The notes beneath the pieces were generated by a model. It was not told where the DNA came from. It saw only the letters and a list, made by a program, of their open reading frames with translations, and made no database searches. Both the position numbers and the translations under genes were made by a program. DNA of 55,613 nucleotides from a virus (lineage: Duplodnaviria; Caudoviricetes): the IMG/VR virus record IMGVR_UViG_3300042938_000869, positions 1-55,613 of that record; one strand, given 5' to 3'. Shown in pieces: positions 1 to 55,613 of the stretch (positions are counted from its first letter, which is position 1; each line of letters starts with the position of its first letter).

Positions 1-573
1 AACCTTGGTGTTGACGAACAACACGCCGTCGGCTGCCTGTGTCGTCAAACCCTCGGCCCGCTTGTGGAGCTTGAGATCATAACGCTTGTAGGGCTGGGAT
101 CCGGGCTCCTCGTGATCTTTCGCCAATGCGAGGGCCAGCCAGATGATCGTCATCCGCCGCTCACGACGCAAGAAGTCGCAGATCTCGATCAGCTGCTGCC
201 AATGTGTATCGGCAATGATGTAGCCCTTGCCATACCCCGGCGTCTCGATGCTGGCCCACTGGTTGGCCACGCACACGTCGCGCCAGATCATCGGCTCGAG
301 GGCGTCGAGGCTGTCTAGAACCAGCGTCTTAAACTGGTTCTTGTCGCTGTTCAGGGCCTCCAGCGCCTGCAGCAACTGATCCCACGACGTGATTTCACCA
401 AAGCCCGTGGTTTCAATGCCTACCGGGGGGCGCTCAGGCGCGATCTGAATGTAGACCGGGTCCGGTGCCTCCAGCGCCAGAGAGGTCTTGCCCATGCCCG
501 CAGTGCCATAGACCAGCAGCATGGGTTCCAGCGTATTGCTGGACCTTTTGAGGCTCTCCAATGAGATTGCCAT
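1..573 (-). CDS. Sak4-like AAA ATPase/recombinase, 5' part (continues at 55427-55613)
   Basis: Manual translation from ATG 573 gives MAISLESLK...LLVYGTAGMGKTSLA (Walker A)...TLVLDSLD (Walker B)...IETPGYGKGY. The frame is open to base 1. Not in the ORF track. Confidence 0.88.
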   Translation of the reverse strand, partial: MAISLESLKRSSNTLEPMLLVYGTAGMGKTSLALEAPDPVYIQIAPERPPVGIETTGFGEITSWDQLLQALEALNSDKNQFKTLVLDSLDALEPMIWRDVCVANQWASIETPGYGKGYIIADTHWQQLIEICDFLRRERRMTIIWLALALAKDHEEPGSQPYKRYDLKLHKRAEGLTTQAADGVLFVNTKV

Positions 574-836
574 TACTCGTTCTCCAGATCTTTTTGGATG
601 TCATAGACGGCATCGGTCAGCGCATCGCACAGGTGAGCGATGAGCGCGGCGCGATCAAATTTTGCATGCGTGACGATGTGTGGGAATTTGTTGCGAAAGG
701 ACCGTTCGATCAGGTCCGCAAACTCGGGCAGAGCGGCAGTCGCCCAATTGTCGATGTCTTCGCTCTGGGTACGCTCGCCGTATCCAAGGTACGCGTCAAA
801 AGCGTAGCTGGGCGCAGTGTCAGGCAGATTGTGCAT
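573..836 (-). CDS. Hypothetical protein
   Basis: ORF MHNLPDTAP... with a TAATG stop/start overlap onto the ATPase. It lies downstream of the leftward promoter. Confidence 0.65.
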   Translation of the reverse strand: MHNLPDTAPSYAFDAYLGYGERTQSEDIDNWATAALPEFADLIERSFRNKFPHIVTHAKFDRAALIAHLCDALTDAVYDIQKDLENE

Positions 837-902
837 TTCAGAAGCTCGTTCGTTAGTTCGTTGGGTAGGTAGGCTGTGCCCGCATCTCGGGCTGACCACA
901 TC

Positions 903-931
903 GATTTAGGAGGCCATTCAGAACCAGTCAA
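903..931 (-). promoter_or_regulatory. Putative leftward sigma70 promoter
   Basis: Minus strand reads TTGACT-N17-TAAATC in the AT-rich divergent intergenic region. Confidence 0.55.
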
Positions 932-1023
932 CATTATTTTTTCAGAAAATGTAAAAAAGAAGGTGGACGTCGGGCTAGGCTCCGAGCCATGATGCGAGGG
1001 CACTTTTTTTACATGAGGAGATC

Positions 1024-1233
1024 ATGAACGAACTTTACAAATGGTTTCAGGTTGAGCGCGGTAGGCGCTCCATGCTTGCCGCCCTGCTGGGTCTGAGCCC
1101 CAGCACCATCTCTCACTGGCAGAAACGGGGCGTGGTGCCTTTTTGGCGCGCGGTTGCGATATCGGAAATTACCGGGATTCCGCGCTGGCAACTTAGGCCG
1201 GACATTTACGAGGATCCGGACCGTGGAGCGTAA
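1024..1233 (+). CDS. Cro/YdaS-like HTH transcriptional regulator
   Basis: LAALLGLSPSTISHW...VP..RAVAISEITGIPRWQLRPDIY; GAGGAG RBS. Confidence 0.85.
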   Translation: MNELYKWFQVERGRRSMLAALLGLSPSTISHWQKRGVVPFWRAVAISEITGIPRWQLRPDIYEDPDRGA

Positions 1234-1762
1234 CAGGGGGCAGACAGAGTGGCTGCCAGAGCAGGTCGATGAACTAAAAAAGCTGTGGCACGAGGGCAAA
1301 AGCGCCACGGTCGTAGCTCAGGAGATGAGTAGAATGTTTGGGCTGAAAATTACCCGAAATGCCATTATTGGCAAAATTCACCGGCTGGTCCACGCTGGCG
1401 TCATGCTCGCCCGTGGGAATAGTCGGCCACAGGAGGCCAAGGATCGTACGAGCCGCCCGCGTCGTCCCAAGGTGCAGGCTCAGGTCACCGCCCCTGCTCC
1501 GGTGGCGAGGCAGACGGCCCCGGTAAAGGTCGCTCCGACAGTGCCCATCAAGGGAAACGTCATTGCCTTTCAGATGAAAGAGAAAAAGACCGGGCCGGGT
1601 CTGCTGGAAGACGTGAGCGGGTGCCTCTATTCCGTTGGTGTCAACGCGAAAAACCAGCACGTGTTTTGCAATGCTGAAAAGCAGGACGGGTCCGCCTACT
1701 GCCCTGATCATCACGCAATGTGCTACCTCCCGACGGCTCCGGTTAAAATTCGGAAAGCATAA
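1223..1762 (+). CDS. gcrA: GcrA-family cell-cycle regulator
   Basis: N-terminal W.PEQVDELKKLWHEGKSA...ITRNAIIGKIHRL and C-terminal C.Y..G....FC......SAYC.DH...CY. The GTG start at 1223 was chosen from a GAGGA RBS. Confidence 0.88.
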   Translation: MERNRGQTEWLPEQVDELKKLWHEGKSATVVAQEMSRMFGLKITRNAIIGKIHRLVHAGVMLARGNSRPQEAKDRTSRPRRPKVQAQVTAPAPVARQTAPVKVAPTVPIKGNVIAFQMKEKKTGPGLLEDVSGCLYSVGVNAKNQHVFCNAEKQDGSAYCPDHHAMCYLPTAPVKIRKA

Positions 1763-1765
1763 GAA

Positions 1766-2206
1766 ATGGCGGGCGTTCTAGTCGGGCGCCGGTCGAAAGA
1801 CCCCACGATCTGCGGCGTGTGCGCTCGAGAGGCGATCACGCTATGCATTTCTGGCCGCTCAAAAAAACTGCAGCCCATGTGGATGTGTGGGCTTTGCTCA
1901 ATCAAACTAGCAATGAAGGTGGCCCACAATATGAGCCCGATCCGTCTGGAAGAGAATGAAGCTAAGGCCCTCGACGAAGCAATTCGCGAGCACATGCAGG
2001 ACATTGTGGCTGCGGTCATGGCTACGCTGTGGGAAAACGACATCAGGGATCTCGACGCCATTACGGCGGAGCGTTTCGCGCCCATGGTAGAGAAGATTTA
2101 CGAAGGCGGCGACTTCAAGAACGCATTGGTTAACACGCTGATCAGCTACAGCAACAAAATGCGTCTCAACCTGACGGTCGAAAAGCCCGATGACGTTCCT
2201 TTTTGA
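1766..2206 (+). CDS. Hypothetical Zn-binding protein (DUF6511-like)
   Basis: CGVCAREA...CGLCS and a C-terminal DDVPF; lies directly upstream of the primase. Confidence 0.6.
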   Translation: MAGVLVGRRSKDPTICGVCAREAITLCISGRSKKLQPMWMCGLCSIKLAMKVAHNMSPIRLEENEAKALDEAIREHMQDIVAAVMATLWENDIRDLDAITAERFAPMVEKIYEGGDFKNALVNTLISYSNKMRLNLTVEKPDDVPF

Positions 2207-4569
2207 TTATGCGCTCTGGAGAGATCGTCATGTTAGCAGCGACAGAGCCTCGCTCGCCTTTCGACGCAGCTTGGCAGCAGCTGGCAGCTAACGGCTACTC
2301 AGTTCTGCCAGTCGCACCAAACAGCAAGGCTCCGTCCGAGTACCGGGCGGGGCATTGGTATCCCATGAAAAAGTGGGAACAGTTTCGAAACGATCCGGCA
2401 AAGCCGTTCGTCGCCAAAATGTGGGCGGCTTGGCCGGACTGCAACATTGGCATTCTCACCGGCACCAAGGCCACGGCCACGCACATGGTTGCGGCGGTGG
2501 ATTACGATACCGATGACCCTGACGTCCTAGCGGACCTTGAGAGCGCCCTACCAGCCTCTCCCGTCAAGAAGAAGGGCCGTCGCGGCTACACTGCCTTCTA
2601 CCTTGTGCCGCTTCGCACCAAGGGGTTCCGCACGGCCATTGTCGAGCTTCTGACAGACACTCGACAGACAGTGATCCCGCCCAGCGTCCACCCCGACACT
2701 GGCCAGCCATACACGTGGATGGGTCCGAGCACCCTGCTCACCACCCCCGCACACAGTTTGCCGGTTCTCACTGATGACGACATCGAGCGCTTCATCGAGC
2801 AGGTCGAGGTGCTGACCAAAAAGCCGGTATCTCCTCCCCCTCATCAGGCGCAGCTGATCCAGCTTCCCGACGACGAGCAGAAATTCTGGCGTGTGCTCAA
2901 CAACACGGCTTACGCCAATCTTGATCGCTGGGTGCCGGATCTGAACCTGCATACGTGCTCGCGCACGTCGACCGGCAGCTACAAGGCTGTGGCGCATTGG
3001 CGGGCATCGAGCACGGGCCGGTCGTTGTCGGAGAGAAGCGCCAACCTCTCGATCATGCCGGGGCAGGGCGCTCGAGATTTTGGGACCGGCGACAGCTACA
3101 CGGCCATCGATCTGACCATGAAGGCCCTCGATCTGCCGCTCGATGACGCCGTGAAATTTTTGACGTCGCGGCTTGGCATGGGGGTTGAGAGGTTTGACGT
3201 GCCCGCCCTGCAGTTCGAGCAGTCAGCCTATCCGGAAATTCCGGTGAGTTCCGAGGAGGTCGCATTCGACCCCGTAACCGGCGAGGTGCTCGAGGAGGCT
3301 GTGAGCGCGGCCCCCATCGCTCTAGATCTGAATTCGTTCGACGAGATCCCTGCCCACTTGCTCCACCCAAGCGGGCTGCTGGGCGAGATCATGGACTGGA
3401 TCGTTGGCGGCTCACGTCGCCCCTCCCGCGCGCTGGCACTTGGCCCGGCCATCGGCGTGGTAGGCACGCTCGTGGGCAATGGCGTGGTCGGTCCGACTGA
3501 TAGCGCGACCCACACCTACATCATCGGCTTGGCGCCGTCGGGGGCGGGCAAGGACTACCCGCTGCAGTGCATCAAGAGGCTTATGGGCGCGGCAAATCTG
3601 AAGCACTTGCTTGGTCCGTCCGAATTCATCAGCATGCCGTCCGTGGTCAATTTTCTCCAGCGTCAGCCGCTGTCGATCTGCGCGATGGACGAAATCGGGG
3701 CGTGGCTCAAGCGCCTGAGCAACAAGAATGCTTCGGGCTATGAGGCATCGATCAGCAAGATCCTCCGCACCATCTGGGGCATCAGCTTTGAGAGCTACCT
3801 CACTCCGGAGTGGGCTCAGCGGGCCAGCACGGAGGTTCAGAACCCAGCGCTCAGCCTATATGGGGTGAGCACCATCGAGGAATTTTATGAGGGTCTGGAA
3901 GGCGGAGACATCCGCAACGGCTTCCTGAACCGCTTCCTCATTTTTTCGACCAGCAAAACAGCGGACGATCAAGACCCACAGCACGGGAGAGACGTTCCCG
4001 ATGATCTGGCTTTGAAGCTGGCAACGCTCAGGAATATGGCCATGCAGCTGAGCCCGTCTGATTTGACGTCGCCTATCGGGGCGCCTCGATCAGCCAAGAA
4101 ACTGGTCTGGAACGGGGGGAGGGGCCCTTGGAACGACCTATCAGCAGAGGTCAAGAAGATCCGTGAGGATAACAGCCGAGACCCCTTTTTCGCCCGTACC
4201 GGGGAGATGGCGGTGCGTCTGGCGACCATCTGCGCGATGGGGTGCGGTCGGCTCGAGGTCCACAAGGAGGACATGCAGTGGGGGCGCGAATTAGCCATGT
4301 GGTCGGCACAGAACATGGAGAACGCCGCCGCTGGATACATGGCCGAAAACGAGAACCAAAAAACGTATAACCGGGTCATCCGGATGATCGAGACGGCGCC
4401 AAACAAGAGCCTGCACCGCCGGATACTGCTGCAGAAATTGCGCGGTGCGGTGAAAGCTCGAGATCTGGAGGAGCTTCTAAAGAGCGCCATCGACAGCGGC
4501 GTGATTGAGGAAACCAAGAAGATCCCCGCTCAGGGCGGAAAGCCGTCCGTAGTGTACCGGGTGATGTAA
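2203..4569 (+). CDS. Bifunctional primase-polymerase (Prim-Pol) fused to a DUF3987-like helicase/ATPase
   Basis: GYSVLPV..NSKAP, NIGILTG, AVDYD, QTVIPPSVHPDTGQPYTW; then GLAPSGAGKD (Walker A), MDEIG (Walker B), NGFLNRFL. Confidence 0.88.
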   Translation: MIMRSGEIVMLAATEPRSPFDAAWQQLAANGYSVLPVAPNSKAPSEYRAGHWYPMKKWEQFRNDPAKPFVAKMWAAWPDCNIGILTGTKATATHMVAAVDYDTDDPDVLADLESALPASPVKKKGRRGYTAFYLVPLRTKGFRTAIVELLTDTRQTVIPPSVHPDTGQPYTWMGPSTLLTTPAHSLPVLTDDDIERFIEQVEVLTKKPVSPPPHQAQLIQLPDDEQKFWRVLNNTAYANLDRWVPDLNLHTCSRTSTGSYKAVAHWRASSTGRSLSERSANLSIMPGQGARDFGTGDSYTAIDLTMKALDLPLDDAVKFLTSRLGMGVERFDVPALQFEQSAYPEIPVSSEEVAFDPVTGEVLEEAVSAAPIALDLNSFDEIPAHLLHPSGLLGEIMDWIVGGSRRPSRALALGPAIGVVGTLVGNGVVGPTDSATHTYIIGLAPSGAGKDYPLQCIKRLMGAANLKHLLGPSEFISMPSVVNFLQRQPLSICAMDEIGAWLKRLSNKNASGYEASISKILRTIWGISFESYLTPEWAQRASTEVQNPALSLYGVSTIEEFYEGLEGGDIRNGFLNRFLIFSTSKTADDQDPQHGRDVPDDLALKLATLRNMAMQLSPSDLTSPIGAPRSAKKLVWNGGRGPWNDLSAEVKKIREDNSRDPFFARTGEMAVRLATICAMGCGRLEVHKEDMQWGRELAMWSAQNMENAAAGYMAENENQKTYNRVIRMIETAPNKSLHRRILLQKLRGAVKARDLEELLKSAIDSGVIEETKKIPAQGGKPSVVYRVM

Positions 4570-4604
4570 AATAATTTGACAAGGATGATGGGTCGATCTA
4601 TAAG
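4565..4604 (+). promoter_or_regulatory. Sigma70 promoter with overlapping operator-like palindrome
   Basis: TGTAAA-ATAAT-TTGACA (4565-4581); TTGACA-N17-TATAAG. A GC hairpin follows (about 4602-4635). Confidence 0.7.
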
Positions 4605-4653
4605 GGGGTCATGGCGGTGCCGCTGTGGCCCCCTTAACGTCTGGAGAGACACC

Positions 4654-4884
4654 ATGGCAAATCATTCCATCAACGTCTGGAACTACATCGACCGCGTCTG
4701 GGTGCGTGCGCCGCTCCCCCTCGATTGGTCTTTTGGCAAGTGCATTATCTACTGCGAGCACAAGCGCATTGAGGGAATTGAGTGCTACGTCGATGGCGAT
4801 CTGATCGGCGAGCTTGCGGCTAAGACCGGGGCCTCCCGAGCAGCCGCCGAAATCGAGTTCGAACGTCCGGAGTGGGCCGCGTAA
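4654..4884 (+). CDS. Hypothetical early protein
   Basis: GGAGA RBS before ATG 4654 (MANHSINVW). Confidence 0.7.
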   Translation: MANHSINVWNYIDRVWVRAPLPLDWSFGKCIIYCEHKRIEGIECYVDGDLIGELAAKTGASRAAAEIEFERPEWAA

Positions 4885-4916
4885 GCGGCCCTCGCCTTTT
4901 GGAAGGAGAGAGAAAC

Positions 4917-5120
4917 ATGTTTGGGTTCAAGAAGAAAAACAGTGTCGTGGCCTACAAGGGATACGTGATCCGAGAGGGGTATTTTCCTTCTACCGATAGG
5001 GTTTGGTTCTGGCAGCATGACGACGCTGAGGCTGAACACGACCAGCGCCGGGGGTGGTCCTACAGCCTGATCGACGCCAAGGCCGATATCGATGACCAGA
5101 TCGCAGAGGGTGTAAAATAA
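4917..5120 (+). CDS. Hypothetical early protein
   Basis: AAGGAGAG RBS before ATG 4917 (MFGFKKK). Confidence 0.7.
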   Translation: MFGFKKKNSVVAYKGYVIREGYFPSTDRVWFWQHDDAEAEHDQRRGWSYSLIDAKADIDDQIAEGVK

Positions 5121-5162
5121 TTAGACCGAGGCATTGACCTGTAAAATAATTTAACATACAAA
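5111..5162 (+). promoter_or_regulatory. Promoter with two operator-like boxes
   Basis: TGTAAAATAATTAGACC (5111-5127), then TTGACC-[TGTAAAATAATTTAACA]-TACAAA. The second box fills the 17-bp spacer exactly. Confidence 0.7.
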
Positions 5163-5189
5163 GGGTGCATCGAAGCAGGGAGACGACAA

Positions 5190-5399
5190 ATGACCAAGAC
5201 CTTCAACATCCGCATCGAAGCCGACCGCGCAGCCCTTGAAGCTTCTGGCTACTTTTGGGCGCTGACTGAGCGGCACGGCTGGGACATCTACCTCGTTGTC
5301 AGCAAGCACCGCACGTACGAAGCCGCAGAGAAGGCAGCCAAGGGCCGAGAGTTCAGGATCCGCGACGTGCGAGACACCACGTCAACCCGGGCGGCCTGA
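5190..5399 (+). CDS. Hypothetical early protein
   Basis: GGGAG RBS; ORF track. Confidence 0.7.
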   Translation: MTKTFNIRIEADRAALEASGYFWALTERHGWDIYLVVSKHRTYEAAEKAAKGREFRIRDVRDTTSTRAA

Positions 5400-5444
5400 C
5401 ACCTATCGATCACCTGCAACCACCTACCACTAGGGAGAACTACC

Positions 5445-5783
5445 ATGTCCAAGCTGAAAACCATCTCCATCCCCTGCAAGGGCGAAACTCGCGAGATGAC
5501 CGGCACCGTTGCGATCCTGCCCATCGGCGAGCGCAAAGTGCGCTTCCTGATCGAGCGCAAAGAAGACGGCTCGCTGGGATCGCTGACGCACTACGCCTCT
5601 GGTTTCGCTTTTACGCGCAGCCTGAACCACTACGCTGTGTCGTTCCTTGTCCAGCACGGCACCTATGCCCGCCGACCCTCTCCGCGCGAGCTCGCCGAGG
5701 CAGCGATTGCCGATGCTGTGTTCTCTATCGGCATCGACAAGGTTCTGGCGACAATCGACGCCGCGCCGATTCTCAACCGCTAA
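5445..5783 (+). CDS. Hypothetical early protein
   Basis: GGGAG RBS; ORF track. Confidence 0.75.
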   Translation: MSKLKTISIPCKGETREMTGTVAILPIGERKVRFLIERKEDGSLGSLTHYASGFAFTRSLNHYAVSFLVQHGTYARRPSPRELAEAAIADAVFSIGIDKVLATIDAAPILNR

Positions 5784-5800
5784 CCCGCAGGAGATCCCCC

Positions 5801-5953
5801 ATGAATATCACCACGACATGGCACAATTCCAACCCCGACACCGTATGGAACCGCCTCGCCGCGAAGCTTGGTCGGCCCCCCACGGACGCTGAGGTCACCG
5901 CCGAGGTGCGGCGCATCCTAGCCGAAGGGCGCGCACAGGTGGGCCGCAAGTGA
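5801..5953 (+). CDS. Small hypothetical protein (50 aa)
   Basis: AGGAG RBS; MNITTTWHNSNPDTVWNRLAAKLGRPPTDAEV...; GTGA overlap with the next gene. Not in the ORF track. Confidence 0.7.
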   Translation: MNITTTWHNSNPDTVWNRLAAKLGRPPTDAEVTAEVRRILAEGRAQVGRK

Positions 5954-6162
5954 TCACTACGCACAAGATCCTAAAGGCCATCGGGTGCCCGATCCTTAAC
6001 CTCTATAAGGGCAAGGGCTACTGGTATTTCATCTATGACGACCTCGACCTGAACGTACACGCGAGCAGCTCGATCTATGTCATGAACTTGAACGACGCGA
6101 GCCTCGAACTCTGGATCGAAGAGGGAAAGGCGCTTATCGAATACGCATCTCGTGTAAAATGA
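5950..6162 (+). CDS. Hypothetical early protein
   Basis: GTGA coupling with the upstream ORF. Confidence 0.65.
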   Translation: MITTHKILKAIGCPILNLYKGKGYWYFIYDDLDLNVHASSSIYVMNLNDASLELWIEEGKALIEYASRVK

Positions 6163-6192
6163 CTTTACATCATGGAAGCGATCCTATAGGGT
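6153..6192 (+). promoter_or_regulatory. Perfect palindromic operator-like box and promoter
   Basis: TGTAAA-ATGAC-TTTACA (6153-6169); TTTACA-N17-TAGGGT. Hairpin GGCGGAAC-G-GTTCCGCC follows. Confidence 0.6.
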
Positions 6193-6223
6193 CACTTCAT
6201 CGGCGGAACGGTTCCGCCCAACC

Positions 6224-6560
6224 TCTGGAGACCAACTATGAACATCGCAACTGCCGGTTACATCATCCACGACAACAACCACGTCATCCACGGCGCGGGG
6301 GCATCGGTTGACGAGGCATGGCACTACGTTAAGGCCGACCTCGACCGCCCGCTCGACGCTGAGGGGAACCCCGTAGACGACGAAACGTGGTTCGAGTTCT
6401 TCTACGTCCGCCCCGTTTCGTATGAGTTGCTCGACGCTATCTATGAGCGCGGCGGCGACCTGCTCTGGGACAATGACGGCTATGTCGCCAACATTTACCG
6501 GGGCGAAGATCCCGACAGCATCTGACCCTCAATTCTGGAGACCAACTATGAACACCGCAA
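6224..6560 (+). repeat. 27-bp direct repeat spanning RBS and start codon of two adjacent genes
   Basis: TCTGGAGACCAACTATGAACAYCGCAA at 6224-6250 and 6534-6560, one mismatch. Confidence 0.9.
6238..6525 (+). CDS. Hypothetical acidic early protein
   Basis: GGAG RBS; D/E-rich, 95 aa. Confidence 0.75.
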   Translation: MNIATAGYIIHDNNHVIHGAGASVDEAWHYVKADLDRPLDAEGNPVDDETWFEFFYVRPVSYELLDAIYERGGDLLWDNDGYVANIYRGEDPDSI

Positions 6561-6856
6561 ACTCTATCGAACAACTGAAGCGCGAGGCTCTGGCCGGTCT
6601 GGACCGCCTAGACGCCACGCTGGCGAACATGCCGCCTCTTCCGAAGATTGTCACCACCCACGATTACCCGCCCATTCCTATCCGCACTCGCGACTGGTGC
6701 GCCTACTTCGACGGCGAAGAGGAGGCAGGCAACTACGGCTACGGCGCTACCCGTGAGGAAGCCATCGCTGATTTCGTGGCGACCTGCGTCGAGGACGACA
6801 GAGTGTCCCCGGCTGAAGCGCTCCGGTTGATCGACGCCGCCTGTGCGGCTGTTTGA
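6548..6856 (+). CDS. Hypothetical early protein
   Basis: Same RBS/start repeat; DYPPIPIR..DW.AY.DG.EE.G.YG.G.T.EEAI.D motif. Confidence 0.75.
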   Translation: MNTANSIEQLKREALAGLDRLDATLANMPPLPKIVTTHDYPPIPIRTRDWCAYFDGEEEAGNYGYGATREEAIADFVATCVEDDRVSPAEALRLIDAACAAV

Positions 6857-6868
6857 AGGGAGGACGAT

Positions 6869-7429
6869 ATGAAGAGCAAGACAACCGATTTTATTAGCCG
6901 TTCGTTCAGACAAGACTTCCCGCAGTTTGTGGATCGCGCGACTGCGCTGGGTGTCCGCATCTCGCTGTCGCCCGGCAAACGCAACGGCGCGCCACGGGCC
7001 TACTGGCTTGACGGGTATCGGCAACTAACCGGTTACATTCTCAAGAAGGGCAACCTGCCTTTCACGCACGACGATGCGGTCGCGAATATCGACAAGGCGC
7101 TGACCGAGATCGAGCAAGGCCGCGCCGAAGTCATGAGCATGAATCTCAGCGAAAGATTCGCCGCCGTCATGGCCGAAATGAGAAAGATAACGCCTCAGTA
7201 CCGAATGATCGGCGAGGTGCATTTGCCATCCGGTGACAAAGGACACTGCTTTTTCGTGCAGCCATTCACCGGCGACGTAAATCTGCGCGGTGTTGGCACG
7301 GTTGCGAAAGCAAAGGCCGAATTCAGATCGGGCGAGCACTACGCCGATCAGTTTGCGCGGTTCTGCGACCTGCTTGAAGCGGATTACCAGTTTCGAGCTA
7401 GTGGCCCTGTAGAGGGGAAGACGATATGA
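6869..7429 (+). CDS. Hypothetical protein
   Basis: GGGAGG RBS; 186 aa. Confidence 0.75.
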   Translation: MKSKTTDFISRSFRQDFPQFVDRATALGVRISLSPGKRNGAPRAYWLDGYRQLTGYILKKGNLPFTHDDAVANIDKALTEIEQGRAEVMSMNLSERFAAVMAEMRKITPQYRMIGEVHLPSGDKGHCFFVQPFTGDVNLRGVGTVAKAKAEFRSGEHYADQFARFCDLLEADYQFRASGPVEGKTI

Positions 7430-7530
7430 AGCTCTGGCACTCAGGCGACCTGAGCGACCTCGCCATCTACCTCATCGGCATGGCCTGCGTTGGCGCGGTC
7501 CTGCTGGCTATAGCGATAGGTGCAGTATGA
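7426..7530 (+). CDS. Small membrane peptide (34 aa)
   Basis: ATGA overlaps on both sides; MKLWHSGDLSDLAIYLIGMACVGAVLLAIAIGAV. Confidence 0.6.
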   Translation: MKLWHSGDLSDLAIYLIGMACVGAVLLAIAIGAV

Positions 7531-7796
7531 CCACACCCCCGCCATACCGCACCCCATGCTCAAGCCCGTTCGACGCGGTCCAAACCGTATTCGCCAAAGC
7601 CGAGCGGCTGGGAATGTCCGTGGAGGACGTTTCCACGCGGTCAGGCTATAGCGCGGACACGGTGCACAACATGCGCCGCCCACGGACAAGCCGCGCGAAC
7701 GGGAGCGGCCTAAACCCATCACTGCGGATGGTAATCGACATGGCTGAGGTCGTCGGGCTGAAGATTGTCGCGGTTCCGATTGAGGAGAAAAAATGA
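7527..7796 (+). CDS. XRE-like HTH protein
   Basis: GMSVEDVSTRSGYSADTVHNM...NPSLRMVIDMAEVVGL. Confidence 0.7.
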   Translation: MTTPPPYRTPCSSPFDAVQTVFAKAERLGMSVEDVSTRSGYSADTVHNMRRPRTSRANGSGLNPSLRMVIDMAEVVGLKIVAVPIEEKK

Positions 7797-7990
7797 ACCA
7801 CCCCAACCCCGGCAGCGATGAGGCCGTCGCGCGCGGCTGCAGGTGCCCAGTCATCGATAACGGGCGCGGTCGCGGCTACATGGGGCAACCCGATATTTTT
7901 GTGTTGTCCGCCGACTGTCCGCTGCATTGGCCGCCAAAAGAAAAAGAACCGAAGACTAAAACCATCGACCGAAAAGGAAAAAAGACATGA
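7793..7990 (+). CDS. Small Cys/His phage protein
   Basis: PNPGSDEAVARGCRCPVIDN...DCPLH; ATGA coupling. Confidence 0.7.
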   Translation: MNHPNPGSDEAVARGCRCPVIDNGRGRGYMGQPDIFVLSADCPLHWPPKEKEPKTKTIDRKGKKT

Positions 7991-8331
7991 ACACCAAGAA
8001 GCCGACCACCACAATCAGCAAGACGACTACCGGCGTCACCGAGTTCGTCGAACACTCGACCGACGTGCAACTCGCCCCCATGCCCTCGAGCGTCCGCCCC
8101 TACATCCTCGAGAGTTCCGAGTTCGACGCCTTCCTCTACTCCAAGCGGTCCGCCGCCATGCGCGAGATCGAGGATGTCGACGCCGAGATCTCACGCCTCC
8201 AGACCGAGATCGACGCCCGCCTCGACCGCCGACAAGACTTGATGGCAATCGTCATCCGCGTCGAAACAGCGCTCAATACGACGCCCACTCGCCCGGCGCC
8301 GCAGTTGACCGAGCGGGGGCAGGGGAATTGA
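7987..8331 (+). CDS. Hypothetical coiled-coil protein
   Basis: Heptad EIEDVDAEISRLQTEIDARL; ATGA coupling. Confidence 0.7.
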   Translation: MNTKKPTTTISKTTTGVTEFVEHSTDVQLAPMPSSVRPYILESSEFDAFLYSKRSAAMREIEDVDAEISRLQTEIDARLDRRQDLMAIVIRVETALNTTPTRPAPQLTERGQGN

Positions 8332-8576
8332 GCGCCGAGAGCAAGCCGTTAGTCATGCCCGATCTCTACGCCTCCCCTCAGCCTGAAGCCTATGGGGTGA
8401 GGGCGGAAATCGAAGCGTTGCTTGACGCCTACGATGCCGAGACGACTGCACTGCCCTTGGGCCACGAAATGCCGACGCGCGGGTCGTCCACCTACAATTG
8501 GCGCCGGGCGATTGTTGAAGACCTTCGCAAGCTAGCCGCCCTATCCCACACCGAACAGGGGGAGCCCACCCCATGA
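8328..8576 (+). CDS. Hypothetical protein
   Basis: TTGA overlap start. This is the 3' part of the track ORF 7818-8576. Confidence 0.55.
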   Translation: MSAESKPLVMPDLYASPQPEAYGVRAEIEALLDAYDAETTALPLGHEMPTRGSSTYNWRRAIVEDLRKLAALSHTEQGEPTP

Positions 8577-9325
8577 CCCAATCCAGTACCGATAGCTCAC
8601 TGGTGGAGAGACTTCGAAAGGGGACTGCCTACTTTTGGCCAGACACCAGCATCACCGACTTTTCGTCACTCATGTCCGAAGCCGCCTCGCGCATCTCCAC
8701 CCTTGAGCGTGAACTGGAGGAGGCGAGGGCGGAACCACCCGTGACTGATATCAAGGAGCTTGCGGCTCGGATGCAGCAGACGCTTGACCACGCGCAGGCC
8801 ACAGGCCCAAACCCGACTTCGCAGCGGGCGCTTGAGTATCGCCTAGCTCAAGCTATCAATGCCCTCGCCTCCACTCCCTCCCCCGCACCAGCGGAAAGCG
8901 GGGCGGTGGCGTGGTACTGGTGGCACAATCCGCTTGATCAGGCGCCGAGTTGGTGGTGGGGCGAGAAACGCCCAGATCACGCCCCCGCACGCGCAAAGCC
9001 CCTCTACGACCACCCAGCCCCATCTGCTTCTATGGGGAGGGTGACGGTCAAGGCGTTGGAGTGGGAGGCTTACGGGGGCAGGTGGCGCGCTTCCTCGCCC
9101 GGCATCACGGTTCTGAAGTACATCGTCAACCCTGACAAGGCGGGGGGCTTCTATGTGTCGGTCAACGGTCAACCCCTAACCAGCAAGTACGCCACGACTG
9201 ATGCCGCGAAGGCAGCAGCCCAATCCCATTTTGCCGCCGCTATTTTTGCCGCCCTTGACTCCCCTCCCATCAAAGCGGGGGAGGCTGTGCCAGCCCGCTC
9301 CGCCGACCGGGAGGGCGGGGAATGA
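8573..9325 (+). CDS. Mosaic hypothetical early protein
   Basis: Typical phage patchwork segments (LVERLR, AVAW, KPLY, VKALEW, AKAAAQ). Confidence 0.7.
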   Translation: MTQSSTDSSLVERLRKGTAYFWPDTSITDFSSLMSEAASRISTLERELEEARAEPPVTDIKELAARMQQTLDHAQATGPNPTSQRALEYRLAQAINALASTPSPAPAESGAVAWYWWHNPLDQAPSWWWGEKRPDHAPARAKPLYDHPAPSASMGRVTVKALEWEAYGGRWRASSPGITVLKYIVNPDKAGGFYVSVNGQPLTSKYATTDAAKAAAQSHFAAAIFAALDSPPIKAGEAVPARSADREGGE

Positions 9326-9579
9326 ACGGTCGTCGAGAAGGCAAACCTCTCAAGCCCAACACCACCTACGATCCGCTGCTCCGGCAGATCTTCACCGAGC
9401 AGGAGCGGCTCAACGTTTCGTCGAGGCTGCTGGCCAACATATCGGGGGTTCCGGCGAGCACCATCGAGGATCTACGACACCCCTCGCTCGACAAGGGCAA
9501 GCGCGTGCCTCTGCACCAAGTCCGCCGACTTGCTGAAGCACTGGATTTCGAATTTCCCGACCGCATGCGAAAGCGTTGA
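9322..9579 (+). CDS. XRE-like HTH protein
   Basis: VSSRLLANISGVPASTIEDL...LHQVRRLAEALD. Confidence 0.7.
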   Translation: MNGRREGKPLKPNTTYDPLLRQIFTEQERLNVSSRLLANISGVPASTIEDLRHPSLDKGKRVPLHQVRRLAEALDFEFPDRMRKR

Positions 9580-9582
9580 CCA

Positions 9583-9846
9583 ATGACAGCCCTCGACCGC
9601 TTTCGCCCCCATCAGGCCCATCAAGGATCCATTGAGATGAACGACATGCCCACCAAGAGCGCCATGGATGTGGTCGACCTGCTTGTGAGGGCGTGGCCAT
9701 CCGCCCCCAACCGCACGGTCACCGTCGAGGAGGCTGAGTTGCTCAACGTTACGCTGGTCAGCCTGCTAGACACGATCCGTACGGCGGGGGTCGAGATGCC
9801 CTCGGTCAGCGTCAAGGTCGGGTCTAATTGGGTGCATTTTGGCTGA
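9583..9846 (+). CDS. Hypothetical protein
   Basis: ORF track; the start may be the internal ATG (MNDMPT). Confidence 0.55.
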   Translation: MTALDRFRPHQAHQGSIEMNDMPTKSAMDVVDLLVRAWPSAPNRTVTVEEAELLNVTLVSLLDTIRTAGVEMPSVSVKVGSNWVHFG

Positions 9847-10522
9847 CCGGTTCTTTGAGATAAACAAGGACGGCGCCCCGCACATCGCCTGCTCTGCGTG
9901 TAGTGCCGTGGAGCAGGCCGGGAGAGCCTCTAGGCATGGCAAGAACCTGCCGCCTGAAGCCATCACCAAGTTCCTCCGCAACAAGGGCTGGACCGTCGGC
10001 AGCACGCCCCGCAAGGATCTCTGCCCGGCCTGTGCCGCAACCACCCGCAAGACCGCAATGAAGGAGACGTCCGTGCCTCATGACACCAAGGTTGTCGAGA
10101 TCAAGCCGAAGCTCAACGGCATCAGCGAACTGCCGCCCCGCGAAATGACCCGCGAGGATCGGCGCATCGTCTTTGCCAAGATCGAGGAAGTGTACCTCGA
10201 TGAGACCACCGGCTACATCAAGGACTGGAACGACGAACGCGTGGCCAAGGATCTCAACTGCCCTCGAAAGTGGGTCGAGACCATCCGCGATGAGAATTTT
10301 GGACCGGCGCACGCCGCCCTCAACCCGCAGGTGCTGGTCCTGCTCGATGAGATCGACGGCGCCGTAATTATGGTCAACAAAATCGCCACGGACACAGCGG
10401 AATTCAACAAAAAAGTTAACGACATGGTAACCGAAGCAGCCACCCTCAACACGCGTGCCAGCACTATCCTTACGCAGGTCCAGACCCTGCGGGCCGAGTT
10501 GAAGAAGATCACGGGGCGCTAA
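9839..10522 (+). CDS. Hypothetical protein (Zn finger, HTH-like region, coiled coil)
   Basis: CSAC...GW......DLCPAC; MTREDRRIVFAKIEEVY...WNDERVAKDL..PRKWV..IR.ENFGP. Confidence 0.75.
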   Translation: MADRFFEINKDGAPHIACSACSAVEQAGRASRHGKNLPPEAITKFLRNKGWTVGSTPRKDLCPACAATTRKTAMKETSVPHDTKVVEIKPKLNGISELPPREMTREDRRIVFAKIEEVYLDETTGYIKDWNDERVAKDLNCPRKWVETIRDENFGPAHAALNPQVLVLLDEIDGAVIMVNKIATDTAEFNKKVNDMVTEAATLNTRASTILTQVQTLRAELKKITGR

Positions 10523-10523
10523 A

Positions 10524-10607
10524 ATGATGGCTGAACGCAACGCAATCTGGGCTCTCCTCGCCGCTCTGGGTACGGTTTTGCTCGCCTACTTACTCGTTAG
10601 TCTCTAG
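10524..10607 (+). CDS. Small membrane peptide (27 aa)
   Basis: MMAERNAIWALLAALGTVLLAYLLVSL; starts directly after the upstream stop. Confidence 0.45.
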   Translation: MMAERNAIWALLAALGTVLLAYLLVSL

Positions 10608-10639
10608 GCTAAACCTCGAAACTTCTAGAAAAGAAAAAC

Positions 10640-10873
10640 ATGACATCTAACATACGCGTCGTTGAGTACACAGAACCCGGCATGGCTCCCTGCTCTCTTG
10701 TTATGAGGCCGATCCCCGCGCTCCGCCTCTCGCGCAAGCTGTGGCAGCTGAAGATCCCCTGCAGCGTCTCTGACATGGACGGGATGCAGCTGGCCACGGC
10801 AAAGGAGATCGACGCTCTGATGCGGAAAATCCAATCCCGATACGGCGACAAGGCGAAGGCGCAGGACGAATGA
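10640..10873 (+). CDS. Hypothetical protein
   Basis: ORF track; ATGA coupling to the next gene. Confidence 0.55.
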   Translation: MTSNIRVVEYTEPGMAPCSLVMRPIPALRLSRKLWQLKIPCSVSDMDGMQLATAKEIDALMRKIQSRYGDKAKAQDE

Positions 10874-11121
10874 GCAAGTCTCCCAAGACAACCATGAGCG
10901 CAGACGACTTCAGGGCGTGGGCGCTGGCTATGGTCGAAAAGGGCATCGTGCAGAGGGAGGCAGACCTCCCCGCCCTGCTTGGGATCACCCGGCAGGGGTT
11001 CTGGCTGATGAAGAAGCGTGGCGCCGACTGCAGGACGGATCTCGCCTGCGGGGCCCTCATCATGAAGCGAAAACCATGGTCCAAAACAGCGTCTACGGGC
11101 ACGGGTTCGACGTCGACCTGA
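10870..11121 (+). CDS. Putative HTH DNA-binding protein
   Basis: MSADDFRAW...LPALLGITRQGFWLMKKRG...TDLAC.AL. Confidence 0.6.
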   Translation: MSKSPKTTMSADDFRAWALAMVEKGIVQREADLPALLGITRQGFWLMKKRGADCRTDLACGALIMKRKPWSKTASTGTGSTST

Positions 11122-11165
11122 GAGCTTTTTGATGGCCCGAAAACGAGCTATTCGACCTAAAAATC

Positions 11166-11188
11166 AGGGGCCATTTGGCCCCTTTTTT
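11166..11188 (+). terminator. Rho-independent terminator
   Basis: AGGGGCCA-TT-TGGCCCCT followed by a T-run; closes the early arm. Confidence 0.75.
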
Positions 11189-11212
11189 ACGTTTTTCGGG
11201 CACTGACCTCGG

Positions 11213-11456
11213 GATCGATGTTAGCAGAGGGTCGGAGGGGCAAAAGTGCCAATGTTAGTGCTAACATCGATCAAAGTTTACGGGGGGTCTGCTAACACCG
11301 CTGGAAGGCCTAAACCCTTGTAAAATAAGGTATATATATATGATGATATATCATTGTTATCAATGTTTACTCTATCTCTATGTCTTCAAATAAAAGGGTT
11401 TTAATAGGGGCCTTAGAAGAGAGGGGCTAACATCGCTAACATTGCTAACATCGATC
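11213..11456. repeat. Iteron-like repeat array with AT-rich core (putative replication origin)
   Basis: GATCGATGTTAGCA (11213-11226) is inverted relative to TGCTAACATCGATC (11259-11272 and 11443-11456). Three tandem GCTAACATY at 11426-11452. TATATATATA core near 11331-11350. Confidence 0.7.
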
Positions 11457-11548
11457 TCGCCAAAAAGGGGGTGGTGCAGGGCACGGCGAGAGGGGGGTGC
11501 ATTGGGTGACCCGGCGCGCTATATTCGGGGCAACAAAGGAGGCCGATT

Positions 11549-12064
11549 ATGACCCCACGGAAGAAGCCGGAAGATCGCCTGCCGCTCGGTCGACCGTCGG
11601 ACTACAGGCCCGAGTTTTGCGAGACGGCCATTGCAATGGGCCAGAATGGCGCGTCAAAGGTCGACATCGCCGATGCGCTCGACACCACTGTAAAAACTAT
11701 TTACAATTGGATGGCGCAGTATCCAGATTTTCTACGCGCTATGGAACGTGCCGAGCAGAAAGCTGAGGTCTGGTGGGCAGAGCAGGGCAAGAAAGCTTTG
11801 TGGACGCCGGGCTTCAATTCGTCGGTTTGGTCCCGCTCGATGGCTGCCCGTTTTCCGAGGTCGTGGCGCGAGAACAAAAACGTGGAACTCAGCGGCAAGG
11901 ATGGCGCGCCTATCGAGATGGACGTCACCACGACGCTGAACATCGACCAGCTGTCGACGCGTGCGCTGGAGGCCCTCGAGGAGGCGCTGGAGATCATCGC
12001 TGCGGGCGATGAGATCGACGAGGTGGAGGAAGACGACGATGATGAGGGGGGTAGCCTGCAGTGA
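11549..12064 (+). CDS. terS: Terminase small subunit
   Basis: GRPSDYRPEFCE, HTH (IADALDTTVKTIYNW...PDF), WW...G, VELSGKDGAPI; upstream of TerL. Confidence 0.8.
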   Translation: MTPRKKPEDRLPLGRPSDYRPEFCETAIAMGQNGASKVDIADALDTTVKTIYNWMAQYPDFLRAMERAEQKAEVWWAEQGKKALWTPGFNSSVWSRSMAARFPRSWRENKNVELSGKDGAPIEMDVTTTLNIDQLSTRALEALEEALEIIAAGDEIDEVEEDDDDEGGSLQ

Positions 12065-12501
12065 GGCCGACGTACGAAACTGAGCAGGATAGGGCCCGCG
12101 AGGCGCGGGTGGGTCAGTACCTGTCGGACCAGTGGGCGTGTCAGGTCTTCAAGCTGAAGCCGTACTACGGGGTGGACTACGCGGTCTTCACCGAGGGCAG
12201 GATGCGGGGCGTGATGGAGATCAAGTGCCGCACCTACACCAGCCAGCAGCTGGATGGCATGGGCGGGCTAATCCTGAGCGCTCACAAGTGGGCGAACGCG
12301 GCGCAGTGGCATAGCGTCCACAAGATGGCGTTTGTGCTGGCGCTCGATTTGCCCGATGGGTTGTTCACGCTGACCGTTACGCCGGACGACGCTTGGCCCG
12401 TGTATCCTCTGATTTTGGGAGGACGCACTGATCGAGGGGATGAGCACGACGTTGAGCCATGCTGCCTGATTCCGATGTCAGGGTTCGTCCTGCAGGCCTA
12501 G
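12061..12501 (+). CDS. PD-(D/E)xK-like nuclease
   Basis: VDY.....VMEIKCR motif; GGRTDRGD..DVEP. Confidence 0.6.
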   Translation: MRPTYETEQDRAREARVGQYLSDQWACQVFKLKPYYGVDYAVFTEGRMRGVMEIKCRTYTSQQLDGMGGLILSAHKWANAAQWHSVHKMAFVLALDLPDGLFTLTVTPDDAWPVYPLILGGRTDRGDEHDVEPCCLIPMSGFVLQA

Positions 12502-12705
12502 CAGGCTGGTGTTGTACGCCGCGAGGCCGAGCTTGATCAGGCGCCGCACGGCGTCGGTGCGCTTGAGCCCCACCTGAGCAGCGTACTGGTCGATGGCATC
12601 GCCCAATCCGGGGCGCACCATGACGTTGACCTGCACGCCGATACCGATTGCGGGGCGGCCCGGGCGGCCTCGTTTTTTTCTCGAATTATTCGCTTGCGTT
12701 GTCAT
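12478..12705 (-). CDS. Ribbon-helix-helix (Arc/CopG-like) DNA-binding protein
   Basis: KKRGRPGRPA..GVQVNVMV...AIDQYA....RTDAVRRLIKLGL. Confidence 0.75.
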   Translation of the reverse strand: MTTQANNSRKKRGRPGRPAIGIGVQVNVMVRPGLGDAIDQYAAQVGLKRTDAVRRLIKLGLAAYNTSLLGLQDEP

Positions 12706-12722
12706 GAGCTATCCTCTAGAAC
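12694..12722 (+). promoter_or_regulatory. Putative promoter overlapping the RHH gene start
   Basis: TTGCGT-N17-TAGAAC. Confidence 0.45.
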
Positions 12723-12769
12723 AAACCCATAGGCGCAATCAAGTGCCCCAACGCGAATAGGATGCCATC

Positions 12770-13084
12770 ATGACCAACCAGTTCCACAACCACTCGCTCG
12801 CCCAGCTTGCCGACCTCTACGGCGACATCGACGTGCAGATCAAGGCGCTGACCGAGGCCAAGGCTGCCGTGCGTGCCGAGTTCGAGGCCCGCAACGCCGA
12901 CGCTGACCGCATCGACGGCGAGACCTTCTACGTGAATTTCGCCCTGCGCGAGACCAAGACGCTCGACAAGAAGGCCGTTGAGGCCGAGCTTGGCGCCGAC
13001 TGGATCGCTGCTAACAGCAAGTCTACCGCGTCGGTCGTGCTGACCGTCAACGTCATCAAGGCGGCCCTCGCAAAGCGGGCCTAA
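12770..13084 (+). CDS. Hypothetical protein, paralogue of 54062-54355
   Basis: Shared F.N.S...LADL.G......KA...EF..R...G...E...LD.K.V...LG pattern. Confidence 0.75.
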   Translation: MTNQFHNHSLAQLADLYGDIDVQIKALTEAKAAVRAEFEARNADADRIDGETFYVNFALRETKTLDKKAVEAELGADWIAANSKSTASVVLTVNVIKAALAKRA

Positions 13085-13090
13085 CCTGCG

Positions 13091-13347
13091 AGCGCCCGGT
13101 GTTGGAGAGCCCGGGCGCTTTTCCATTAGGTCGGACCCTCCCTCTCGACCTAATGCGCGTCCGGTGACCACGTTCTGCGTACACCGGACGCGCTCCCAGT
13201 ATTTCGTGCTCCCCGCCTGCTGGGGGTCATGGTGTCGGCGTGCGTTGGACCATCCTGCGTGTGCCGGTTTGCAGCAGGGCTGTTAGACGGTGAGTGAGCC
13301 ATAACCCCGTCAGCCGGTGGGCGCGTCTCCTGCGCGCCGCGACCGGC
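13091..13347 (+). ncRNA. Candidate structured RNA: back-to-back hairpin array
   Basis: About 8 adjacent stems in a 260-nt gap, several with C/U-rich loops. G-U pairs favour the + strand. The first stem is terminator-like. Confidence 0.55.
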
Positions 13348-13372
13348 ACTTCACCCCATAACGGAGATCATC

Positions 13373-13744
13373 ATGACCGACAGCACAATGGTGGAGCGCG
13401 TAGCGAAGGCGATTGGCGATGAATGCTATGGCTGGGTTGACGCGAGAGAAACGCCGAAAACATGGGCCATCTCGGTGGACGCCGCCCGCGCCGCTATCGA
13501 AGCCATCGCCGTCCCACCAACACCCCATATCAGGAGAACGGAAAGCATGATCACCGACGACTACGTCGACAAGCTGTACGCTGAGATTTACAAAAAGGAC
13601 GTTGAGATCGCCCGCCTCAATGCCGAGGTTTCTCGGCTGATCGGGCTTCTGGAGATGAGCGGGAGGCTGATGAAGCTGATGGAGACGCGGGGTCGGTTTG
13701 ACGCTAAGACGGAACCGAAAACAATGGAGAGTTCTCATGCCTGA
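13373..13744 (+). CDS. Hypothetical protein
   Basis: GGAGA RBS; MVERVAKAI...ARAAIEA motif followed by a coiled coil. Confidence 0.65.
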   Translation: MTDSTMVERVAKAIGDECYGWVDARETPKTWAISVDAARAAIEAIAVPPTPHIRRTESMITDDYVDKLYAEIYKKDVEIARLNAEVSRLIGLLEMSGRLMKLMETRGRFDAKTEPKTMESSHA

Positions 13745-13970
13745 TGTAGCGGATTACATCGAGCGCGTTCACGATCAGATCGATATGATGCGGATTACCG
13801 CCAAGCTGATGCAGTCGGCGGAGGAGGGCGAAAGGTTCGAGTTGGGGTCTCACGGCCCGGTCCTGCTCGTCACCTTCGCGGGCATGATGAACAGCATGGC
13901 CAACAGCATTCAGGAAAACCTGAAGGATCTCGATCTCGCCATCTCGATCTTTGGGCATCACAAAACGTGA
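13737..13970 (+). CDS. Hypothetical protein
   Basis: GGAG RBS before ATG 13737; GTGA overlap with terL. Confidence 0.65.
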   Translation: MPDVADYIERVHDQIDMMRITAKLMQSAEEGERFELGSHGPVLLVTFAGMMNSMANSIQENLKDLDLAISIFGHHKT

Positions 13971-15628
13971 AGCTGGTTCGCCACCCGGCCATCGCCAAGC
14001 TCACAGGAAGCTCTGCCCCGATTGACGTCGAGGCGGAGCTTGATCGTATCCGCAAGCGCAAGTGCGAACTGTCCCTGTCCGCGTTCGTGAAGCAGTCGTG
14101 GTCGATCATCGAGCCCGGGCAGGCATACGTCCACGGGTGGCACATCGACTTCATCTGCTCGCATCTGGAGGCCATCACAAACGGGCACATGCTCGAGGAT
14201 GGGACGCCGTATAACCGGCTTCTGGTTAACGTTCCGCCCGGGACTATGAAATCGTTGCTCATTGGCGTGTTCTGGCCTGCGTGGGAGTGGGGGCCCCGAA
14301 ACATGCCTCACCTGCGCTATGTGTGCGCCTCACACTCTCAGGAGCTGGCCGTGCGTGACGGGCTCCGCATGCGGAGGCTGGTCCAGTCCGAGTGGTACCA
14401 AAAGCACTGGGGCGACCGGGTGAAGTTGACCGGCGACCAGAACCAGAAGACCAAGTTCGAGAACATGGCCACGGGGTTCCGTCAGGCTGCAGCCGCCGGG
14501 TCGATCACGGGATCTCGAGGTGACCGTGTGATCATCGACGACCCGCTGTCAGTGGATGACGCCGCGTCGGAGGCGGTGCGTACCAGCACCAACACGTGGT
14601 TTCTGGAGGCCGTGCCGACCCGCCTGAACAACCCCAAGTCGTCGGCCATTGTCGTGGTGATGCAGCGCCTGCACGAGGAGGACGTGTCGGGCGTGATCCT
14701 CGAGAAGGATCTGGGATACGATCACATCATGCTGCCCATGCGGTACGACCCGAGCCGCTCCATGCCGACTGTGCTGGGTTACGCCGACCCCCGGGAAATG
14801 GATGGGGAGCTTCTGTTTCCGCAGCGGTTCCCCGTCGAGGTGGTCGACCGCGACGAAAAGGCGATGGGCCCATATGCGACCGCCGGGCAGTTCCAGCAGA
14901 CGCCAGAGCCTCGAGGCGGCGGCATCATCAAGCGGGAGTGGTGGCAGCTGTGGGATCACGACGTGTACCCCGCCATGGACTATGTCGTGGCCAGCCTCGA
15001 CACCGCCTACACCGAGAAGACCGAGAACGACATGTCGGCCCTGACCGTGTGGGGGATATTCTCGTCCGACACGGTGGCCACGCCAACCAAGGTGGTGTCC
15101 CGCAACGGCACGCTGTACGAGATGGCGATCAATGAGGGGCGCTCCTACGCGGAGCAGCACGCGAAGCTGGTCATGATCTCCGCATGGGCTGACAGGCTCC
15201 CCCTGCACGAATTGGTCAACAAGGTTGCCCTAACGTGCAAGCGTATGCGTGTGGATCTGCTGCTGGTCGAGGGCAAGGCGTCGGGTATTTCGGTGGCTCA
15301 GGAGCTTCGGCGCCTTTACGGGGGCGAAGATTTCGGGGTGCAGCTGATCAACCCCGGGGCTCAGGACAAGATGGCCCGCCTGTATTCGGTTCAGCACCTG
15401 TTCGCGGAGGGGATGATCTACGCCCCCGACAGGGCGTGGGCCGATCAGGTGATCACACAGTGCGCGCAGTTCCCCCGCGCCAAGCACGACGACCTCGTCG
15501 ATACCGTATCTCAGGCGCTGCGCCACATGCGGACCAACGGCCTGCTGACCAGATCCGCTGAGCATTTGCAGCAGATCGAGGAAAGCTCCCGCGCGAAGCC
15601 CGCAATCAAACCCCTTTACGATGTTTGA
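13967..15628 (+). CDS. terL: Terminase large subunit
   Basis: RLLVNVPPGTMKS (Walker A), VIIDDP (Walker B), VVMQRLH, SLDTAY, VEGKASG, FP.AKHDDLVD. Confidence 0.96.
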   Translation: MKLVRHPAIAKLTGSSAPIDVEAELDRIRKRKCELSLSAFVKQSWSIIEPGQAYVHGWHIDFICSHLEAITNGHMLEDGTPYNRLLVNVPPGTMKSLLIGVFWPAWEWGPRNMPHLRYVCASHSQELAVRDGLRMRRLVQSEWYQKHWGDRVKLTGDQNQKTKFENMATGFRQAAAAGSITGSRGDRVIIDDPLSVDDAASEAVRTSTNTWFLEAVPTRLNNPKSSAIVVVMQRLHEEDVSGVILEKDLGYDHIMLPMRYDPSRSMPTVLGYADPREMDGELLFPQRFPVEVVDRDEKAMGPYATAGQFQQTPEPRGGGIIKREWWQLWDHDVYPAMDYVVASLDTAYTEKTENDMSALTVWGIFSSDTVATPTKVVSRNGTLYEMAINEGRSYAEQHAKLVMISAWADRLPLHELVNKVALTCKRMRVDLLLVEGKASGISVAQELRRLYGGEDFGVQLINPGAQDKMARLYSVQHLFAEGMIYAPDRAWADQVITQCAQFPRAKHDDLVDTVSQALRHMRTNGLLTRSAEHLQQIEESSRAKPAIKPLYDV

Positions 15629-15677
15629 CGGTTTGGATATGAAATGGGGGTTGTTTGATCTCCTCCTTTGAAGCACT

Positions 15678-15706
15678 AGGCGCGCCCTAACCGGTGCGCC
15701 TTTTTT
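15678..15706 (+). terminator. Rho-independent terminator
   Basis: AGGCGCGCC-CTAACC-GGTGCGCCT followed by a T-run. Confidence 0.7.
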
Positions 15707-15757
15707 CTTTCGGCACCACGTGCTACCGTTGTCCAAATTTCAGTCGGGAATGCAAAC

Positions 15758-18121
15758 ATGGCCTTGACCCCCGGTCTCTCCCCCTCTCTTCGCCTCGTGG
15801 ACCCTGAGAAGGACGAAGCCACCACCCATGTTGGAGACGCCGAAATCGTCGTTGAAGACGCCGACGAAGGGTCTGACACGCCAGACTACGACGAAAAGGG
15901 CAACATCCTGAGCATCGAGCACCCCGACGGCTCGATCACGGTGTCGTTGGACGGTCGACCGGTCGAGGATGCGGCCAATGACGACAATCCCGAGGGCTGG
16001 TTCGACAATCTGGTCGACAAAATCGACGACATGGAGCTTAGCCGCATTTCTGAGGATCTGCTGCGTGGCGTTGATGAGGACGTCACCAGCCGCACGTCGT
16101 GGATCCAAGAGCGCGCCAGCGGGCTGAAGCTGCTTGGCCTGCAGATCGAGCTTCCGACTACGCAGGGAACCACTGATGGCGCCCCTGTGGAGGGGATGAG
16201 CCGTGTGCGGCACCCCATGCTGCTGGAAGCCGTGCTGCGCTTTCAGGCCAATGCCCGGTCCGAGTTGCTGCCGACCGACGGCCCGGTGAAGATTCGCGAG
16301 GACAACAACAACGCCGACCTCAATTCCGATCAGCTTGCCAGCGCGCTCGAGCTAGACCTGAACCATTACCTGACGTCGACGGCAACGGAGTACTACCCGG
16401 ACACCGACCGCATGCTGTTCATGCTTGGCTTCGGCGGGTCCGCGTTCAAGAAGATTTACTTCTGCCCGCTGCGCGGTCGACCGGTGTCCGAAAGCGTGGA
16501 CGCCGATGACCTGATCGTCAACAACTCGGCCACTGACCTCGGCAACGCCAAGCGCATCACCCATCGGATCATGATGCGGGCGAGCACCGTACGCCGGATG
16601 CAGATCCTCGGCGTGTACAAGGACGAAGACCTGTCGACGCCCAACGAGCAGAAACAGGACAGCGTCCGCGATCAGAAGAAGGCCATTCAGGGCATCATGC
16701 CCAACTCAATCCGCCCGGATGACCGAGATCGCGAGATCTACGAGATCTACTGCGAGTTGGATATCCGTGGGTTTGAGCACAAGCGTAAGGGAAAGGTTAC
16801 GGGTCTCGAGATCCCGTATATTGTCACCGTCGACGTGTCGTCCCGCAAGGTGCTGTCCGTCGTCCGGAACTACGACGAAGAAACCAAGGAATTGCCCAAG
16901 GCCCGGCAGAACTTCGTGGCCTACCAGTTTGTGCCCGGTCTGGGGTTCTACGGCATCGGGCTGCTGCACATCCTCGGCAATACCACCAACGCCGTCACCG
17001 CCGCGTGGCGTGAGATGCTGGACGCTGGCATGTTCGCCAGCTTCCCCGGCTTCCTGATGGCCGACACGGGCGCTCGCCAGAACACCAACATCTTTAGAGT
17101 TCCGCCCGGCGGTGGTGCGCTGGTGAAGACGGGCGGCATGCCCATTAACCAAGCCATCATGCCCCTGCCGTACAAGGAGCCGTCTCAGGCGCTGATGGCT
17201 CTGGTCGAGAACATGGCCCAGACGGGCATGCGGATCGGCGGCACATCCGAGATGCAGGTTGGCGAGGGTCGCGCCGACGCTCCGGTCGGCACCACGCTGG
17301 CCATGATCGAGCAGTCCACCAAGGTGCTGAACTCGGTCCACAAGCGCATGCACGCGGCTCAGGCGCAGGAGTTCACCCTGCTGGCGCGGTGCTTCAAGGA
17401 GCACCCGGAAAGCTTCTGGCAGACCAACAATCGCCCGGCATACCCGTGGGACGAACAGACGTTCCTGATGGCGCTGGAATACGTCGATGGGCTGATGGTG
17501 CCGCAGGCGGATCCCAATACCTCCAGCCACGCTCAGCGCGTGATGAAGATCATGGCGCTGAAGCAGCTTCAGGCGGCGAACCCGACTATGTATGACCCCA
17601 TCGCGGTCGACAGGGCAGCGCTGCAGGCGATTGGCTGGAACAATCCTGAGCAGTTCATGGCTCCGCCCTCGGCTCAGGGCAAGCCTCCGCCGGAAATGCA
17701 GCAGGCAATTGCCAAGGCTCAGGTCGAGAAGCAGGACGCTGACACCAAGGCGTTCGCGGCCAAGTCCAAGGCTCAGACGGACATGATCCGGGCTCAGGCT
17801 GAGATGGCCAAGGCCCAGCAGCAGCCCGCGCAGGGCGCCGGTCTGGCGCCGCAGGATCCGTTCAAGGAAAAGCAGCTTGCCCTGAAGGAGCAGCAGATGC
17901 AGTTCCAGCAGGCCCGTGCTGCGGCTGACGATCAGAACCGTGATTTGGACAGGCAGGCTGACGTAACCATGGAGAAGATGCGGCTCGAGGGGGATGCAAT
18001 CAAGGCGTCGTCCGAGCACGCCCACAAGCGTGGACTGGCAGGCGACAAGATCTTGGCCGAGCACATCCGCCATGCCCACGAGCTGTCTGCCCGCACCTCT
18101 GGCGAAGGCACCGAGATATGA
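15758..18121 (+). CDS. Portal protein (P22-like, C-terminal helical barrel)
   Basis: Follows TerL; HPMLLEAVLRFQA, GSAFKK.Y, PG.GFYG.GL.H, APVGTTLAMIEQ; Q/A-rich coiled-coil tail. Confidence 0.9.
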   Translation: MALTPGLSPSLRLVDPEKDEATTHVGDAEIVVEDADEGSDTPDYDEKGNILSIEHPDGSITVSLDGRPVEDAANDDNPEGWFDNLVDKIDDMELSRISEDLLRGVDEDVTSRTSWIQERASGLKLLGLQIELPTTQGTTDGAPVEGMSRVRHPMLLEAVLRFQANARSELLPTDGPVKIREDNNNADLNSDQLASALELDLNHYLTSTATEYYPDTDRMLFMLGFGGSAFKKIYFCPLRGRPVSESVDADDLIVNNSATDLGNAKRITHRIMMRASTVRRMQILGVYKDEDLSTPNEQKQDSVRDQKKAIQGIMPNSIRPDDRDREIYEIYCELDIRGFEHKRKGKVTGLEIPYIVTVDVSSRKVLSVVRNYDEETKELPKARQNFVAYQFVPGLGFYGIGLLHILGNTTNAVTAAWREMLDAGMFASFPGFLMADTGARQNTNIFRVPPGGGALVKTGGMPINQAIMPLPYKEPSQALMALVENMAQTGMRIGGTSEMQVGEGRADAPVGTTLAMIEQSTKVLNSVHKRMHAAQAQEFTLLARCFKEHPESFWQTNNRPAYPWDEQTFLMALEYVDGLMVPQADPNTSSHAQRVMKIMALKQLQAANPTMYDPIAVDRAALQAIGWNNPEQFMAPPSAQGKPPPEMQQAIAKAQVEKQDADTKAFAAKSKAQTDMIRAQAEMAKAQQQPAQGAGLAPQDPFKEKQLALKEQQMQFQQARAAADDQNRDLDRQADVTMEKMRLEGDAIKASSEHAHKRGLAGDKILAEHIRHAHELSARTSGEGTEI

Positions 18122-20139
18122 AGAAGATCACCCGCAGGGCCCTCCTGACTGCAAAGGCATATCGCCCCGGGAAGGCAAGCGGGGGGTATGCTGACGGCGG
18201 CACGCCCGGAAACCTCCCTGCCCGCGTCGTCAACTTCAAGAATTTCTACTCCCGTGGCGCTGAAGCCGCCCGGCAATTGAGCCAGAAGAAGGGCTCCCCG
18301 CAGCAGATGCGCGCCATGCTGGTGAAGGCTGGCGTCAAGCCCGAGGAATTCACCCAGTCAGGCTTCGACGAGGCGTTTTCGGGCAAGCCCAGCGTGACCT
18401 CAGAGGAGCTATTCCAGCACTTCTATAAAAAGATGCCCAACATCGGTGTGGATAAGTTGTTGAGCGAAGACCACTCCAGCTACGACCCCACCGATCCAGA
18501 CGCCGAGGAGACGGCTCAGTTCGAGGATTACACCCTCCCCGGGCATACCAATTACCGCGAGCATCGGTTGAAGCTGCCTGAGACTAACAACAATTTCGAA
18601 GAGAACAATCACTGGCCCGGGCACAAGAATGTGGTGGCCCATATCCGCATGGCCGACCGCATCGAGCCTCCCTCCCATAAGGCGGGTGATCGAATAGTCG
18701 AGAAGATGCTGTCCGATCCAAACCTCACCCAGTCGCTGGGGACGGAGCCCGCCAACTGGGGCAGTGGCGCCCCTGACCTAGCGGTAAGTCGGGGGACCAT
18801 CACCAAAGAGGAAGCGCAGAACCTGTCCCGCGCTTGGGGTTGGCGCAACAATGCGATGAAGGGCTACAAGCCCCCGCGCGCCCTGCACGTCGAGGAGATC
18901 CAGTCTGACTGGGGGCAGGCAGGGCGCAAGCACGGGTTTCAGGATCCAAGCGTTGATGGTCCGTCTGACCGCAACAAGCCGCCGCAGGGTCCCTTTGTCA
19001 ATTCAACGCAGGGCTGGACCAGCCTCGTGCTCAAGCATGCGCTAACCGAGGCGGTAAACGGCGGCTACAACAAGCTGGTGTTCTCTCCCGGGCAGGCGAA
19101 CGCCGACATGTACGGCTTCGATGAGGAGCGGGGGAGCGGCATGAAGTCGTTCTACGATCAAATAATCCCGGCCCAGATGAACAAGCTGGTCAAGAGCCTC
19201 GACCCCGACCACCCCGGGGTGCAGATGTTCTCGCATGACCTGCCAGCCGATTACACCCACACCCGCGCTGCAGGCTATAAGGGCCACGCCCTCGAGATCA
19301 CCGACGGCTTGCGGGACGCCGTCAAACAGGGACTGCCGATGTACAAGGATGGGGGTGAGGTGGAGGGGAAAGAAGGTGGAGATTCGCCAGCCCAAAATGC
19401 GGCTGACCATATCGCACTTTTGCTCCGCGAAGACCGCGCCAAGGAAGTCACTGATGACCTGATGGGTCAGGCTGACCCGAAGCGTCTCCATGAGCATTAT
19501 GAGAGCGGCAACACCGGCATGCAGATGCCGATGGACGAAGATAGCCGCATGGATAGGGCGAAAGCTCTTGGTTTTGACGTAAAAGCATATCGAGGGCAAA
19601 CCGGAGACCCGGGGGCGTCCTTGAATACTGTTAGGACAGAAGGAAAAACTGCTGGAACGGGGGCTTGGGCAACGTCTGACCCAGATATAGCTGCGACATA
19701 TTCCGGCAGGGAAAACCCCGTCTCAATCCCCATGATGATTAAATCGGGTGAATATCAAGCCCATGATTTTGGTGGGAGATTTTGGGGGGATAGTCCGGAA
19801 GGAAAGACCACGGATGAGTTGGCCCGTGCTTCAAGCGCTCCGGGGGTCCAATTCAAAAACATCACTGATGTTGGACCGTATCTTTGGAACCGCGCAAATG
19901 TTCAAAAACGAATTCCTGAGACGGCTGACAGTTTTGCCATAAAAGACCCAAAAACAGTCAGGTCGAGGTTTGCCCGGTTTGATCCGCGCTTGGCGCATTT
20001 GTCACATCTGAGCGCGGCAACTGGTGGCACGATATCTGAAAAGGCTAACGGCGGGGGCGTTAACCGGCATCTGGTAAATTCCACTAATCCCGTGGTACAC
20101 AAAGCCATGGCTTTGGCCCGCAACCTCACGAGGCGGTAA
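18118..20139 (+). CDS. Polyvalent cargo-like protein: GNAT-like domain plus ADP-ribosyltransferase-like domain, separated by xxxGG linkers
   Basis: LHVEEIQSDW...ALTEAVNGGY...GMKSFYD, then RMDRAKALGFD.KAYRG...WATSDPDIAATY...DPKTVRSRFARFDP. Confidence 0.6.
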   Translation: MKKITRRALLTAKAYRPGKASGGYADGGTPGNLPARVVNFKNFYSRGAEAARQLSQKKGSPQQMRAMLVKAGVKPEEFTQSGFDEAFSGKPSVTSEELFQHFYKKMPNIGVDKLLSEDHSSYDPTDPDAEETAQFEDYTLPGHTNYREHRLKLPETNNNFEENNHWPGHKNVVAHIRMADRIEPPSHKAGDRIVEKMLSDPNLTQSLGTEPANWGSGAPDLAVSRGTITKEEAQNLSRAWGWRNNAMKGYKPPRALHVEEIQSDWGQAGRKHGFQDPSVDGPSDRNKPPQGPFVNSTQGWTSLVLKHALTEAVNGGYNKLVFSPGQANADMYGFDEERGSGMKSFYDQIIPAQMNKLVKSLDPDHPGVQMFSHDLPADYTHTRAAGYKGHALEITDGLRDAVKQGLPMYKDGGEVEGKEGGDSPAQNAADHIALLLREDRAKEVTDDLMGQADPKRLHEHYESGNTGMQMPMDEDSRMDRAKALGFDVKAYRGQTGDPGASLNTVRTEGKTAGTGAWATSDPDIAATYSGRENPVSIPMMIKSGEYQAHDFGGRFWGDSPEGKTTDELARASSAPGVQFKNITDVGPYLWNRANVQKRIPETADSFAIKDPKTVRSRFARFDPRLAHLSHLSAATGGTISEKANGGGVNRHLVNSTNPVVHKAMALARNLTRR

Positions 20140-22280
20140 TGGACGACAAGATTTCCCGGGCAATTAACGCGGCCAAGAAGCTTGGTGTCTCGATGAGCTA
20201 TGCGCGGGGGGGTACGCCTCCGCAGCAGGACATGCATACCATGGCCCGGGCATTGGAGCAGGTGCGCGGCACCAACATCGGGCGTCAGGTCGGCATGTAC
20301 CAGAACCAGCCCGCTGGTGAGGCTTTGCAGAGCCTGTACGGGGATCTCATGAGCCTTGCCCGGCAAGGGGCGCCGGGGCGCAGGTGGTACGAAAAGTCGA
20401 GCAAGCGCATCCTCGACTATTTTCATGGCGACAAGAACGAGGCCGACAAGTTCGCCCAGCTTATCGCCATCTACAGCCCGCAGACGACCGTGCCGGTGAA
20501 CACCGGCAACGCTATGAAGGCTTACAACCGCGCGCAAGCTGGTGAGCAGCTTTGGAACGGCGACATCATTGATCGTGACAGGACGTTTGGCAGCATCAAA
20601 GAGGCGAACGAATACTCGCGCAGCATTGGTGGTGAAGGCGCTGGCATCACCAAAGTGCCGCTCGATGATAGCGGAAAGCGGTTCTTGATCGCTCGGCACA
20701 AGCCCGGCAGCTATGAAAACATTGCCACGGCTGACCGCGATCTCAAAGCTCACCTGCTGATGAACGAAAATGTTCCGTTTGAAGGTCGCAAGACCAACAA
20801 TTTCTGGAACAACCTTATGGTTCACATCGACCCGAAGCGGTTGCAGGGCTCGACGCAGGATTTGTGGATGGCTCACGCCTTCGGTTTCCCCGACACGGCG
20901 GTAGGATCTGGTCAGAAGTACACCTTCATGGAGGATATGACCAAGAAGCTGGCCGACGAACTAGGCTGGCGTCCGCATCAGGTGCAGGCGGCGATCTGGA
21001 CGGCCATTAAGACCCGCATGGAGGGTGCCTCTAACGATGCCAAGCGCGAAGCTGTGAACCGAGGCATGGCGCAGATGGTGCCCGGCAATGGTGGCGCATC
21101 TCGGTTTGAGATCCATCCCGGTCGGGAAGACGATTTTTCCGAGCTTCACCGCGAAATGGCGCTGGGCAAGAAAGTGACCCGCAAGGATATCATCAGCAGC
21201 GCCCGAGATTTCTCTGACTTCCTTGATCAAAACCTTGGTTACGTGTCGTGGGAAAGCGCCCCCAGCAAGCAGATTGGCCACCTTAACGGCATTGAGCAGC
21301 TTCCTTCGGCGGCAAAGGCCGAATATCACGGCATGGTTTCAAAGGCATTGCAGGACGAAAAGGGTAACGATCTGCTTGCCAAGTTTCTTCGCATCATGTC
21401 GCCGGGCGGAGTTGATGCCAGTGGCTATTGGCAAGGCGCTTCCAACCCCCAGACGCATATGATGGCGGGCTCTACTCGCGTTAAAGGCGCGTTGCAGAGC
21501 CCCGATATAGACGAATCGTCTAAAAAGATGATGGAGTTATATGCCGCAGCCAAGGGCTTGCTGCATAAACAGGACGGCGTGGGGTATCACCGCCCCTATT
21601 ACAACCCCAAGGTGACGCAGGCGAACGGCATCGAATTTAACTTCGATAATGATGTCACTCCGGATCATATCGTTCGCCTCGGCAAGCACGTGGATGCGCT
21701 TTCCGGTGGCAATGCGGCAGTTATTCCTATAAACAATAGGACTGTTCGCATGCTGAATTTCGGCATTCCGGGCACTGAAAAAGATCAAAGGCCATTCCAC
21801 AAGGCCATGACGACGGCGGTCCAGAGCGCCTTTCCCAACACCCACAACGCTGATGCCAAGATTTTCGCCTCTGATGGCGATTTGATTGGAAACGATTGGA
21901 GTAAAAATCAAAATGGCGAAGATTACATCCGTAAAATTGGCGGGTCCGGACGATCCGATCTTCTCGAATACGTATCAACTGTTCTCGCCCCACGGCTCCA
22001 AGAGGTTGACCGCGCATTCGCCCAAAAACACGGGCTCCAAGTCGACCCCCAAGTCGAAAAAGCAATAGCTACCGCTCACTTGCACCCTCTTGCTGGTGGA
22101 AATCCGGCTTCTCAGCTTGCTCCCGCGCCTCAGCCTTTGACGACTGAATCCACGCAGCCTAATATGCCAACCACCCCGCCAAAATTTAAGCGGGGTGGTT
22201 TTGTGCATTCAAAATTCGGCACTGATGCTGTCCAGAACGCCGTGAAAATCGCAAGGCAGCTTAAACGGGGACGCCCGTAA
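20139..22280 (+). CDS. Polyvalent cargo-like protein with HhH-GPD/DUF7178-like domain
   Basis: RWY...IAIYSPQ....N...GRKTNNF..NL...TQDLWM...Y......LA..LGW.P.QVQAAIW; flanked by YARGG and FKRGG. Confidence 0.55.
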   Translation: MDDKISRAINAAKKLGVSMSYARGGTPPQQDMHTMARALEQVRGTNIGRQVGMYQNQPAGEALQSLYGDLMSLARQGAPGRRWYEKSSKRILDYFHGDKNEADKFAQLIAIYSPQTTVPVNTGNAMKAYNRAQAGEQLWNGDIIDRDRTFGSIKEANEYSRSIGGEGAGITKVPLDDSGKRFLIARHKPGSYENIATADRDLKAHLLMNENVPFEGRKTNNFWNNLMVHIDPKRLQGSTQDLWMAHAFGFPDTAVGSGQKYTFMEDMTKKLADELGWRPHQVQAAIWTAIKTRMEGASNDAKREAVNRGMAQMVPGNGGASRFEIHPGREDDFSELHREMALGKKVTRKDIISSARDFSDFLDQNLGYVSWESAPSKQIGHLNGIEQLPSAAKAEYHGMVSKALQDEKGNDLLAKFLRIMSPGGVDASGYWQGASNPQTHMMAGSTRVKGALQSPDIDESSKKMMELYAAAKGLLHKQDGVGYHRPYYNPKVTQANGIEFNFDNDVTPDHIVRLGKHVDALSGGNAAVIPINNRTVRMLNFGIPGTEKDQRPFHKAMTTAVQSAFPNTHNADAKIFASDGDLIGNDWSKNQNGEDYIRKIGGSGRSDLLEYVSTVLAPRLQEVDRAFAQKHGLQVDPQVEKAIATAHLHPLAGGNPASQLAPAPQPLTTESTQPNMPTTPPKFKRGGFVHSKFGTDAVQNAVKIARQLKRGRP

Positions 22281-22301
22281 CCTAGCTAGGAGCATGCTCT
22301 T

Positions 22302-23633
22302 ATGAGCGAAATGGCGAAAACGGCCCGCAAGGCTATGAAGGAGAAGGCGCAGGGTCGTGCTGCGCCTACCAAGGGAAGCATCGACGCTTCTGGCTGGACC
22401 GAGCCCACGATGAACACCAACGCGAAGGTGGGTATGCGCCCGATCTCGCGTCGTGCGTTCAAGCAGGGCGGCAAGGTTGAGGGTGCGAACGGCGCCCAGC
22501 ATGCCGGCAAGAAGCCGCGCAAGGGCAAGAACTATGGCGGCGAAATGGGCACGCCTGAGTTTGGTCCCGAAGAGGCTGCCCGGATGGCCCGCGAGGCCAA
22601 AATTCGCCGCCTCATCGAAGAAGATGAGGCCGCAAATGCCCCGGTTCCGATGCCGCGCCTTAAGCGTGGCACTGCGAAGCCGCCAATGCCGATGCCGCGT
22701 CGTGACCGCATGCTCGATCAGCTGCCGACGGACCGCCCGTTTGCGCCCGAGAAGCGTGGTGGCCGCACCAACCGCAAGGATGGTGGCAAGGCCCTGACCG
22801 CCGACAGCCTGATGAACCGCGATCTGAAGGAAGCCAACGAAGAGCGCGGCTATCCCCATACCGGCGGCTACAAGAAGGGCGGCAAGATCCACGAAGACGC
22901 CGCCATGGACAAGAAGCTGATCAAGGCCGAGATGTCCAAGCACGGCAAGGGCTGCACCTGTAAGGCTTGTGGTGGGCGTGCGGGCAAAAAGGACGGCGGT
23001 CCCATGGACTACCTGAGCCCCGCAGCCATGGCCATGAAAGACCCCAAGATGCTTTCCCCTGCCGCAATGCTGATGGGCTCAATGGGGAAGAAGAAGGGTG
23101 GCAAGGTCCATGAGGATGCTGCCATGGACAAGAAGCTCATCAAGGCCGAGATGTCCAAGCATGCCAAGGGGTGTACCTGCAAGGCTTGTGGCGGCAGCGC
23201 AGGCTATAAGTCTGGTGGCGTGGCTGATCCGTCGGGGACGCGCCCGACTGGTGGTCGGATGGCTCGCAAGAGCGGCGGTCGCGCCAAGGGCAAGACCAAC
23301 ATTCACATCAACATCATTGCCGGTGAGAAGCATCCGGAGGGCATGGCGCCTCCGATGGGTACCCCCGGCCCGATGCCGCGCCCGCCTATGCCTGTCGCCC
23401 CTCCGATGGCTGGCGGCGCTGGTATGCCTCCCATGGGTCCGCCCCCCGGCCTCATGGGAGGCGCTCCTCCTCCGGGTCTCGGCGTTCCGCCCCCGGCTAT
23501 GGGCCCAATGGCGCGTAAGGCCGGTGGCCGTGTTGGTAACCGCACCTATAGCTCCTACAAGGATATGGATGCGGGTGCCGGTGGTGGCCTCGGTCGGCTT
23601 GAGAAGACCGAGATCCAGAAGAAGAGGAATTAA
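22302..23633 (+). CDS. Basic, low-complexity xxxGG-repeat protein (putative internal head protein)
   Basis: About 13 [RKYF]-[KA]-x-GG motifs, a duplicated H-x3-CxCxxC unit and a Pro/Met-rich tail. Confidence 0.75.
   Translation: MSEMAKTARKAMKEKAQGRAAPTKGSIDASGWTEPTMNTNAKVGMRPISRRAFKQGGKVEGANGAQHAGKKPRKGKNYGGEMGTPEFGPEEAARMAREAKIRRLIEEDEAANAPVPMPRLKRGTAKPPMPMPRRDRMLDQLPTDRPFAPEKRGGRTNRKDGGKALTADSLMNRDLKEANEERGYPHTGGYKKGGKIHEDAAMDKKLIKAEMSKHGKGCTCKACGGRAGKKDGGPMDYLSPAAMAMKDPKMLSPAAMLMGSMGKKKGGKVHEDAAMDKKLIKAEMSKHAKGCTCKACGGSAGYKSGGVADPSGTRPTGGRMARKSGGRAKGKTNIHINIIAGEKHPEGMAPPMGTPGPMPRPPMPVAPPMAGGAGMPPMGPPPGLMGGAPPPGLGVPPPAMGPMARKAGGRVGNRTYSSYKDMDAGAGGGLGRLEKTEIQKKRN
22872..23194 (+). repeat. 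Intragenic ~104-bp imperfect direct repeat
   Basis: 22872-22975 and 23091-23194 both encode KKGGK(I/V)HEDAAMDKKLIKAEMSKH(G/A)KGCTCKACGG. Confidence 0.9.
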
Positions 23634-23731
23634 CACGTCGGTGGTCATGCTCTGACGTGTTACGGGGGCGGGGTTTTCTCTCCAGAGCCTCGCCCCCACC
23701 AACTTGGAGAGATGGAGAGATTATGGAGAGA
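23631..23731 (+). promoter_or_regulatory. Two-hairpin leader with anti-SD loop and triplicated TGGAGAGA
   Basis: Stems at 23631-23662 and 23664-23697 (loop CTCTCC). TGGAGAGA at 23705, 23713 and 23724. Confidence 0.6.
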
Positions 23732-23908
23732 TTAGCTTCGGAGCTTCAGAGGCTCATTGAGCAGAATATCGAGGCGCTTCGTGACAGCGTCTGCGCTGGC
23801 CTGCTGGCAGACATGCAGGACTACAAAAAACTCACAGGGCAGATCGAGGGGTTACGCATGGCGTTGACTTTGCTCGAGGCAGCGCGTGAGAATGTACTGA
23901 AACGTTGA
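23723..23908 (+). CDS. Small head-assembly-region protein
   Basis: MERLASELQRLIEQ...DYKKLTGQIEGLRMAL; precedes GroES. Confidence 0.7.
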   Translation: MERLASELQRLIEQNIEALRDSVCAGLLADMQDYKKLTGQIEGLRMALTLLEAARENVLKR

Positions 23909-24306
23909 TGGAGAGAAACGTGCCTATCACTTCAATGCATCACGACGAGGATCCTGCGAAGGACATCGTTGACAGAGTTGGGAATATTTCCGGCTTCGAC
24001 CTGTTTGGCCCCAAGGTGCTGGTCGCAATTTACGTGCGCCCTGAAAAGACCAAGGGCGGCATCTACCTCACTGACAAAGTCCGTGACGAAGACCTATATC
24101 AGGGGAAAGTCGGCTATGTGCTGAAGGTTGGCCCCGGCGCCTTTGCCGACAGCGAGTGGTTTGGAAACGTCCAGATCAAGGCGGGCGACTGGGTTGGTTT
24201 CCGCGCCTCGGATGGCGCCACACTGGTCGTCAATGGCGTGAATTGCCGGTTGCTGGAAGATGTCCGCATCTACGGCAAGGCTTCGCACCCCGATTTGATT
24301 TTCTGA
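23908..24306 (+). CDS. groES: Co-chaperonin GroES/Cpn10-like
   Basis: KVLV...PEKTKGGIYL...GYVLKVGPGA...IKAGDWV. Alternative start GTG 23920. Confidence 0.85.
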   Translation: MERNVPITSMHHDEDPAKDIVDRVGNISGFDLFGPKVLVAIYVRPEKTKGGIYLTDKVRDEDLYQGKVGYVLKVGPGAFADSEWFGNVQIKAGDWVGFRASDGATLVVNGVNCRLLEDVRIYGKASHPDLIF

Positions 24307-24316
24307 GGAGAGGCTT

Positions 24317-25207
24317 GTGTCCGATAAAAACGAAGGCGACATTGAAATTGTGCTGAAGGACGACGCTGCACCTGAAAAGGAGCAGGATATCGTTCTAGCC
24401 GACGATAAGGCGTCAGAAGGCAAGCCCGAGCTATCCCCCGAGGATGGCATCAGGGAGCTAAAGGTCAGCCTTGAGCGTGAGCGTCAGGCCCGCGTGGAAG
24501 CAGAGCGCAGGGCTCAGCAGCAGGCAGCGCAGGCCCATCTGATGACCCGTGAGGTCGAGGATAACCAGCGCCAGATGCTCTCAAGCGCGCTGGAGATGGT
24601 GAACAGCGAGCGCGTCATGCTCCGGTCTCAGTATGCCGAGGCTATGTCGCAGGGCAATTATGCCATGGTGGCAGAGATCAACGACCGCATGAACGATCTG
24701 GCCGTAAAGGCCAACGTGATCGAGCAGGGCCGTGACGCCATGGAGGGCCAGCAGAAGCAGCAGAAGCAGCCGGTACAGCAGCAGCAGCCCTATGCCGGTG
24801 ACCCTGTCGAGGTTTTCGCGGCCCAGCTTACGCCTAGATCTGCCTCGTGGGTGCGCGAACACCCTGAGTTCGTCCGTGACCAGAAGCTCAATCGCAAAAT
24901 GCTGGCCGCACACGAGCTTGCCGTGGCGGATGGTATTTCCCCGGACAGCGATGAGTACTTCGATCACGTCGAGGGCACCCTTGGCGTGAACCGGGCGGCT
25001 GATCAGGAGGAAGCCCCAAAACACCAGCGCCGTGCGGCTCCGGCAATCGCCCCTGTGACCCGCGCCAGCATGAATGGCGATGGAAGTCGTCCCAATGTTG
25101 TCCGTTTGAGCGCAGAGCAGCGTGAGATGGCTTCAATAATGGGCATGACCCCCGAGGAATATGCCCGGAACATGCGAGATTTGAAGCGCGAAGGGCGCAT
25201 GAACTGA
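24317..25207 (+). CDS. Capsid scaffolding protein
   Basis: Acidic N-terminus, coiled coil and C-terminal VRLSAEQREMA..MGMTPEEYAR; lies upstream of the capsid genes. Confidence 0.75.
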   Translation: MSDKNEGDIEIVLKDDAAPEKEQDIVLADDKASEGKPELSPEDGIRELKVSLERERQARVEAERRAQQQAAQAHLMTREVEDNQRQMLSSALEMVNSERVMLRSQYAEAMSQGNYAMVAEINDRMNDLAVKANVIEQGRDAMEGQQKQQKQPVQQQQPYAGDPVEVFAAQLTPRSASWVREHPEFVRDQKLNRKMLAAHELAVADGISPDSDEYFDHVEGTLGVNRAADQEEAPKHQRRAAPAIAPVTRASMNGDGSRPNVVRLSAEQREMASIMGMTPEEYARNMRDLKREGRMN

Positions 25208-25740
25208 TGGAGAGAGATATGGAAGACGCAAAGATTGTGAAGCCGACGGCGGACCCGAAAAAGAGCCGCCTGTCGTCTCTTCAGTCCGCAAAAAAGCGCG
25301 CTGATGAGATCCGCCAGCACGGCGGTGATCTGGAAGACGGCACCGATGACTTCTGGGTCGACGCCAACAGCATTCCTGACGGCTGGACCTACGAGTGGAA
25401 GCGGTTCACCGTCTTCGGGCAGGAGGATCCGTCCTATCAGGTGGCGCTTCGCCGCTCTGGCTGGGAGCCTGTCCCTGCCTCCCGGCACCCCGAGATGATG
25501 CCGATTGGTTATGCCGGTGACGACATCATCCTCCGCAAGGGCATGATGCTGATGGAGCGCCCGAAGGAGATTACGGACGAGATCCGCCTGAAGGAAAAGA
25601 AGGCTGCCCGCGATCAGGTCCGCGTGAAGGAGCAGCAGCTTAATGAGGCCCCTGCGGGGCAGTTTGAGCGCAGCAACAAGGACGCACCGCTGGCCAAGGT
25701 GAAGAAGGCCTTTGAGCCGATCCCGATTCCCGAGGATTGA
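25207..25740 (+). CDS. Conserved head-module hypothetical protein
   Basis: IPDGWTYEWKR...GWEPVP..RHPE...GMMLMERPKE. Probable start ATG 25219. Confidence 0.75.
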   Translation: MERDMEDAKIVKPTADPKKSRLSSLQSAKKRADEIRQHGGDLEDGTDDFWVDANSIPDGWTYEWKRFTVFGQEDPSYQVALRRSGWEPVPASRHPEMMPIGYAGDDIILRKGMMLMERPKEITDEIRLKEKKAARDQVRVKEQQLNEAPAGQFERSNKDAPLAKVKKAFEPIPIPED

Positions 25741-25765
25741 TCCTCCCATCACCCTCGATCTACTG

Positions 25766-25789
25766 GGCCCGCTTCGGCGGGCCTTTTTT
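25766..25789 (+). terminator. Rho-independent terminator
   Basis: GGCCCGC-TTCG-GCGGGCC-TTTTTT. Confidence 0.85.
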
Positions 25790-25790
25790 C

Positions 25791-25882
25791 TTGCATCAAA
25801 GCGATGGATGGGGTACAAAAAATTTGTTCACGGCAATGCAAAGCACAATTCCGGCTCGTCGCGCAAGTGACGGGCCTTTTTT
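25791..25882 (+). ncRNA. Candidate ~58-nt small RNA with its own promoter and terminator
   Basis: TTGCAT-N17-TACAAA (25791-25819) and terminator GGCTCGTCGC-GCAA-GTGACGGGCC-TTTTTT (25853-25882). Confidence 0.45.
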
Positions 25883-25889
25883 GTATATG

Positions 25890-25984
25890 TTGACAGCATA
25901 ACCAATTCAGGGTTAATTCGACAAATCCTTCCCCCCGGCGTGGGAAGTTTGATAACCCGGTTTCGTATCGCCCCGGTGCGCGAT
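25890..25984 (+). promoter_or_regulatory. Capsid operon promoter and leader with CCCGG-loop hairpins
   Basis: TTGACA at 25890; CTTCCC-CCCGGCGT-GGGAAG, GATA-ACCCGGTTTCG-TATC, ATCGC-CCCGGTGC-GCGAT. Confidence 0.55.
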
Positions 25985-26015
25985 GATCGAGGCCATCCCT
26001 GAAAAGGTAAATCCC

Positions 26016-26975
26016 ATGGCGAATACCTTCGCTCCGTTTGGGTTCGATCAGTACAAGGGCACCGGTGCTGCGCCGACGTTCGAGCAGGTTCCTGCCGCCA
26101 TTGCTACTGCGAACACGACCCCGATTTTCTCCGGTGACCCGGTTATGCAGGCCGCCAATTCGACTGGCGTCGGCACTGGCTACATCACGCAGGCCACCGG
26201 CCCCGTGACGCTGACCGTTTCGGCAACTGGTATCGCCACCGTGGCGACCGGCGCTATGACGATCACGTTCACCGCGATTTCCAGCGCCACTGCGAATATC
26301 CCGACCTTCGCCTCTACCAATTGGGCGCCTCCGGTTGGCTCGACCATCGTTGTGTCAAATGCCACTGGCGTTCCAAACGGTGCTTTCACGGTCATTTCTG
26401 CGACCTCAACCACTGCTGTGGTTCAGAGCACTACCACTACCGCTGCCACATCGTCGGCTTCCACCCCGGTGGTTACCGTGTTCGTGCCGGTCGCTGGCAT
26501 CTTCGTTGGTTGCAAGTACCTGTCGACCTCGCAGAAGCGCACCGTCTGGTCGGCCTATTGGCCCGGCTCCGATGCGACCGGCGACGTTCTCGCCTATGTC
26601 ATCAGCGACCCGAATGCCCAGTTCCTCGTTCAGACCGCCAATTCGAACACGACGGCGACTGCCGTTGGCGTCGGGTCCGTCGGTCAGAATATCGGCTTCA
26701 ACTGGAACGACAGCACCGCCACGGGCGAAACCAACGGCAACACTGCCAGCGGTCAGTCCACCTTCTTTGCCGATCAGCGCTCGCTGATTGAAAACTCGGC
26801 GGCGGGCTCGCCCAGCAATGCCTACCTGCCGTTCCGTGTCGTTTCCCTTGCCAATTACATCCCGGGCCAGACCAGCCCGCTGGTGAGCGTCAACGGCAAC
26901 GACCCCACCTCTGGTTACAACAGCATCGTTGTTGGTTTCAACAACGCCATGCCGCGTAACTTCAACGGCATTTAA
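26016..26975 (+). CDS. Capsid cement/decoration protein with Thr/Ala-rich beta insert
   Basis: MANTFAPFGF...IFSGDPV...GIFVGCKY...AYVISDPNAQF; immediately upstream of the major capsid gene. Confidence 0.7.
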   Translation: MANTFAPFGFDQYKGTGAAPTFEQVPAAIATANTTPIFSGDPVMQAANSTGVGTGYITQATGPVTLTVSATGIATVATGAMTITFTAISSATANIPTFASTNWAPPVGSTIVVSNATGVPNGAFTVISATSTTAVVQSTTTTAATSSASTPVVTVFVPVAGIFVGCKYLSTSQKRTVWSAYWPGSDATGDVLAYVISDPNAQFLVQTANSNTTATAVGVGSVGQNIGFNWNDSTATGETNGNTASGQSTFFADQRSLIENSAAGSPSNAYLPFRVVSLANYIPGQTSPLVSVNGNDPTSGYNSIVVGFNNAMPRNFNGI

Positions 26976-26988
26976 GGAGTAGGTTAAA

Positions 26989-27900
26989 ATGGCTGTTAAT
27001 CTTTCAGCAATCAAAGACCTTCTCCTCCCCGGTCTGCGGGGCGTTGAGGGCAAGTACGAGATGATCCCATCTCAGTACGACAAGATCTTCACCAAGCACG
27101 ACAGCAAGATGGCTCTCGAGCGTACCGCCGAAATGCGGTACCTCGGCCTCGCGCAGCTGAAGACCGAGGGCGGCCAGACCGCCTTCGACAACGGCGCTGG
27201 CGAACGCTACGTGTACAATCAGGAACACGTGGAAATCGGTCTGGGCTACGCCATCACTCGCAAGGCGATTGATGACAACCTCTACAAGACCCAGTTCCAC
27301 CCGTCGAACCTCGGTCTGATTGAGAGCTTCCAGCAGACCAAGGAAATCTACGGCGCGTCGATCCTGAACACGGCTACCACCTACAACAACAGCGTTGGCG
27401 GTGATGGCAAGTCTCTGATCGCCACCGATCACCCGATTGACGGCGGCACTGTTGCCAATCGTCCGTCGGTTGACGTGGACCTGAACGAAGCCACCCTGCT
27501 GAACGGCATGATTGCGGTTCGTACGAGCTTCAAGGATCAGGCTGGTCTGAAGGTCTTCGCGCGTGCCCGCAAGCTCGTCGTTCCGCCGCAGCTTGAGCCG
27601 GTTGCTATCCGCCTTACCCAGACGGAACTGCGTCCGGGCACTGCGGACAACGACGTGAACGCGATCAAGGGCACCAGTGGCGGTCTGCCGGAGGGGTTCC
27701 TCACGAACGACTTCCTGACCTCGTCGCGCAACTGGTTCCTGCTGACCAACATCGATGGTCTCTCCTACATGGAGCGCATCAAGTTCGAGACGGACATGCA
27801 GGTCGACTTCGTGACCGACAACCTTCTGGTGAAGGGTTACGAGCGCTACTCGTTCGGATATTACAATTGGCGTTCCATTTGGGGTTCGCTCCCGTCTTAA
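26989..27900 (+). CDS. Major capsid protein (HK97 fold)
   Basis: LLLPGL, K.EG...FD, LGYAITRKAIDDNLY, GGDGK.L....HP, KLVVPPQL, ERYSFG..NWR; AAGGAG RBS. Confidence 0.92.
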   Translation: MAVNLSAIKDLLLPGLRGVEGKYEMIPSQYDKIFTKHDSKMALERTAEMRYLGLAQLKTEGGQTAFDNGAGERYVYNQEHVEIGLGYAITRKAIDDNLYKTQFHPSNLGLIESFQQTKEIYGASILNTATTYNNSVGGDGKSLIATDHPIDGGTVANRPSVDVDLNEATLLNGMIAVRTSFKDQAGLKVFARARKLVVPPQLEPVAIRLTQTELRPGTADNDVNAIKGTSGGLPEGFLTNDFLTSSRNWFLLTNIDGLSYMERIKFETDMQVDFVTDNLLVKGYERYSFGYYNWRSIWGSLPS

Positions 27901-27951
27901 TCTGGGCCAAGGCCCCTCTTTCGGGAGGGGCCGCAATGAAAGGGAAAGCCA

Positions 27952-28416
27952 ATGGGCGCTTCTCATTTTACTGGCCCTCTTATTTCGGGGCCGATCCTGA
28001 ATACCTCGGGCACCACGCTCGGGCAGGACGTGGCTGACGTCGGCTATGTTATGATGGCTCAGGCTCAGGCAATCACGCAGATTGGCACCTATAGTGCTAC
28101 TGCGGGGTTTGCTACGGGCGTCGTCATCCCGGCCTACAGCCTTATCGTCGGCATTGACTTGCTGGCAACGACGGGGTGGACGGCTGGCAACCTCAGCATT
28201 GGCACATCTTCTGCCTCTACTGAGCTTTCCGTTGCCACTGCGCCCACCGCTATTGGGTTTTCTGCTCTGTCCCCCGGGACCGATGCCACGCGCACCGGGA
28301 CGTGGATCAGCGTAGGCTCGAGCGATGTTCGCATCTACGTTCTGTCAAGCACCAATGCCACCGGCGGTGTCGGTACGCTTGTCGTTCGTTATGTCCAAGC
28401 CATCAATGCCCCGTAA
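27952..28416 (+). CDS. Virion structural protein (head decoration/fibre-like)
   Basis: MGASHFTGPL..G start, VIPA.S.I, LSIGTS, LVVRYVQ; follows the major capsid gene. Confidence 0.65.
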   Translation: MGASHFTGPLISGPILNTSGTTLGQDVADVGYVMMAQAQAITQIGTYSATAGFATGVVIPAYSLIVGIDLLATTGWTAGNLSIGTSSASTELSVATAPTAIGFSALSPGTDATRTGTWISVGSSDVRIYVLSSTNATGGVGTLVVRYVQAINAP

Positions 28417-28432
28417 TCCGTAGGAGGATCAT

Positions 28433-28729
28433 ATGAAGGGTCGTAAGGGTCGTGCCACGGGTGGCGATGCCACTGTGGGCACCAAAGAGTACGAGCAGGA
28501 TCTTGCTCACAAGAACCAGCGTTACACCTACCAGAGCAAGGTGAACGACGCTGCCGAAGAGCGTAAGCACGGTGGCAAGACGGTCGGCAAGGCTGACGGG
28601 ATTGCTGCCAAGAAGCACGGCGGGCGCATGGCGCGCAAGTCGGGCGGCCGCACGGGTTCCAACATGAACCCGCTGTCTTCGGCTGCTTCGGGTACCGCCC
28701 CCACCGGGCGCAAGCTCCAGATGAACTAA
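28433..28729 (+). CDS. Small basic xxxGG-motif protein
   Basis: RATGG, RKHGG, KKHGG, RKSGG; AGGAGG RBS. Confidence 0.8.
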   Translation: MKGRKGRATGGDATVGTKEYEQDLAHKNQRYTYQSKVNDAAEERKHGGKTVGKADGIAAKKHGGRMARKSGGRTGSNMNPLSSAASGTAPTGRKLQMN

Positions 28730-28732
28730 GTG

Positions 28733-28758
28733 GTGGGGCTTCGGCCCCACTTTTCTTT
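28733..28758 (+). terminator. Rho-independent terminator
   Basis: GTGGGGC-TTCG-GCCCCAC-TTTTCTTT. Confidence 0.8.
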
Positions 28759-28770
28759 CCCGAGGGTAGC

Positions 28771-29046
28771 ATGGCTAAGACACCAGCTTGGGCTAGGGTT
28801 GCCGGGCAGTCCCCCACGGGCGGATTGAATGACAAGGGGCGCGCCTCTTTGAAGGCTGCGGGGCACGACATCAAGATGCCGGTTACCTCAAAACAGGCTC
28901 AAAAATCTGATGCTGATGCCGAAAGGCGAGAAAATTTCAAAAAACGTATGTGCGGCATGAAAAATAAGCTCACTTCTGATAAAGTGGCTATTGATCCAAA
29001 CAGCAGGATCAATAAGTCGCTTAGAAGGTGGGATGTCGAATGCTAA
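28771..29046 (+). CDS. Conserved basic phage protein (DUF6321-like)
   Basis: PAW.R..G....GGLN.KGRAS...RR..F..RM.GM....DPNSRINKSLRRW. Confidence 0.7.
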   Translation: MAKTPAWARVAGQSPTGGLNDKGRASLKAAGHDIKMPVTSKQAQKSDADAERRENFKKRMCGMKNKLTSDKVAIDPNSRINKSLRRWDVEC

Positions 29047-29459
29047 CATGTGCCCGCTGCAAGCAGCAGAAACCGGAAACACTGGAATTTTTCCCACCGC
29101 ATAAGCGGAAAACCAATGGGTTGGATAGCTGGTGCCGCACGTGTCGGTCTGAATACAGAAAACAGACTAGGCTCCCTAATGGCATCAAGCCTGAAGAGCA
29201 TAATAGGGCGTACGCCGCCAGAGAAACCGGCGTATGTGTAATATGCGGACAAACTGTTTTTGTCGTTATTGATCACGATCACGCCACGGGCATGGTGCGT
29301 GGGGCTTTATGCACAAACTGCAATCTGGGTTTAGGGCACTTTAAAGATGACCCCGAGCTTCTGGAATTTGCGGCTTTATATCTAAAAGGTCAGTGCGCCT
29401 GCGGTAATTGCAAACCAGTTTGGGGCGGCTTGCCTCTGTTCTCTCACAAGGAACATTAA
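29040..29459 (+). CDS. Endonuclease VII-like (His-Me finger) putative homing endonuclease
   Basis: CARC...CRTC N-terminal finger; CVICG....IDHDHATGMVRGALCTNCNLGLGHFKD. Confidence 0.85.
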   Translation: MLTCARCKQQKPETLEFFPPHKRKTNGLDSWCRTCRSEYRKQTRLPNGIKPEEHNRAYAARETGVCVICGQTVFVVIDHDHATGMVRGALCTNCNLGLGHFKDDPELLEFAALYLKGQCACGNCKPVWGGLPLFSHKEH

Positions 29460-29460
29460 A

Positions 29461-29637
29461 ATGCCCATGAAAAAGGACATTCCCGTCTGGGACAAGGGCC
29501 TCCCGAAAGACCACAAATCGAAGCCCATGACGACTAAGCAGGTGGCTCAGGCGAAGGCCATGGCCCGCTCCGCTGGACGGCCCTACCCGAATGCGGTAGA
29601 CAATATCAGGGCTTCAAGAGCCTCTAAAAAGAGCTAA
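29461..29637 (+). CDS. Small basic protein (58 aa)
   Basis: Manual translation MPMKKDIPVWDK...QVAQAKAMARSAGRPYPNAVDNIRASR; AAGGA RBS. Not in the ORF track. Confidence 0.7.
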   Translation: MPMKKDIPVWDKGLPKDHKSKPMTTKQVAQAKAMARSAGRPYPNAVDNIRASRASKKS

Positions 29638-29655
29638 TTCACAAGGAGCGCGCTG

Positions 29656-30306
29656 ATGCGCCCGATTACTGTCACTGTGGGCCCGCTGGTTGCAGCTTCT
29701 GCAAATGCGATTTGCCTCTCGCAGACCCCGTCGGCAGGCGCTCTGACGCTGAACGGTGCTCTCGCATCTGGCGGCGTGGCAACGCTGGACACGGCCCGTC
29801 GGGTGCTGATCACCTGCACGGGTAATGAGAGCGCCAAGACATTTACGATTACGGGTACGTCGTGGTCTGGTGGCAGCCAGTCTGAGATTTTGGCGGGGTC
29901 TAACGCCAGCACGTCCCAGTCGGTTCTGGATTACAAGACTGTTACCTCGATCACGATCAGCGCGACTGCAGCCAACGCGCTGACTGTGGGCACGAACACC
30001 GTTGCGTCCTCGCCTTGGGTGGCGTTTGACAGCTGGGCAATGCCGATGACGGCCATCCAGTGTACGGTGAGTGGCACGGCTAACTACACCGTCCAGCAGA
30101 CGCTGGATGACCCCAACAGCCTTATCTCGCCTGTAGCTGCTGCTTTGGTGTCGTGGGTCAATCACCCTGATACCAATCTGGTTGGCGCGTCGACGACCGT
30201 GCAGGGCAATTACGGGTACGCTCCCGTGTTTGCGAAAGTAACGCTGAACAGCGGTACGGGCGGGGTGACGGCGACGTTCTCGCAGGCGAGTGTAGTGCCC
30301 TCGTAA
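29656..30306 (+). CDS. Virion structural protein
   Basis: Beta-rich, Thr/Ser/Ala-rich; YTVQQTLDDP; AAGGAG RBS. Confidence 0.7.
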   Translation: MRPITVTVGPLVAASANAICLSQTPSAGALTLNGALASGGVATLDTARRVLITCTGNESAKTFTITGTSWSGGSQSEILAGSNASTSQSVLDYKTVTSITISATAANALTVGTNTVASSPWVAFDSWAMPMTAIQCTVSGTANYTVQQTLDDPNSLISPVAAALVSWVNHPDTNLVGASTTVQGNYGYAPVFAKVTLNSGTGGVTATFSQASVVPS

Positions 30307-30318
30307 GGAGGCTCGTAA

Positions 30319-32226
30319 ATGCCGGGTCTTTTTACTGGTGCTACTGGCACATGGGGCGGCTTTGCAGGGCTCCTGTACGGCTCAACATCGCTGTCTACAC
30401 CCCCCGGCCTTTTGGCTGATGTGGGCGCGAGCTTTTCCCCGGCCTCGCTGTTCGCTGCTGGCGAGCCGGGCGTCTGGTATGACCCGTCCGACTTCAGCAC
30501 GATGTTTCAGGACAGCGTAGGCACCACGCCCGTAACGGCGGTGGAGCAGCCTGTCGGGCTGTTGCTGGATAAGTCGCAGGGGCTGGTGCTGGGGCCTGAG
30601 TTGGTCACGAATGGTGACTTCAGCAATGGAACGACGGGGTGGGCAAGTGGAACCTCATTTACCTCCACTGCCGCTGTTGTTTCGGGGGAAATGCAGGTCA
30701 CCCCGACTGTTGACTTCGGGCGGCAATATCAAACCATCACCACGGTCGCTGGGCGCTCGTATCGCTTTACCGGCAGTGGTCGGATAGTTTCCGGCGTCGC
30801 GTTCCCTTACGTGGTCGTGAATAGAGCAGCCAGCCAAGGCGACGACCTGATCGTTCAGTATTTCAGCACAACCTCGTTGGTCAACTTTTCGTACGTTTTT
30901 ATCGCAACTCAGGCGACTACCAACATCATTTTGTCATCGCGAACAGGAACGGTAGGCGGTTTCGACAACATCTCCGTCAAACTCCTCCCCGGCAACCACG
31001 CCACGCAGTCCACCTCCGCCTCCCGCCCCGTGCTGAGCGCAAGGGTGAATTTGCTCACGAAGACCGAGCAGTTTGATGATGCGGTGTGGTTGAAATTCGA
31101 CGCGTCCTCGCCTCCTCCTGCTGTATCCGCCCCCGACAATACGACGACAGCGGACAAATTTGTCGAAGGCACAGGATCATCGGTCCATAGGTTCATTCAG
31201 GCGGGGACTATTGTTTCCGGCACTCAGTATTACTTCTCCGTTTACGCACAGGCAGCGGAGCGGACACGGCTATTGTTGCGGAACAACAATGGCAGTACAG
31301 ACGTAGATACGGTATTCGATTTGACAGGAATTGGCTCTGTCGTATCCGGGTCTGGGGATATCACACCTGTTGGCGGCAATTGGTTTCGGATTGTAAGGAC
31401 ATTTACTGCCGTTGCATCCACGACATCTAACTTCATCAGCCAATTTCTTTTAGTGAACACTGGAACCAACACCTCATATACAGGCGACGGCACTTCGGGC
31501 CTTTATCTTTGGGGCGCAGACCTCCGCGTTGCCAACGACGGCGTGAACCTACCCGTCTACCAGCGCGTTAACACCTCCACCGACTACGACACCACGGGCT
31601 TTCCGTATTACCTGCGCTTTGACGGTACGGACGACAGCATGGCGACGAACACGATCACGCCGGGGATCGACAAGGTGCAGGTGTTCGCTGGGGTGCGGAA
31701 GCTGAGTGACACTGGATTTGGCGCTATCGTTGAGCTTAGTGCTGAACTTGCCGCTAATAACGGATCATTCCTAGTAAGAGGCCCAGAAAGCGGCGCAAAT
31801 TATTTTGTGGGTTCAAAAGGCACTTCCACAGTGTTGAGGACGCTCATAACTTATACTGCGCCGATCACCAACATTATTGCAATGGTGTCTAACATTTCTG
31901 GCCCGCTTATCCAGACAAGGATAAATGGATTAACCGTCGACACCTCTACGGCTTCACAAGGCGCCGGTAACTACCTTGCCTACCCACTCTACATAGGTCG
32001 CCGTGGTGGAACCGCACTCCCCTTAAACGGTCGCATTTACAGCCTGATCACCCGCTTCGGCGCAAACCTTGACGCCACCACGATTGACAACACCGAGCAG
32101 TGGATAAGCGGCAAGATGGGCGGCGGCTATTATCCTACAGGCTACGACTTCTTGGTTGACGCCAATGGTGACCAGATCACCGACGCGAGCGACAACCCAC
32201 TCTTCACGCAAGTGATTTACACGTAA
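30319..32226 (+). CDS. Fibre/spike protein with carbohydrate-binding and lectin-like domains
   Basis: WYDPSD.STMFQD.....PV....PVG...DKS, ELVTNGDFS, NHATQST..SRP, YLRFDGTDD, LYIGRRGG...LNGRIY. Confidence 0.7.
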   Translation: MPGLFTGATGTWGGFAGLLYGSTSLSTPPGLLADVGASFSPASLFAAGEPGVWYDPSDFSTMFQDSVGTTPVTAVEQPVGLLLDKSQGLVLGPELVTNGDFSNGTTGWASGTSFTSTAAVVSGEMQVTPTVDFGRQYQTITTVAGRSYRFTGSGRIVSGVAFPYVVVNRAASQGDDLIVQYFSTTSLVNFSYVFIATQATTNIILSSRTGTVGGFDNISVKLLPGNHATQSTSASRPVLSARVNLLTKTEQFDDAVWLKFDASSPPPAVSAPDNTTTADKFVEGTGSSVHRFIQAGTIVSGTQYYFSVYAQAAERTRLLLRNNNGSTDVDTVFDLTGIGSVVSGSGDITPVGGNWFRIVRTFTAVASTTSNFISQFLLVNTGTNTSYTGDGTSGLYLWGADLRVANDGVNLPVYQRVNTSTDYDTTGFPYYLRFDGTDDSMATNTITPGIDKVQVFAGVRKLSDTGFGAIVELSAELAANNGSFLVRGPESGANYFVGSKGTSTVLRTLITYTAPITNIIAMVSNISGPLIQTRINGLTVDTSTASQGAGNYLAYPLYIGRRGGTALPLNGRIYSLITRFGANLDATTIDNTEQWISGKMGGGYYPTGYDFLVDANGDQITDASDNPLFTQVIYT

Positions 32227-32235
32227 GGACAGAAC

Positions 32236-33456
32236 ATGGCGAACGTCCCGATTTCAGCCTTCACCGTCCCAGCCAATACCGTTGGCATAGGCGCGACTGG
32301 CTACTCCCTCACCGGCTCCTCGTCTGCGAGCTTCATGGACCTTGCGGGAACGTGGAACACGACCGGCACGCCTACGCTCATCAAGGCAAACGTCACCGAC
32401 ACGGCGAGCAATGCGGCTTCGCTGCTGATGGACTTGCAGGTGGGTGGGAACAGTTTGCTCAAGATGAGCAAATCTGGCATCTTAACTTTGGGCTATTCCA
32501 CCCCGGGGATCATTGTCAGCGGCACTGGAAGCCTATACTCGCGCTTCACCACATTTTATGTCGTCGGCACGTCGTCGCTTGACTATTATGCATTTAACAC
32601 TTCTCAGCTAAGAATGGCCAGCAACTTGGGGTTATCGTGGGTGGCTGGTAATGACCCCACCGCAGCCGCAGACCTCACCATCGGTCGCCGTGGCGCAGCC
32701 AACCTCCGCTTCGGCGCTGCCGACGCTGCCGCACCCGTAGCCCAGACGCTCTCCGTCCAGTCCGTCGTTGCAGGCACGACGAACACCGCAGGCGCAGCCC
32801 TCACCATCACCGGCTCGCAGGGCACGGGCACTGGCGCGGGCGGGAGCATCATCTTCCAAGTTGCCCCGGCTGGGTCGTCGGGCACGGCGCAGAATGCGTT
32901 GGCGACGGCGCTTCAGGTCAATGGTAATGGAGGCATCACAGGCCAAGATGGCGCGACTGCCAACACCGTCGCGCTGCGGAATGGTACGGCGGCGCAGGCG
33001 TTTAATCTGTACGGGACATACACGGACGCAAGCAACTATGAGCGGCTAACTGTAAATTTTTCAGGGGGCCAATATAATATTTCTTCAAACGCGCTTGGAA
33101 CAGGCTCCGCACGCGCTGTTGGACTTAGCCTAGGCGCGTCTTTGGGTATTAGTCCTTCAGGAACAACTCCTTTTACTTGGACGGTGACTTCTAGCGGGCA
33201 TTTTCTCGCCAACGCAGACAACAGCTACGACATCGGCGCATCGGGCGCGAGCAGGCCGCGTAGCGTCTATGCCGGAACATCAATCACCCCCGGTCGCGGT
33301 GTAACTGTCGCCACGCTTCCTACGCCCTCGACTGGGATGATCGCCCGCGTGACAGACGCAACGGCTCCCGTAATCGGCGCAACGGTTGCTGGTGGTGGCG
33401 CGGCGTATGCGCTTGTCAATTACAACGGCGCAAACTGGACAGTTATTGGAGTTTAA
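32236..33456 (+). CDS. Fibre-like structural protein
   Basis: Gly/Ala/Thr-rich beta repeats; DNSYDIGASGASRPR; NGANWTV C-terminus. Confidence 0.65.
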   Translation: MANVPISAFTVPANTVGIGATGYSLTGSSSASFMDLAGTWNTTGTPTLIKANVTDTASNAASLLMDLQVGGNSLLKMSKSGILTLGYSTPGIIVSGTGSLYSRFTTFYVVGTSSLDYYAFNTSQLRMASNLGLSWVAGNDPTAAADLTIGRRGAANLRFGAADAAAPVAQTLSVQSVVAGTTNTAGAALTITGSQGTGTGAGGSIIFQVAPAGSSGTAQNALATALQVNGNGGITGQDGATANTVALRNGTAAQAFNLYGTYTDASNYERLTVNFSGGQYNISSNALGTGSARAVGLSLGASLGISPSGTTPFTWTVTSSGHFLANADNSYDIGASGASRPRSVYAGTSITPGRGVTVATLPTPSTGMIARVTDATAPVIGATVAGGGAAYALVNYNGANWTVIGV

Positions 33457-33457
33457 C

Positions 33458-33631
33458 ATGATCACTCTCACCCTGACCCAAGACGAAGTGAATGCCCTCG
33501 GCGCACTGCTGGACGCAGCGGTCAAGGCGACAGGCATTCAAGGTGCCAAGGCCGCCGTGCCGCTCTTCGCCAAGCTGGAGGCCGCCGTGGCCGACGCCAA
33601 CAAGCCCAAAGATACGGAGACTGCGGAATGA
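33458..33631 (+). CDS. Small fibre-associated protein
   Basis: MITLTLTQDEVNAL..LLDAAVKA.G; GGAG RBS; ATGA coupling. Confidence 0.7.
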   Translation: MITLTLTQDEVNALGALLDAAVKATGIQGAKAAVPLFAKLEAAVADANKPKDTETAE

Positions 33632-34017
33632 CAATTTCTTACGCTTGGGCCGTCAATCAGATGACCGCTTATCCTGAGTTCGCTGGCCAGCAGGATGTCG
33701 TCTTCCAGATTGCGTGGGTCTGCTCTGCGACGGACGGGACGTACAACGCAGCGGCCTATGGCACGGTCGATGTTACCTATGTCGCTGACAGCCCCTACAC
33801 GCCCTATGAAGACATCACGCTCGAGCAGGCAAACGGCTGGGTGGCAGGCGCGTTGGGCGAGGAAGGCATTGCCAAGGCCTACGCGGATTGCGATGCGGCC
33901 ATTGCCGACCAGAGCGCGCAGGATAAGCCTGTGACACCGCCGCTGCCGTGGAATGTCCCGACGCCTGCGCCAGAGCCTGAGCCCGTGCCTGAGCCTGAGC
34001 CTGAGCCTGAAGAATGA
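33628..34017 (+). CDS. Fibre-associated protein (DUF7936-like) with PE-repeat tail
   Basis: Y.W.V..M..YP.....DVV....W...YTPY..IT.EQ..GW...PPLPW. Confidence 0.65.
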   Translation: MTISYAWAVNQMTAYPEFAGQQDVVFQIAWVCSATDGTYNAAAYGTVDVTYVADSPYTPYEDITLEQANGWVAGALGEEGIAKAYADCDAAIADQSAQDKPVTPPLPWNVPTPAPEPEPVPEPEPEPEE

Positions 34018-34421
34018 GTGACATCTTCCGCACCCTCATCGTCCCGACCGCCAATGTCGCTCTCGCTCGCTCTATCGCGGCCTCATTTGGTCCGGGCGGC
34101 GAGGGTATGTGGATCACACCGCTCAGCGCATCCGGCCTCGAGCCCGCCACGCACTACATCTCTACGGGATACGTCCCGCCTGAGTATGGCTTCCTCGTGC
34201 CCACCCAGACATGGGCGCAGGACGAAGACGGCGACTGGGTGTTGATCAACTCAACTCCGGGCAACCCTGCGGCTGTCTACGATCACTGCATCAATACCGG
34301 CGTATCCTGCACGCAGGCCGACATTGACGCCCTATTCGCGGCGGCTGATGTGACCGAGCAGGAGCCGTTCACCGCGATGGGCCGGATGGGCCTGACCATG
34401 ATCAATGAACCGCTGCTCTAA
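34014..34421 (+). CDS. Fibre-associated hypothetical protein
   Basis: RTLIVP...GMW.TPLS.SG.EPATHYIS.G...PFTAMGRMGL. Confidence 0.7.
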   Translation: MSDIFRTLIVPTANVALARSIAASFGPGGEGMWITPLSASGLEPATHYISTGYVPPEYGFLVPTQTWAQDEDGDWVLINSTPGNPAAVYDHCINTGVSCTQADIDALFAAADVTEQEPFTAMGRMGLTMINEPLL

Positions 34422-34458
34422 CCGTCTATAACTGGATCAAAGGCAAGGGGACGCAATC

Positions 34459-35154
34459 ATGAACGCGGAGTTCTTCGAGGCAGTGCGGCCATTGTTCGGC
34501 GGCTCGCTCAGCCAAGCCCAAGTGGACGGATTCAAAATCATCTTTGAGGCATGGCGCAAGGTCGGGTCGGGCAACGAGCGGGATCTGGCTTACATACTCG
34601 CGACCGCATACCACGAGACTGCCCGCACCATGCAGCCGGTACGCGAAACGCGCGCTATAACAGACGCCAAGGCGAAAGAGCGGCTAACCAAGGCGTGGAA
34701 GTCCGGCAAGCTTCCGCGGGTCAAATCCGACTATTGGTCGGGCGGCTGGTTCGGTCGCGGGTTCGTTCAGCTCACGCACCGGGAGAACTACGTCAAGGCA
34801 GGCAAAAAGCTCGGCATTGATCTGGTATCCGATCCATCCAAAGCGATGATCCCGGAAGTCTCGGCGCTGATCCTAGTGCGCGGGATGCAAGAGGGATGGT
34901 TTACCGGCATGACGCTGGCCGACGCCGCCGACTTTCGCGAAGCTCGGCGCGTTGTAAATGGCACCGATTGCGCCAGTCAGATTGCCATGTATGCCGATGC
35001 TTTTCTCAGCGCGCTGGATGCAATGGATGATGCGCCTACCATCACCGTGATCGAGCCTAAGCCTAGCGGCACAGGCTGGCTAGTTCTTGCGGCATTGGCC
35101 ATTGCTGGTGTAGTTGTAGGTGCCTACAATTGGATTGTGTCCTTGTTCGGATAA
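34459..35154 (+). CDS. Endolysin, GH19-like lysozyme fold, with C-terminal transmembrane helix
   Basis: AYILATAYHET..TMQPVRE, FGRGFVQLTH.ENY, ARRVVNGTD; hydrophobic C-terminus. Confidence 0.85.
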   Translation: MNAEFFEAVRPLFGGSLSQAQVDGFKIIFEAWRKVGSGNERDLAYILATAYHETARTMQPVRETRAITDAKAKERLTKAWKSGKLPRVKSDYWSGGWFGRGFVQLTHRENYVKAGKKLGIDLVSDPSKAMIPEVSALILVRGMQEGWFTGMTLADAADFREARRVVNGTDCASQIAMYADAFLSALDAMDDAPTITVIEPKPSGTGWLVLAALAIAGVVVGAYNWIVSLFG

Positions 35155-35163
35155 GAGGTTGCT

Positions 35164-35361
35164 ATGACCGCTGTCGTCGCACGCATTGCCCTGCGCTACA
35201 TTGCAGGCGCGCTTGTCATCAAGGGGCTGCTGCCGGAGGATAGCGGCCTCGCCACCGATCCAGACGTTCTCAATGTTGTGGAGGTGGCCTTGGGCCTTGC
35301 CATCGGCGCTGCAACAGAGGCTTGGTACGTTATCGCCCGGCGCATGGGGTGGGCGAAGTGA
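35164..35361 (+). CDS. Putative holin
   Basis: 65 aa, two hydrophobic segments, basic C-terminus; directly after the endolysin. Confidence 0.65.
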   Translation: MTAVVARIALRYIAGALVIKGLLPEDSGLATDPDVLNVVEVALGLAIGAATEAWYVIARRMGWAK

Positions 35362-35558
35362 TCCACCTAATCCCCGATTGGCTTGTTCCTCTTCTCCCGT
35401 ACTGGCCGCTGGCGCTAATCGTTGCGGGTGCCGGTCTTGCGTGGCGCATTGCTGGGGCGCCGGGGCTTGCAACGTTTGCCGCAGCCGTTGGCTTTGTTCT
35501 TGGCCGCCGATCAGTTAAGACCGACGCGCCAATCAAGAAAAAGAGGCGGTGGTTCTAA
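35358..35558 (+). CDS. Lysis-cassette membrane protein
   Basis: Two TM-like segments and a KKKRRWF tail; GTGA coupling. Confidence 0.6.
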   Translation: MIHLIPDWLVPLLPYWPLALIVAGAGLAWRIAGAPGLATFAAAVGFVLGRRSVKTDAPIKKKRRWF

Positions 35559-35849
35559 GTGCCAAGTTGGATCGACCTGAAAATCTCACTCGGCAATATC
35601 CTGACCATCGGGTCGGTGATTATCGGCCTGACCATCGGTTGGCAAACGCTAGCATCGGGCGTGCAAACCAATGCAAACGACATTGTAAAACTTGACACCA
35701 AGGTCGCCGATCAGGGCGACAGGCTGGACACGCTCATGACCGAGTTGCAGACCAACCGGATCAACGAAACGGCGCTGCTGACGGAGCTTCGCACAGATAT
35801 GCGCTATTTGAGAGAAGCTATCGATCAGATCAGGAGCGGGCAGAAGTAA
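35559..35849 (+). CDS. Membrane-anchored coiled-coil protein (lysis-associated)
   Basis: ISLGNILTIG..I N-terminal TM followed by a coiled coil. Confidence 0.65.
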   Translation: MPSWIDLKISLGNILTIGSVIIGLTIGWQTLASGVQTNANDIVKLDTKVADQGDRLDTLMTELQTNRINETALLTELRTDMRYLREAIDQIRSGQK

Positions 35850-35869
35850 CGCTGCCTTAAGGGGACACA

Positions 35870-36616
35870 ATGACAACGAGCGGCAGCTACAATTTTAACC
35901 CCGGAGTGGGTGAGATTGTGATTTATGCGTATAACCAGATTGGCATCAGGGCCACAAGTCTGGTTCAGGAGCACCTCACCACGGCCAGAATGGCGACCAA
36001 CATGATGTTGGCGAGCTTCAGCAATCAGGGCGTTAACCTGTGGAAGGTTGATCTGGTCACGGTTCCGCTGGTTCAGGGTGTCTCGACCTATGCCGTAGAC
36101 CCTAGCACAGTGGTCATCCTTGATGCCTACGTGACCATCGACAACGGGGCAGGCGCGCCGATTGACCGCATCATCTTGCCCGTCAGCCGCACGGAATACT
36201 CGAGCTACGCCAACAAGCGCCAGCAGGGCTTCACGACGGCCTATTGGTTTGATCGCCTGACCAGCCCCACGGATATGGTCGGCCCGGGTGATAGCGAAGT
36301 CCCCGCCGTGTCCGGCCCGCAGGTGACGCTGTGGCCCGTGCCTGACGGCAGCAGCGCGCAGTACCTCAAGTACTACCGGCTCGTGCAGTCGCAGACCTCA
36401 AACTACGCTAACGGCCAGACGGCTGACATCCCGTTCTTGTGGATGGAGGCGTTCGCTGATGGCCTCGCCTACCGGCTCGCCAAGATCTGGAACCCCCAGA
36501 TGGCCGTTGGCCTGAAGGCAGCAGCTGATGAGGCCTACCAGATAGCGGCGGCTCAGAACGTAGAAACGGCGAATTATTTTATCTCCCCGCAACTCTCTGG
36601 CTACTTCCGGGCCTGA
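35870..36616 (+). CDS. Head-tail adaptor-like protein
   Basis: MTTSGSYNF, AR...N.ML....NQGVNLW, SR.EY....NK..QG, LWPVPD, GLAYRLA. Confidence 0.7.
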   Translation: MTTSGSYNFNPGVGEIVIYAYNQIGIRATSLVQEHLTTARMATNMMLASFSNQGVNLWKVDLVTVPLVQGVSTYAVDPSTVVILDAYVTIDNGAGAPIDRIILPVSRTEYSSYANKRQQGFTTAYWFDRLTSPTDMVGPGDSEVPAVSGPQVTLWPVPDGSSAQYLKYYRLVQSQTSNYANGQTADIPFLWMEAFADGLAYRLAKIWNPQMAVGLKAAADEAYQIAAAQNVETANYFISPQLSGYFRA

Positions 36617-36628
36617 TAGGAGGGGATC

Positions 36629-36943
36629 ATGTCGTACGCGTCTCAGGCCGGTCGGGCCAAAACAGATCCCAGCAACCCGCAGGCTCACGCCATATGCGAC
36701 AGGTGCGGGTTTCGGCACAATCACGTAGACTTGCGCTGGCAGTACGACTGGCGCGGCGCCTCTCTAGCCAACATTCGCTTGCTGGTGTGCAATACCTGTT
36801 ACGACAAGGCGCAGCCACAGCTTCGGGCAATCGTCCTCCCTGCGGATCCTGTACCAATCGCAAATCCGCGTACGCAGGATTTTGTGGCGGCGTCTGCGCC
36901 TAGCGTTCAGAGCGTGTTCCTGAGCGTGCCGCCTGACGATTAA
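36629..36943 (+). CDS. Conserved Zn-finger tail-module protein
   Basis: AICDRCGF...LLVCNTCYD..QPQL...DP.PI.NPR. Confidence 0.75.
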   Translation: MSYASQAGRAKTDPSNPQAHAICDRCGFRHNHVDLRWQYDWRGASLANIRLLVCNTCYDKAQPQLRAIVLPADPVPIANPRTQDFVAASAPSVQSVFLSVPPDD

Positions 36944-36952
36944 GCGCCATGA

Positions 36953-37039
36953 AAATTCATAGACTTGGTAAAATTGTGCTTGGGCGGCTATATTGGCGGC
37001 AGAACACTCGAAAAGATCGTTTCCACCGTAAAGGGGTAA
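36953..37039 (+). pseudogene. Possible relic C-terminus of a 3TM holin
   Basis: The frame reads KFIDLVKLCLGGYIGGRTLEKIVSTVKG*, preceded by a stop. The nearby ATG (36949) is out of frame by one base. Confidence 0.4.
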
Positions 37040-37043
37040 GGCC

Positions 37044-37793
37044 ATGACCACCGGCTTGAGCTATGACGGCACCGTTGCTGGAACGACCAGCTACGTGGCC
37101 CAGATTGCCAACATGGCCGTAGTGGACCCCACCAACCCCGAATTTCTGGTCACACTTCCGCAGGCGATCACATACGCCGAAAATCGGATGTATCGTGATC
37201 TTGATTTTCTCGTTACCAGCGCCTCAGAAGTGGCCACTCTGACTATCGGGGACAGGAGGCTGCAGCTTGCTGGGTACCCCTTCGTGGTGACCGAGCAGAT
37301 TAACATCATCACTCCTGCCGGTCAGGTTGACCCGGACGGGGTGGCGGCCACGCGGAGCCCGTGCCTGCCCGTCACGAAGGAATTCCTCGACGCGGTCTAT
37401 GGATCGTCTGCCGTGGCGAACCGAGGCGTGCCGCAGTACTTCGCGCCGTTCAACGACAATCTCTTCTATCTGGGCCCGGCCCCTGATGCAGCTTACACGG
37501 TCGAGATTGTGGGGACTGAGCGCCCCGCCAGCATGTCGGCCACGAACCTCAGTACGTTCATCAGCTTGTACCTGCCAGACCTCTTCATCATGGCGTCCAT
37601 GATCTATGTCTCGGCCTACCAGCGCAATTTCTCGTCGGCTGGCGGCAATGATCCGCAGATGCCCATCACCTACGAAACGCAGTACCAGACGCTTCTCAAG
37701 GGGGCGACGGTGGAGGAGGCCCGCAAGAAGTACGAATCTGCCGGGTGGACCTCTCAGTCCCCGGCTGTCGTCGCCTCTCCGACCCGAGGCTAA
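37044..37793 (+). CDS. Adaptor/tail-tube-like protein
   Basis: LPQAI.YAE.RMYRDL, G.PQYFA, LGPAPDAAYTVE, T..S...PDL. Confidence 0.7.
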   Translation: MTTGLSYDGTVAGTTSYVAQIANMAVVDPTNPEFLVTLPQAITYAENRMYRDLDFLVTSASEVATLTIGDRRLQLAGYPFVVTEQINIITPAGQVDPDGVAATRSPCLPVTKEFLDAVYGSSAVANRGVPQYFAPFNDNLFYLGPAPDAAYTVEIVGTERPASMSATNLSTFISLYLPDLFIMASMIYVSAYQRNFSSAGGNDPQMPITYETQYQTLLKGATVEEARKKYESAGWTSQSPAVVASPTRG

Positions 37794-37796
37794 ATC

Positions 37797-40121
37797 ATGG
37801 GCCACGCAACGATGCGGCTCGTGCCGGGCGTCGATCAAAACCGGACGCCAACGCTGAACGAGGCTGCGATCTCGTCGTGCAATCTGATCCGGTTCCAGCC
37901 AGATCGGCAGGGCATGGCGTTGCCGCAGAAGCTTGGCGGATGGACCAAGTTTTACAACGGCGTCGTCCCGGGCGTCCCCAGAAACTTGTGGGCGTGGCAG
38001 GACGCTTATGCGGATCCGTATCTGGCAATTGGCTCGACAACCGGCCTGTATGCGGTCGACAGCGGCGGCGCCCTTCTGAGCATCAGCGGGCAGTACTACA
38101 CGGTCAACAAGCCCGTTTCGGTGTCGACCACGGCAGGGTCGGCGACCGTCACCATCGTGGATGACAAGGCCAACATCCTGAGCGGTGACACGGTTTTCAT
38201 CAAGACGCAGATTGCCGTGGGCGGCCTTGTCCTGTTTGGCAACTACCAATGCACGTACGTCGACTCTGACACGTATCAGATCGAGGTTGTCGACGCTGCG
38301 GGGTATCCCGTTTTTGCTACATCGACCGTATCCAGCGGCGGCGCCGTCCCGCAATTCGCCACGGCGATAAATAGCAATATCGTTACGGTAACGCTGGCTA
38401 ACCACGACTATCAGGTAAACCAGTTTTTCCCGGTCTTGGTCCCCACGACTTTTAACGGCGTCACTCTGTCGGGCAACTACGTCATCCAGTCAGTGACGGG
38501 GGCCAACACCTTCACCATCAACGCGTCCAACAGCGCCACGGCGGCTAGCTCTGCCTCCATTAACAGCGGCCTCGCTCAGTACGAGTACTACCTCGGGAAC
38601 ACCGTTGCACCGTCGGCTTCCGGGTTTGGTACAGGCGAGTTTGGCATCGGCACTTTTGGTATCGGCACCATTCCATCGAATGGTCGCGAGTACGCCATCG
38701 TCAACGTGCAGCCCTCCACGCCGTCTGCCGGATTCGTGACCTACACCATCGGCACTTCAGGCAATCGCGCACTGATTGAAGTGCCCGCCGGGTCCGAGTT
38801 CACGGTTTCAGGCGTGATCCCCTCAAACTACAACAGCATCAACCCGTTCAGCGTGGTTTCGTCGACGCGGGGGAGCCTCTCGGGCAACACCAGCACGCTC
38901 GTAATCGCATCAACCGAAACAGGTGCGTACACATCGGGTGGCAAGCTCACCTTCACCAGCTACGCCACAGGCAGCGCCACGGATTGGTCCTTGGGCAATT
39001 GGGGCGAGACGCTGATCTCCTGCCCCCGCAACAACGGCATCTATCAGTGGGATCCGCAGCTAGGCTCCGAAAGCTCCGCCCTGATCCCCACGGCGCCTAT
39101 TGTCAATCAGGGCATGTTCATCGCCATGCCGCAGCGCCAGATCGTCGCCTACGGGTCGACCTATAATGGCATCCAGCAGCCGCTGCTGGTGCGCTGGTGC
39201 GACATCGGCAACTTCAATATCTGGTCCCCTCAAGTCACGAATCAGGCGGGCTCCTATATCATCCCAAAGGGGTCACGCATTGTCGGCGGCATCCAAGGTC
39301 CGCAGCAGGGCCTGATCTGGACCGACCTCGGCGTCTGGGCCATGCAGTACGTCAGCCAGCCCTACATCTACCAGTTCAACGAGATCGGCGCTGGGTGCGG
39401 GATGGTCGCGGAGAAAGCCGCAGGCGCCATCAATGGCGACGTTTACTGGATGGGCCTGAAGCAGTTCTTCAAGCTCGCTGGCAGCGGCGTCGAGCCGGTG
39501 AATTGCCCGGTCTGGGATGTGGTGTTCCAGAACCTGAATATGGACTACGCAGACAACATCCGCGTGGCGGTGAATTCCAGCTTCCATGAGATTGCGTGGT
39601 ACTACCCGTCGAACGATAGCGTGAACGGCGAGAACGACAGCTACGTGAAGCTGAACGTGCTCATCAACCAGTGGGACTACGGCACGCTGGATCGGTCCGC
39701 TTGGCTCGATCAGAGCGTCCTTGGCCAGCCCATCGGGGCCTCGCCCACGGGGTACATTTACCAGCACGAAATGTCGCTCAACGCCGACGATCAGCCGATG
39801 GCGTCGAGTTTCCGCACGGGCTTCTTTCAGATGTCTGAAGCCGAGCTAAAAATGTTCGTGGATCAGGTCTGGCCCGACATGAAGTGGGGCTATTACAACG
39901 GGGCCCAAAACGCCAACGTGGGCATCACCTTCCATGTGGCGGATTACCCAGACGGGCAGGTCTCGAGCTACGGCCCGTACAACCTGACAGAGGCCACAAC
40001 CTACATCACGCCGCGCTTCCGTGGACGCCTCGTGTCCATCGAGATCTCGAGCAATGACCTGAATACCTTCTGGCGCCTCGGTGGGATAAGGTACCGCCTG
40101 CAACCCGATGGGAAGTTCTGA
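37797..40121 (+). CDS. Tail nozzle/tubular protein (P22 gp10 / T7 gp12-like beta-propeller) with beta-rich inserts
   Basis: KLGGW, WSLGNWGETLI, LVRWCD, LIWTD..VW.MQY, YWMG...FF, EIAWYYPS, PRFRGR, WRLG..R....PDG. Confidence 0.8.
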   Translation: MGHATMRLVPGVDQNRTPTLNEAAISSCNLIRFQPDRQGMALPQKLGGWTKFYNGVVPGVPRNLWAWQDAYADPYLAIGSTTGLYAVDSGGALLSISGQYYTVNKPVSVSTTAGSATVTIVDDKANILSGDTVFIKTQIAVGGLVLFGNYQCTYVDSDTYQIEVVDAAGYPVFATSTVSSGGAVPQFATAINSNIVTVTLANHDYQVNQFFPVLVPTTFNGVTLSGNYVIQSVTGANTFTINASNSATAASSASINSGLAQYEYYLGNTVAPSASGFGTGEFGIGTFGIGTIPSNGREYAIVNVQPSTPSAGFVTYTIGTSGNRALIEVPAGSEFTVSGVIPSNYNSINPFSVVSSTRGSLSGNTSTLVIASTETGAYTSGGKLTFTSYATGSATDWSLGNWGETLISCPRNNGIYQWDPQLGSESSALIPTAPIVNQGMFIAMPQRQIVAYGSTYNGIQQPLLVRWCDIGNFNIWSPQVTNQAGSYIIPKGSRIVGGIQGPQQGLIWTDLGVWAMQYVSQPYIYQFNEIGAGCGMVAEKAAGAINGDVYWMGLKQFFKLAGSGVEPVNCPVWDVVFQNLNMDYADNIRVAVNSSFHEIAWYYPSNDSVNGENDSYVKLNVLINQWDYGTLDRSAWLDQSVLGQPIGASPTGYIYQHEMSLNADDQPMASSFRTGFFQMSEAELKMFVDQVWPDMKWGYYNGAQNANVGITFHVADYPDGQVSSYGPYNLTEATTYITPRFRGRLVSIEISSNDLNTFWRLGGIRYRLQPDGKF

Positions 40122-40534
40122 TGCCCGCCAGTCTCGACGATATCCTCACAACCCAGAAAAACGGCGTGGTGGCGATCAACACGCTGGGCAACTACGTCAA
40201 CAACATACTGACCTTCACAAAAGGCAGCAGCCTGTCGCGGGTTCCGATGACGACCGGAACGACGATCCTCTACACCGTGAACCCGGGCCTGCAGTTCACC
40301 GTGAACGACATCGAGATCTGCAACACGTCGGCTGCCCCTGCGACCTTTACGATCTATCTGGTGCCAGCTGGAGGGAGCGCGAGCGCGGGCAACGCGCTGT
40401 TCTTTAGCGCCCCAATTCCGGGCAACACGACCGTTCAGTGGACGGGCAATCAAGTGTTGAGCGCTGGTGGAACGATCCAAGCCTCGGCTTCGGCAACGAC
40501 TGTGACCGTCATGTTCAACGGAGGGCAGGGCTGA
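40121..40534 (+). CDS. Tail-associated structural protein
   Basis: TILYTV...V.DI.ICNTS...LVP.G...beta-sandwich pattern. Confidence 0.65.
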   Translation: MPASLDDILTTQKNGVVAINTLGNYVNNILTFTKGSSLSRVPMTTGTTILYTVNPGLQFTVNDIEICNTSAAPATFTIYLVPAGGSASAGNALFFSAPIPGNTTVQWTGNQVLSAGGTIQASASATTVTVMFNGGQG

Positions 40535-41814
40535 TGGCCATCACCGTTTATCCGCCGTATGGATCCTCCAGCACGAAACCCAGTTATGTCGCGTTTGGCG
40601 GCACGACCGTTGACGCTTTCGGGCGCCTCCGGGTGTCTGAGCCGTACACGCTGTTCGACAGCCAGTCGCGCTATGCCGCTGACCCGGCGTATAGCTATTC
40701 GACGTCTGGGACGGGCGCGACGACGACATGGCAGACCAATAAATCGTCGGTAAACCTCTATCCCGGCACCAGTTCTGCAGGCAGCGCCGTAGCCCAGTCG
40801 TTCCGTTCGTTTCCGTACCAGCCCGGGAAGAGCCTGCTAACGCTCCAGACCTTCACTCTGGCGGCGCAGCAGACGGGGCTGACGCAGCGCGTCGGGCTAT
40901 TCAACACCGCCAACGGCATCTATCTGGAGCAGGCTGGCACGTCTCTGCCGACCGGCGTTTCACTCAACATCAGAAGCGCCAGCGGCTCTGGAAACCAGCA
41001 GGCGCTGAAGAGCGCATGGAACGTTGATAAATTCGACGGCACCGGCCCCAGCGGCGTAACGCTCGATCTGACCAAGACACAGATCTTCTTCATCGACATC
41101 GAGTGGCTTGGCGTCGGTTCCGTTCGTTGCGGGTTTGTCGTTAATGGCATGCTGTACGTGGCCCACGTCTTCAATAATGCCAACGTCCAGTCGTTCGTCT
41201 ACATGACCACGGCCATCCTGCCGCTGCGGTTCGAAATCACGACCACGTCGATCCCCACTGGCACGCCTGTCCTGCAGCAAATCTGCTCCAGCGTCATCTC
41301 CGAGGGCGGCTACGAGCAAACGTCGCAGGTATATAACGCTCGGGTGACGACGGCCTACGCGTCAACCCTTACGACCACCTTTGTGCCTCTGATCTCCATA
41401 CGGTTGAATTCAAGCTTTCTGGGCGCAATCGTGATCCCGTCTGCCATCACGGGGTTCCCGCTGGCTAATGGAGATTATGAGTTTGCTTTGGTTAAGAATG
41501 CCACCGGCTTGACCAGCGCCTCATGGGCCACGACGCTCGCCGCCGGGCAGGTGGACGTGGACACCGCTGCCACGGCGATGACAATTGCCTCCACAGATCA
41601 GATCGTGCAACAGAGCTTTGCGACCTCGTCTTCCCAGTCGACGACCCGTGCCGATCTCGCGACTGGATATAACTGGGATTTGCAGCTTGGCGTCTCGTTG
41701 GCTAACGTGAGCGACACTTACACGCTTGCAGCCCGCACGGTTCACGGAACAGCCGCCCCCGGCAGCACTGGCGTGGCCGTTGGTAATATCGCCTTCTACA
41801 ACCTAACGGTGTGA
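40534..41814 (+). CDS. Tail/virion structural protein
   Basis: ATG 40534; DAFGRLRVS.P.TLFDS, YQPGKS, WNVDKFDGTGPSG, IEWLGVG.VR.GF. Confidence 0.75.
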   Translation: MAITVYPPYGSSSTKPSYVAFGGTTVDAFGRLRVSEPYTLFDSQSRYAADPAYSYSTSGTGATTTWQTNKSSVNLYPGTSSAGSAVAQSFRSFPYQPGKSLLTLQTFTLAAQQTGLTQRVGLFNTANGIYLEQAGTSLPTGVSLNIRSASGSGNQQALKSAWNVDKFDGTGPSGVTLDLTKTQIFFIDIEWLGVGSVRCGFVVNGMLYVAHVFNNANVQSFVYMTTAILPLRFEITTTSIPTGTPVLQQICSSVISEGGYEQTSQVYNARVTTAYASTLTTTFVPLISIRLNSSFLGAIVIPSAITGFPLANGDYEFALVKNATGLTSASWATTLAAGQVDVDTAATAMTIASTDQIVQQSFATSSSQSTTRADLATGYNWDLQLGVSLANVSDTYTLAARTVHGTAAPGSTGVAVGNIAFYNLTV

Positions 41815-41815
41815 C

Positions 41816-42406
41816 ATGCCCCTTAAGCGCGGAAATTCGCAAGAAACGATAAGCGGCAACATCAGCGAGATGATGCACGCCGGGCGCCCGCAGGGGCAGG
41901 CTGTCGCGGCTGCGCTGAGCACGGCGCGCGAGGCACATGCTCGAGGATCTCAGGTCGCACGGCCCAAGGGCGGCGCCATGGGGAAGGTTCATGTTGGGCC
42001 GATCCACAGCAACGTGGCGGGGCGCACCGATCACCTGCCGATGCACGTGAAGTCCGGATCTTACGTGATCCCGGCGGATATCATCTCGGCCATGGGCGAA
42101 GGCAACAGCATGGCCGGGTTCAAGATTGCCAACAGCATCTTCAGCAAAATGCCTTACGGGGCTTCAGAGATTGGGGCAGGGATGCCTTACGACGCGCCCG
42201 CCGTCGCAAAAGCGGGTGGTGGTGAGGTGGACACGGTGCCCATCGTCGCCGCTGGTGGAGAGTACGTTATTCCTCCGGAGGATGTCGTGAAGATCGGGGA
42301 AGGAGACCTCGATCATGGGCATCGGATTCTGGATGAGTTCGTAAAAAAGTATCGGGCAAAGACCATCAAGACCCTGCAAAAGCTACCGGGTCCAAAAGTC
42401 GATTAA
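41816..42406 (+). CDS. Conserved internal-virion-region protein with two G(S/E)YVIP repeats
   Basis: N-terminal MPLKRG.SQ.TIS.NI...GRPQ.QAVAAALS.AR; DHLP....GSYVIPADII..MGEG and DTVP....GEYVIPPEDV..IGEG. Confidence 0.75.
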   Translation: MPLKRGNSQETISGNISEMMHAGRPQGQAVAAALSTAREAHARGSQVARPKGGAMGKVHVGPIHSNVAGRTDHLPMHVKSGSYVIPADIISAMGEGNSMAGFKIANSIFSKMPYGASEIGAGMPYDAPAVAKAGGGEVDTVPIVAAGGEYVIPPEDVVKIGEGDLDHGHRILDEFVKKYRAKTIKTLQKLPGPKVD

Positions 42407-42416
42407 AGGAAAAAGC

Positions 42417-42923
42417 ATGACAGACGCCGCAGACGCCCCCGCAGTTCGTGTAGGAACCCCCGCAGACCTCGACGGCATGATGCATCTGGCGCTCGACGCC
42501 ACGCAGGAAAACGCATTCATCTCTCCGGACGTCTCCAAGCTCCTCAAAACCATGTGGGGTGCTCTAACTAGGCAGAACGGCATCGTGGGGATTATTGGAA
42601 AGCCGGGCGAGGCTTTTGAAGGAGCCATCCTTTTGGTTTTTGGAGAGCTATGGTACAGTAACGAACCTGTACTGGAAGAACGAGCGGTGTTTGTGGCGCC
42701 AGAATATCGCAACGCGAAGGGTGGACGGGCTCGCAAGCTGTGTGAGTTTGCGAAAACGGCATCCGAAGAGCTTGCTATTCCGCTATCCATCGGGGTGCTT
42801 TCAAACAGTCGGACTGAAGCGAAAATCCGCTTGTATGAGCGGATGTTTGGGCAGCCTGCGGGCGTTTATTTTCTCTATGGGGCCAAGACCGGTCTCAGTG
42901 AACCTTCTAGCGAGATCCCATAA
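42417..42923 (+). CDS. GNAT-fold acetyltransferase-like virion protein
   Basis: VRVGTPADL, FVAPEYR...GRARKL.EFAK, RLYER; sits just before the ejection proteins. Confidence 0.75.
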   Translation: MTDAADAPAVRVGTPADLDGMMHLALDATQENAFISPDVSKLLKTMWGALTRQNGIVGIIGKPGEAFEGAILLVFGELWYSNEPVLEERAVFVAPEYRNAKGGRARKLCEFAKTASEELAIPLSIGVLSNSRTEAKIRLYERMFGQPAGVYFLYGAKTGLSEPSSEIP

Positions 42924-45900
42924 TGTCTGGCGGCGGAAAAACTCAAACCTCCACATCTTCCGTACAGATTCCGCCGGAGGTGCTGGCTCGCTATAATGCG
43001 GTCAACGCAAGGGCCGAAAACGTAGCCTCAACGCCGTTTCAGGCATATTCCTACGACCCAAGTGCCTTTGTTGCGCCGATGACGGAAACGCAAAATGCGG
43101 CAATTGGCCAGATCGGGCAGGCGTCCGGCATGGCGCAGCCGTACTTCCAGACTGGTGCCGCAGCGACATTGGGGGGTATGGGCCCCGCCAATCTGGGCGA
43201 GCTCGACACCAACAAGTACATGAGCCCGTATCTGCAAAACGTGGTGCAGAGCACGGCGGACATTCTGGGTCAGCAAAACCGGCAGGATATGTCTGGCGCG
43301 CTTGGCACGGCCATCCAGTCAGGCGCTGGGTTTGGCGACCGGTCCGGCATTGCCGCTGCCAACCTGAACCGGCAGCAGATGATGGGCATGGGCAGCACCA
43401 TCGGCAACCTGCTCAATCAGGGCTACATGCAGGCTCAGGGCGTTGCCCAGCAGCAGCAGAGCGCCGACCTTGCGGCCCGGCAGGCGAACCTTGCCCGGCT
43501 GTTGCAGGGCGGGCAGAGCATCGGTCAGTTGGGTGCTGGCGCTCAGGGCGCCGCGCTGGCTGGAAGTCAGGCGCTTCTCGGCGCTGGCACGCAGCAGCAG
43601 CAGACTGAGCAGGCCGGTCTGTCGGCCCTCTACAACCAGTACCAGCAGGAACGCGCCTATCCGTTCCAAACCACTCAGTTCCTTGGCAACATTGGCATGG
43701 GCACTGGTGCGCTGTCCGGCGCAACCACGACGGAAACAAAACCCGCAGGGTTCTTCTCTGGCCTCAAGCGTGGCGGCAAGGTCGTCGAGGGCGTCGGCTA
43801 TCGGCGCGGCGGGATCGTCCCCGAGAGCATGGGCGGTCACGTCAGTGCAGGGCACATGGGCGAGGGCTACGCCGATGGCGGCTCCCCGCAGATGGACTAT
43901 GCCTCCATGGTCATACAGCAGCTTTTTGGCGGCATGGATCCGAATGCGGGGGCCTATGGGCGGGGCTCTGCGGGGATCGGCTCTGGCGGGTTTGTTCCGC
44001 AGGCGAACTTGCCGGTCGGCCAGCTGAATGCGCCCAAGATTTCGCAGAGCGCTCCGCAGACTTCCATCTCTGATTTGGTTGACACCGGTGGAAAGCTTTA
44101 TGAGGGCGCGGAAAACGTCGGAAAATGGTGGGAAGAGAACAATCCCTCGCCGCCTGTTATTGATGAAAACGACCCTCAATTCAAAAATTGGGACCGCGCT
44201 GCTGGCGGGCGCACAACGCGCACGGGGCTCGCCGCTGGCGGCATGCCTTATGACCCCCAGAATACGGGGTACGTGCCGGATAATGCTCCCAAGGAGACGC
44301 CGGAACTGCTTCAGCCGAAAGGCCCGAGCCAAACCCAGAGCGGGCTGAGCAAGGTTGCGGATATTGCTAAAATTGTTGGCGCGTTCATGGCCAACGGCGG
44401 CGTTGCCGGTCGGCATGGGTATGCAGGTGGTGGCCGTCCGGAACCCCTCACTTTGGATCAAGAACTGCTGGAGTATGCGCGCAGAAGGCCCGCGTCCGCG
44501 TTGTTCGATCCGGGTCCGCAGAACTTGCCGCCGGGACCGTTTTCGTACAATCCGAGTCAGCAGAGCTTACCACCGGGGGGCATAACTGTCCCCACTCCGC
44601 GTCAAGAGGTAGCGGAGCTTGCGCGCCAAAAAGCGGCGGCGGCTGAAGCGGAATTTCGGAGGCAGTTGCGCGCCGCTCCCTCAAATTTGGCCGTAGCCAC
44701 ACCGGCTGGCCTTTCCGCCGCTGATGCTGAGCGCATCCGGAGGGAGCACTACACCAGCGTTTATAAAACTCAGCCGGTCGAGCGGATCCTTCCAACTGCA
44801 GGCGATATGTTCCGTCGCAGCTTGGAGATAGCCCCCGAAAATTTGGCTGTAGCCACCCCTGCTGGCCTTTCTGCCGCTGATGCTGAGGGCATCCGGGGGG
44901 AGTACTATACCAGCCTTTATAAAACTCAGCCGGTTGAGCGGTTCAACGCTTTTGGAACGCCGGTGCCAGCGGGTGCGCCTGCAGACGCGGGGGCGATAGC
45001 GGCGACTGATGGCGGCCTGAAGCCAGCAGCGTCACCAGTGCGGGTTGTGGGGGCGCAGCCTGCTGCGACCGAATTCCCGATTGCCCCCTCTTGGACGCTC
45101 CCAGAGGTAACGGCCATCCCCACTGCCGCCGCTGAGACCCCGGACGGGCTTGCTGGCGCGGCATTGCCTGCACCTACCCCCGAGGGGCCAGCCGATCTTA
45201 CGAGCGGCGTGGCAAACGCTGCAGAGCCTATCGCCGGGGCGGAGCCGGGGCTGGCGGCTGGTACTGGGGCCGGGACGCCTACAGTCGCAACTGGAGATCG
45301 CGAGGCTTATTACGCAGCGATCAAGGCGGCTGAGAGCGGGAATAACCCCAACGCTCAGAGTAACACGTCATCTGCTTCTGGCTACTATGGGTTCACGGAC
45401 GGGACGTGGAGCGCGTTGGCGCAAAAGTATCCAGAGGCCGGTCTCACTGCTGACGGGAAGAACGATCCGGCGCAACAGGAGCGGGCAATCCGCCTATTGA
45501 CGGCGGAGAACGAACGCCAGCTTAAAAACGCCGGAATTCCCGCAACTAACGGCAATCTTTATGCTGCACATTTTCTTGGGGCAGGTGCCGCCCCAAGGGT
45601 GCTTAGTGCCCCAGACGGAGCAGCTATCGAAGGGCTGGTTCCGGCGTCCTACATCGCGGCCAATCCGTTTCTTAAAGGCATGACCGTTGGTGAGTTTAAG
45701 CAATGGACCAATGAAAAAAGCTCCGGCGGCGGTGGTGGCGGCGTCGGCACGCTTGGAGACGCAGCGATCACGTCCCCCGACGTAACCGACACCCGCCCCG
45801 ATGGCGGTCGCAACGATCAGCCTGCACCCGGCTTGGGCGGCAAGAACTTTTTTGAGAAGATGATCGATAAGGCTGGCGGCCCAGAGAACATCATCCTGCC

Positions 45901-47035
45901 GTTCCTGTCGGGGCTGGGGAAGATGGCTGGATCGCAGAGCCGGTTCCTCGGTACGGCCATCCTCGAGGGCGTGGGTGGCGGCGCCGAGGCTTATATGAAG
46001 CGTCAGGAACAGCTTGCTAACATCGGGATGACGGAAGCGACGACACGCGGTATCGATATCGAAAACGTCAAGAAAAGTCTTCAGGTTACCGCTCAGGGAA
46101 ATATCATGTGGACCGTCAAAGGCCCCATGAATGCTGTCGAATATTTCCGGCTTAGAGAGGAAGGAAAGGCGCCAGAAACTTTGGGTTATATTCCCGGCCA
46201 GCCGGACCAGAGCGGCACAAATGCGCCCAGCGGTGAAGCTGTTACGCCGCGCGGCACGGAACTTCCTGCAGGGATCAATTTTGGCGACAAATCTATGGAT
46301 TTCGCCAACAACGAACCTCTAGTAGCAAATGGATTGACCGGCGGTGCTGGGTACGAGTTGGCGCTCGAGGCCACTAAAACTTATCAAAGCGCCGTGACCG
46401 GCGCTGCGGCAGCGGCGAGAGACACTGACACATTGACCAGCGATATGGCGGTCAATTTGGCAGATGTAATTGCATCTGACCCGGGAATTTTGAGTTCTCC
46501 GGGTGCAGGGTTCGATGTGCGTGCCAATATCGCAAGCATCCTGAACACGACTGCTCGTGCGTTCAAACTTGATCTGAACTTTTCTCAGGCCGATGAGCAG
46601 GCAGACATCAGCAAGAAAATGCAGTATCTCTTTGCTGCATCGCGCGCTTCGGGGGCGGATCAAAGCTCGAATGCCACGTTTGAAGCCTTGGCAGCGGCCT
46701 TGCCAAACCCCAACATGCCGCCTGAAGCCATAGCTGAGCTTACGGCGTCTATGCTCGTCAACAATCAGCGCTCTAAGGCCCGCCAGTGGCACATGAACAA
46801 GTACAAGCAGAACTCGGGTGGCTTCCTCGCAGATGCGGGCTTTGCCTTTAATCAGGACAACCCCGCCACCGATGCCATGCAGGCAAAGGAGGCAATAAAG
46901 AATTTCATGTTGAAAGACCCCGACATATTTGCGGGGATTATGAAAGGCAAGTATACAGCGCAGGATGTTGATGAAATGTTCCAGCAGTCTGTCGGCATAC
47001 CGGGCATGAGCGGCTATTTGATGGGAAACATCTAA
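42923..47035 (+). CDS. Large internal virion/DNA-ejection protein with lytic transglycosylase-like domain
   Basis: MSGGGKTQTSTS start, YMSPYLQNV, Q/G/A-rich helices; IKAAESG.NPNA....SSASG.YGF..GTW...LYAAHFLG. Confidence 0.8.
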   Translation: MSGGGKTQTSTSSVQIPPEVLARYNAVNARAENVASTPFQAYSYDPSAFVAPMTETQNAAIGQIGQASGMAQPYFQTGAAATLGGMGPANLGELDTNKYMSPYLQNVVQSTADILGQQNRQDMSGALGTAIQSGAGFGDRSGIAAANLNRQQMMGMGSTIGNLLNQGYMQAQGVAQQQQSADLAARQANLARLLQGGQSIGQLGAGAQGAALAGSQALLGAGTQQQQTEQAGLSALYNQYQQERAYPFQTTQFLGNIGMGTGALSGATTTETKPAGFFSGLKRGGKVVEGVGYRRGGIVPESMGGHVSAGHMGEGYADGGSPQMDYASMVIQQLFGGMDPNAGAYGRGSAGIGSGGFVPQANLPVGQLNAPKISQSAPQTSISDLVDTGGKLYEGAENVGKWWEENNPSPPVIDENDPQFKNWDRAAGGRTTRTGLAAGGMPYDPQNTGYVPDNAPKETPELLQPKGPSQTQSGLSKVADIAKIVGAFMANGGVAGRHGYAGGGRPEPLTLDQELLEYARRRPASALFDPGPQNLPPGPFSYNPSQQSLPPGGITVPTPRQEVAELARQKAAAAEAEFRRQLRAAPSNLAVATPAGLSAADAERIRREHYTSVYKTQPVERILPTAGDMFRRSLEIAPENLAVATPAGLSAADAEGIRGEYYTSLYKTQPVERFNAFGTPVPAGAPADAGAIAATDGGLKPAASPVRVVGAQPAATEFPIAPSWTLPEVTAIPTAAAETPDGLAGAALPAPTPEGPADLTSGVANAAEPIAGAEPGLAAGTGAGTPTVATGDREAYYAAIKAAESGNNPNAQSNTSSASGYYGFTDGTWSALAQKYPEAGLTADGKNDPAQQERAIRLLTAENERQLKNAGIPATNGNLYAAHFLGAGAAPRVLSAPDGAAIEGLVPASYIAANPFLKGMTVGEFKQWTNEKSSGGGGGGVGTLGDAAITSPDVTDTRPDGGRNDQPAPGLGGKNFFEKMIDKAGGPENIILPFLSGLGKMAGSQSRFLGTAILEGVGGGAEAYMKRQEQLANIGMTEATTRGIDIENVKKSLQVTAQGNIMWTVKGPMNAVEYFRLREEGKAPETLGYIPGQPDQSGTNAPSGEAVTPRGTELPAGINFGDKSMDFANNEPLVANGLTGGAGYELALEATKTYQSAVTGAAAAARDTDTLTSDMAVNLADVIASDPGILSSPGAGFDVRANIASILNTTARAFKLDLNFSQADEQADISKKMQYLFAASRASGADQSSNATFEALAAALPNPNMPPEAIAELTASMLVNNQRSKARQWHMNKYKQNSGGFLADAGFAFNQDNPATDAMQAKEAIKNFMLKDPDIFAGIMKGKYTAQDVDEMFQQSVGIPGMSGYLMGNI
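44683..44941 (+). repeat. Intragenic ~103-bp imperfect direct repeat (156-bp period)
   Basis: 44683-44785 and 44839-44941 encode NLAVATPAGLSAADAE.IR.E.YTS.YKTQPVER. Confidence 0.9.
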
Positions 47036-48964
47036 ATGGCTGGCGAAAATCCATTGCTGAATAGCAATTTCTTCAAGGAGGCTATGCGCCTCAAGGAAGA
47101 AGGCAAAAATCCATTGATGGACATGGGGGGCGAAAAAACCTCGCGCCCCATTGAAGAAGCCGCACCAGCCGCCGCACCCGGATCCGCTGCCCCTGCTTCC
47201 GCCGCGCCAGATGCCGGGCGCCCAGACTTCAAAAACATGAGCATTGGCGAAAGGGCAAACATGAGCATTGGCGAAAAGGCCATGCTTACTATGCAGAATG
47301 TCCCGGAAAGTTTCAGCAAGAATACTGGTGACATCGCGTATGCCGTAACCAACCCCGTAGAAACTGCCGGTGCCCTTTGGAACGTCGGCGAAGGCGCTGT
47401 TTCGAAGGCGGCTGGCGCGCTTGGGTTTGAGCAGGACAAAGCTCAAAAAGCTAAAACCGAAGGTGCTCTGGACGCATCCATCTCGGGCCTCGCCGAAAGG
47501 TTTGGGTCTTGGGAGGGGTTTGAGGAAGCACTTATTACCGATCCAATTGGTGTTCTTATGGATCTTGGAACATTCATCCCATTGGCTGGTGCAGGCGCTA
47601 AAGCTGCGGGGCTGGCCAAGGCAGCCAAAGTCTTGGATACGGCAAAATACCTTGACCCTCTGACCGCCGCCGGAGCCGCCACGAACGCTGTGATGACACC
47701 TGTGCTGGGTACCGCAAAGCATGCTCTTGGTGTGTCCACAGGGACCGGAAAGTCGGTTCTTGATCAAGTTCAAGAGGCAGGCAGAAGCGCCGATCCAAAT
47801 CGTAGGGCCGCTGTGAGCGATTTCGCTCGTGGATCGGGAGACCCAAAAGAAATCATCAATGACGCTCTCCGTGCAGCTAACGAGGGCGATCTGGCTGCCA
47901 AGGCTGAATTTAGGCAGCGCCTTGGCCAGTTGGCACAAGACCCTCTACCGACCACTGCCGTAACAGATGCGCTTCAGAAGGCCCGGGACGGAATTAGCAT
48001 ATCTACTGACCCTAGAACCGGCCTACCAATTGTCCCTGCTGCATATAAATTGGAGCTTGATGCTATTGAAGGTGCCGAAGGGATGCTTCGGAACCATGGG
48101 AACTTTACACCCGAAGGCATGCATGAGTTAAAAGTTGCAATCAATCAGTATTTTAACGATATGGGGGTTGCTCAAGGCCGCTCCAAATCGGGTTTGATGG
48201 GGGGAATCCCTGACGCCATCAAAAAGACGATCAATAGGGTCGACCCCAAATACCAAGAGGCCATGGATTTTTGGGTAGATTACAAGGATAGGATCCGCAA
48301 TCTTTCTGCTGGTTTGGGCCAAAACTCTCGCGCTGGAAGCGCGACCCAGCTTGCGAAAATGATGAAGGAAATGAAGAAGGGCAAAACGCCTCTTCTTGAT
48401 ATCCTCTCTAAATATCCGTCTGGAAAGTATCTGAAGGACAAGCTGGCCGGCGCGTCCATACACGAGCTTTTCCCGAATTGGTTCCAGCAGGCCAATCCGT
48501 TGCTGCAAACTTTGGGCGGCGTCGGCGTCGGCACTGGCGCGGTCCTTGGCATGGTGCCGCATGTTGCGGGTACGATGGCAGCTTCATCCCCTCGCCTAGT
48601 TGGCAGCGCCATGTACGGCGCAGGGGCGGCCCAACGCGCTGGCAAGGTCGCTGCTGACGTGCTGAGAACCCCGACATGGGCAGCCTCCACTCTCGGCGAA
48701 CTCGCGCAAGAACAGTCTGAAGAAAACCCGATCATCAAGACCGAGGCAACACCCGTGCAGAGCGTGCAGGGCAGTATGTTTGCCGGTGGGCGTATCGGGC
48801 GCCGGAGCGGTGGCCGCGTGGGCAATCCGGGGTCTGTTGCGGAAAAGCTTATTAGGGCTGCGGAGCAGGCGAAAAACAGGCATAGTGACGGGACCAGCCC
48901 GCTGCTGAACGTTCCAGATGAGGCCATCACCAAGGCCCTCGCAATTGCGAATGAGAAGATCTGA
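47036..48964 (+). CDS. Internal virion/DNA-ejection protein
   Basis: Ala/Gly-rich helical protein, SSPRLVG, C-terminal MFAGG/RRSGG plus terminal helix; 24-bp tandem repeat at 47233-47280. Confidence 0.7.
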   Translation: MAGENPLLNSNFFKEAMRLKEEGKNPLMDMGGEKTSRPIEEAAPAAAPGSAAPASAAPDAGRPDFKNMSIGERANMSIGEKAMLTMQNVPESFSKNTGDIAYAVTNPVETAGALWNVGEGAVSKAAGALGFEQDKAQKAKTEGALDASISGLAERFGSWEGFEEALITDPIGVLMDLGTFIPLAGAGAKAAGLAKAAKVLDTAKYLDPLTAAGAATNAVMTPVLGTAKHALGVSTGTGKSVLDQVQEAGRSADPNRRAAVSDFARGSGDPKEIINDALRAANEGDLAAKAEFRQRLGQLAQDPLPTTAVTDALQKARDGISISTDPRTGLPIVPAAYKLELDAIEGAEGMLRNHGNFTPEGMHELKVAINQYFNDMGVAQGRSKSGLMGGIPDAIKKTINRVDPKYQEAMDFWVDYKDRIRNLSAGLGQNSRAGSATQLAKMMKEMKKGKTPLLDILSKYPSGKYLKDKLAGASIHELFPNWFQQANPLLQTLGGVGVGTGAVLGMVPHVAGTMAASSPRLVGSAMYGAGAAQRAGKVAADVLRTPTWAASTLGELAQEQSEENPIIKTEATPVQSVQGSMFAGGRIGRRSGGRVGNPGSVAEKLIRAAEQAKNRHSDGTSPLLNVPDEAITKALAIANEKI

Positions 48965-50712
48965 TGAGCAATAGCATCACCGCCAACAAGAACCTTGTCA
49001 TCCAGACGTACAACACGGCTGATGGCACCCTGCCGACCAGCGCAGTTTTGACCTCTGGGCTGACCTCCGGAACCGCCTACACCACGTGGGATGTGCCGGA
49101 GAATTACAACGCGGCAGCGCTCGATGTGGTGCTGGGTGGCACGGCCACGGTTTCCGTGACTGGCGCGTCCGGCACTGTGGCGCTTACTGCCGACAAGTAC
49201 CAGCCTATGGTCCTGCTGTTCACCGGAACGCTGACTGCCAGCGTGATCTACACGATCCCGTCCGGTGTAGGTGGCACATGGGTCGTCCGAAACAGCACGA
49301 CCGGCAGTTTTACCATTACGCTGTCGAGCCTGACCGCTGGGGCGAGCGCCACCTTTGCTGTGCCGCAGGACGGGCTCCCGTACACAGTTAGCTTGATCGC
49401 AGTGAGCGGCGGTGGCTTTTATATCGGCACGATCACCGATGGCTCGATCACTACGGCGAAGATTGCGGATAGCGCGGTCACTACTGCCAAAATCGCGGAC
49501 AGCGCGGTCACTACGGCCAAGCTCAACAATTACTCGATCACAAACACCAAGCTCCTTCCGAGCGTGATCAATGGCCTGTCTGCGAAAACCACTCTGGCAA
49601 ACGATGATGAGTTTTCGATCTACGACAGCGCCGCTGTCGTCGCCATTTCAACTATCACAATGACCGGCGGTGGCCCGACCTATACGGCTACGGCAACGAC
49701 CGCTGCATCTCATGGGTTGAGCAATGGCGATTCCCTGACGATCTCCGGAGCCACCGGCAACACGTCGGTCAACGGCGTGTTCACAATCACGGTCACCAGT
49801 ACGACCCAGTTTACGTATACGGCGACATCTAACGCAGCCGTCACGGGCTCGCCGGTCTACATACTGAACCCCGGCCTGAAGAAAATCACCTACGCAAATG
49901 TCGCAAGCGCGATGGCGGCTAGCCTCGTAAACACGTTTGCACCCACGCCGGGATATTTGTTTGGTCTTGTTCTTTCAAATAATTCTACGGACGCAACTAA
50001 CGATATCGACGTTTCAGTCGGCGTTACGGTAGACAACACCACCATGGCGAAGATCAGCGTAAGCGCCATCACGAAAAGGCTTGATGCAAATTGGGCCCCC
50101 GGGAACAACAACGGGGGGCGATACTCTGGAGCGGCTATTGCCAACACCACCTACCATGTGTGGGCTGTAGCGCAGACGGACGGATCTGGCGGAGACATCT
50201 ATCTCGATCCCAGCGCGGTTCGATCTACGGTTTTGTCTCATATTCAGGCCGAAGCCGGAGGCTCGCTGTATACCAACGCGCGGCGCATCGGGTCGGTCGT
50301 GCGCGCCAGCGGCGCCATCCGCGCGTTCATCCAGTACGGGGATAATTTTCTCTGGAGCGTGCCCACAGATGACTTCAACGGCACCCCAGCCACCAGCGCG
50401 ACGACGCTGGCGCTTACGCTTCCGACCGGGGTAGTGGTAACGGCGCAGTTGTCGCTTCAGCTTGGGACTACCGTCAGCAATATCGACAGCAAGGTGCTCG
50501 TCACCGCCCTTGCACAGGCTGACACTGACCCGGCATCGATCTATCAGGTTGCAGTGCGAACAGCAGGCGATAACCGAGGGTACGGCAGCGCCGCAACGGT
50601 TCTGGTGCCGACCGATACTTCAGCGCAAGTTAGATATCGTCGGTCGGGAAGCTCCGCCACGCTGTCGCTGCAGACGTTTGGTTGGTTCGATACACGAGGC
50701 CAAACTCAGTAA
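48964..50712 (+). CDS. Tail fibre
   Basis: FTGTLTA.V..TIPS.V.G.WVV.N.T.G.F, TTAKIADSAV repeats, LSNN.TDATNDID, TKRLDA.W..G, RRIGS, GW.D.RG. Confidence 0.8.
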   Translation: MSNSITANKNLVIQTYNTADGTLPTSAVLTSGLTSGTAYTTWDVPENYNAAALDVVLGGTATVSVTGASGTVALTADKYQPMVLLFTGTLTASVIYTIPSGVGGTWVVRNSTTGSFTITLSSLTAGASATFAVPQDGLPYTVSLIAVSGGGFYIGTITDGSITTAKIADSAVTTAKIADSAVTTAKLNNYSITNTKLLPSVINGLSAKTTLANDDEFSIYDSAAVVAISTITMTGGGPTYTATATTAASHGLSNGDSLTISGATGNTSVNGVFTITVTSTTQFTYTATSNAAVTGSPVYILNPGLKKITYANVASAMAASLVNTFAPTPGYLFGLVLSNNSTDATNDIDVSVGVTVDNTTMAKISVSAITKRLDANWAPGNNNGGRYSGAAIANTTYHVWAVAQTDGSGGDIYLDPSAVRSTVLSHIQAEAGGSLYTNARRIGSVVRASGAIRAFIQYGDNFLWSVPTDDFNGTPATSATTLALTLPTGVVVTAQLSLQLGTTVSNIDSKVLVTALAQADTDPASIYQVAVRTAGDNRGYGSAATVLVPTDTSAQVRYRRSGSSATLSLQTFGWFDTRGQTQ

Positions 50713-50733
50713 CTAATATTTTACTGAAAACCC

Positions 50734-51138
50734 TTAAATCTCCTCGATCTGGACGACGGTGCGGGCAGCGCTCTCACCGTCATACATTTTCAGCACCCGG
50801 CCATCCACAACAAGCGCGTCGTCCACGTAGACGATGCCGTTGAGGCTATCCCCCACCAGCTTCGCGACGTTGTCCCAGTCGGGCCTGCTGGCCCTGTAAT
50901 GGGCCTCTGCGCGCTTCTTCTGGCTCATCGTCTTGGGATGGGGCCAGTAGGCGTGGATTACCATGCGGACCGGCTTATCGAAGGGAGCCGTGCCGCTCAT
51001 TGCATCATAGGCGATGGTCTGGATGACCGACATGGCCTGCCGCTGTTTACCCGGGGTGAAATGGATCTTCCCATGGGTGCGGGCGCGGGCCCATGCCGTC
51101 GGGATTCCGGGGATGGTAAAAATGATGCTGCGCGTCAC
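50734..51138 (-). CDS. rusA: RusA-family Holliday junction resolvase
   Basis: FTIPG.P....R.R; RPDWDNVAKLVGDSLNGIVYVDD..VV. Confidence 0.9.
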   Translation of the reverse strand: MTRSIIFTIPGIPTAWARARTHGKIHFTPGKQRQAMSVIQTIAYDAMSGTAPFDKPVRMVIHAYWPHPKTMSQKKRAEAHYRASRPDWDNVAKLVGDSLNGIVYVDDALVVDGRVLKMYDGESAARTVVQIEEI

Positions 51139-52778
51139 GCTGGCACTCCTGCTTTTTCGTACTCAACGGCCTGAACGACCGTAAACCCATTTTCCTCTCC
51201 CACCTTGATGATGGCAGGCTTCTTCAGTTCGTCGAAGCGGTCCAGCGCATGCTGGCTGTTCTCTGGAATGTACCTGCCGCCACCTGCCCGCAGCCAGAAG
51301 CGCTCGGCGTTGGTGCGAGGGAACGAGCCCATGGGATGAGAGAAGCAGATCCACTGGCTGACTTTCCGCCGGTTATTGCCCAATGTGTATGTCAGCTTCA
51401 GTGTTGGCGGCTTCCCGATCTTGAAGTGAATGGACGGCGTTACGTATCGCACTACATCCCACCCGGTGGCGATCATGGCAGGGGTGAGCATCTTTCGCGC
51501 CTTGCTATTTGACAGGATGTCCACATTCATGGGCCGGTCATCGTGTTTCGGCTCCATGTCGCGCTCCCATGCGTGCCCACAATGCGGACACTCCATCAGG
51601 CTGATGTGGACGTATGCCTGACACGCCGGGCATACCTTTACTGGGGGCTCTCCGGGCTCTGCTGCTTTCTTCTTGTCCTTGGTCTCCACCATGTCGACCG
51701 GGCCATGGCGCATGACGTTCCCCGCAAAATCGAGGATTAGACAATCGCGCTTGCCCGGCGCCTTGCGGAACCCGCGCCCAACTTGCTGGATGTAGAGGCC
51801 CGGGCTTTCCGTAGGCCTCAGTAGGGCGATCAGATCAACGTGTGGGACGTTGAAGCCGATGGACAGCACATTGACCGAGGTCAGGGCCTTGATGGCACCA
51901 GCGCGAAAATTGGCGATCAGGCGCTCACGCTCCTTCTTCGGAGTATTGCCGTCTATCTCCTCGGCGGAGATGCCAAGGTCACGCAGAGCATCCCGTACGG
52001 CAATGGCGTGATCGACCCCGGAGCAAAAGCAGAGCCACGCTCGCCGGTTGGCGCCACGCGCCACAATCTCAGTGGCGGCGCGCTTCACCAGATCGTCAGC
52101 CATGGCTGCGCGCTCCAGCTCGCCAGCGATAAACTCGCCACCGCGCCTGTGTACGCCTTTGGTGTTGATCTCTGCCTCGGTGGCCTTCGATACCAGTGGC
52201 GACAGATACCCCTGCTCGATCAGATCTGCGACGTCGGCCTCATAGACGATCTTCTCAAACATGGCGTCATCGCCAGTGTCGAGGCGACCGCTGTCGAGGC
52301 GGTACGGGGTAGCCGTCAGCCCAAGCAGGCGCATGTCAGGGTAGACATTCCGCAGATCGGCAAAGAACTTGCCGTACATGCTCGATGCCTTCCTCGAAAT
52401 AAGGTGCGCCTCGTCTATGAGCGTTAAATCGAATTTCCCCAGCTTCTCGACCTTGTCGTAAACCGACTGGATGCCGCAAAAAATGATCGGGTTCGTGGTG
52501 TCCCGCCGACCGACGCTGGCCGAGAAAATGCCTGCCGGTGCCTCCGGCCAGATGTTCAGCAGTTCGGCGTGGTTCTGCTCGATCAGTTCCTTGCTATGCG
52601 TGATCACGCATACCCGCATTAGCGGATAGTCGTGCAATAGCTCCTGCAGGAATTGGGCGATGATCAGGGACTTGCCGCCGCCGGTCGGGATGACGATCAG
52701 GCCATCGCCGCCGCCATCAAACCAGTGGGCGTACGTGCTATTGATGCTTTCGCGCTGGTATGGCCGAAGTTCAAGCAT
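51135..52778 (-). CDS. SF2 DEAH helicase (RadD/YejH-like) with C-terminal Zn finger
   Basis: LRPYQ, PTGGGKS, IDEAH, GLTATP, QQVGRG.R, CPAC...CPHCG. Confidence 0.92.
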   Translation of the reverse strand: MLELRPYQRESINSTYAHWFDGGGDGLIVIPTGGGKSLIIAQFLQELLHDYPLMRVCVITHSKELIEQNHAELLNIWPEAPAGIFSASVGRRDTTNPIIFCGIQSVYDKVEKLGKFDLTLIDEAHLISRKASSMYGKFFADLRNVYPDMRLLGLTATPYRLDSGRLDTGDDAMFEKIVYEADVADLIEQGYLSPLVSKATEAEINTKGVHRRGGEFIAGELERAAMADDLVKRAATEIVARGANRRAWLCFCSGVDHAIAVRDALRDLGISAEEIDGNTPKKERERLIANFRAGAIKALTSVNVLSIGFNVPHVDLIALLRPTESPGLYIQQVGRGFRKAPGKRDCLILDFAGNVMRHGPVDMVETKDKKKAAEPGEPPVKVCPACQAYVHISLMECPHCGHAWERDMEPKHDDRPMNVDILSNSKARKMLTPAMIATGWDVVRYVTPSIHFKIGKPPTLKLTYTLGNNRRKVSQWICFSHPMGSFPRTNAERFWLRAGGGRYIPENSQHALDRFDELKKPAIIKVGEENGFTVVQAVEYEKAGVPA

Positions 52779-53106
52779 TGCCTTTGTCCCACAATTCACA
52801 CAAGGTTATGAGATTGACAGTTTGATCATCAAGAATTCTGTAAATTGATTTTCTGCTAGAGCCGAGATCGACCGCCTGATTTATTACAGACAAAAACAAA
52901 TTTCTTGCCTCTGGTATTTGGTAAATTTCTCTTTTGTCTTCGTCCCATGTTGACGAACACAACATAACTTTTCCTTTTTTTCCTAAAGAGAATTTTTCTC
53001 CATCTTTATTGGTCCAGCTTCCTTTGGCTGCTGTGGACAGAAGAGCAGAAGACCAGTCCTTGCTTTTCTCATCTATTTCAATAACAAAAAGTGCTACTTC
53101 TTTCAT
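52771..53106 (-). CDS. AT-rich hypothetical protein
   Basis: GGAGAG RBS; visibly lower GC than its neighbours. Confidence 0.65.
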   Translation of the reverse strand: MKEVALFVIEIDEKSKDWSSALLSTAAKGSWTNKDGEKFSLGKKGKVMLCSSTWDEDKREIYQIPEARNLFLSVINQAVDLGSSRKSIYRILDDQTVNLITLCELWDKGNA

Positions 53107-53120
53107 TTCTCTCTCTCCAG

Positions 53121-54065
53121 TTAGTTATGCGGGCCATCAATGAAGGTGCCGCCGCTCGTTAGCTCGTAGGTAATCTTGAATTCGTTGGTCGCAGATTTCA
53201 GTTTGCCGGGGACGAGGCTCGGGATGTACCGGTGGGCAACGCAGCCCTCTGCCTGAAACTCCCGGCTGGGTTTTTCGTCAAACTTGGCGCAATGAAACTC
53301 CCCTTCAGCGATGGGGGTCGAATGCAGACAGGTTCGACAATTGCGCTTGGCAAACTGGCCTTTGTGGCAGACCGAGAAAGCGTTGCACATCTTGCAGACG
53401 TAAGCCGCCTTGCTGGTCGGATCCTCGAACAGCCGCGCCGGGGGGTTCTGCGCCTGAACGACGCGCTGTCCACGACGCTCGAGCGCCTGCCCCATCGCCG
53501 GGTCGTAGTCGATGATCTCCCCGTAAAGCTCGTCACTGTTCTTGCTGTGGGCGAGGTAGAAGCCTTTATGGATGCCCGAGAAGTGCATGTAGAGCATCAG
53601 CTGCCGCAGGTGCCCCGGCTTGGATGCCTTCACGCCGCCGGTTACCAGCGATTTGAAACTGGTTTCGTTGTGCGTCTTGAACTCCAGTACGGCCCTGCCG
53701 ACGCCGGGGATATCTACAGCGACACCGTCCATGTGCCCCCGCATGTGCCCCGTGCTATCGCGTAGAGCCCACTGCTCGCCGGTCGCCGGATCCCGCTCCT
53801 CAATCTCGATCCCAATGCGCTTGAGATCCTCGATCATGCGGGCTTCCTCGCGGTGCCCGGTCTGGAACAGGCGCAGCAACCGCCCCGAGAATTTCTCTTT
53901 ATCGACGGCCCACCGAAACCCGTACCACAGCGCCCGGTCGCAATCGGGGGCAAACCCGGACATGCCGAGGTACCCCCGAGGCGGCTCATTATTGGCCTTG
54001 GCGTAGTCATCGTAGATCAGGTCGACCATGGTCTGGGCGGCGGTACGGGTAATGGATGCCATCAA
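53121..54065 (-). CDS. Cas4-like PD-(D/E)xK exonuclease (predicted Fe-S)
   Basis: YLGMS...CDRALWY.FRW, G...E, GHMDG, LEFKT, Q..LYM, CKMC....VC, plus extra CRTCLH. Confidence 0.85.
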   Translation of the reverse strand: MMASITRTAAQTMVDLIYDDYAKANNEPPRGYLGMSGFAPDCDRALWYGFRWAVDKEKFSGRLLRLFQTGHREEARMIEDLKRIGIEIEERDPATGEQWALRDSTGHMRGHMDGVAVDIPGVGRAVLEFKTHNETSFKSLVTGGVKASKPGHLRQLMLYMHFSGIHKGFYLAHSKNSDELYGEIIDYDPAMGQALERRGQRVVQAQNPPARLFEDPTSKAAYVCKMCNAFSVCHKGQFAKRNCRTCLHSTPIAEGEFHCAKFDEKPSREFQAEGCVAHRYIPSLVPGKLKSATNEFKITYELTSGGTFIDGPHN

Positions 54066-54355
54066 TCAAACTCTACGGGGACGGGCTTCGTGGATACGCG
54101 AGTAGAGGAGGAGACGATGAAGAAGCTATCGTCCAAGGCATCGCCAAGAACCTCCTTCACCTTCTTGGTGTCGAGGCGCCTGCTTTCGCTGGTGGACGCG
54201 CTGACGATCCAATTGTAGCCACGGGTGATCGACAGACCGCGCCGCTTGAACTCGTCCTTGTGCCGGTCAAGCTCCGCCTCATCGGCCTTAAGCTTGAAAT
54301 TCATCTGCCCAATTAGGTCGGCCAGATCGAGGTCCGATATGTTTTCAAAGCTCAT
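54062..54355 (-). CDS. Hypothetical protein, paralogue of 12770-13084
   Basis: LADL.G...KA...EFK.RG...RLDTKKVK..LG; coupled overlaps on both sides. Confidence 0.75.
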   Translation of the reverse strand: MSFENISDLDLADLIGQMNFKLKADEAELDRHKDEFKRRGLSITRGYNWIVSASTSESRRLDTKKVKEVLGDALDDSFFIVSSSTRVSTKPVPVEFD

Positions 54356-54525
54356 TTTTCGTACTTCTTCTTGATGATGCGAAGCTGGTTGTCTCGGCGC
54401 AGGATGACGTGCAGGGCTTCGAGACAGACCTCTCGTACGGTCGGCCCATCTACCTCATGCAGCCAGTCCCAGTCGCGGATGATGTCCTCGAGCTTCTCGG
54501 TGATGTCGGGCTTTTTCTCACTCAT
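54352..54525 (-). CDS. Small hypothetical protein
   Basis: MSEKKPDITEKL...; overlaps both neighbours. Confidence 0.6.
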   Translation of the reverse strand: MSEKKPDITEKLEDIIRDWDWLHEVDGPTVREVCLEALHVILRRDNQLRIIKKKYEK

Positions 54526-54766
54526 CAGAATTTCCCTCATCGGAAAAAGGAATTTTATCGACGACAACCTCCCAAACTGCGTCCATCAATTCCAAAGCGT
54601 CATGCACCAGTTCAACATTGCCTTCACCCAACGCCGGACCCCACGCTTGCCCGACTTTCATCTGAGCTTGGGCTTCGCTGTTTCTGGAGTTGGTCGGGTC
54701 TGCCAGCATGCCCTGCAAGATATGGGCAAAATACATGTTCCAAGTGTCACGCTGCGACATGCTCAT
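54518..54766 (-). CDS. Hypothetical protein
   Basis: AGGAG RBS; RD...YFA..LQGMLA.P motif. Confidence 0.7.
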   Translation of the reverse strand: MSMSQRDTWNMYFAHILQGMLADPTNSRNSEAQAQMKVGQAWGPALGEGNVELVHDALELMDAVWEVVVDKIPFSDEGNSDE

Positions 54767-54814
54767 ATTTATCTCCTATTGATGGAGACAGGGGCCGTAG
54801 CCCCCGCCTGTTTG

Positions 54815-55414
54815 TTAACGGCGAGCGAAGGGGTTGCCAGCCTGCGGCGTAGCAGGGCGACCAGCGGCGGCCACAGGGGCGGTCGGACGCGACTGTGCAG
54901 TAGACGGCGGCTGAACACGCACCGGGGGCACAACGCTATTCTCGTACGGCCTGTAGCTCGCGATGCTGTTGCGCGGGGGATAGGGCAGGCCCGTCTCCGG
55001 GTTGATTTTCACTTCGCGCTGCCCGAAGGCGTTCTTCACGGTGTCCTGACGGAGCACGACATTGCCAGTGAACGGCATGCGAAGCAGAACGTCGCTGTCT
55101 TCGTAGACGGCATCGGAATTGAGCCCGGTGGCGTCGATCAGAGCGCGAAGCTGGGACATGCCAATCTGGCGGGCCTGCTCGTTCTCGTGCTGAACGTTAT
55201 AGGTCATGAAGAGCTTGCGGCCCGCGTGTTCGCTCCCATCGAGGATGTTGAAGGTCACGTCGAGGCGGGTTCCGGTGTTGTTGCGATTGACAACCAGTTC
55301 AGTGCTTTCAACCTCCATAGGGTACTCACCCTCGGGGAGCGGATCGCGAGAGACTTGGGCTTCGACGGAATTGGGATCGAAACCAGCTTCGTAGAGATCA
55401 TAAAGACGTGCCAT
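54815..55414 (-). CDS. DUF669-like single-stranded DNA-binding protein
   Basis: FDPNSVE.....PLPEGEY...TG..L..TF.ILDG...GRKLF...N...A.QIG..QL; disordered tail; next to the Sak4-like gene. Confidence 0.8.
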   Translation of the reverse strand: MARLYDLYEAGFDPNSVEAQVSRDPLPEGEYPMEVESTELVVNRNNTGTRLDVTFNILDGSEHAGRKLFMTYNVQHENEQARQIGMSQLRALIDATGLNSDAVYEDSDVLLRMPFTGNVVLRQDTVKNAFGQREVKINPETGLPYPPRNSIASYRPYENSVVPPVRVQPPSTAQSRPTAPVAAAGRPATPQAGNPFARR

Positions 55415-55426
55415 TCGTTTTTCCTT

Positions 55427-55613
55427 TTAGGCTTTCGTGGGTTCAGTAGTGGTGGGCATGTACTTGGCAATCTCTGCCCAAGCCTTGCCCTTGGGCAACA
55501 TAATCGCGTCCGGCATGTTGAACCGGTTCTTGGCGACGAACGCAGGGCGCCCATCGGCAAACAGCCAGCGGGAGCCGCCGCCTTCTGCGTGGATAGCTTT
55601 CTTGCCAAACCCG
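55427..55613 (-). CDS. Sak4-like ATPase, 3' part
   Basis: Manual translation GFGKKAIHAEGGGSRWLFADGRPAFVAKNRFNMPD...KA*; AKNR arginine-finger motif. Confidence 0.85.
   Translation of the reverse strand, partial: GFGKKAIHAEGGGSRWLFADGRPAFVAKNRFNMPDAIMLPKGKAWAEIAKYMPTTTEPTKA

What the first reader, a model, noticed from the sequence alone, without database searches (positions are those of the whole stretch)
18118..48964. Genome-wide di-glycine tag shared by seven late proteins: candidate capsid cargo-loading/maturation code
Seen: about 35 copies of [RKYFML]-[AK]-x-G-G, often followed by x-[VIAT]. They occur in 18118 (KASGG, YADGG, YKDGG, AATGG, KANGG), 20139 (YARGG, FKRGG), 22302 (~13), 28433 (4), 41816 (RPKGG, KAGGG), 42923 (LKRGG, YRRGG, YADGG, RAAGG, LAAGG, MANGG, YAGGG) and 47036 (MFAGG, RRSGG). 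I did not see this clustering in the capsid, terminase or replication proteins. GGRMARKSGGR is identical in two genes (23250-23282 and 28619-28651), yet 6 of 11 codons differ synonymously, pointing to selection on the peptide. Established: adenovirus protease cuts (M/I/L)xGG|X and ASFV pS273R cuts GG|X during virion maturation. Inference: this phage uses a GG signal for cleavage or docking of internal-virion cargo.
Basis: partly seen in the sequence, partly recalled or inferred. Interest (0 to 1): 0.9.

Follow-up and report, generated by a model that had tools for sequence, protein, structure and literature searches.

The report
Shared di-glycine tag on phage cargo
An uncultured podovirus-like phage and its many relatives put the same short glycine-glycine peptide, usually beside a small basic helix, on otherwise unrelated proteins that look like capsid-packaged, host-injected cargo, which suggests a natural address label for loading proteins into a phage head.

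Summary
In the seven named proteins, [RKYFML][AK]xGG occurs 28 times against 3.0±1.8 in shuffles. The other 65 proteins hold 2. The identical 11-residue peptide with 6 of 11 synonymous codon differences is confirmed.

The signal repeats independently in 80 related viral contigs. It marks proteins downstream of the portal even when they share no homology with the window (3.47 versus 0.23–0.29 per 1000 aa). Individual sites are kept in 16/16 and 19/19 homologues.

The GG motif is half of a larger module. A basic amphipathic helix is flanked by GG motifs, at N-termini (helix then GG), at C-termini (GG then helix) and at domain junctions of fused proteins (GG, helix, GG).

- **Carriers:** polyvalent effector proteins (ART-PolyVal in 14 of 40), ejection proteins, and a disordered polycationic "hub" (22302-23633).
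- **Hub relatives:** they carry a median of 9 motifs each.

My best reading is a packaging or docking tag for internal-virion cargo, analogous to the T4 capsid targeting sequence. Cleavage at GG stays possible, but I found no protease gene. The binding partner is unknown and the function is inferred. I found no description of the tag in the papers searched.

The parts
18118..20139 (+). Cargo protein 1 (673 aa), directly after the portal gene. It has an N-terminal tag, a folded GNAT-like domain (res 34-411), a boundary motif YKDGGEV, a poorly modelled C half resembling the end of ART-PolyVal domains of relatives, and a C-terminal tag.
   Evidence: AF2: pLDDT high over 34-411, below 50 from 412; top VIA rows almost all GNAT, Z 7-8.5, borderline
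18118..18207 (+). N-terminal tag of cargo 1: predicted helix at res 2-14, then KASGG and YADGG (res 19-29).
   Evidence: N-tag HMM 22.1 bits; helix 2-14, pLDDT below 50, not packed on the domain
19342..19362 (+). Inter-domain motif YKDGGEV (res 409-415) at the exact end of the confident fold.
   Evidence: GG kept in 16 of 16 homologues at 26-98% identity, V at +2 in 13 of 16
20014..20136 (+). C-terminal tag of cargo 1: AATGG and KANGGGV, then a terminal basic helix (res 658-672).
20139..22280 (+). Cargo protein 2 (713 aa, DUF7178). N tag at 20139-20219 (helix then YARGG). C tag at 22185-22277 (FKRGGFV, helix, ...KRGRP end).
   Evidence: DUF7178 E 3.7e-11; N-tag HMM 13.9 bits
22302..23633 (+). 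Hub: a 443-aa disordered, basic, Pro/Gly-rich protein. It has 10 reader-regex motifs (18 GG), a conserved N-terminal domain ending in FKQGGKV, and two CxCxxC-containing copies of a 120-nt duplication.
   Evidence: FKQGGKV, RKSGGR and RKAGGRV each kept in 19 of 19; Atlas model mean pLDDT 0.43
28433..28729 (+). Small basic protein (98 aa) with four hub-type motifs. It shares GGRMARKSGGR with the hub.
41816..42406 (+). 196-aa protein of the ejection-protein block, with RPKGG and KAGGGEV.
   Evidence: phrog_2423 over res 1-44; homologues 3.49 per 1000 aa; KAGGGEV kept as GG in 4 of 8
42923..47035 (+). 1370-aa ejection protein with a lytic transglycosylase domain. Motif clusters lie at 43763-43888 (LKRGGKV, YRRGGIV, YADGGSP) and 44195-44440 (RAAGG, LAAGG, MANGG, YAGGG).
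   Evidence: phrog_4287 DNA ejection protein, phrog_4067 transglycosylase; five motifs kept in 3 of 3 full-length homologues
47036..48964 (+). 642-aa protein of the ejection block. C-terminal tag at 48776-48961 (MFAGGRI, RRSGGRV, then two short amphipathic helices).
   Evidence: both motifs kept in 3 of 3 homologues at 28-43% identity
15758..18121 (+). Portal protein (context: marks the start of the cargo block).
23905..24306 (+). Phage Cpn10/GroES homologue (context). Its loop reads KTKGGIYL.
24317..25207 (+). Scaffolding-like protein with a conserved C-terminal helix-turn-helix-like end (context, candidate reader of the tag).
26989..27900 (+). Major capsid protein (context, candidate reader). 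It is 83-87% identical across relatives whose portals are 62-71% identical.

Best explanation
The di-glycine motif is one element of a modular address tag carried by proteins that are built into the phage head and leave it at infection.

**The tag.** The full unit is a short basic amphipathic helix flanked by seven-residue motifs. The motif has an aromatic or basic residue at -3, Ala or Lys at -2, a polar residue at -1, Gly-Gly, a polar residue at +1 and Val or Ile at +2. Separately translated cargo proteins carry half-units at their ends: Met-helix-GG at the N terminus and GG-helix-stop at the C terminus. Fused polyvalent proteins carry GG-helix-GG between domains.

**Proposed mechanism (inferred).** The tag works by non-covalent docking during procapsid assembly. 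Low-valency 'client' tags are mostly [YF]A(D/E)GG(E/D)V. They sit on effector enzymes (ADP-ribosyltransferase, GNAT-like, pyrophosphatase and others) and on ejection proteins. They recruit these proteins to the capsid interior together with a high-valency, disordered, polycationic hub protein (22302-23633) that carries about ten basic [RK]KxGG[RK]x copies.

**Shown:** the motif, its context, its exclusive distribution, its conservation, the module architecture, and the disorder of the tag regions.

**Inferred:** that the carriers are packaged, that the tag is the packaging signal, and that it acts by binding rather than by being cut. The receptor is not identified. It could be the capsid shell, the scaffold, the portal, the hub or the DNA.
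For: 1. Enrichment over local-composition shuffles in the window (28 against 3.5±1.8) and independently in relatives (260 against 33.3±5.2; with V/I at +2, 123 against 2.7±1.6).
2. Distribution: proteins with no BLAST match to the window carry 3.47 motifs per 1000 aa when downstream of the portal, against 0.29 upstream and 0.23 on the other strand. TerL has 0.13 and the portal 0.16.
3. Without any regex, GG contexts show Y/F/R/M at -3, K/A at -2, R/K at +1 and V/I at +2 only in the cargo class. Pro is depleted at -1 (0.6% against 7%) and at +1, and charged residues are nearly absent at +2.
4. 70 of 82 cargo-class proteins of at least 250 aa have a motif within 50 aa of the N end or 70 aa of the C end, against 2 of 159 other proteins. 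An HMM of the N-terminal tag hits 44 cargo-class sites and 0 in 202584 aa of other proteins.
5. Junctions of fused proteins read GG, helix, GG. Motif spacing peaks at 8 and 24 residues.
6. Every separately translated cargo keeps its own helix-GG end. That is expected of a packaging signal and is not needed for a pure inter-domain cleavage site.
7. Positional conservation: 16/16, 19/19, 19/19, 19/19 and 18/19; 3/3 at 28-43% identity.
8. Carriers are polyvalent-protein effectors: ART-PolyVal in 14, GP88 in 4 and InPase in 2 of 40. The others are ejection proteins.
9. AF2 places the motifs outside the fold. The hub is modelled as disordered.
10. Hub relatives: 739 cluster representatives at E≤0.001. 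In the 127 of the best 150 that have at least 300 aa, the median is 9 motifs (1143 against 95.3±10.2 in shuffles).
11. Precedent: diverse T4 internal proteins share only a capsid targeting sequence (PMC3012670, passages read). The first 30 residues of P1 DarB suffice for packaging (PMC9024508, abstract and passages).
Against: - No binding partner was identified and no experiment exists.
- The virion location of the carriers is inferred from gene position and domain families only.
- The extended, proline-poor, both-sided motif would suit a protease substrate equally well.
- Hub-type and client-type motifs differ in charge (net charge of -3..+1 at least +2 in 158 of 192 hub instances against 25 of 156 client instances). 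They may therefore be two functions lumped under one regex.
- More distant relatives with the same head module lack the motif (Caulobacter phage RW and Roseobacter phage CRP-901: 0 clear instances), so it is not essential to this head type.
- The cargo class in relatives was defined by position and includes a few non-cargo genes, such as a pectate-lyase tailspike.
Confidence: 0.5

Rival explanations
1. Proteolytic maturation code. A phage or host protease cuts at or within the GG motif. This releases the individual domains of polyvalent proteins, removes the terminal helices (as T4 removes its targeting sequence), and chops the hub into small basic DNA-condensing peptides, as adenovirus does with its core precursors.
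For: - Motifs sit exactly at domain boundaries and between tag helix and cargo.
- The motif is extended, Pro is depleted at -1 and +1, and there is a hydrophobic residue upstream and Val/Ile downstream, as in protease sub-site recognition.
- The hub has about 10 sites spaced 8-40 residues apart.
- Iyer et al. 2017 argue that polyvalent proteins are processed (PMC5512222, passages read).
Against: - No peptidase family appears in about 50 window proteins. Only 1 of 40 relatives' cargo proteins has a weak putative metallopeptidase hit (E 5.5e-4).
- The conserved unknown head protein 25207-25740 has no invariant Ser or Cys and only one invariant His.
- The head module looks P22-like: a separate scaffold with a C-terminal helix-turn-helix-like end and no protease gene.
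- The register differs from the adenain consensus.
- Single-domain cargo with tags at both ends would gain nothing from cleavage except tag removal.
Confidence: 0.25
2. Ejection aid. The tags are flexible hinge-plus-leader elements. They let multi-domain proteins unfold and thread through the portal and tail channel, or they order the exit of these proteins, or they insert into the host membrane after exit. They would not serve loading.
For: - All carriers are proteins expected to leave through the tail.
- Tags lie at chain ends and between domains.
- The helices are basic and amphipathic.
- A related [FYM]AxGG motif is enriched in proteins at the ejection-protein position of more distant contigs (55 against 7.4±2.6 in shuffles; elsewhere 10 against 7.0).
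Against: - A hinge needs no conserved aromatic residue at -3 or Val at +2.
- This reading does not explain the high-valency hub.
- There is no direct test.
Confidence: 0.1
3. Nucleic-acid binding. The basic hub-type copies ([RK]KxGG[RK]) and the terminal ...KRGRP ends bind the packaged DNA. The hub would then be a DNA-condensing core protein, and the client-type motif would be something else.
For: - Hub motifs have net charge of at least +2 in 158 of 192 instances.
- The hub is disordered and Lys/Arg-rich.
- 17 of 82 cargo-class proteins end in a ...G[RK]P-type tail against 5 of 159 others. The resemblance of that tail to an AT-hook core is recalled, not tested.
Against: - Client-type motifs are neutral or acidic (42 of 156 net negative), yet they share the GG-x-V core and the same conservation.
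- Cargo must be loaded before the DNA.
Confidence: 0.08
4. Mimic of the GroES mobile loop. The tags would bind host GroEL, in line with the phage's own Cpn10 gene in the head module.
For: The window's Cpn10 loop reads KTKGGIYL. It is superficially like the motif, and the gene lies amid the tagged genes.
Against: - At +1 only 10% of motif instances are hydrophobic, and +3 is mostly polar, so the hydrophobic run after GG is missing.
- Relatives that keep the Cpn10 gene lack the motif (RW, CRP-901).
Confidence: 0.02
5. No function: a by-product of Gly/Lys/Ala-rich linker composition, of repeated duplication, or of a DNA-level signal.
For: - The hub contains a 120-nt duplication.
- Linkers are Gly-rich.
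Against: - Local 15-residue shuffles that keep linker composition never approach the observed counts (0 of 400; maximum 50 against 260).
- Sites are kept at 26-50% identity.
- Gly codons vary as expected from codon usage (third-position identity 0.40 against 0.32 expected).
Confidence: 0.02

Closest known systems
T4 capsid targeting sequence (CTS) of internal proteins IPI-III and Alt
   Same: A short peptide is the only thing shared by a diverse set of injected anti-host proteins, and it directs them into the prohead (PMC3012670, passages). Alt is an ADP-ribosyltransferase, as are many carriers here.
   Different: - The CTS is N-terminal only and is removed by the prohead protease at a Leu/Ile-x-Glu site (recalled).
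- Here the tag is GG-based, has a helix partner, and occurs at both ends and between domains.
- No protease gene was found, and there is a multivalent hub.
P1 DarB N-terminal packaging signal (Dar antirestriction system)
   Same: A giant polyvalent antirestriction protein is directed into the capsid by its first 30 residues (PMC9024508, abstract and passages).
   Different: That signal is a single N-terminal one in a myovirus that has a prohead protease. No shared motif across cargo is reported in the passages I read.
Polyvalent proteins of phages and conjugative elements (Iyer et al. 2017)
   Same: The carriers hold ART-PolyVal, InPase, LPD23, GP88 and DUF7178 domains and sit beside the portal gene.
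   Different: - The paper links packaging to MuF and processing to metallopeptidase domains.
- A text search of the paper found 0 uses of 'glycine' or 'linker'.
- Its supplementary alignments could not be opened.
Adenovirus protease and ASFV pS273R GG-type maturation sites
   Same: A hydrophobic residue lies upstream of Gly-Gly, sites are spread over several internal and core proteins, and one carrier is a basic DNA-associated protein with many sites.
   Different: - The register is shifted by one residue.
- No clan CE or any other peptidase was detected.
- These are bacterial, not eukaryotic, viruses.
- Cleavage is unproven.
Encapsulin cargo-loading peptides
   Same: A short, Gly-containing terminal peptide on unrelated cargo is read by the inside of an HK97-fold shell (recalled).
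   Different: Encapsulin peptides are C-terminal and single. Binding of the present tag to the capsid protein is untested.
P22-type scaffolding protein C-terminal coat-binding helix-turn-helix
   Same: A basic helical terminal peptide takes a protein into a procapsid. The window's scaffold has such an end.
   Different: Cargo tag helices do not resemble the scaffold's conserved end closely.

Membership tests
T4-type capsid targeting sequence | One short peptide shared by otherwise unrelated internal-head proteins | tested here: met
   Non-homologous post-portal proteins share the helix-GG ends. 70 of 82 cargo-class proteins have a terminal motif against 2 of 159 others.
T4-type capsid targeting sequence | N-terminal position only, removed by a phage prohead protease | tested here: not met
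   Tags occur at N ends, C ends and internal junctions. No protease family was found in the HMM scans. Removal itself is untestable here.
T4-type capsid targeting sequence | Sufficient to carry a foreign protein into the capsid | not testable with these tools
   Needs an encapsidation assay.
Adenain / pS273R-type GG maturation cleavage | Virus encodes a clan CE cysteine protease | tested here: inconclusive
   There is no peptidase Pfam or PHROG hit in about 50 window proteins at E up to 0.01-0.1. A divergent or host enzyme cannot be excluded.
Adenain / pS273R-type GG maturation cleavage | Site consensus with the hydrophobic residue two positions before Gly-Gly | tested here: not met
   The enriched Y/F/M/R/K position is three residues before the first Gly. 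The position two before it is Ala or Lys.
Adenain / pS273R-type GG maturation cleavage | Precursors are cut at the motif in virions | not testable with these tools
   Needs virion N-terminomics.
Polyvalent proteins (Iyer et al. 2017) | Several effector domains of the catalogued families in one polypeptide | tested here: met
   In relatives: ART-PolyVal in 14, GP88 in 4, InPase in 2, LPD23 in 1 and DUF7178 in 1 of 40. In the window: DUF7178 in 20139. For 18118 there is only a GNAT-like fold at borderline Z 7-8.5 and no Pfam hit.
Polyvalent proteins (Iyer et al. 2017) | Encoded next to the portal and terminase of a tailed phage | tested here: met
   Genes 18118 and 20139 follow the portal directly. 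The arrangement is the same in the relatives.
Encapsulin-type cargo-loading peptide | Peptide binds a pocket on the inner face of the HK97-fold shell protein | not testable with these tools
GroES mobile loop (GroEL-binding) | Run of hydrophobic residues directly after Gly-Gly | tested here: not met
   +1 is hydrophobic in 10% of 351 instances and basic or acidic in 60%. Only +2 is hydrophobic (51%).

The most novel reading that the evidence does not exclude
The tag is a sticker-and-spacer loading code. A disordered polycationic hub with about ten basic GG stickers condenses inside the assembling procapsid. Any protein bearing one or more acidic or aromatic GG stickers next to a basic helix partitions into that condensate as a client, is packaged, and is later injected. 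Cargo genes could then be swapped freely behind the portal gene, which would explain their hypervariability. The tag would also be a portable handle for loading chosen proteins into phage heads.
Probability: 0.2. Interest if true: 0.85.

Novelty: new variant of a known kind. Interest (0 to 1): 0.68.

Why it matters
- **A readable loading rule.** How podovirus-like phages select and load injected proteins is poorly understood outside T4 and P1. Here one rule appears to govern hypervariable anti-host effector cargo. It is a seven-residue GG motif plus a basic helix, placed at chain ends and domain junctions.
- **It covers a large uncultured clade.** The hub family alone has 739 cluster representatives at 50% identity.
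- **Annotation use.** If the rule holds, cargo can be predicted from sequence. Of 82 cargo-class proteins, 70 carry a terminal motif, against 2 of 159 other proteins. The rule would also delimit effector domains in unannotated polyvalent proteins.
- **Applied use.** It offers a compact natural tag for packaging foreign proteins into phage particles.
- **An open question becomes testable.** Whether cargo enters the head by docking or by cleavage-coupled capture can be tested directly with this tag.

Tried and rejected
**Tests that gave no answer**
- Complex prediction of capsid protein, scaffold, the 25207 protein and the N-terminal tag (res 1-45 of 18118) gave no verdict: score 0.05 against a mark of 0.32. 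This is neither support nor evidence against binding. Only one job was allowed, so the portal, the hub and tag-tag pairs were not tried.
- PDB sequence searches found nothing for the capsid protein or the portal. For 42923 they found only the transglycosylase domain.
- Protein 25207-25740 was examined as a possible hidden protease:
  - The Atlas search gave only unnamed viral clusters.
  - The AF2 model had mean pLDDT 70.8.
  - Foldseek found no hit at E≤0.001.
  - The best VIA Z was 3.7.
  - There is no sign of a protease fold, but this does not exclude one.
- Foldseek on the 18118 model gave no hit at E≤0.001. VIA gave GNAT rows at borderline Z.

**Ideas I dropped**
- Cargo ends copy the scaffold's C-terminal coat-binding end. 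The scaffold end is conserved but clearly different.
- N and C tags pair with each other to chain cargo head to tail. Fused junctions hold one helix, not two, and AF2 did not dock the ends.
- GroES-loop mimicry.
- A DNA-level motif.

**Method notes**
- My helix regex was too strict: 26 of 63 against 1 of 159, with many obvious tags missed.
- The N-tag HMM does not detect the mirrored C tags.
- LASGG in 29656-30306 and the GG pairs in 48964-50712 look like chance matches in beta-rich structural proteins.

**Literature and tools**
- Six searches or text look-ups found no description of the motif.
- Supplements could not be opened.

Full report
**What the window is.** The 55.6-kb window is a whole IMG/VR virus record estimated 95% complete. 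The gene order is:
- primase-helicase
- small and large terminase (13967-15628)
- portal (15758-18121)
- three large genes (18118, 20139, 22302)
- a Cpn10/GroES homologue (23905-24306)
- a scaffold-like protein (24317-25207)
- a conserved 177-aa protein
- the major capsid protein (26989-27900)
- adaptor and tail genes (two SU10-adaptor paralogues, phrog_3287, phrog_1645)
- a block with a GNAT and a transglycosylase-bearing 'DNA ejection protein' (41816-48964)

By portal similarity the nearest named records are an uncultured Caudoviricetes genome (MW202675.1, 67%). More distant are Pelagibacter phages HTVC027P and HTVC023P, phage 023Pt_psg01, Roseobacter phages CRP-901 and CRP-902, and Caulobacter phages at 29-35%.

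Whole-protein shuffles give 3.0±1.8 and shuffles confined to 15-residue windows give 3.5±1.8. None of 400 shuffles of either kind reaches 28.
- The other 65 proteins hold 2, with 3.3 expected.
- Plain GG is only modestly over-represented (78 against 59.1±7.0), so the context carries the signal.
- The identical GGRMARKSGGR in 22302 and 28433 differs at 6 of 11 codons and 8 of 33 bases.
- Across the 30 instances found with the widened regex, the two Gly codons use GGC, GGT and GGG. Third-position identity is 0.40 against 0.32 expected from codon usage. This is a peptide-level feature, not a DNA-level one.

**Independent replication.** The regex and the gene set were chosen after seeing the data, so I tested other genomes.
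- A portal-based scan of IMG/VR returned 80 loci with portals 62-99% identical.
- Homologues of 18118, 20139 and 22302 carry 3.0, 2.3 and 17.1 motifs per 1000 aa. TerL carries 0.13 and the portal 0.16.
- Proteins with no BLAST match to any window protein carry 3.47 per 1000 aa if they lie downstream of the portal. They carry 0.29 upstream and 0.23 on the other strand.
- I then excluded the nine loci closest to the window and dereplicated the rest. The 65 cargo-class proteins give 260 hits against 33.3±5.2 in local shuffles. With Val/Ile at +2 they give 123 against 2.7±1.6.
- The 321 other proteins give 20 against 17.4±4.2, and 1 against 2.1.
- Without the hub-like proteins the figures are 103 against 14.3±3.8, and 64 against 1.6±1.4.
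- With no regex at all, residues around GG in the cargo class are enriched for Y/F/R/M at -3, K/A at -2, R/K at +1 and V/I at +2. GG contexts in other proteins show nothing comparable.
- In MW202675.1, 21 of 26 wide-regex hits lie in the seven corresponding proteins.

**Positional conservation.**
- YKDGGEV of 18118 keeps its GG in 16 of 16 homologues at 26-98% identity.
- In the hub, FKQGGKV, RKSGGR and RKAGGRV are each kept in 19 of 19, and KKKGGKV in 18 of 19.
- Other copies are variable or fall in gaps.
- In the ejection block, five motifs of 42923 are kept in 3 of 3 full-length homologues. Both C-terminal motifs of 47036 are kept in 3 of 3 at 28-43% identity. KAGGGEV of 41816 is kept as GG in 4 of 8.

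**The motif is part of a larger module.** Listing the ends of post-portal proteins shows that unrelated proteins start with Met, a short basic amphipathic helix, then [YF]AxGG. They end with [YF]KxGGxV, a similar helix and often a ...KRGRP-type tail.
- In fused polyvalent proteins the domain junctions read GG motif, 3-10 residues, one helix, GG motif, often followed by an acidic run.
- Motif-to-motif spacing peaks at 8 residues (tandem pairs) and at 24 (the helix unit).
- 70 of 82 cargo-class proteins of at least 250 aa have a motif within 50 residues of the N end or 70 of the C end, against 2 of 159 other proteins.
- An HMM of the N-terminal tag finds 44 sites in the cargo class, 2 in the window (18118 and 20139) and none in 202584 aa of other proteins.
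- AF2 of 18118 models residues 34-411 with confidence. It places the N-terminal helix (2-14) and the GG motifs in low-confidence, unpacked segments, and confidence collapses exactly at residue 412, the YKDGGEV site.

**Who carries it.**
- A Pfam census of 40 non-hub cargo-class representatives finds ART-PolyVal in 14, GP88 in 4 and InPase in 2.
- DUF7178, LPD23, GNAT and DUF3990 each occur in 1.
- One protein has a weak putative metallopeptidase hit, and one is evidently a tailspike.
- These are the 'polyvalent proteins' of Iyer et al. 2017.
- In the window, 20139 has DUF7178. The fold of 18118 resembles GNAT acetyltransferases, with almost all of the top 50 rows being GNATs but at Z 7-8.5, which the tool rates as borderline.
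- 42923 has a lytic transglycosylase and an ejection-protein N-domain.

**The hub.**
- The 22302 protein is basic, Pro/Gly-rich and modelled as disordered (Atlas pLDDT 0.43).
- A profile of its N-terminal 80 residues finds 739 representatives of 50%-identity clusters at E≤0.001, and 673 at ≤1e-10.
- Of the best 150, the 127 that have at least 300 aa carry a median of 9 motifs (range 4-16). The total is 1143 against 95.3±10.2 in shuffles.
- Hub motifs are basic: Lys at -2 in 80%, a basic residue at +1 in 72%, and net charge of at least +2 in 158 of 192.
- Client motifs are [YF]A-type and often acidic: Ala at -2 in 74%, and 42 of 156 net negative.

**Scope.**
- A second scan with the tail protein 40438-41814 gave 80 loci. 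74 of them had a called homologue of the query protein, and in 67 of those it was under 70% identical.
- Proteins at the ejection-protein position of those 67 loci show 94 reader-regex hits against 28.1±5.0, and 55 [FYM]AxGG hits against 7.4±2.6, often as tandem pairs. Other proteins show 19 against 17.2 and 10 against 7.0.
- 023Pt_psg01 and HTVC027P have a few clear copies.
- Caulobacter phage RW and Roseobacter phage CRP-901 have none, although they keep the same head module, including the Cpn10 gene.

**How it most likely works.** The distribution, the terminal placement on every separately translated cargo and the T4 and P1 precedents point to a packaging or docking tag.
- A pure cleavage signal would not need to sit at both ends of single-domain proteins.
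- The valency pattern, with about ten copies on a disordered hub and one to eight on clients, together with the complementary charge flavours, suggests clients are recruited along with the hub.
- This mechanism is inference. The receptor is unknown.

**Cleavage remains a serious rival.**
- The motif is extended and proline-poor, and it lies at domain borders.
- Against cleavage, no peptidase family appeared in about 50 window proteins or in 39 of 40 relatives' cargo proteins.
- The conserved unknown head protein 25207-25740 has no invariant Ser or Cys.
- The register also differs from the adenain consensus.

**Comparison with what is known.** Six searches or text look-ups found no description of this motif or module. 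The polyvalent-protein paper does not use the words 'glycine' or 'linker'. Its supplements, which may show such junctions in alignments, could not be opened.

**Verdict.** I rate this a new variant of a known kind, namely capsid-targeting signals for injected proteins. The sequence evidence is unusually strong, and the function is still untested.

Noticed in passing
window 1154-1762 (+): A homologue of the GcrA cell-cycle regulator (Pfam GcrA, E 1.8e-21). That this family is typical of Alphaproteobacteria is recalled, and it would hint at the host.
   Followed up: no
window 23905-24306 (+); also L084, L085, L086: A phage-encoded Cpn10/GroES sits inside the head module. It is conserved from this clade to pelagiphages, roseophages and Caulobacter phages.
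   Followed up: partly
window 26989-27900 against 15758-18121 and 24317-25207: In the same relatives the capsid protein is 83-87% identical, the portal 62-71% and the scaffold 35-49%. The shell is under unusually strong constraint.
   Followed up: partly
window 28771-29046 (+): A stand-alone DUF6321 protein (E 1.3e-15). It matches the C-terminal ends of eight PHROG families of much larger proteins, such as positions 850-927 of 928. It may be another portable terminal module.
   Followed up: no
window 29028-29459 (+): An endonuclease VII / HNH-like gene lies between the head and tail modules (phrog_2633, E 5.4e-28). It could be a homing endonuclease.
   Followed up: no
window 22872-22991 and 23091-23210: A 120-nt direct duplication (84% identical) inside the hub gene. 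Each copy encodes a helix and a CxCxxC cluster next to a GG motif.
   Followed up: partly
C termini of cargo proteins, e.g. window 22263-22277; L012, L013, L060, L069: Many cargo proteins end in a ...KRGRP-type tail: 17 of 82 against 5 of 159 others. A second alternative end reads GG..HP...I.G.HI.....P.F[TS]G, in 6 of 82 against 0 of 159. It resembles a segment of the window's 41816 protein.
   Followed up: partly
window 35870-36616 and 37044-37793 (+): Two paralogous SU10-adaptor-like proteins in tandem (E 5.5e-8 and 4.8e-16).
   Followed up: no
window 25207-25740 (+): A conserved 177-aa head-module protein with a Trp-rich core. It has no family and no structural match: best VIA Z 3.7, no Foldseek hit at E≤0.001.
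   Followed up: yes
L003 (HTVC027P) and L084 (023Pt_psg01): In these marine relatives the large cargo-like genes lie between the terminase and the portal instead of after the portal.
   Followed up: no
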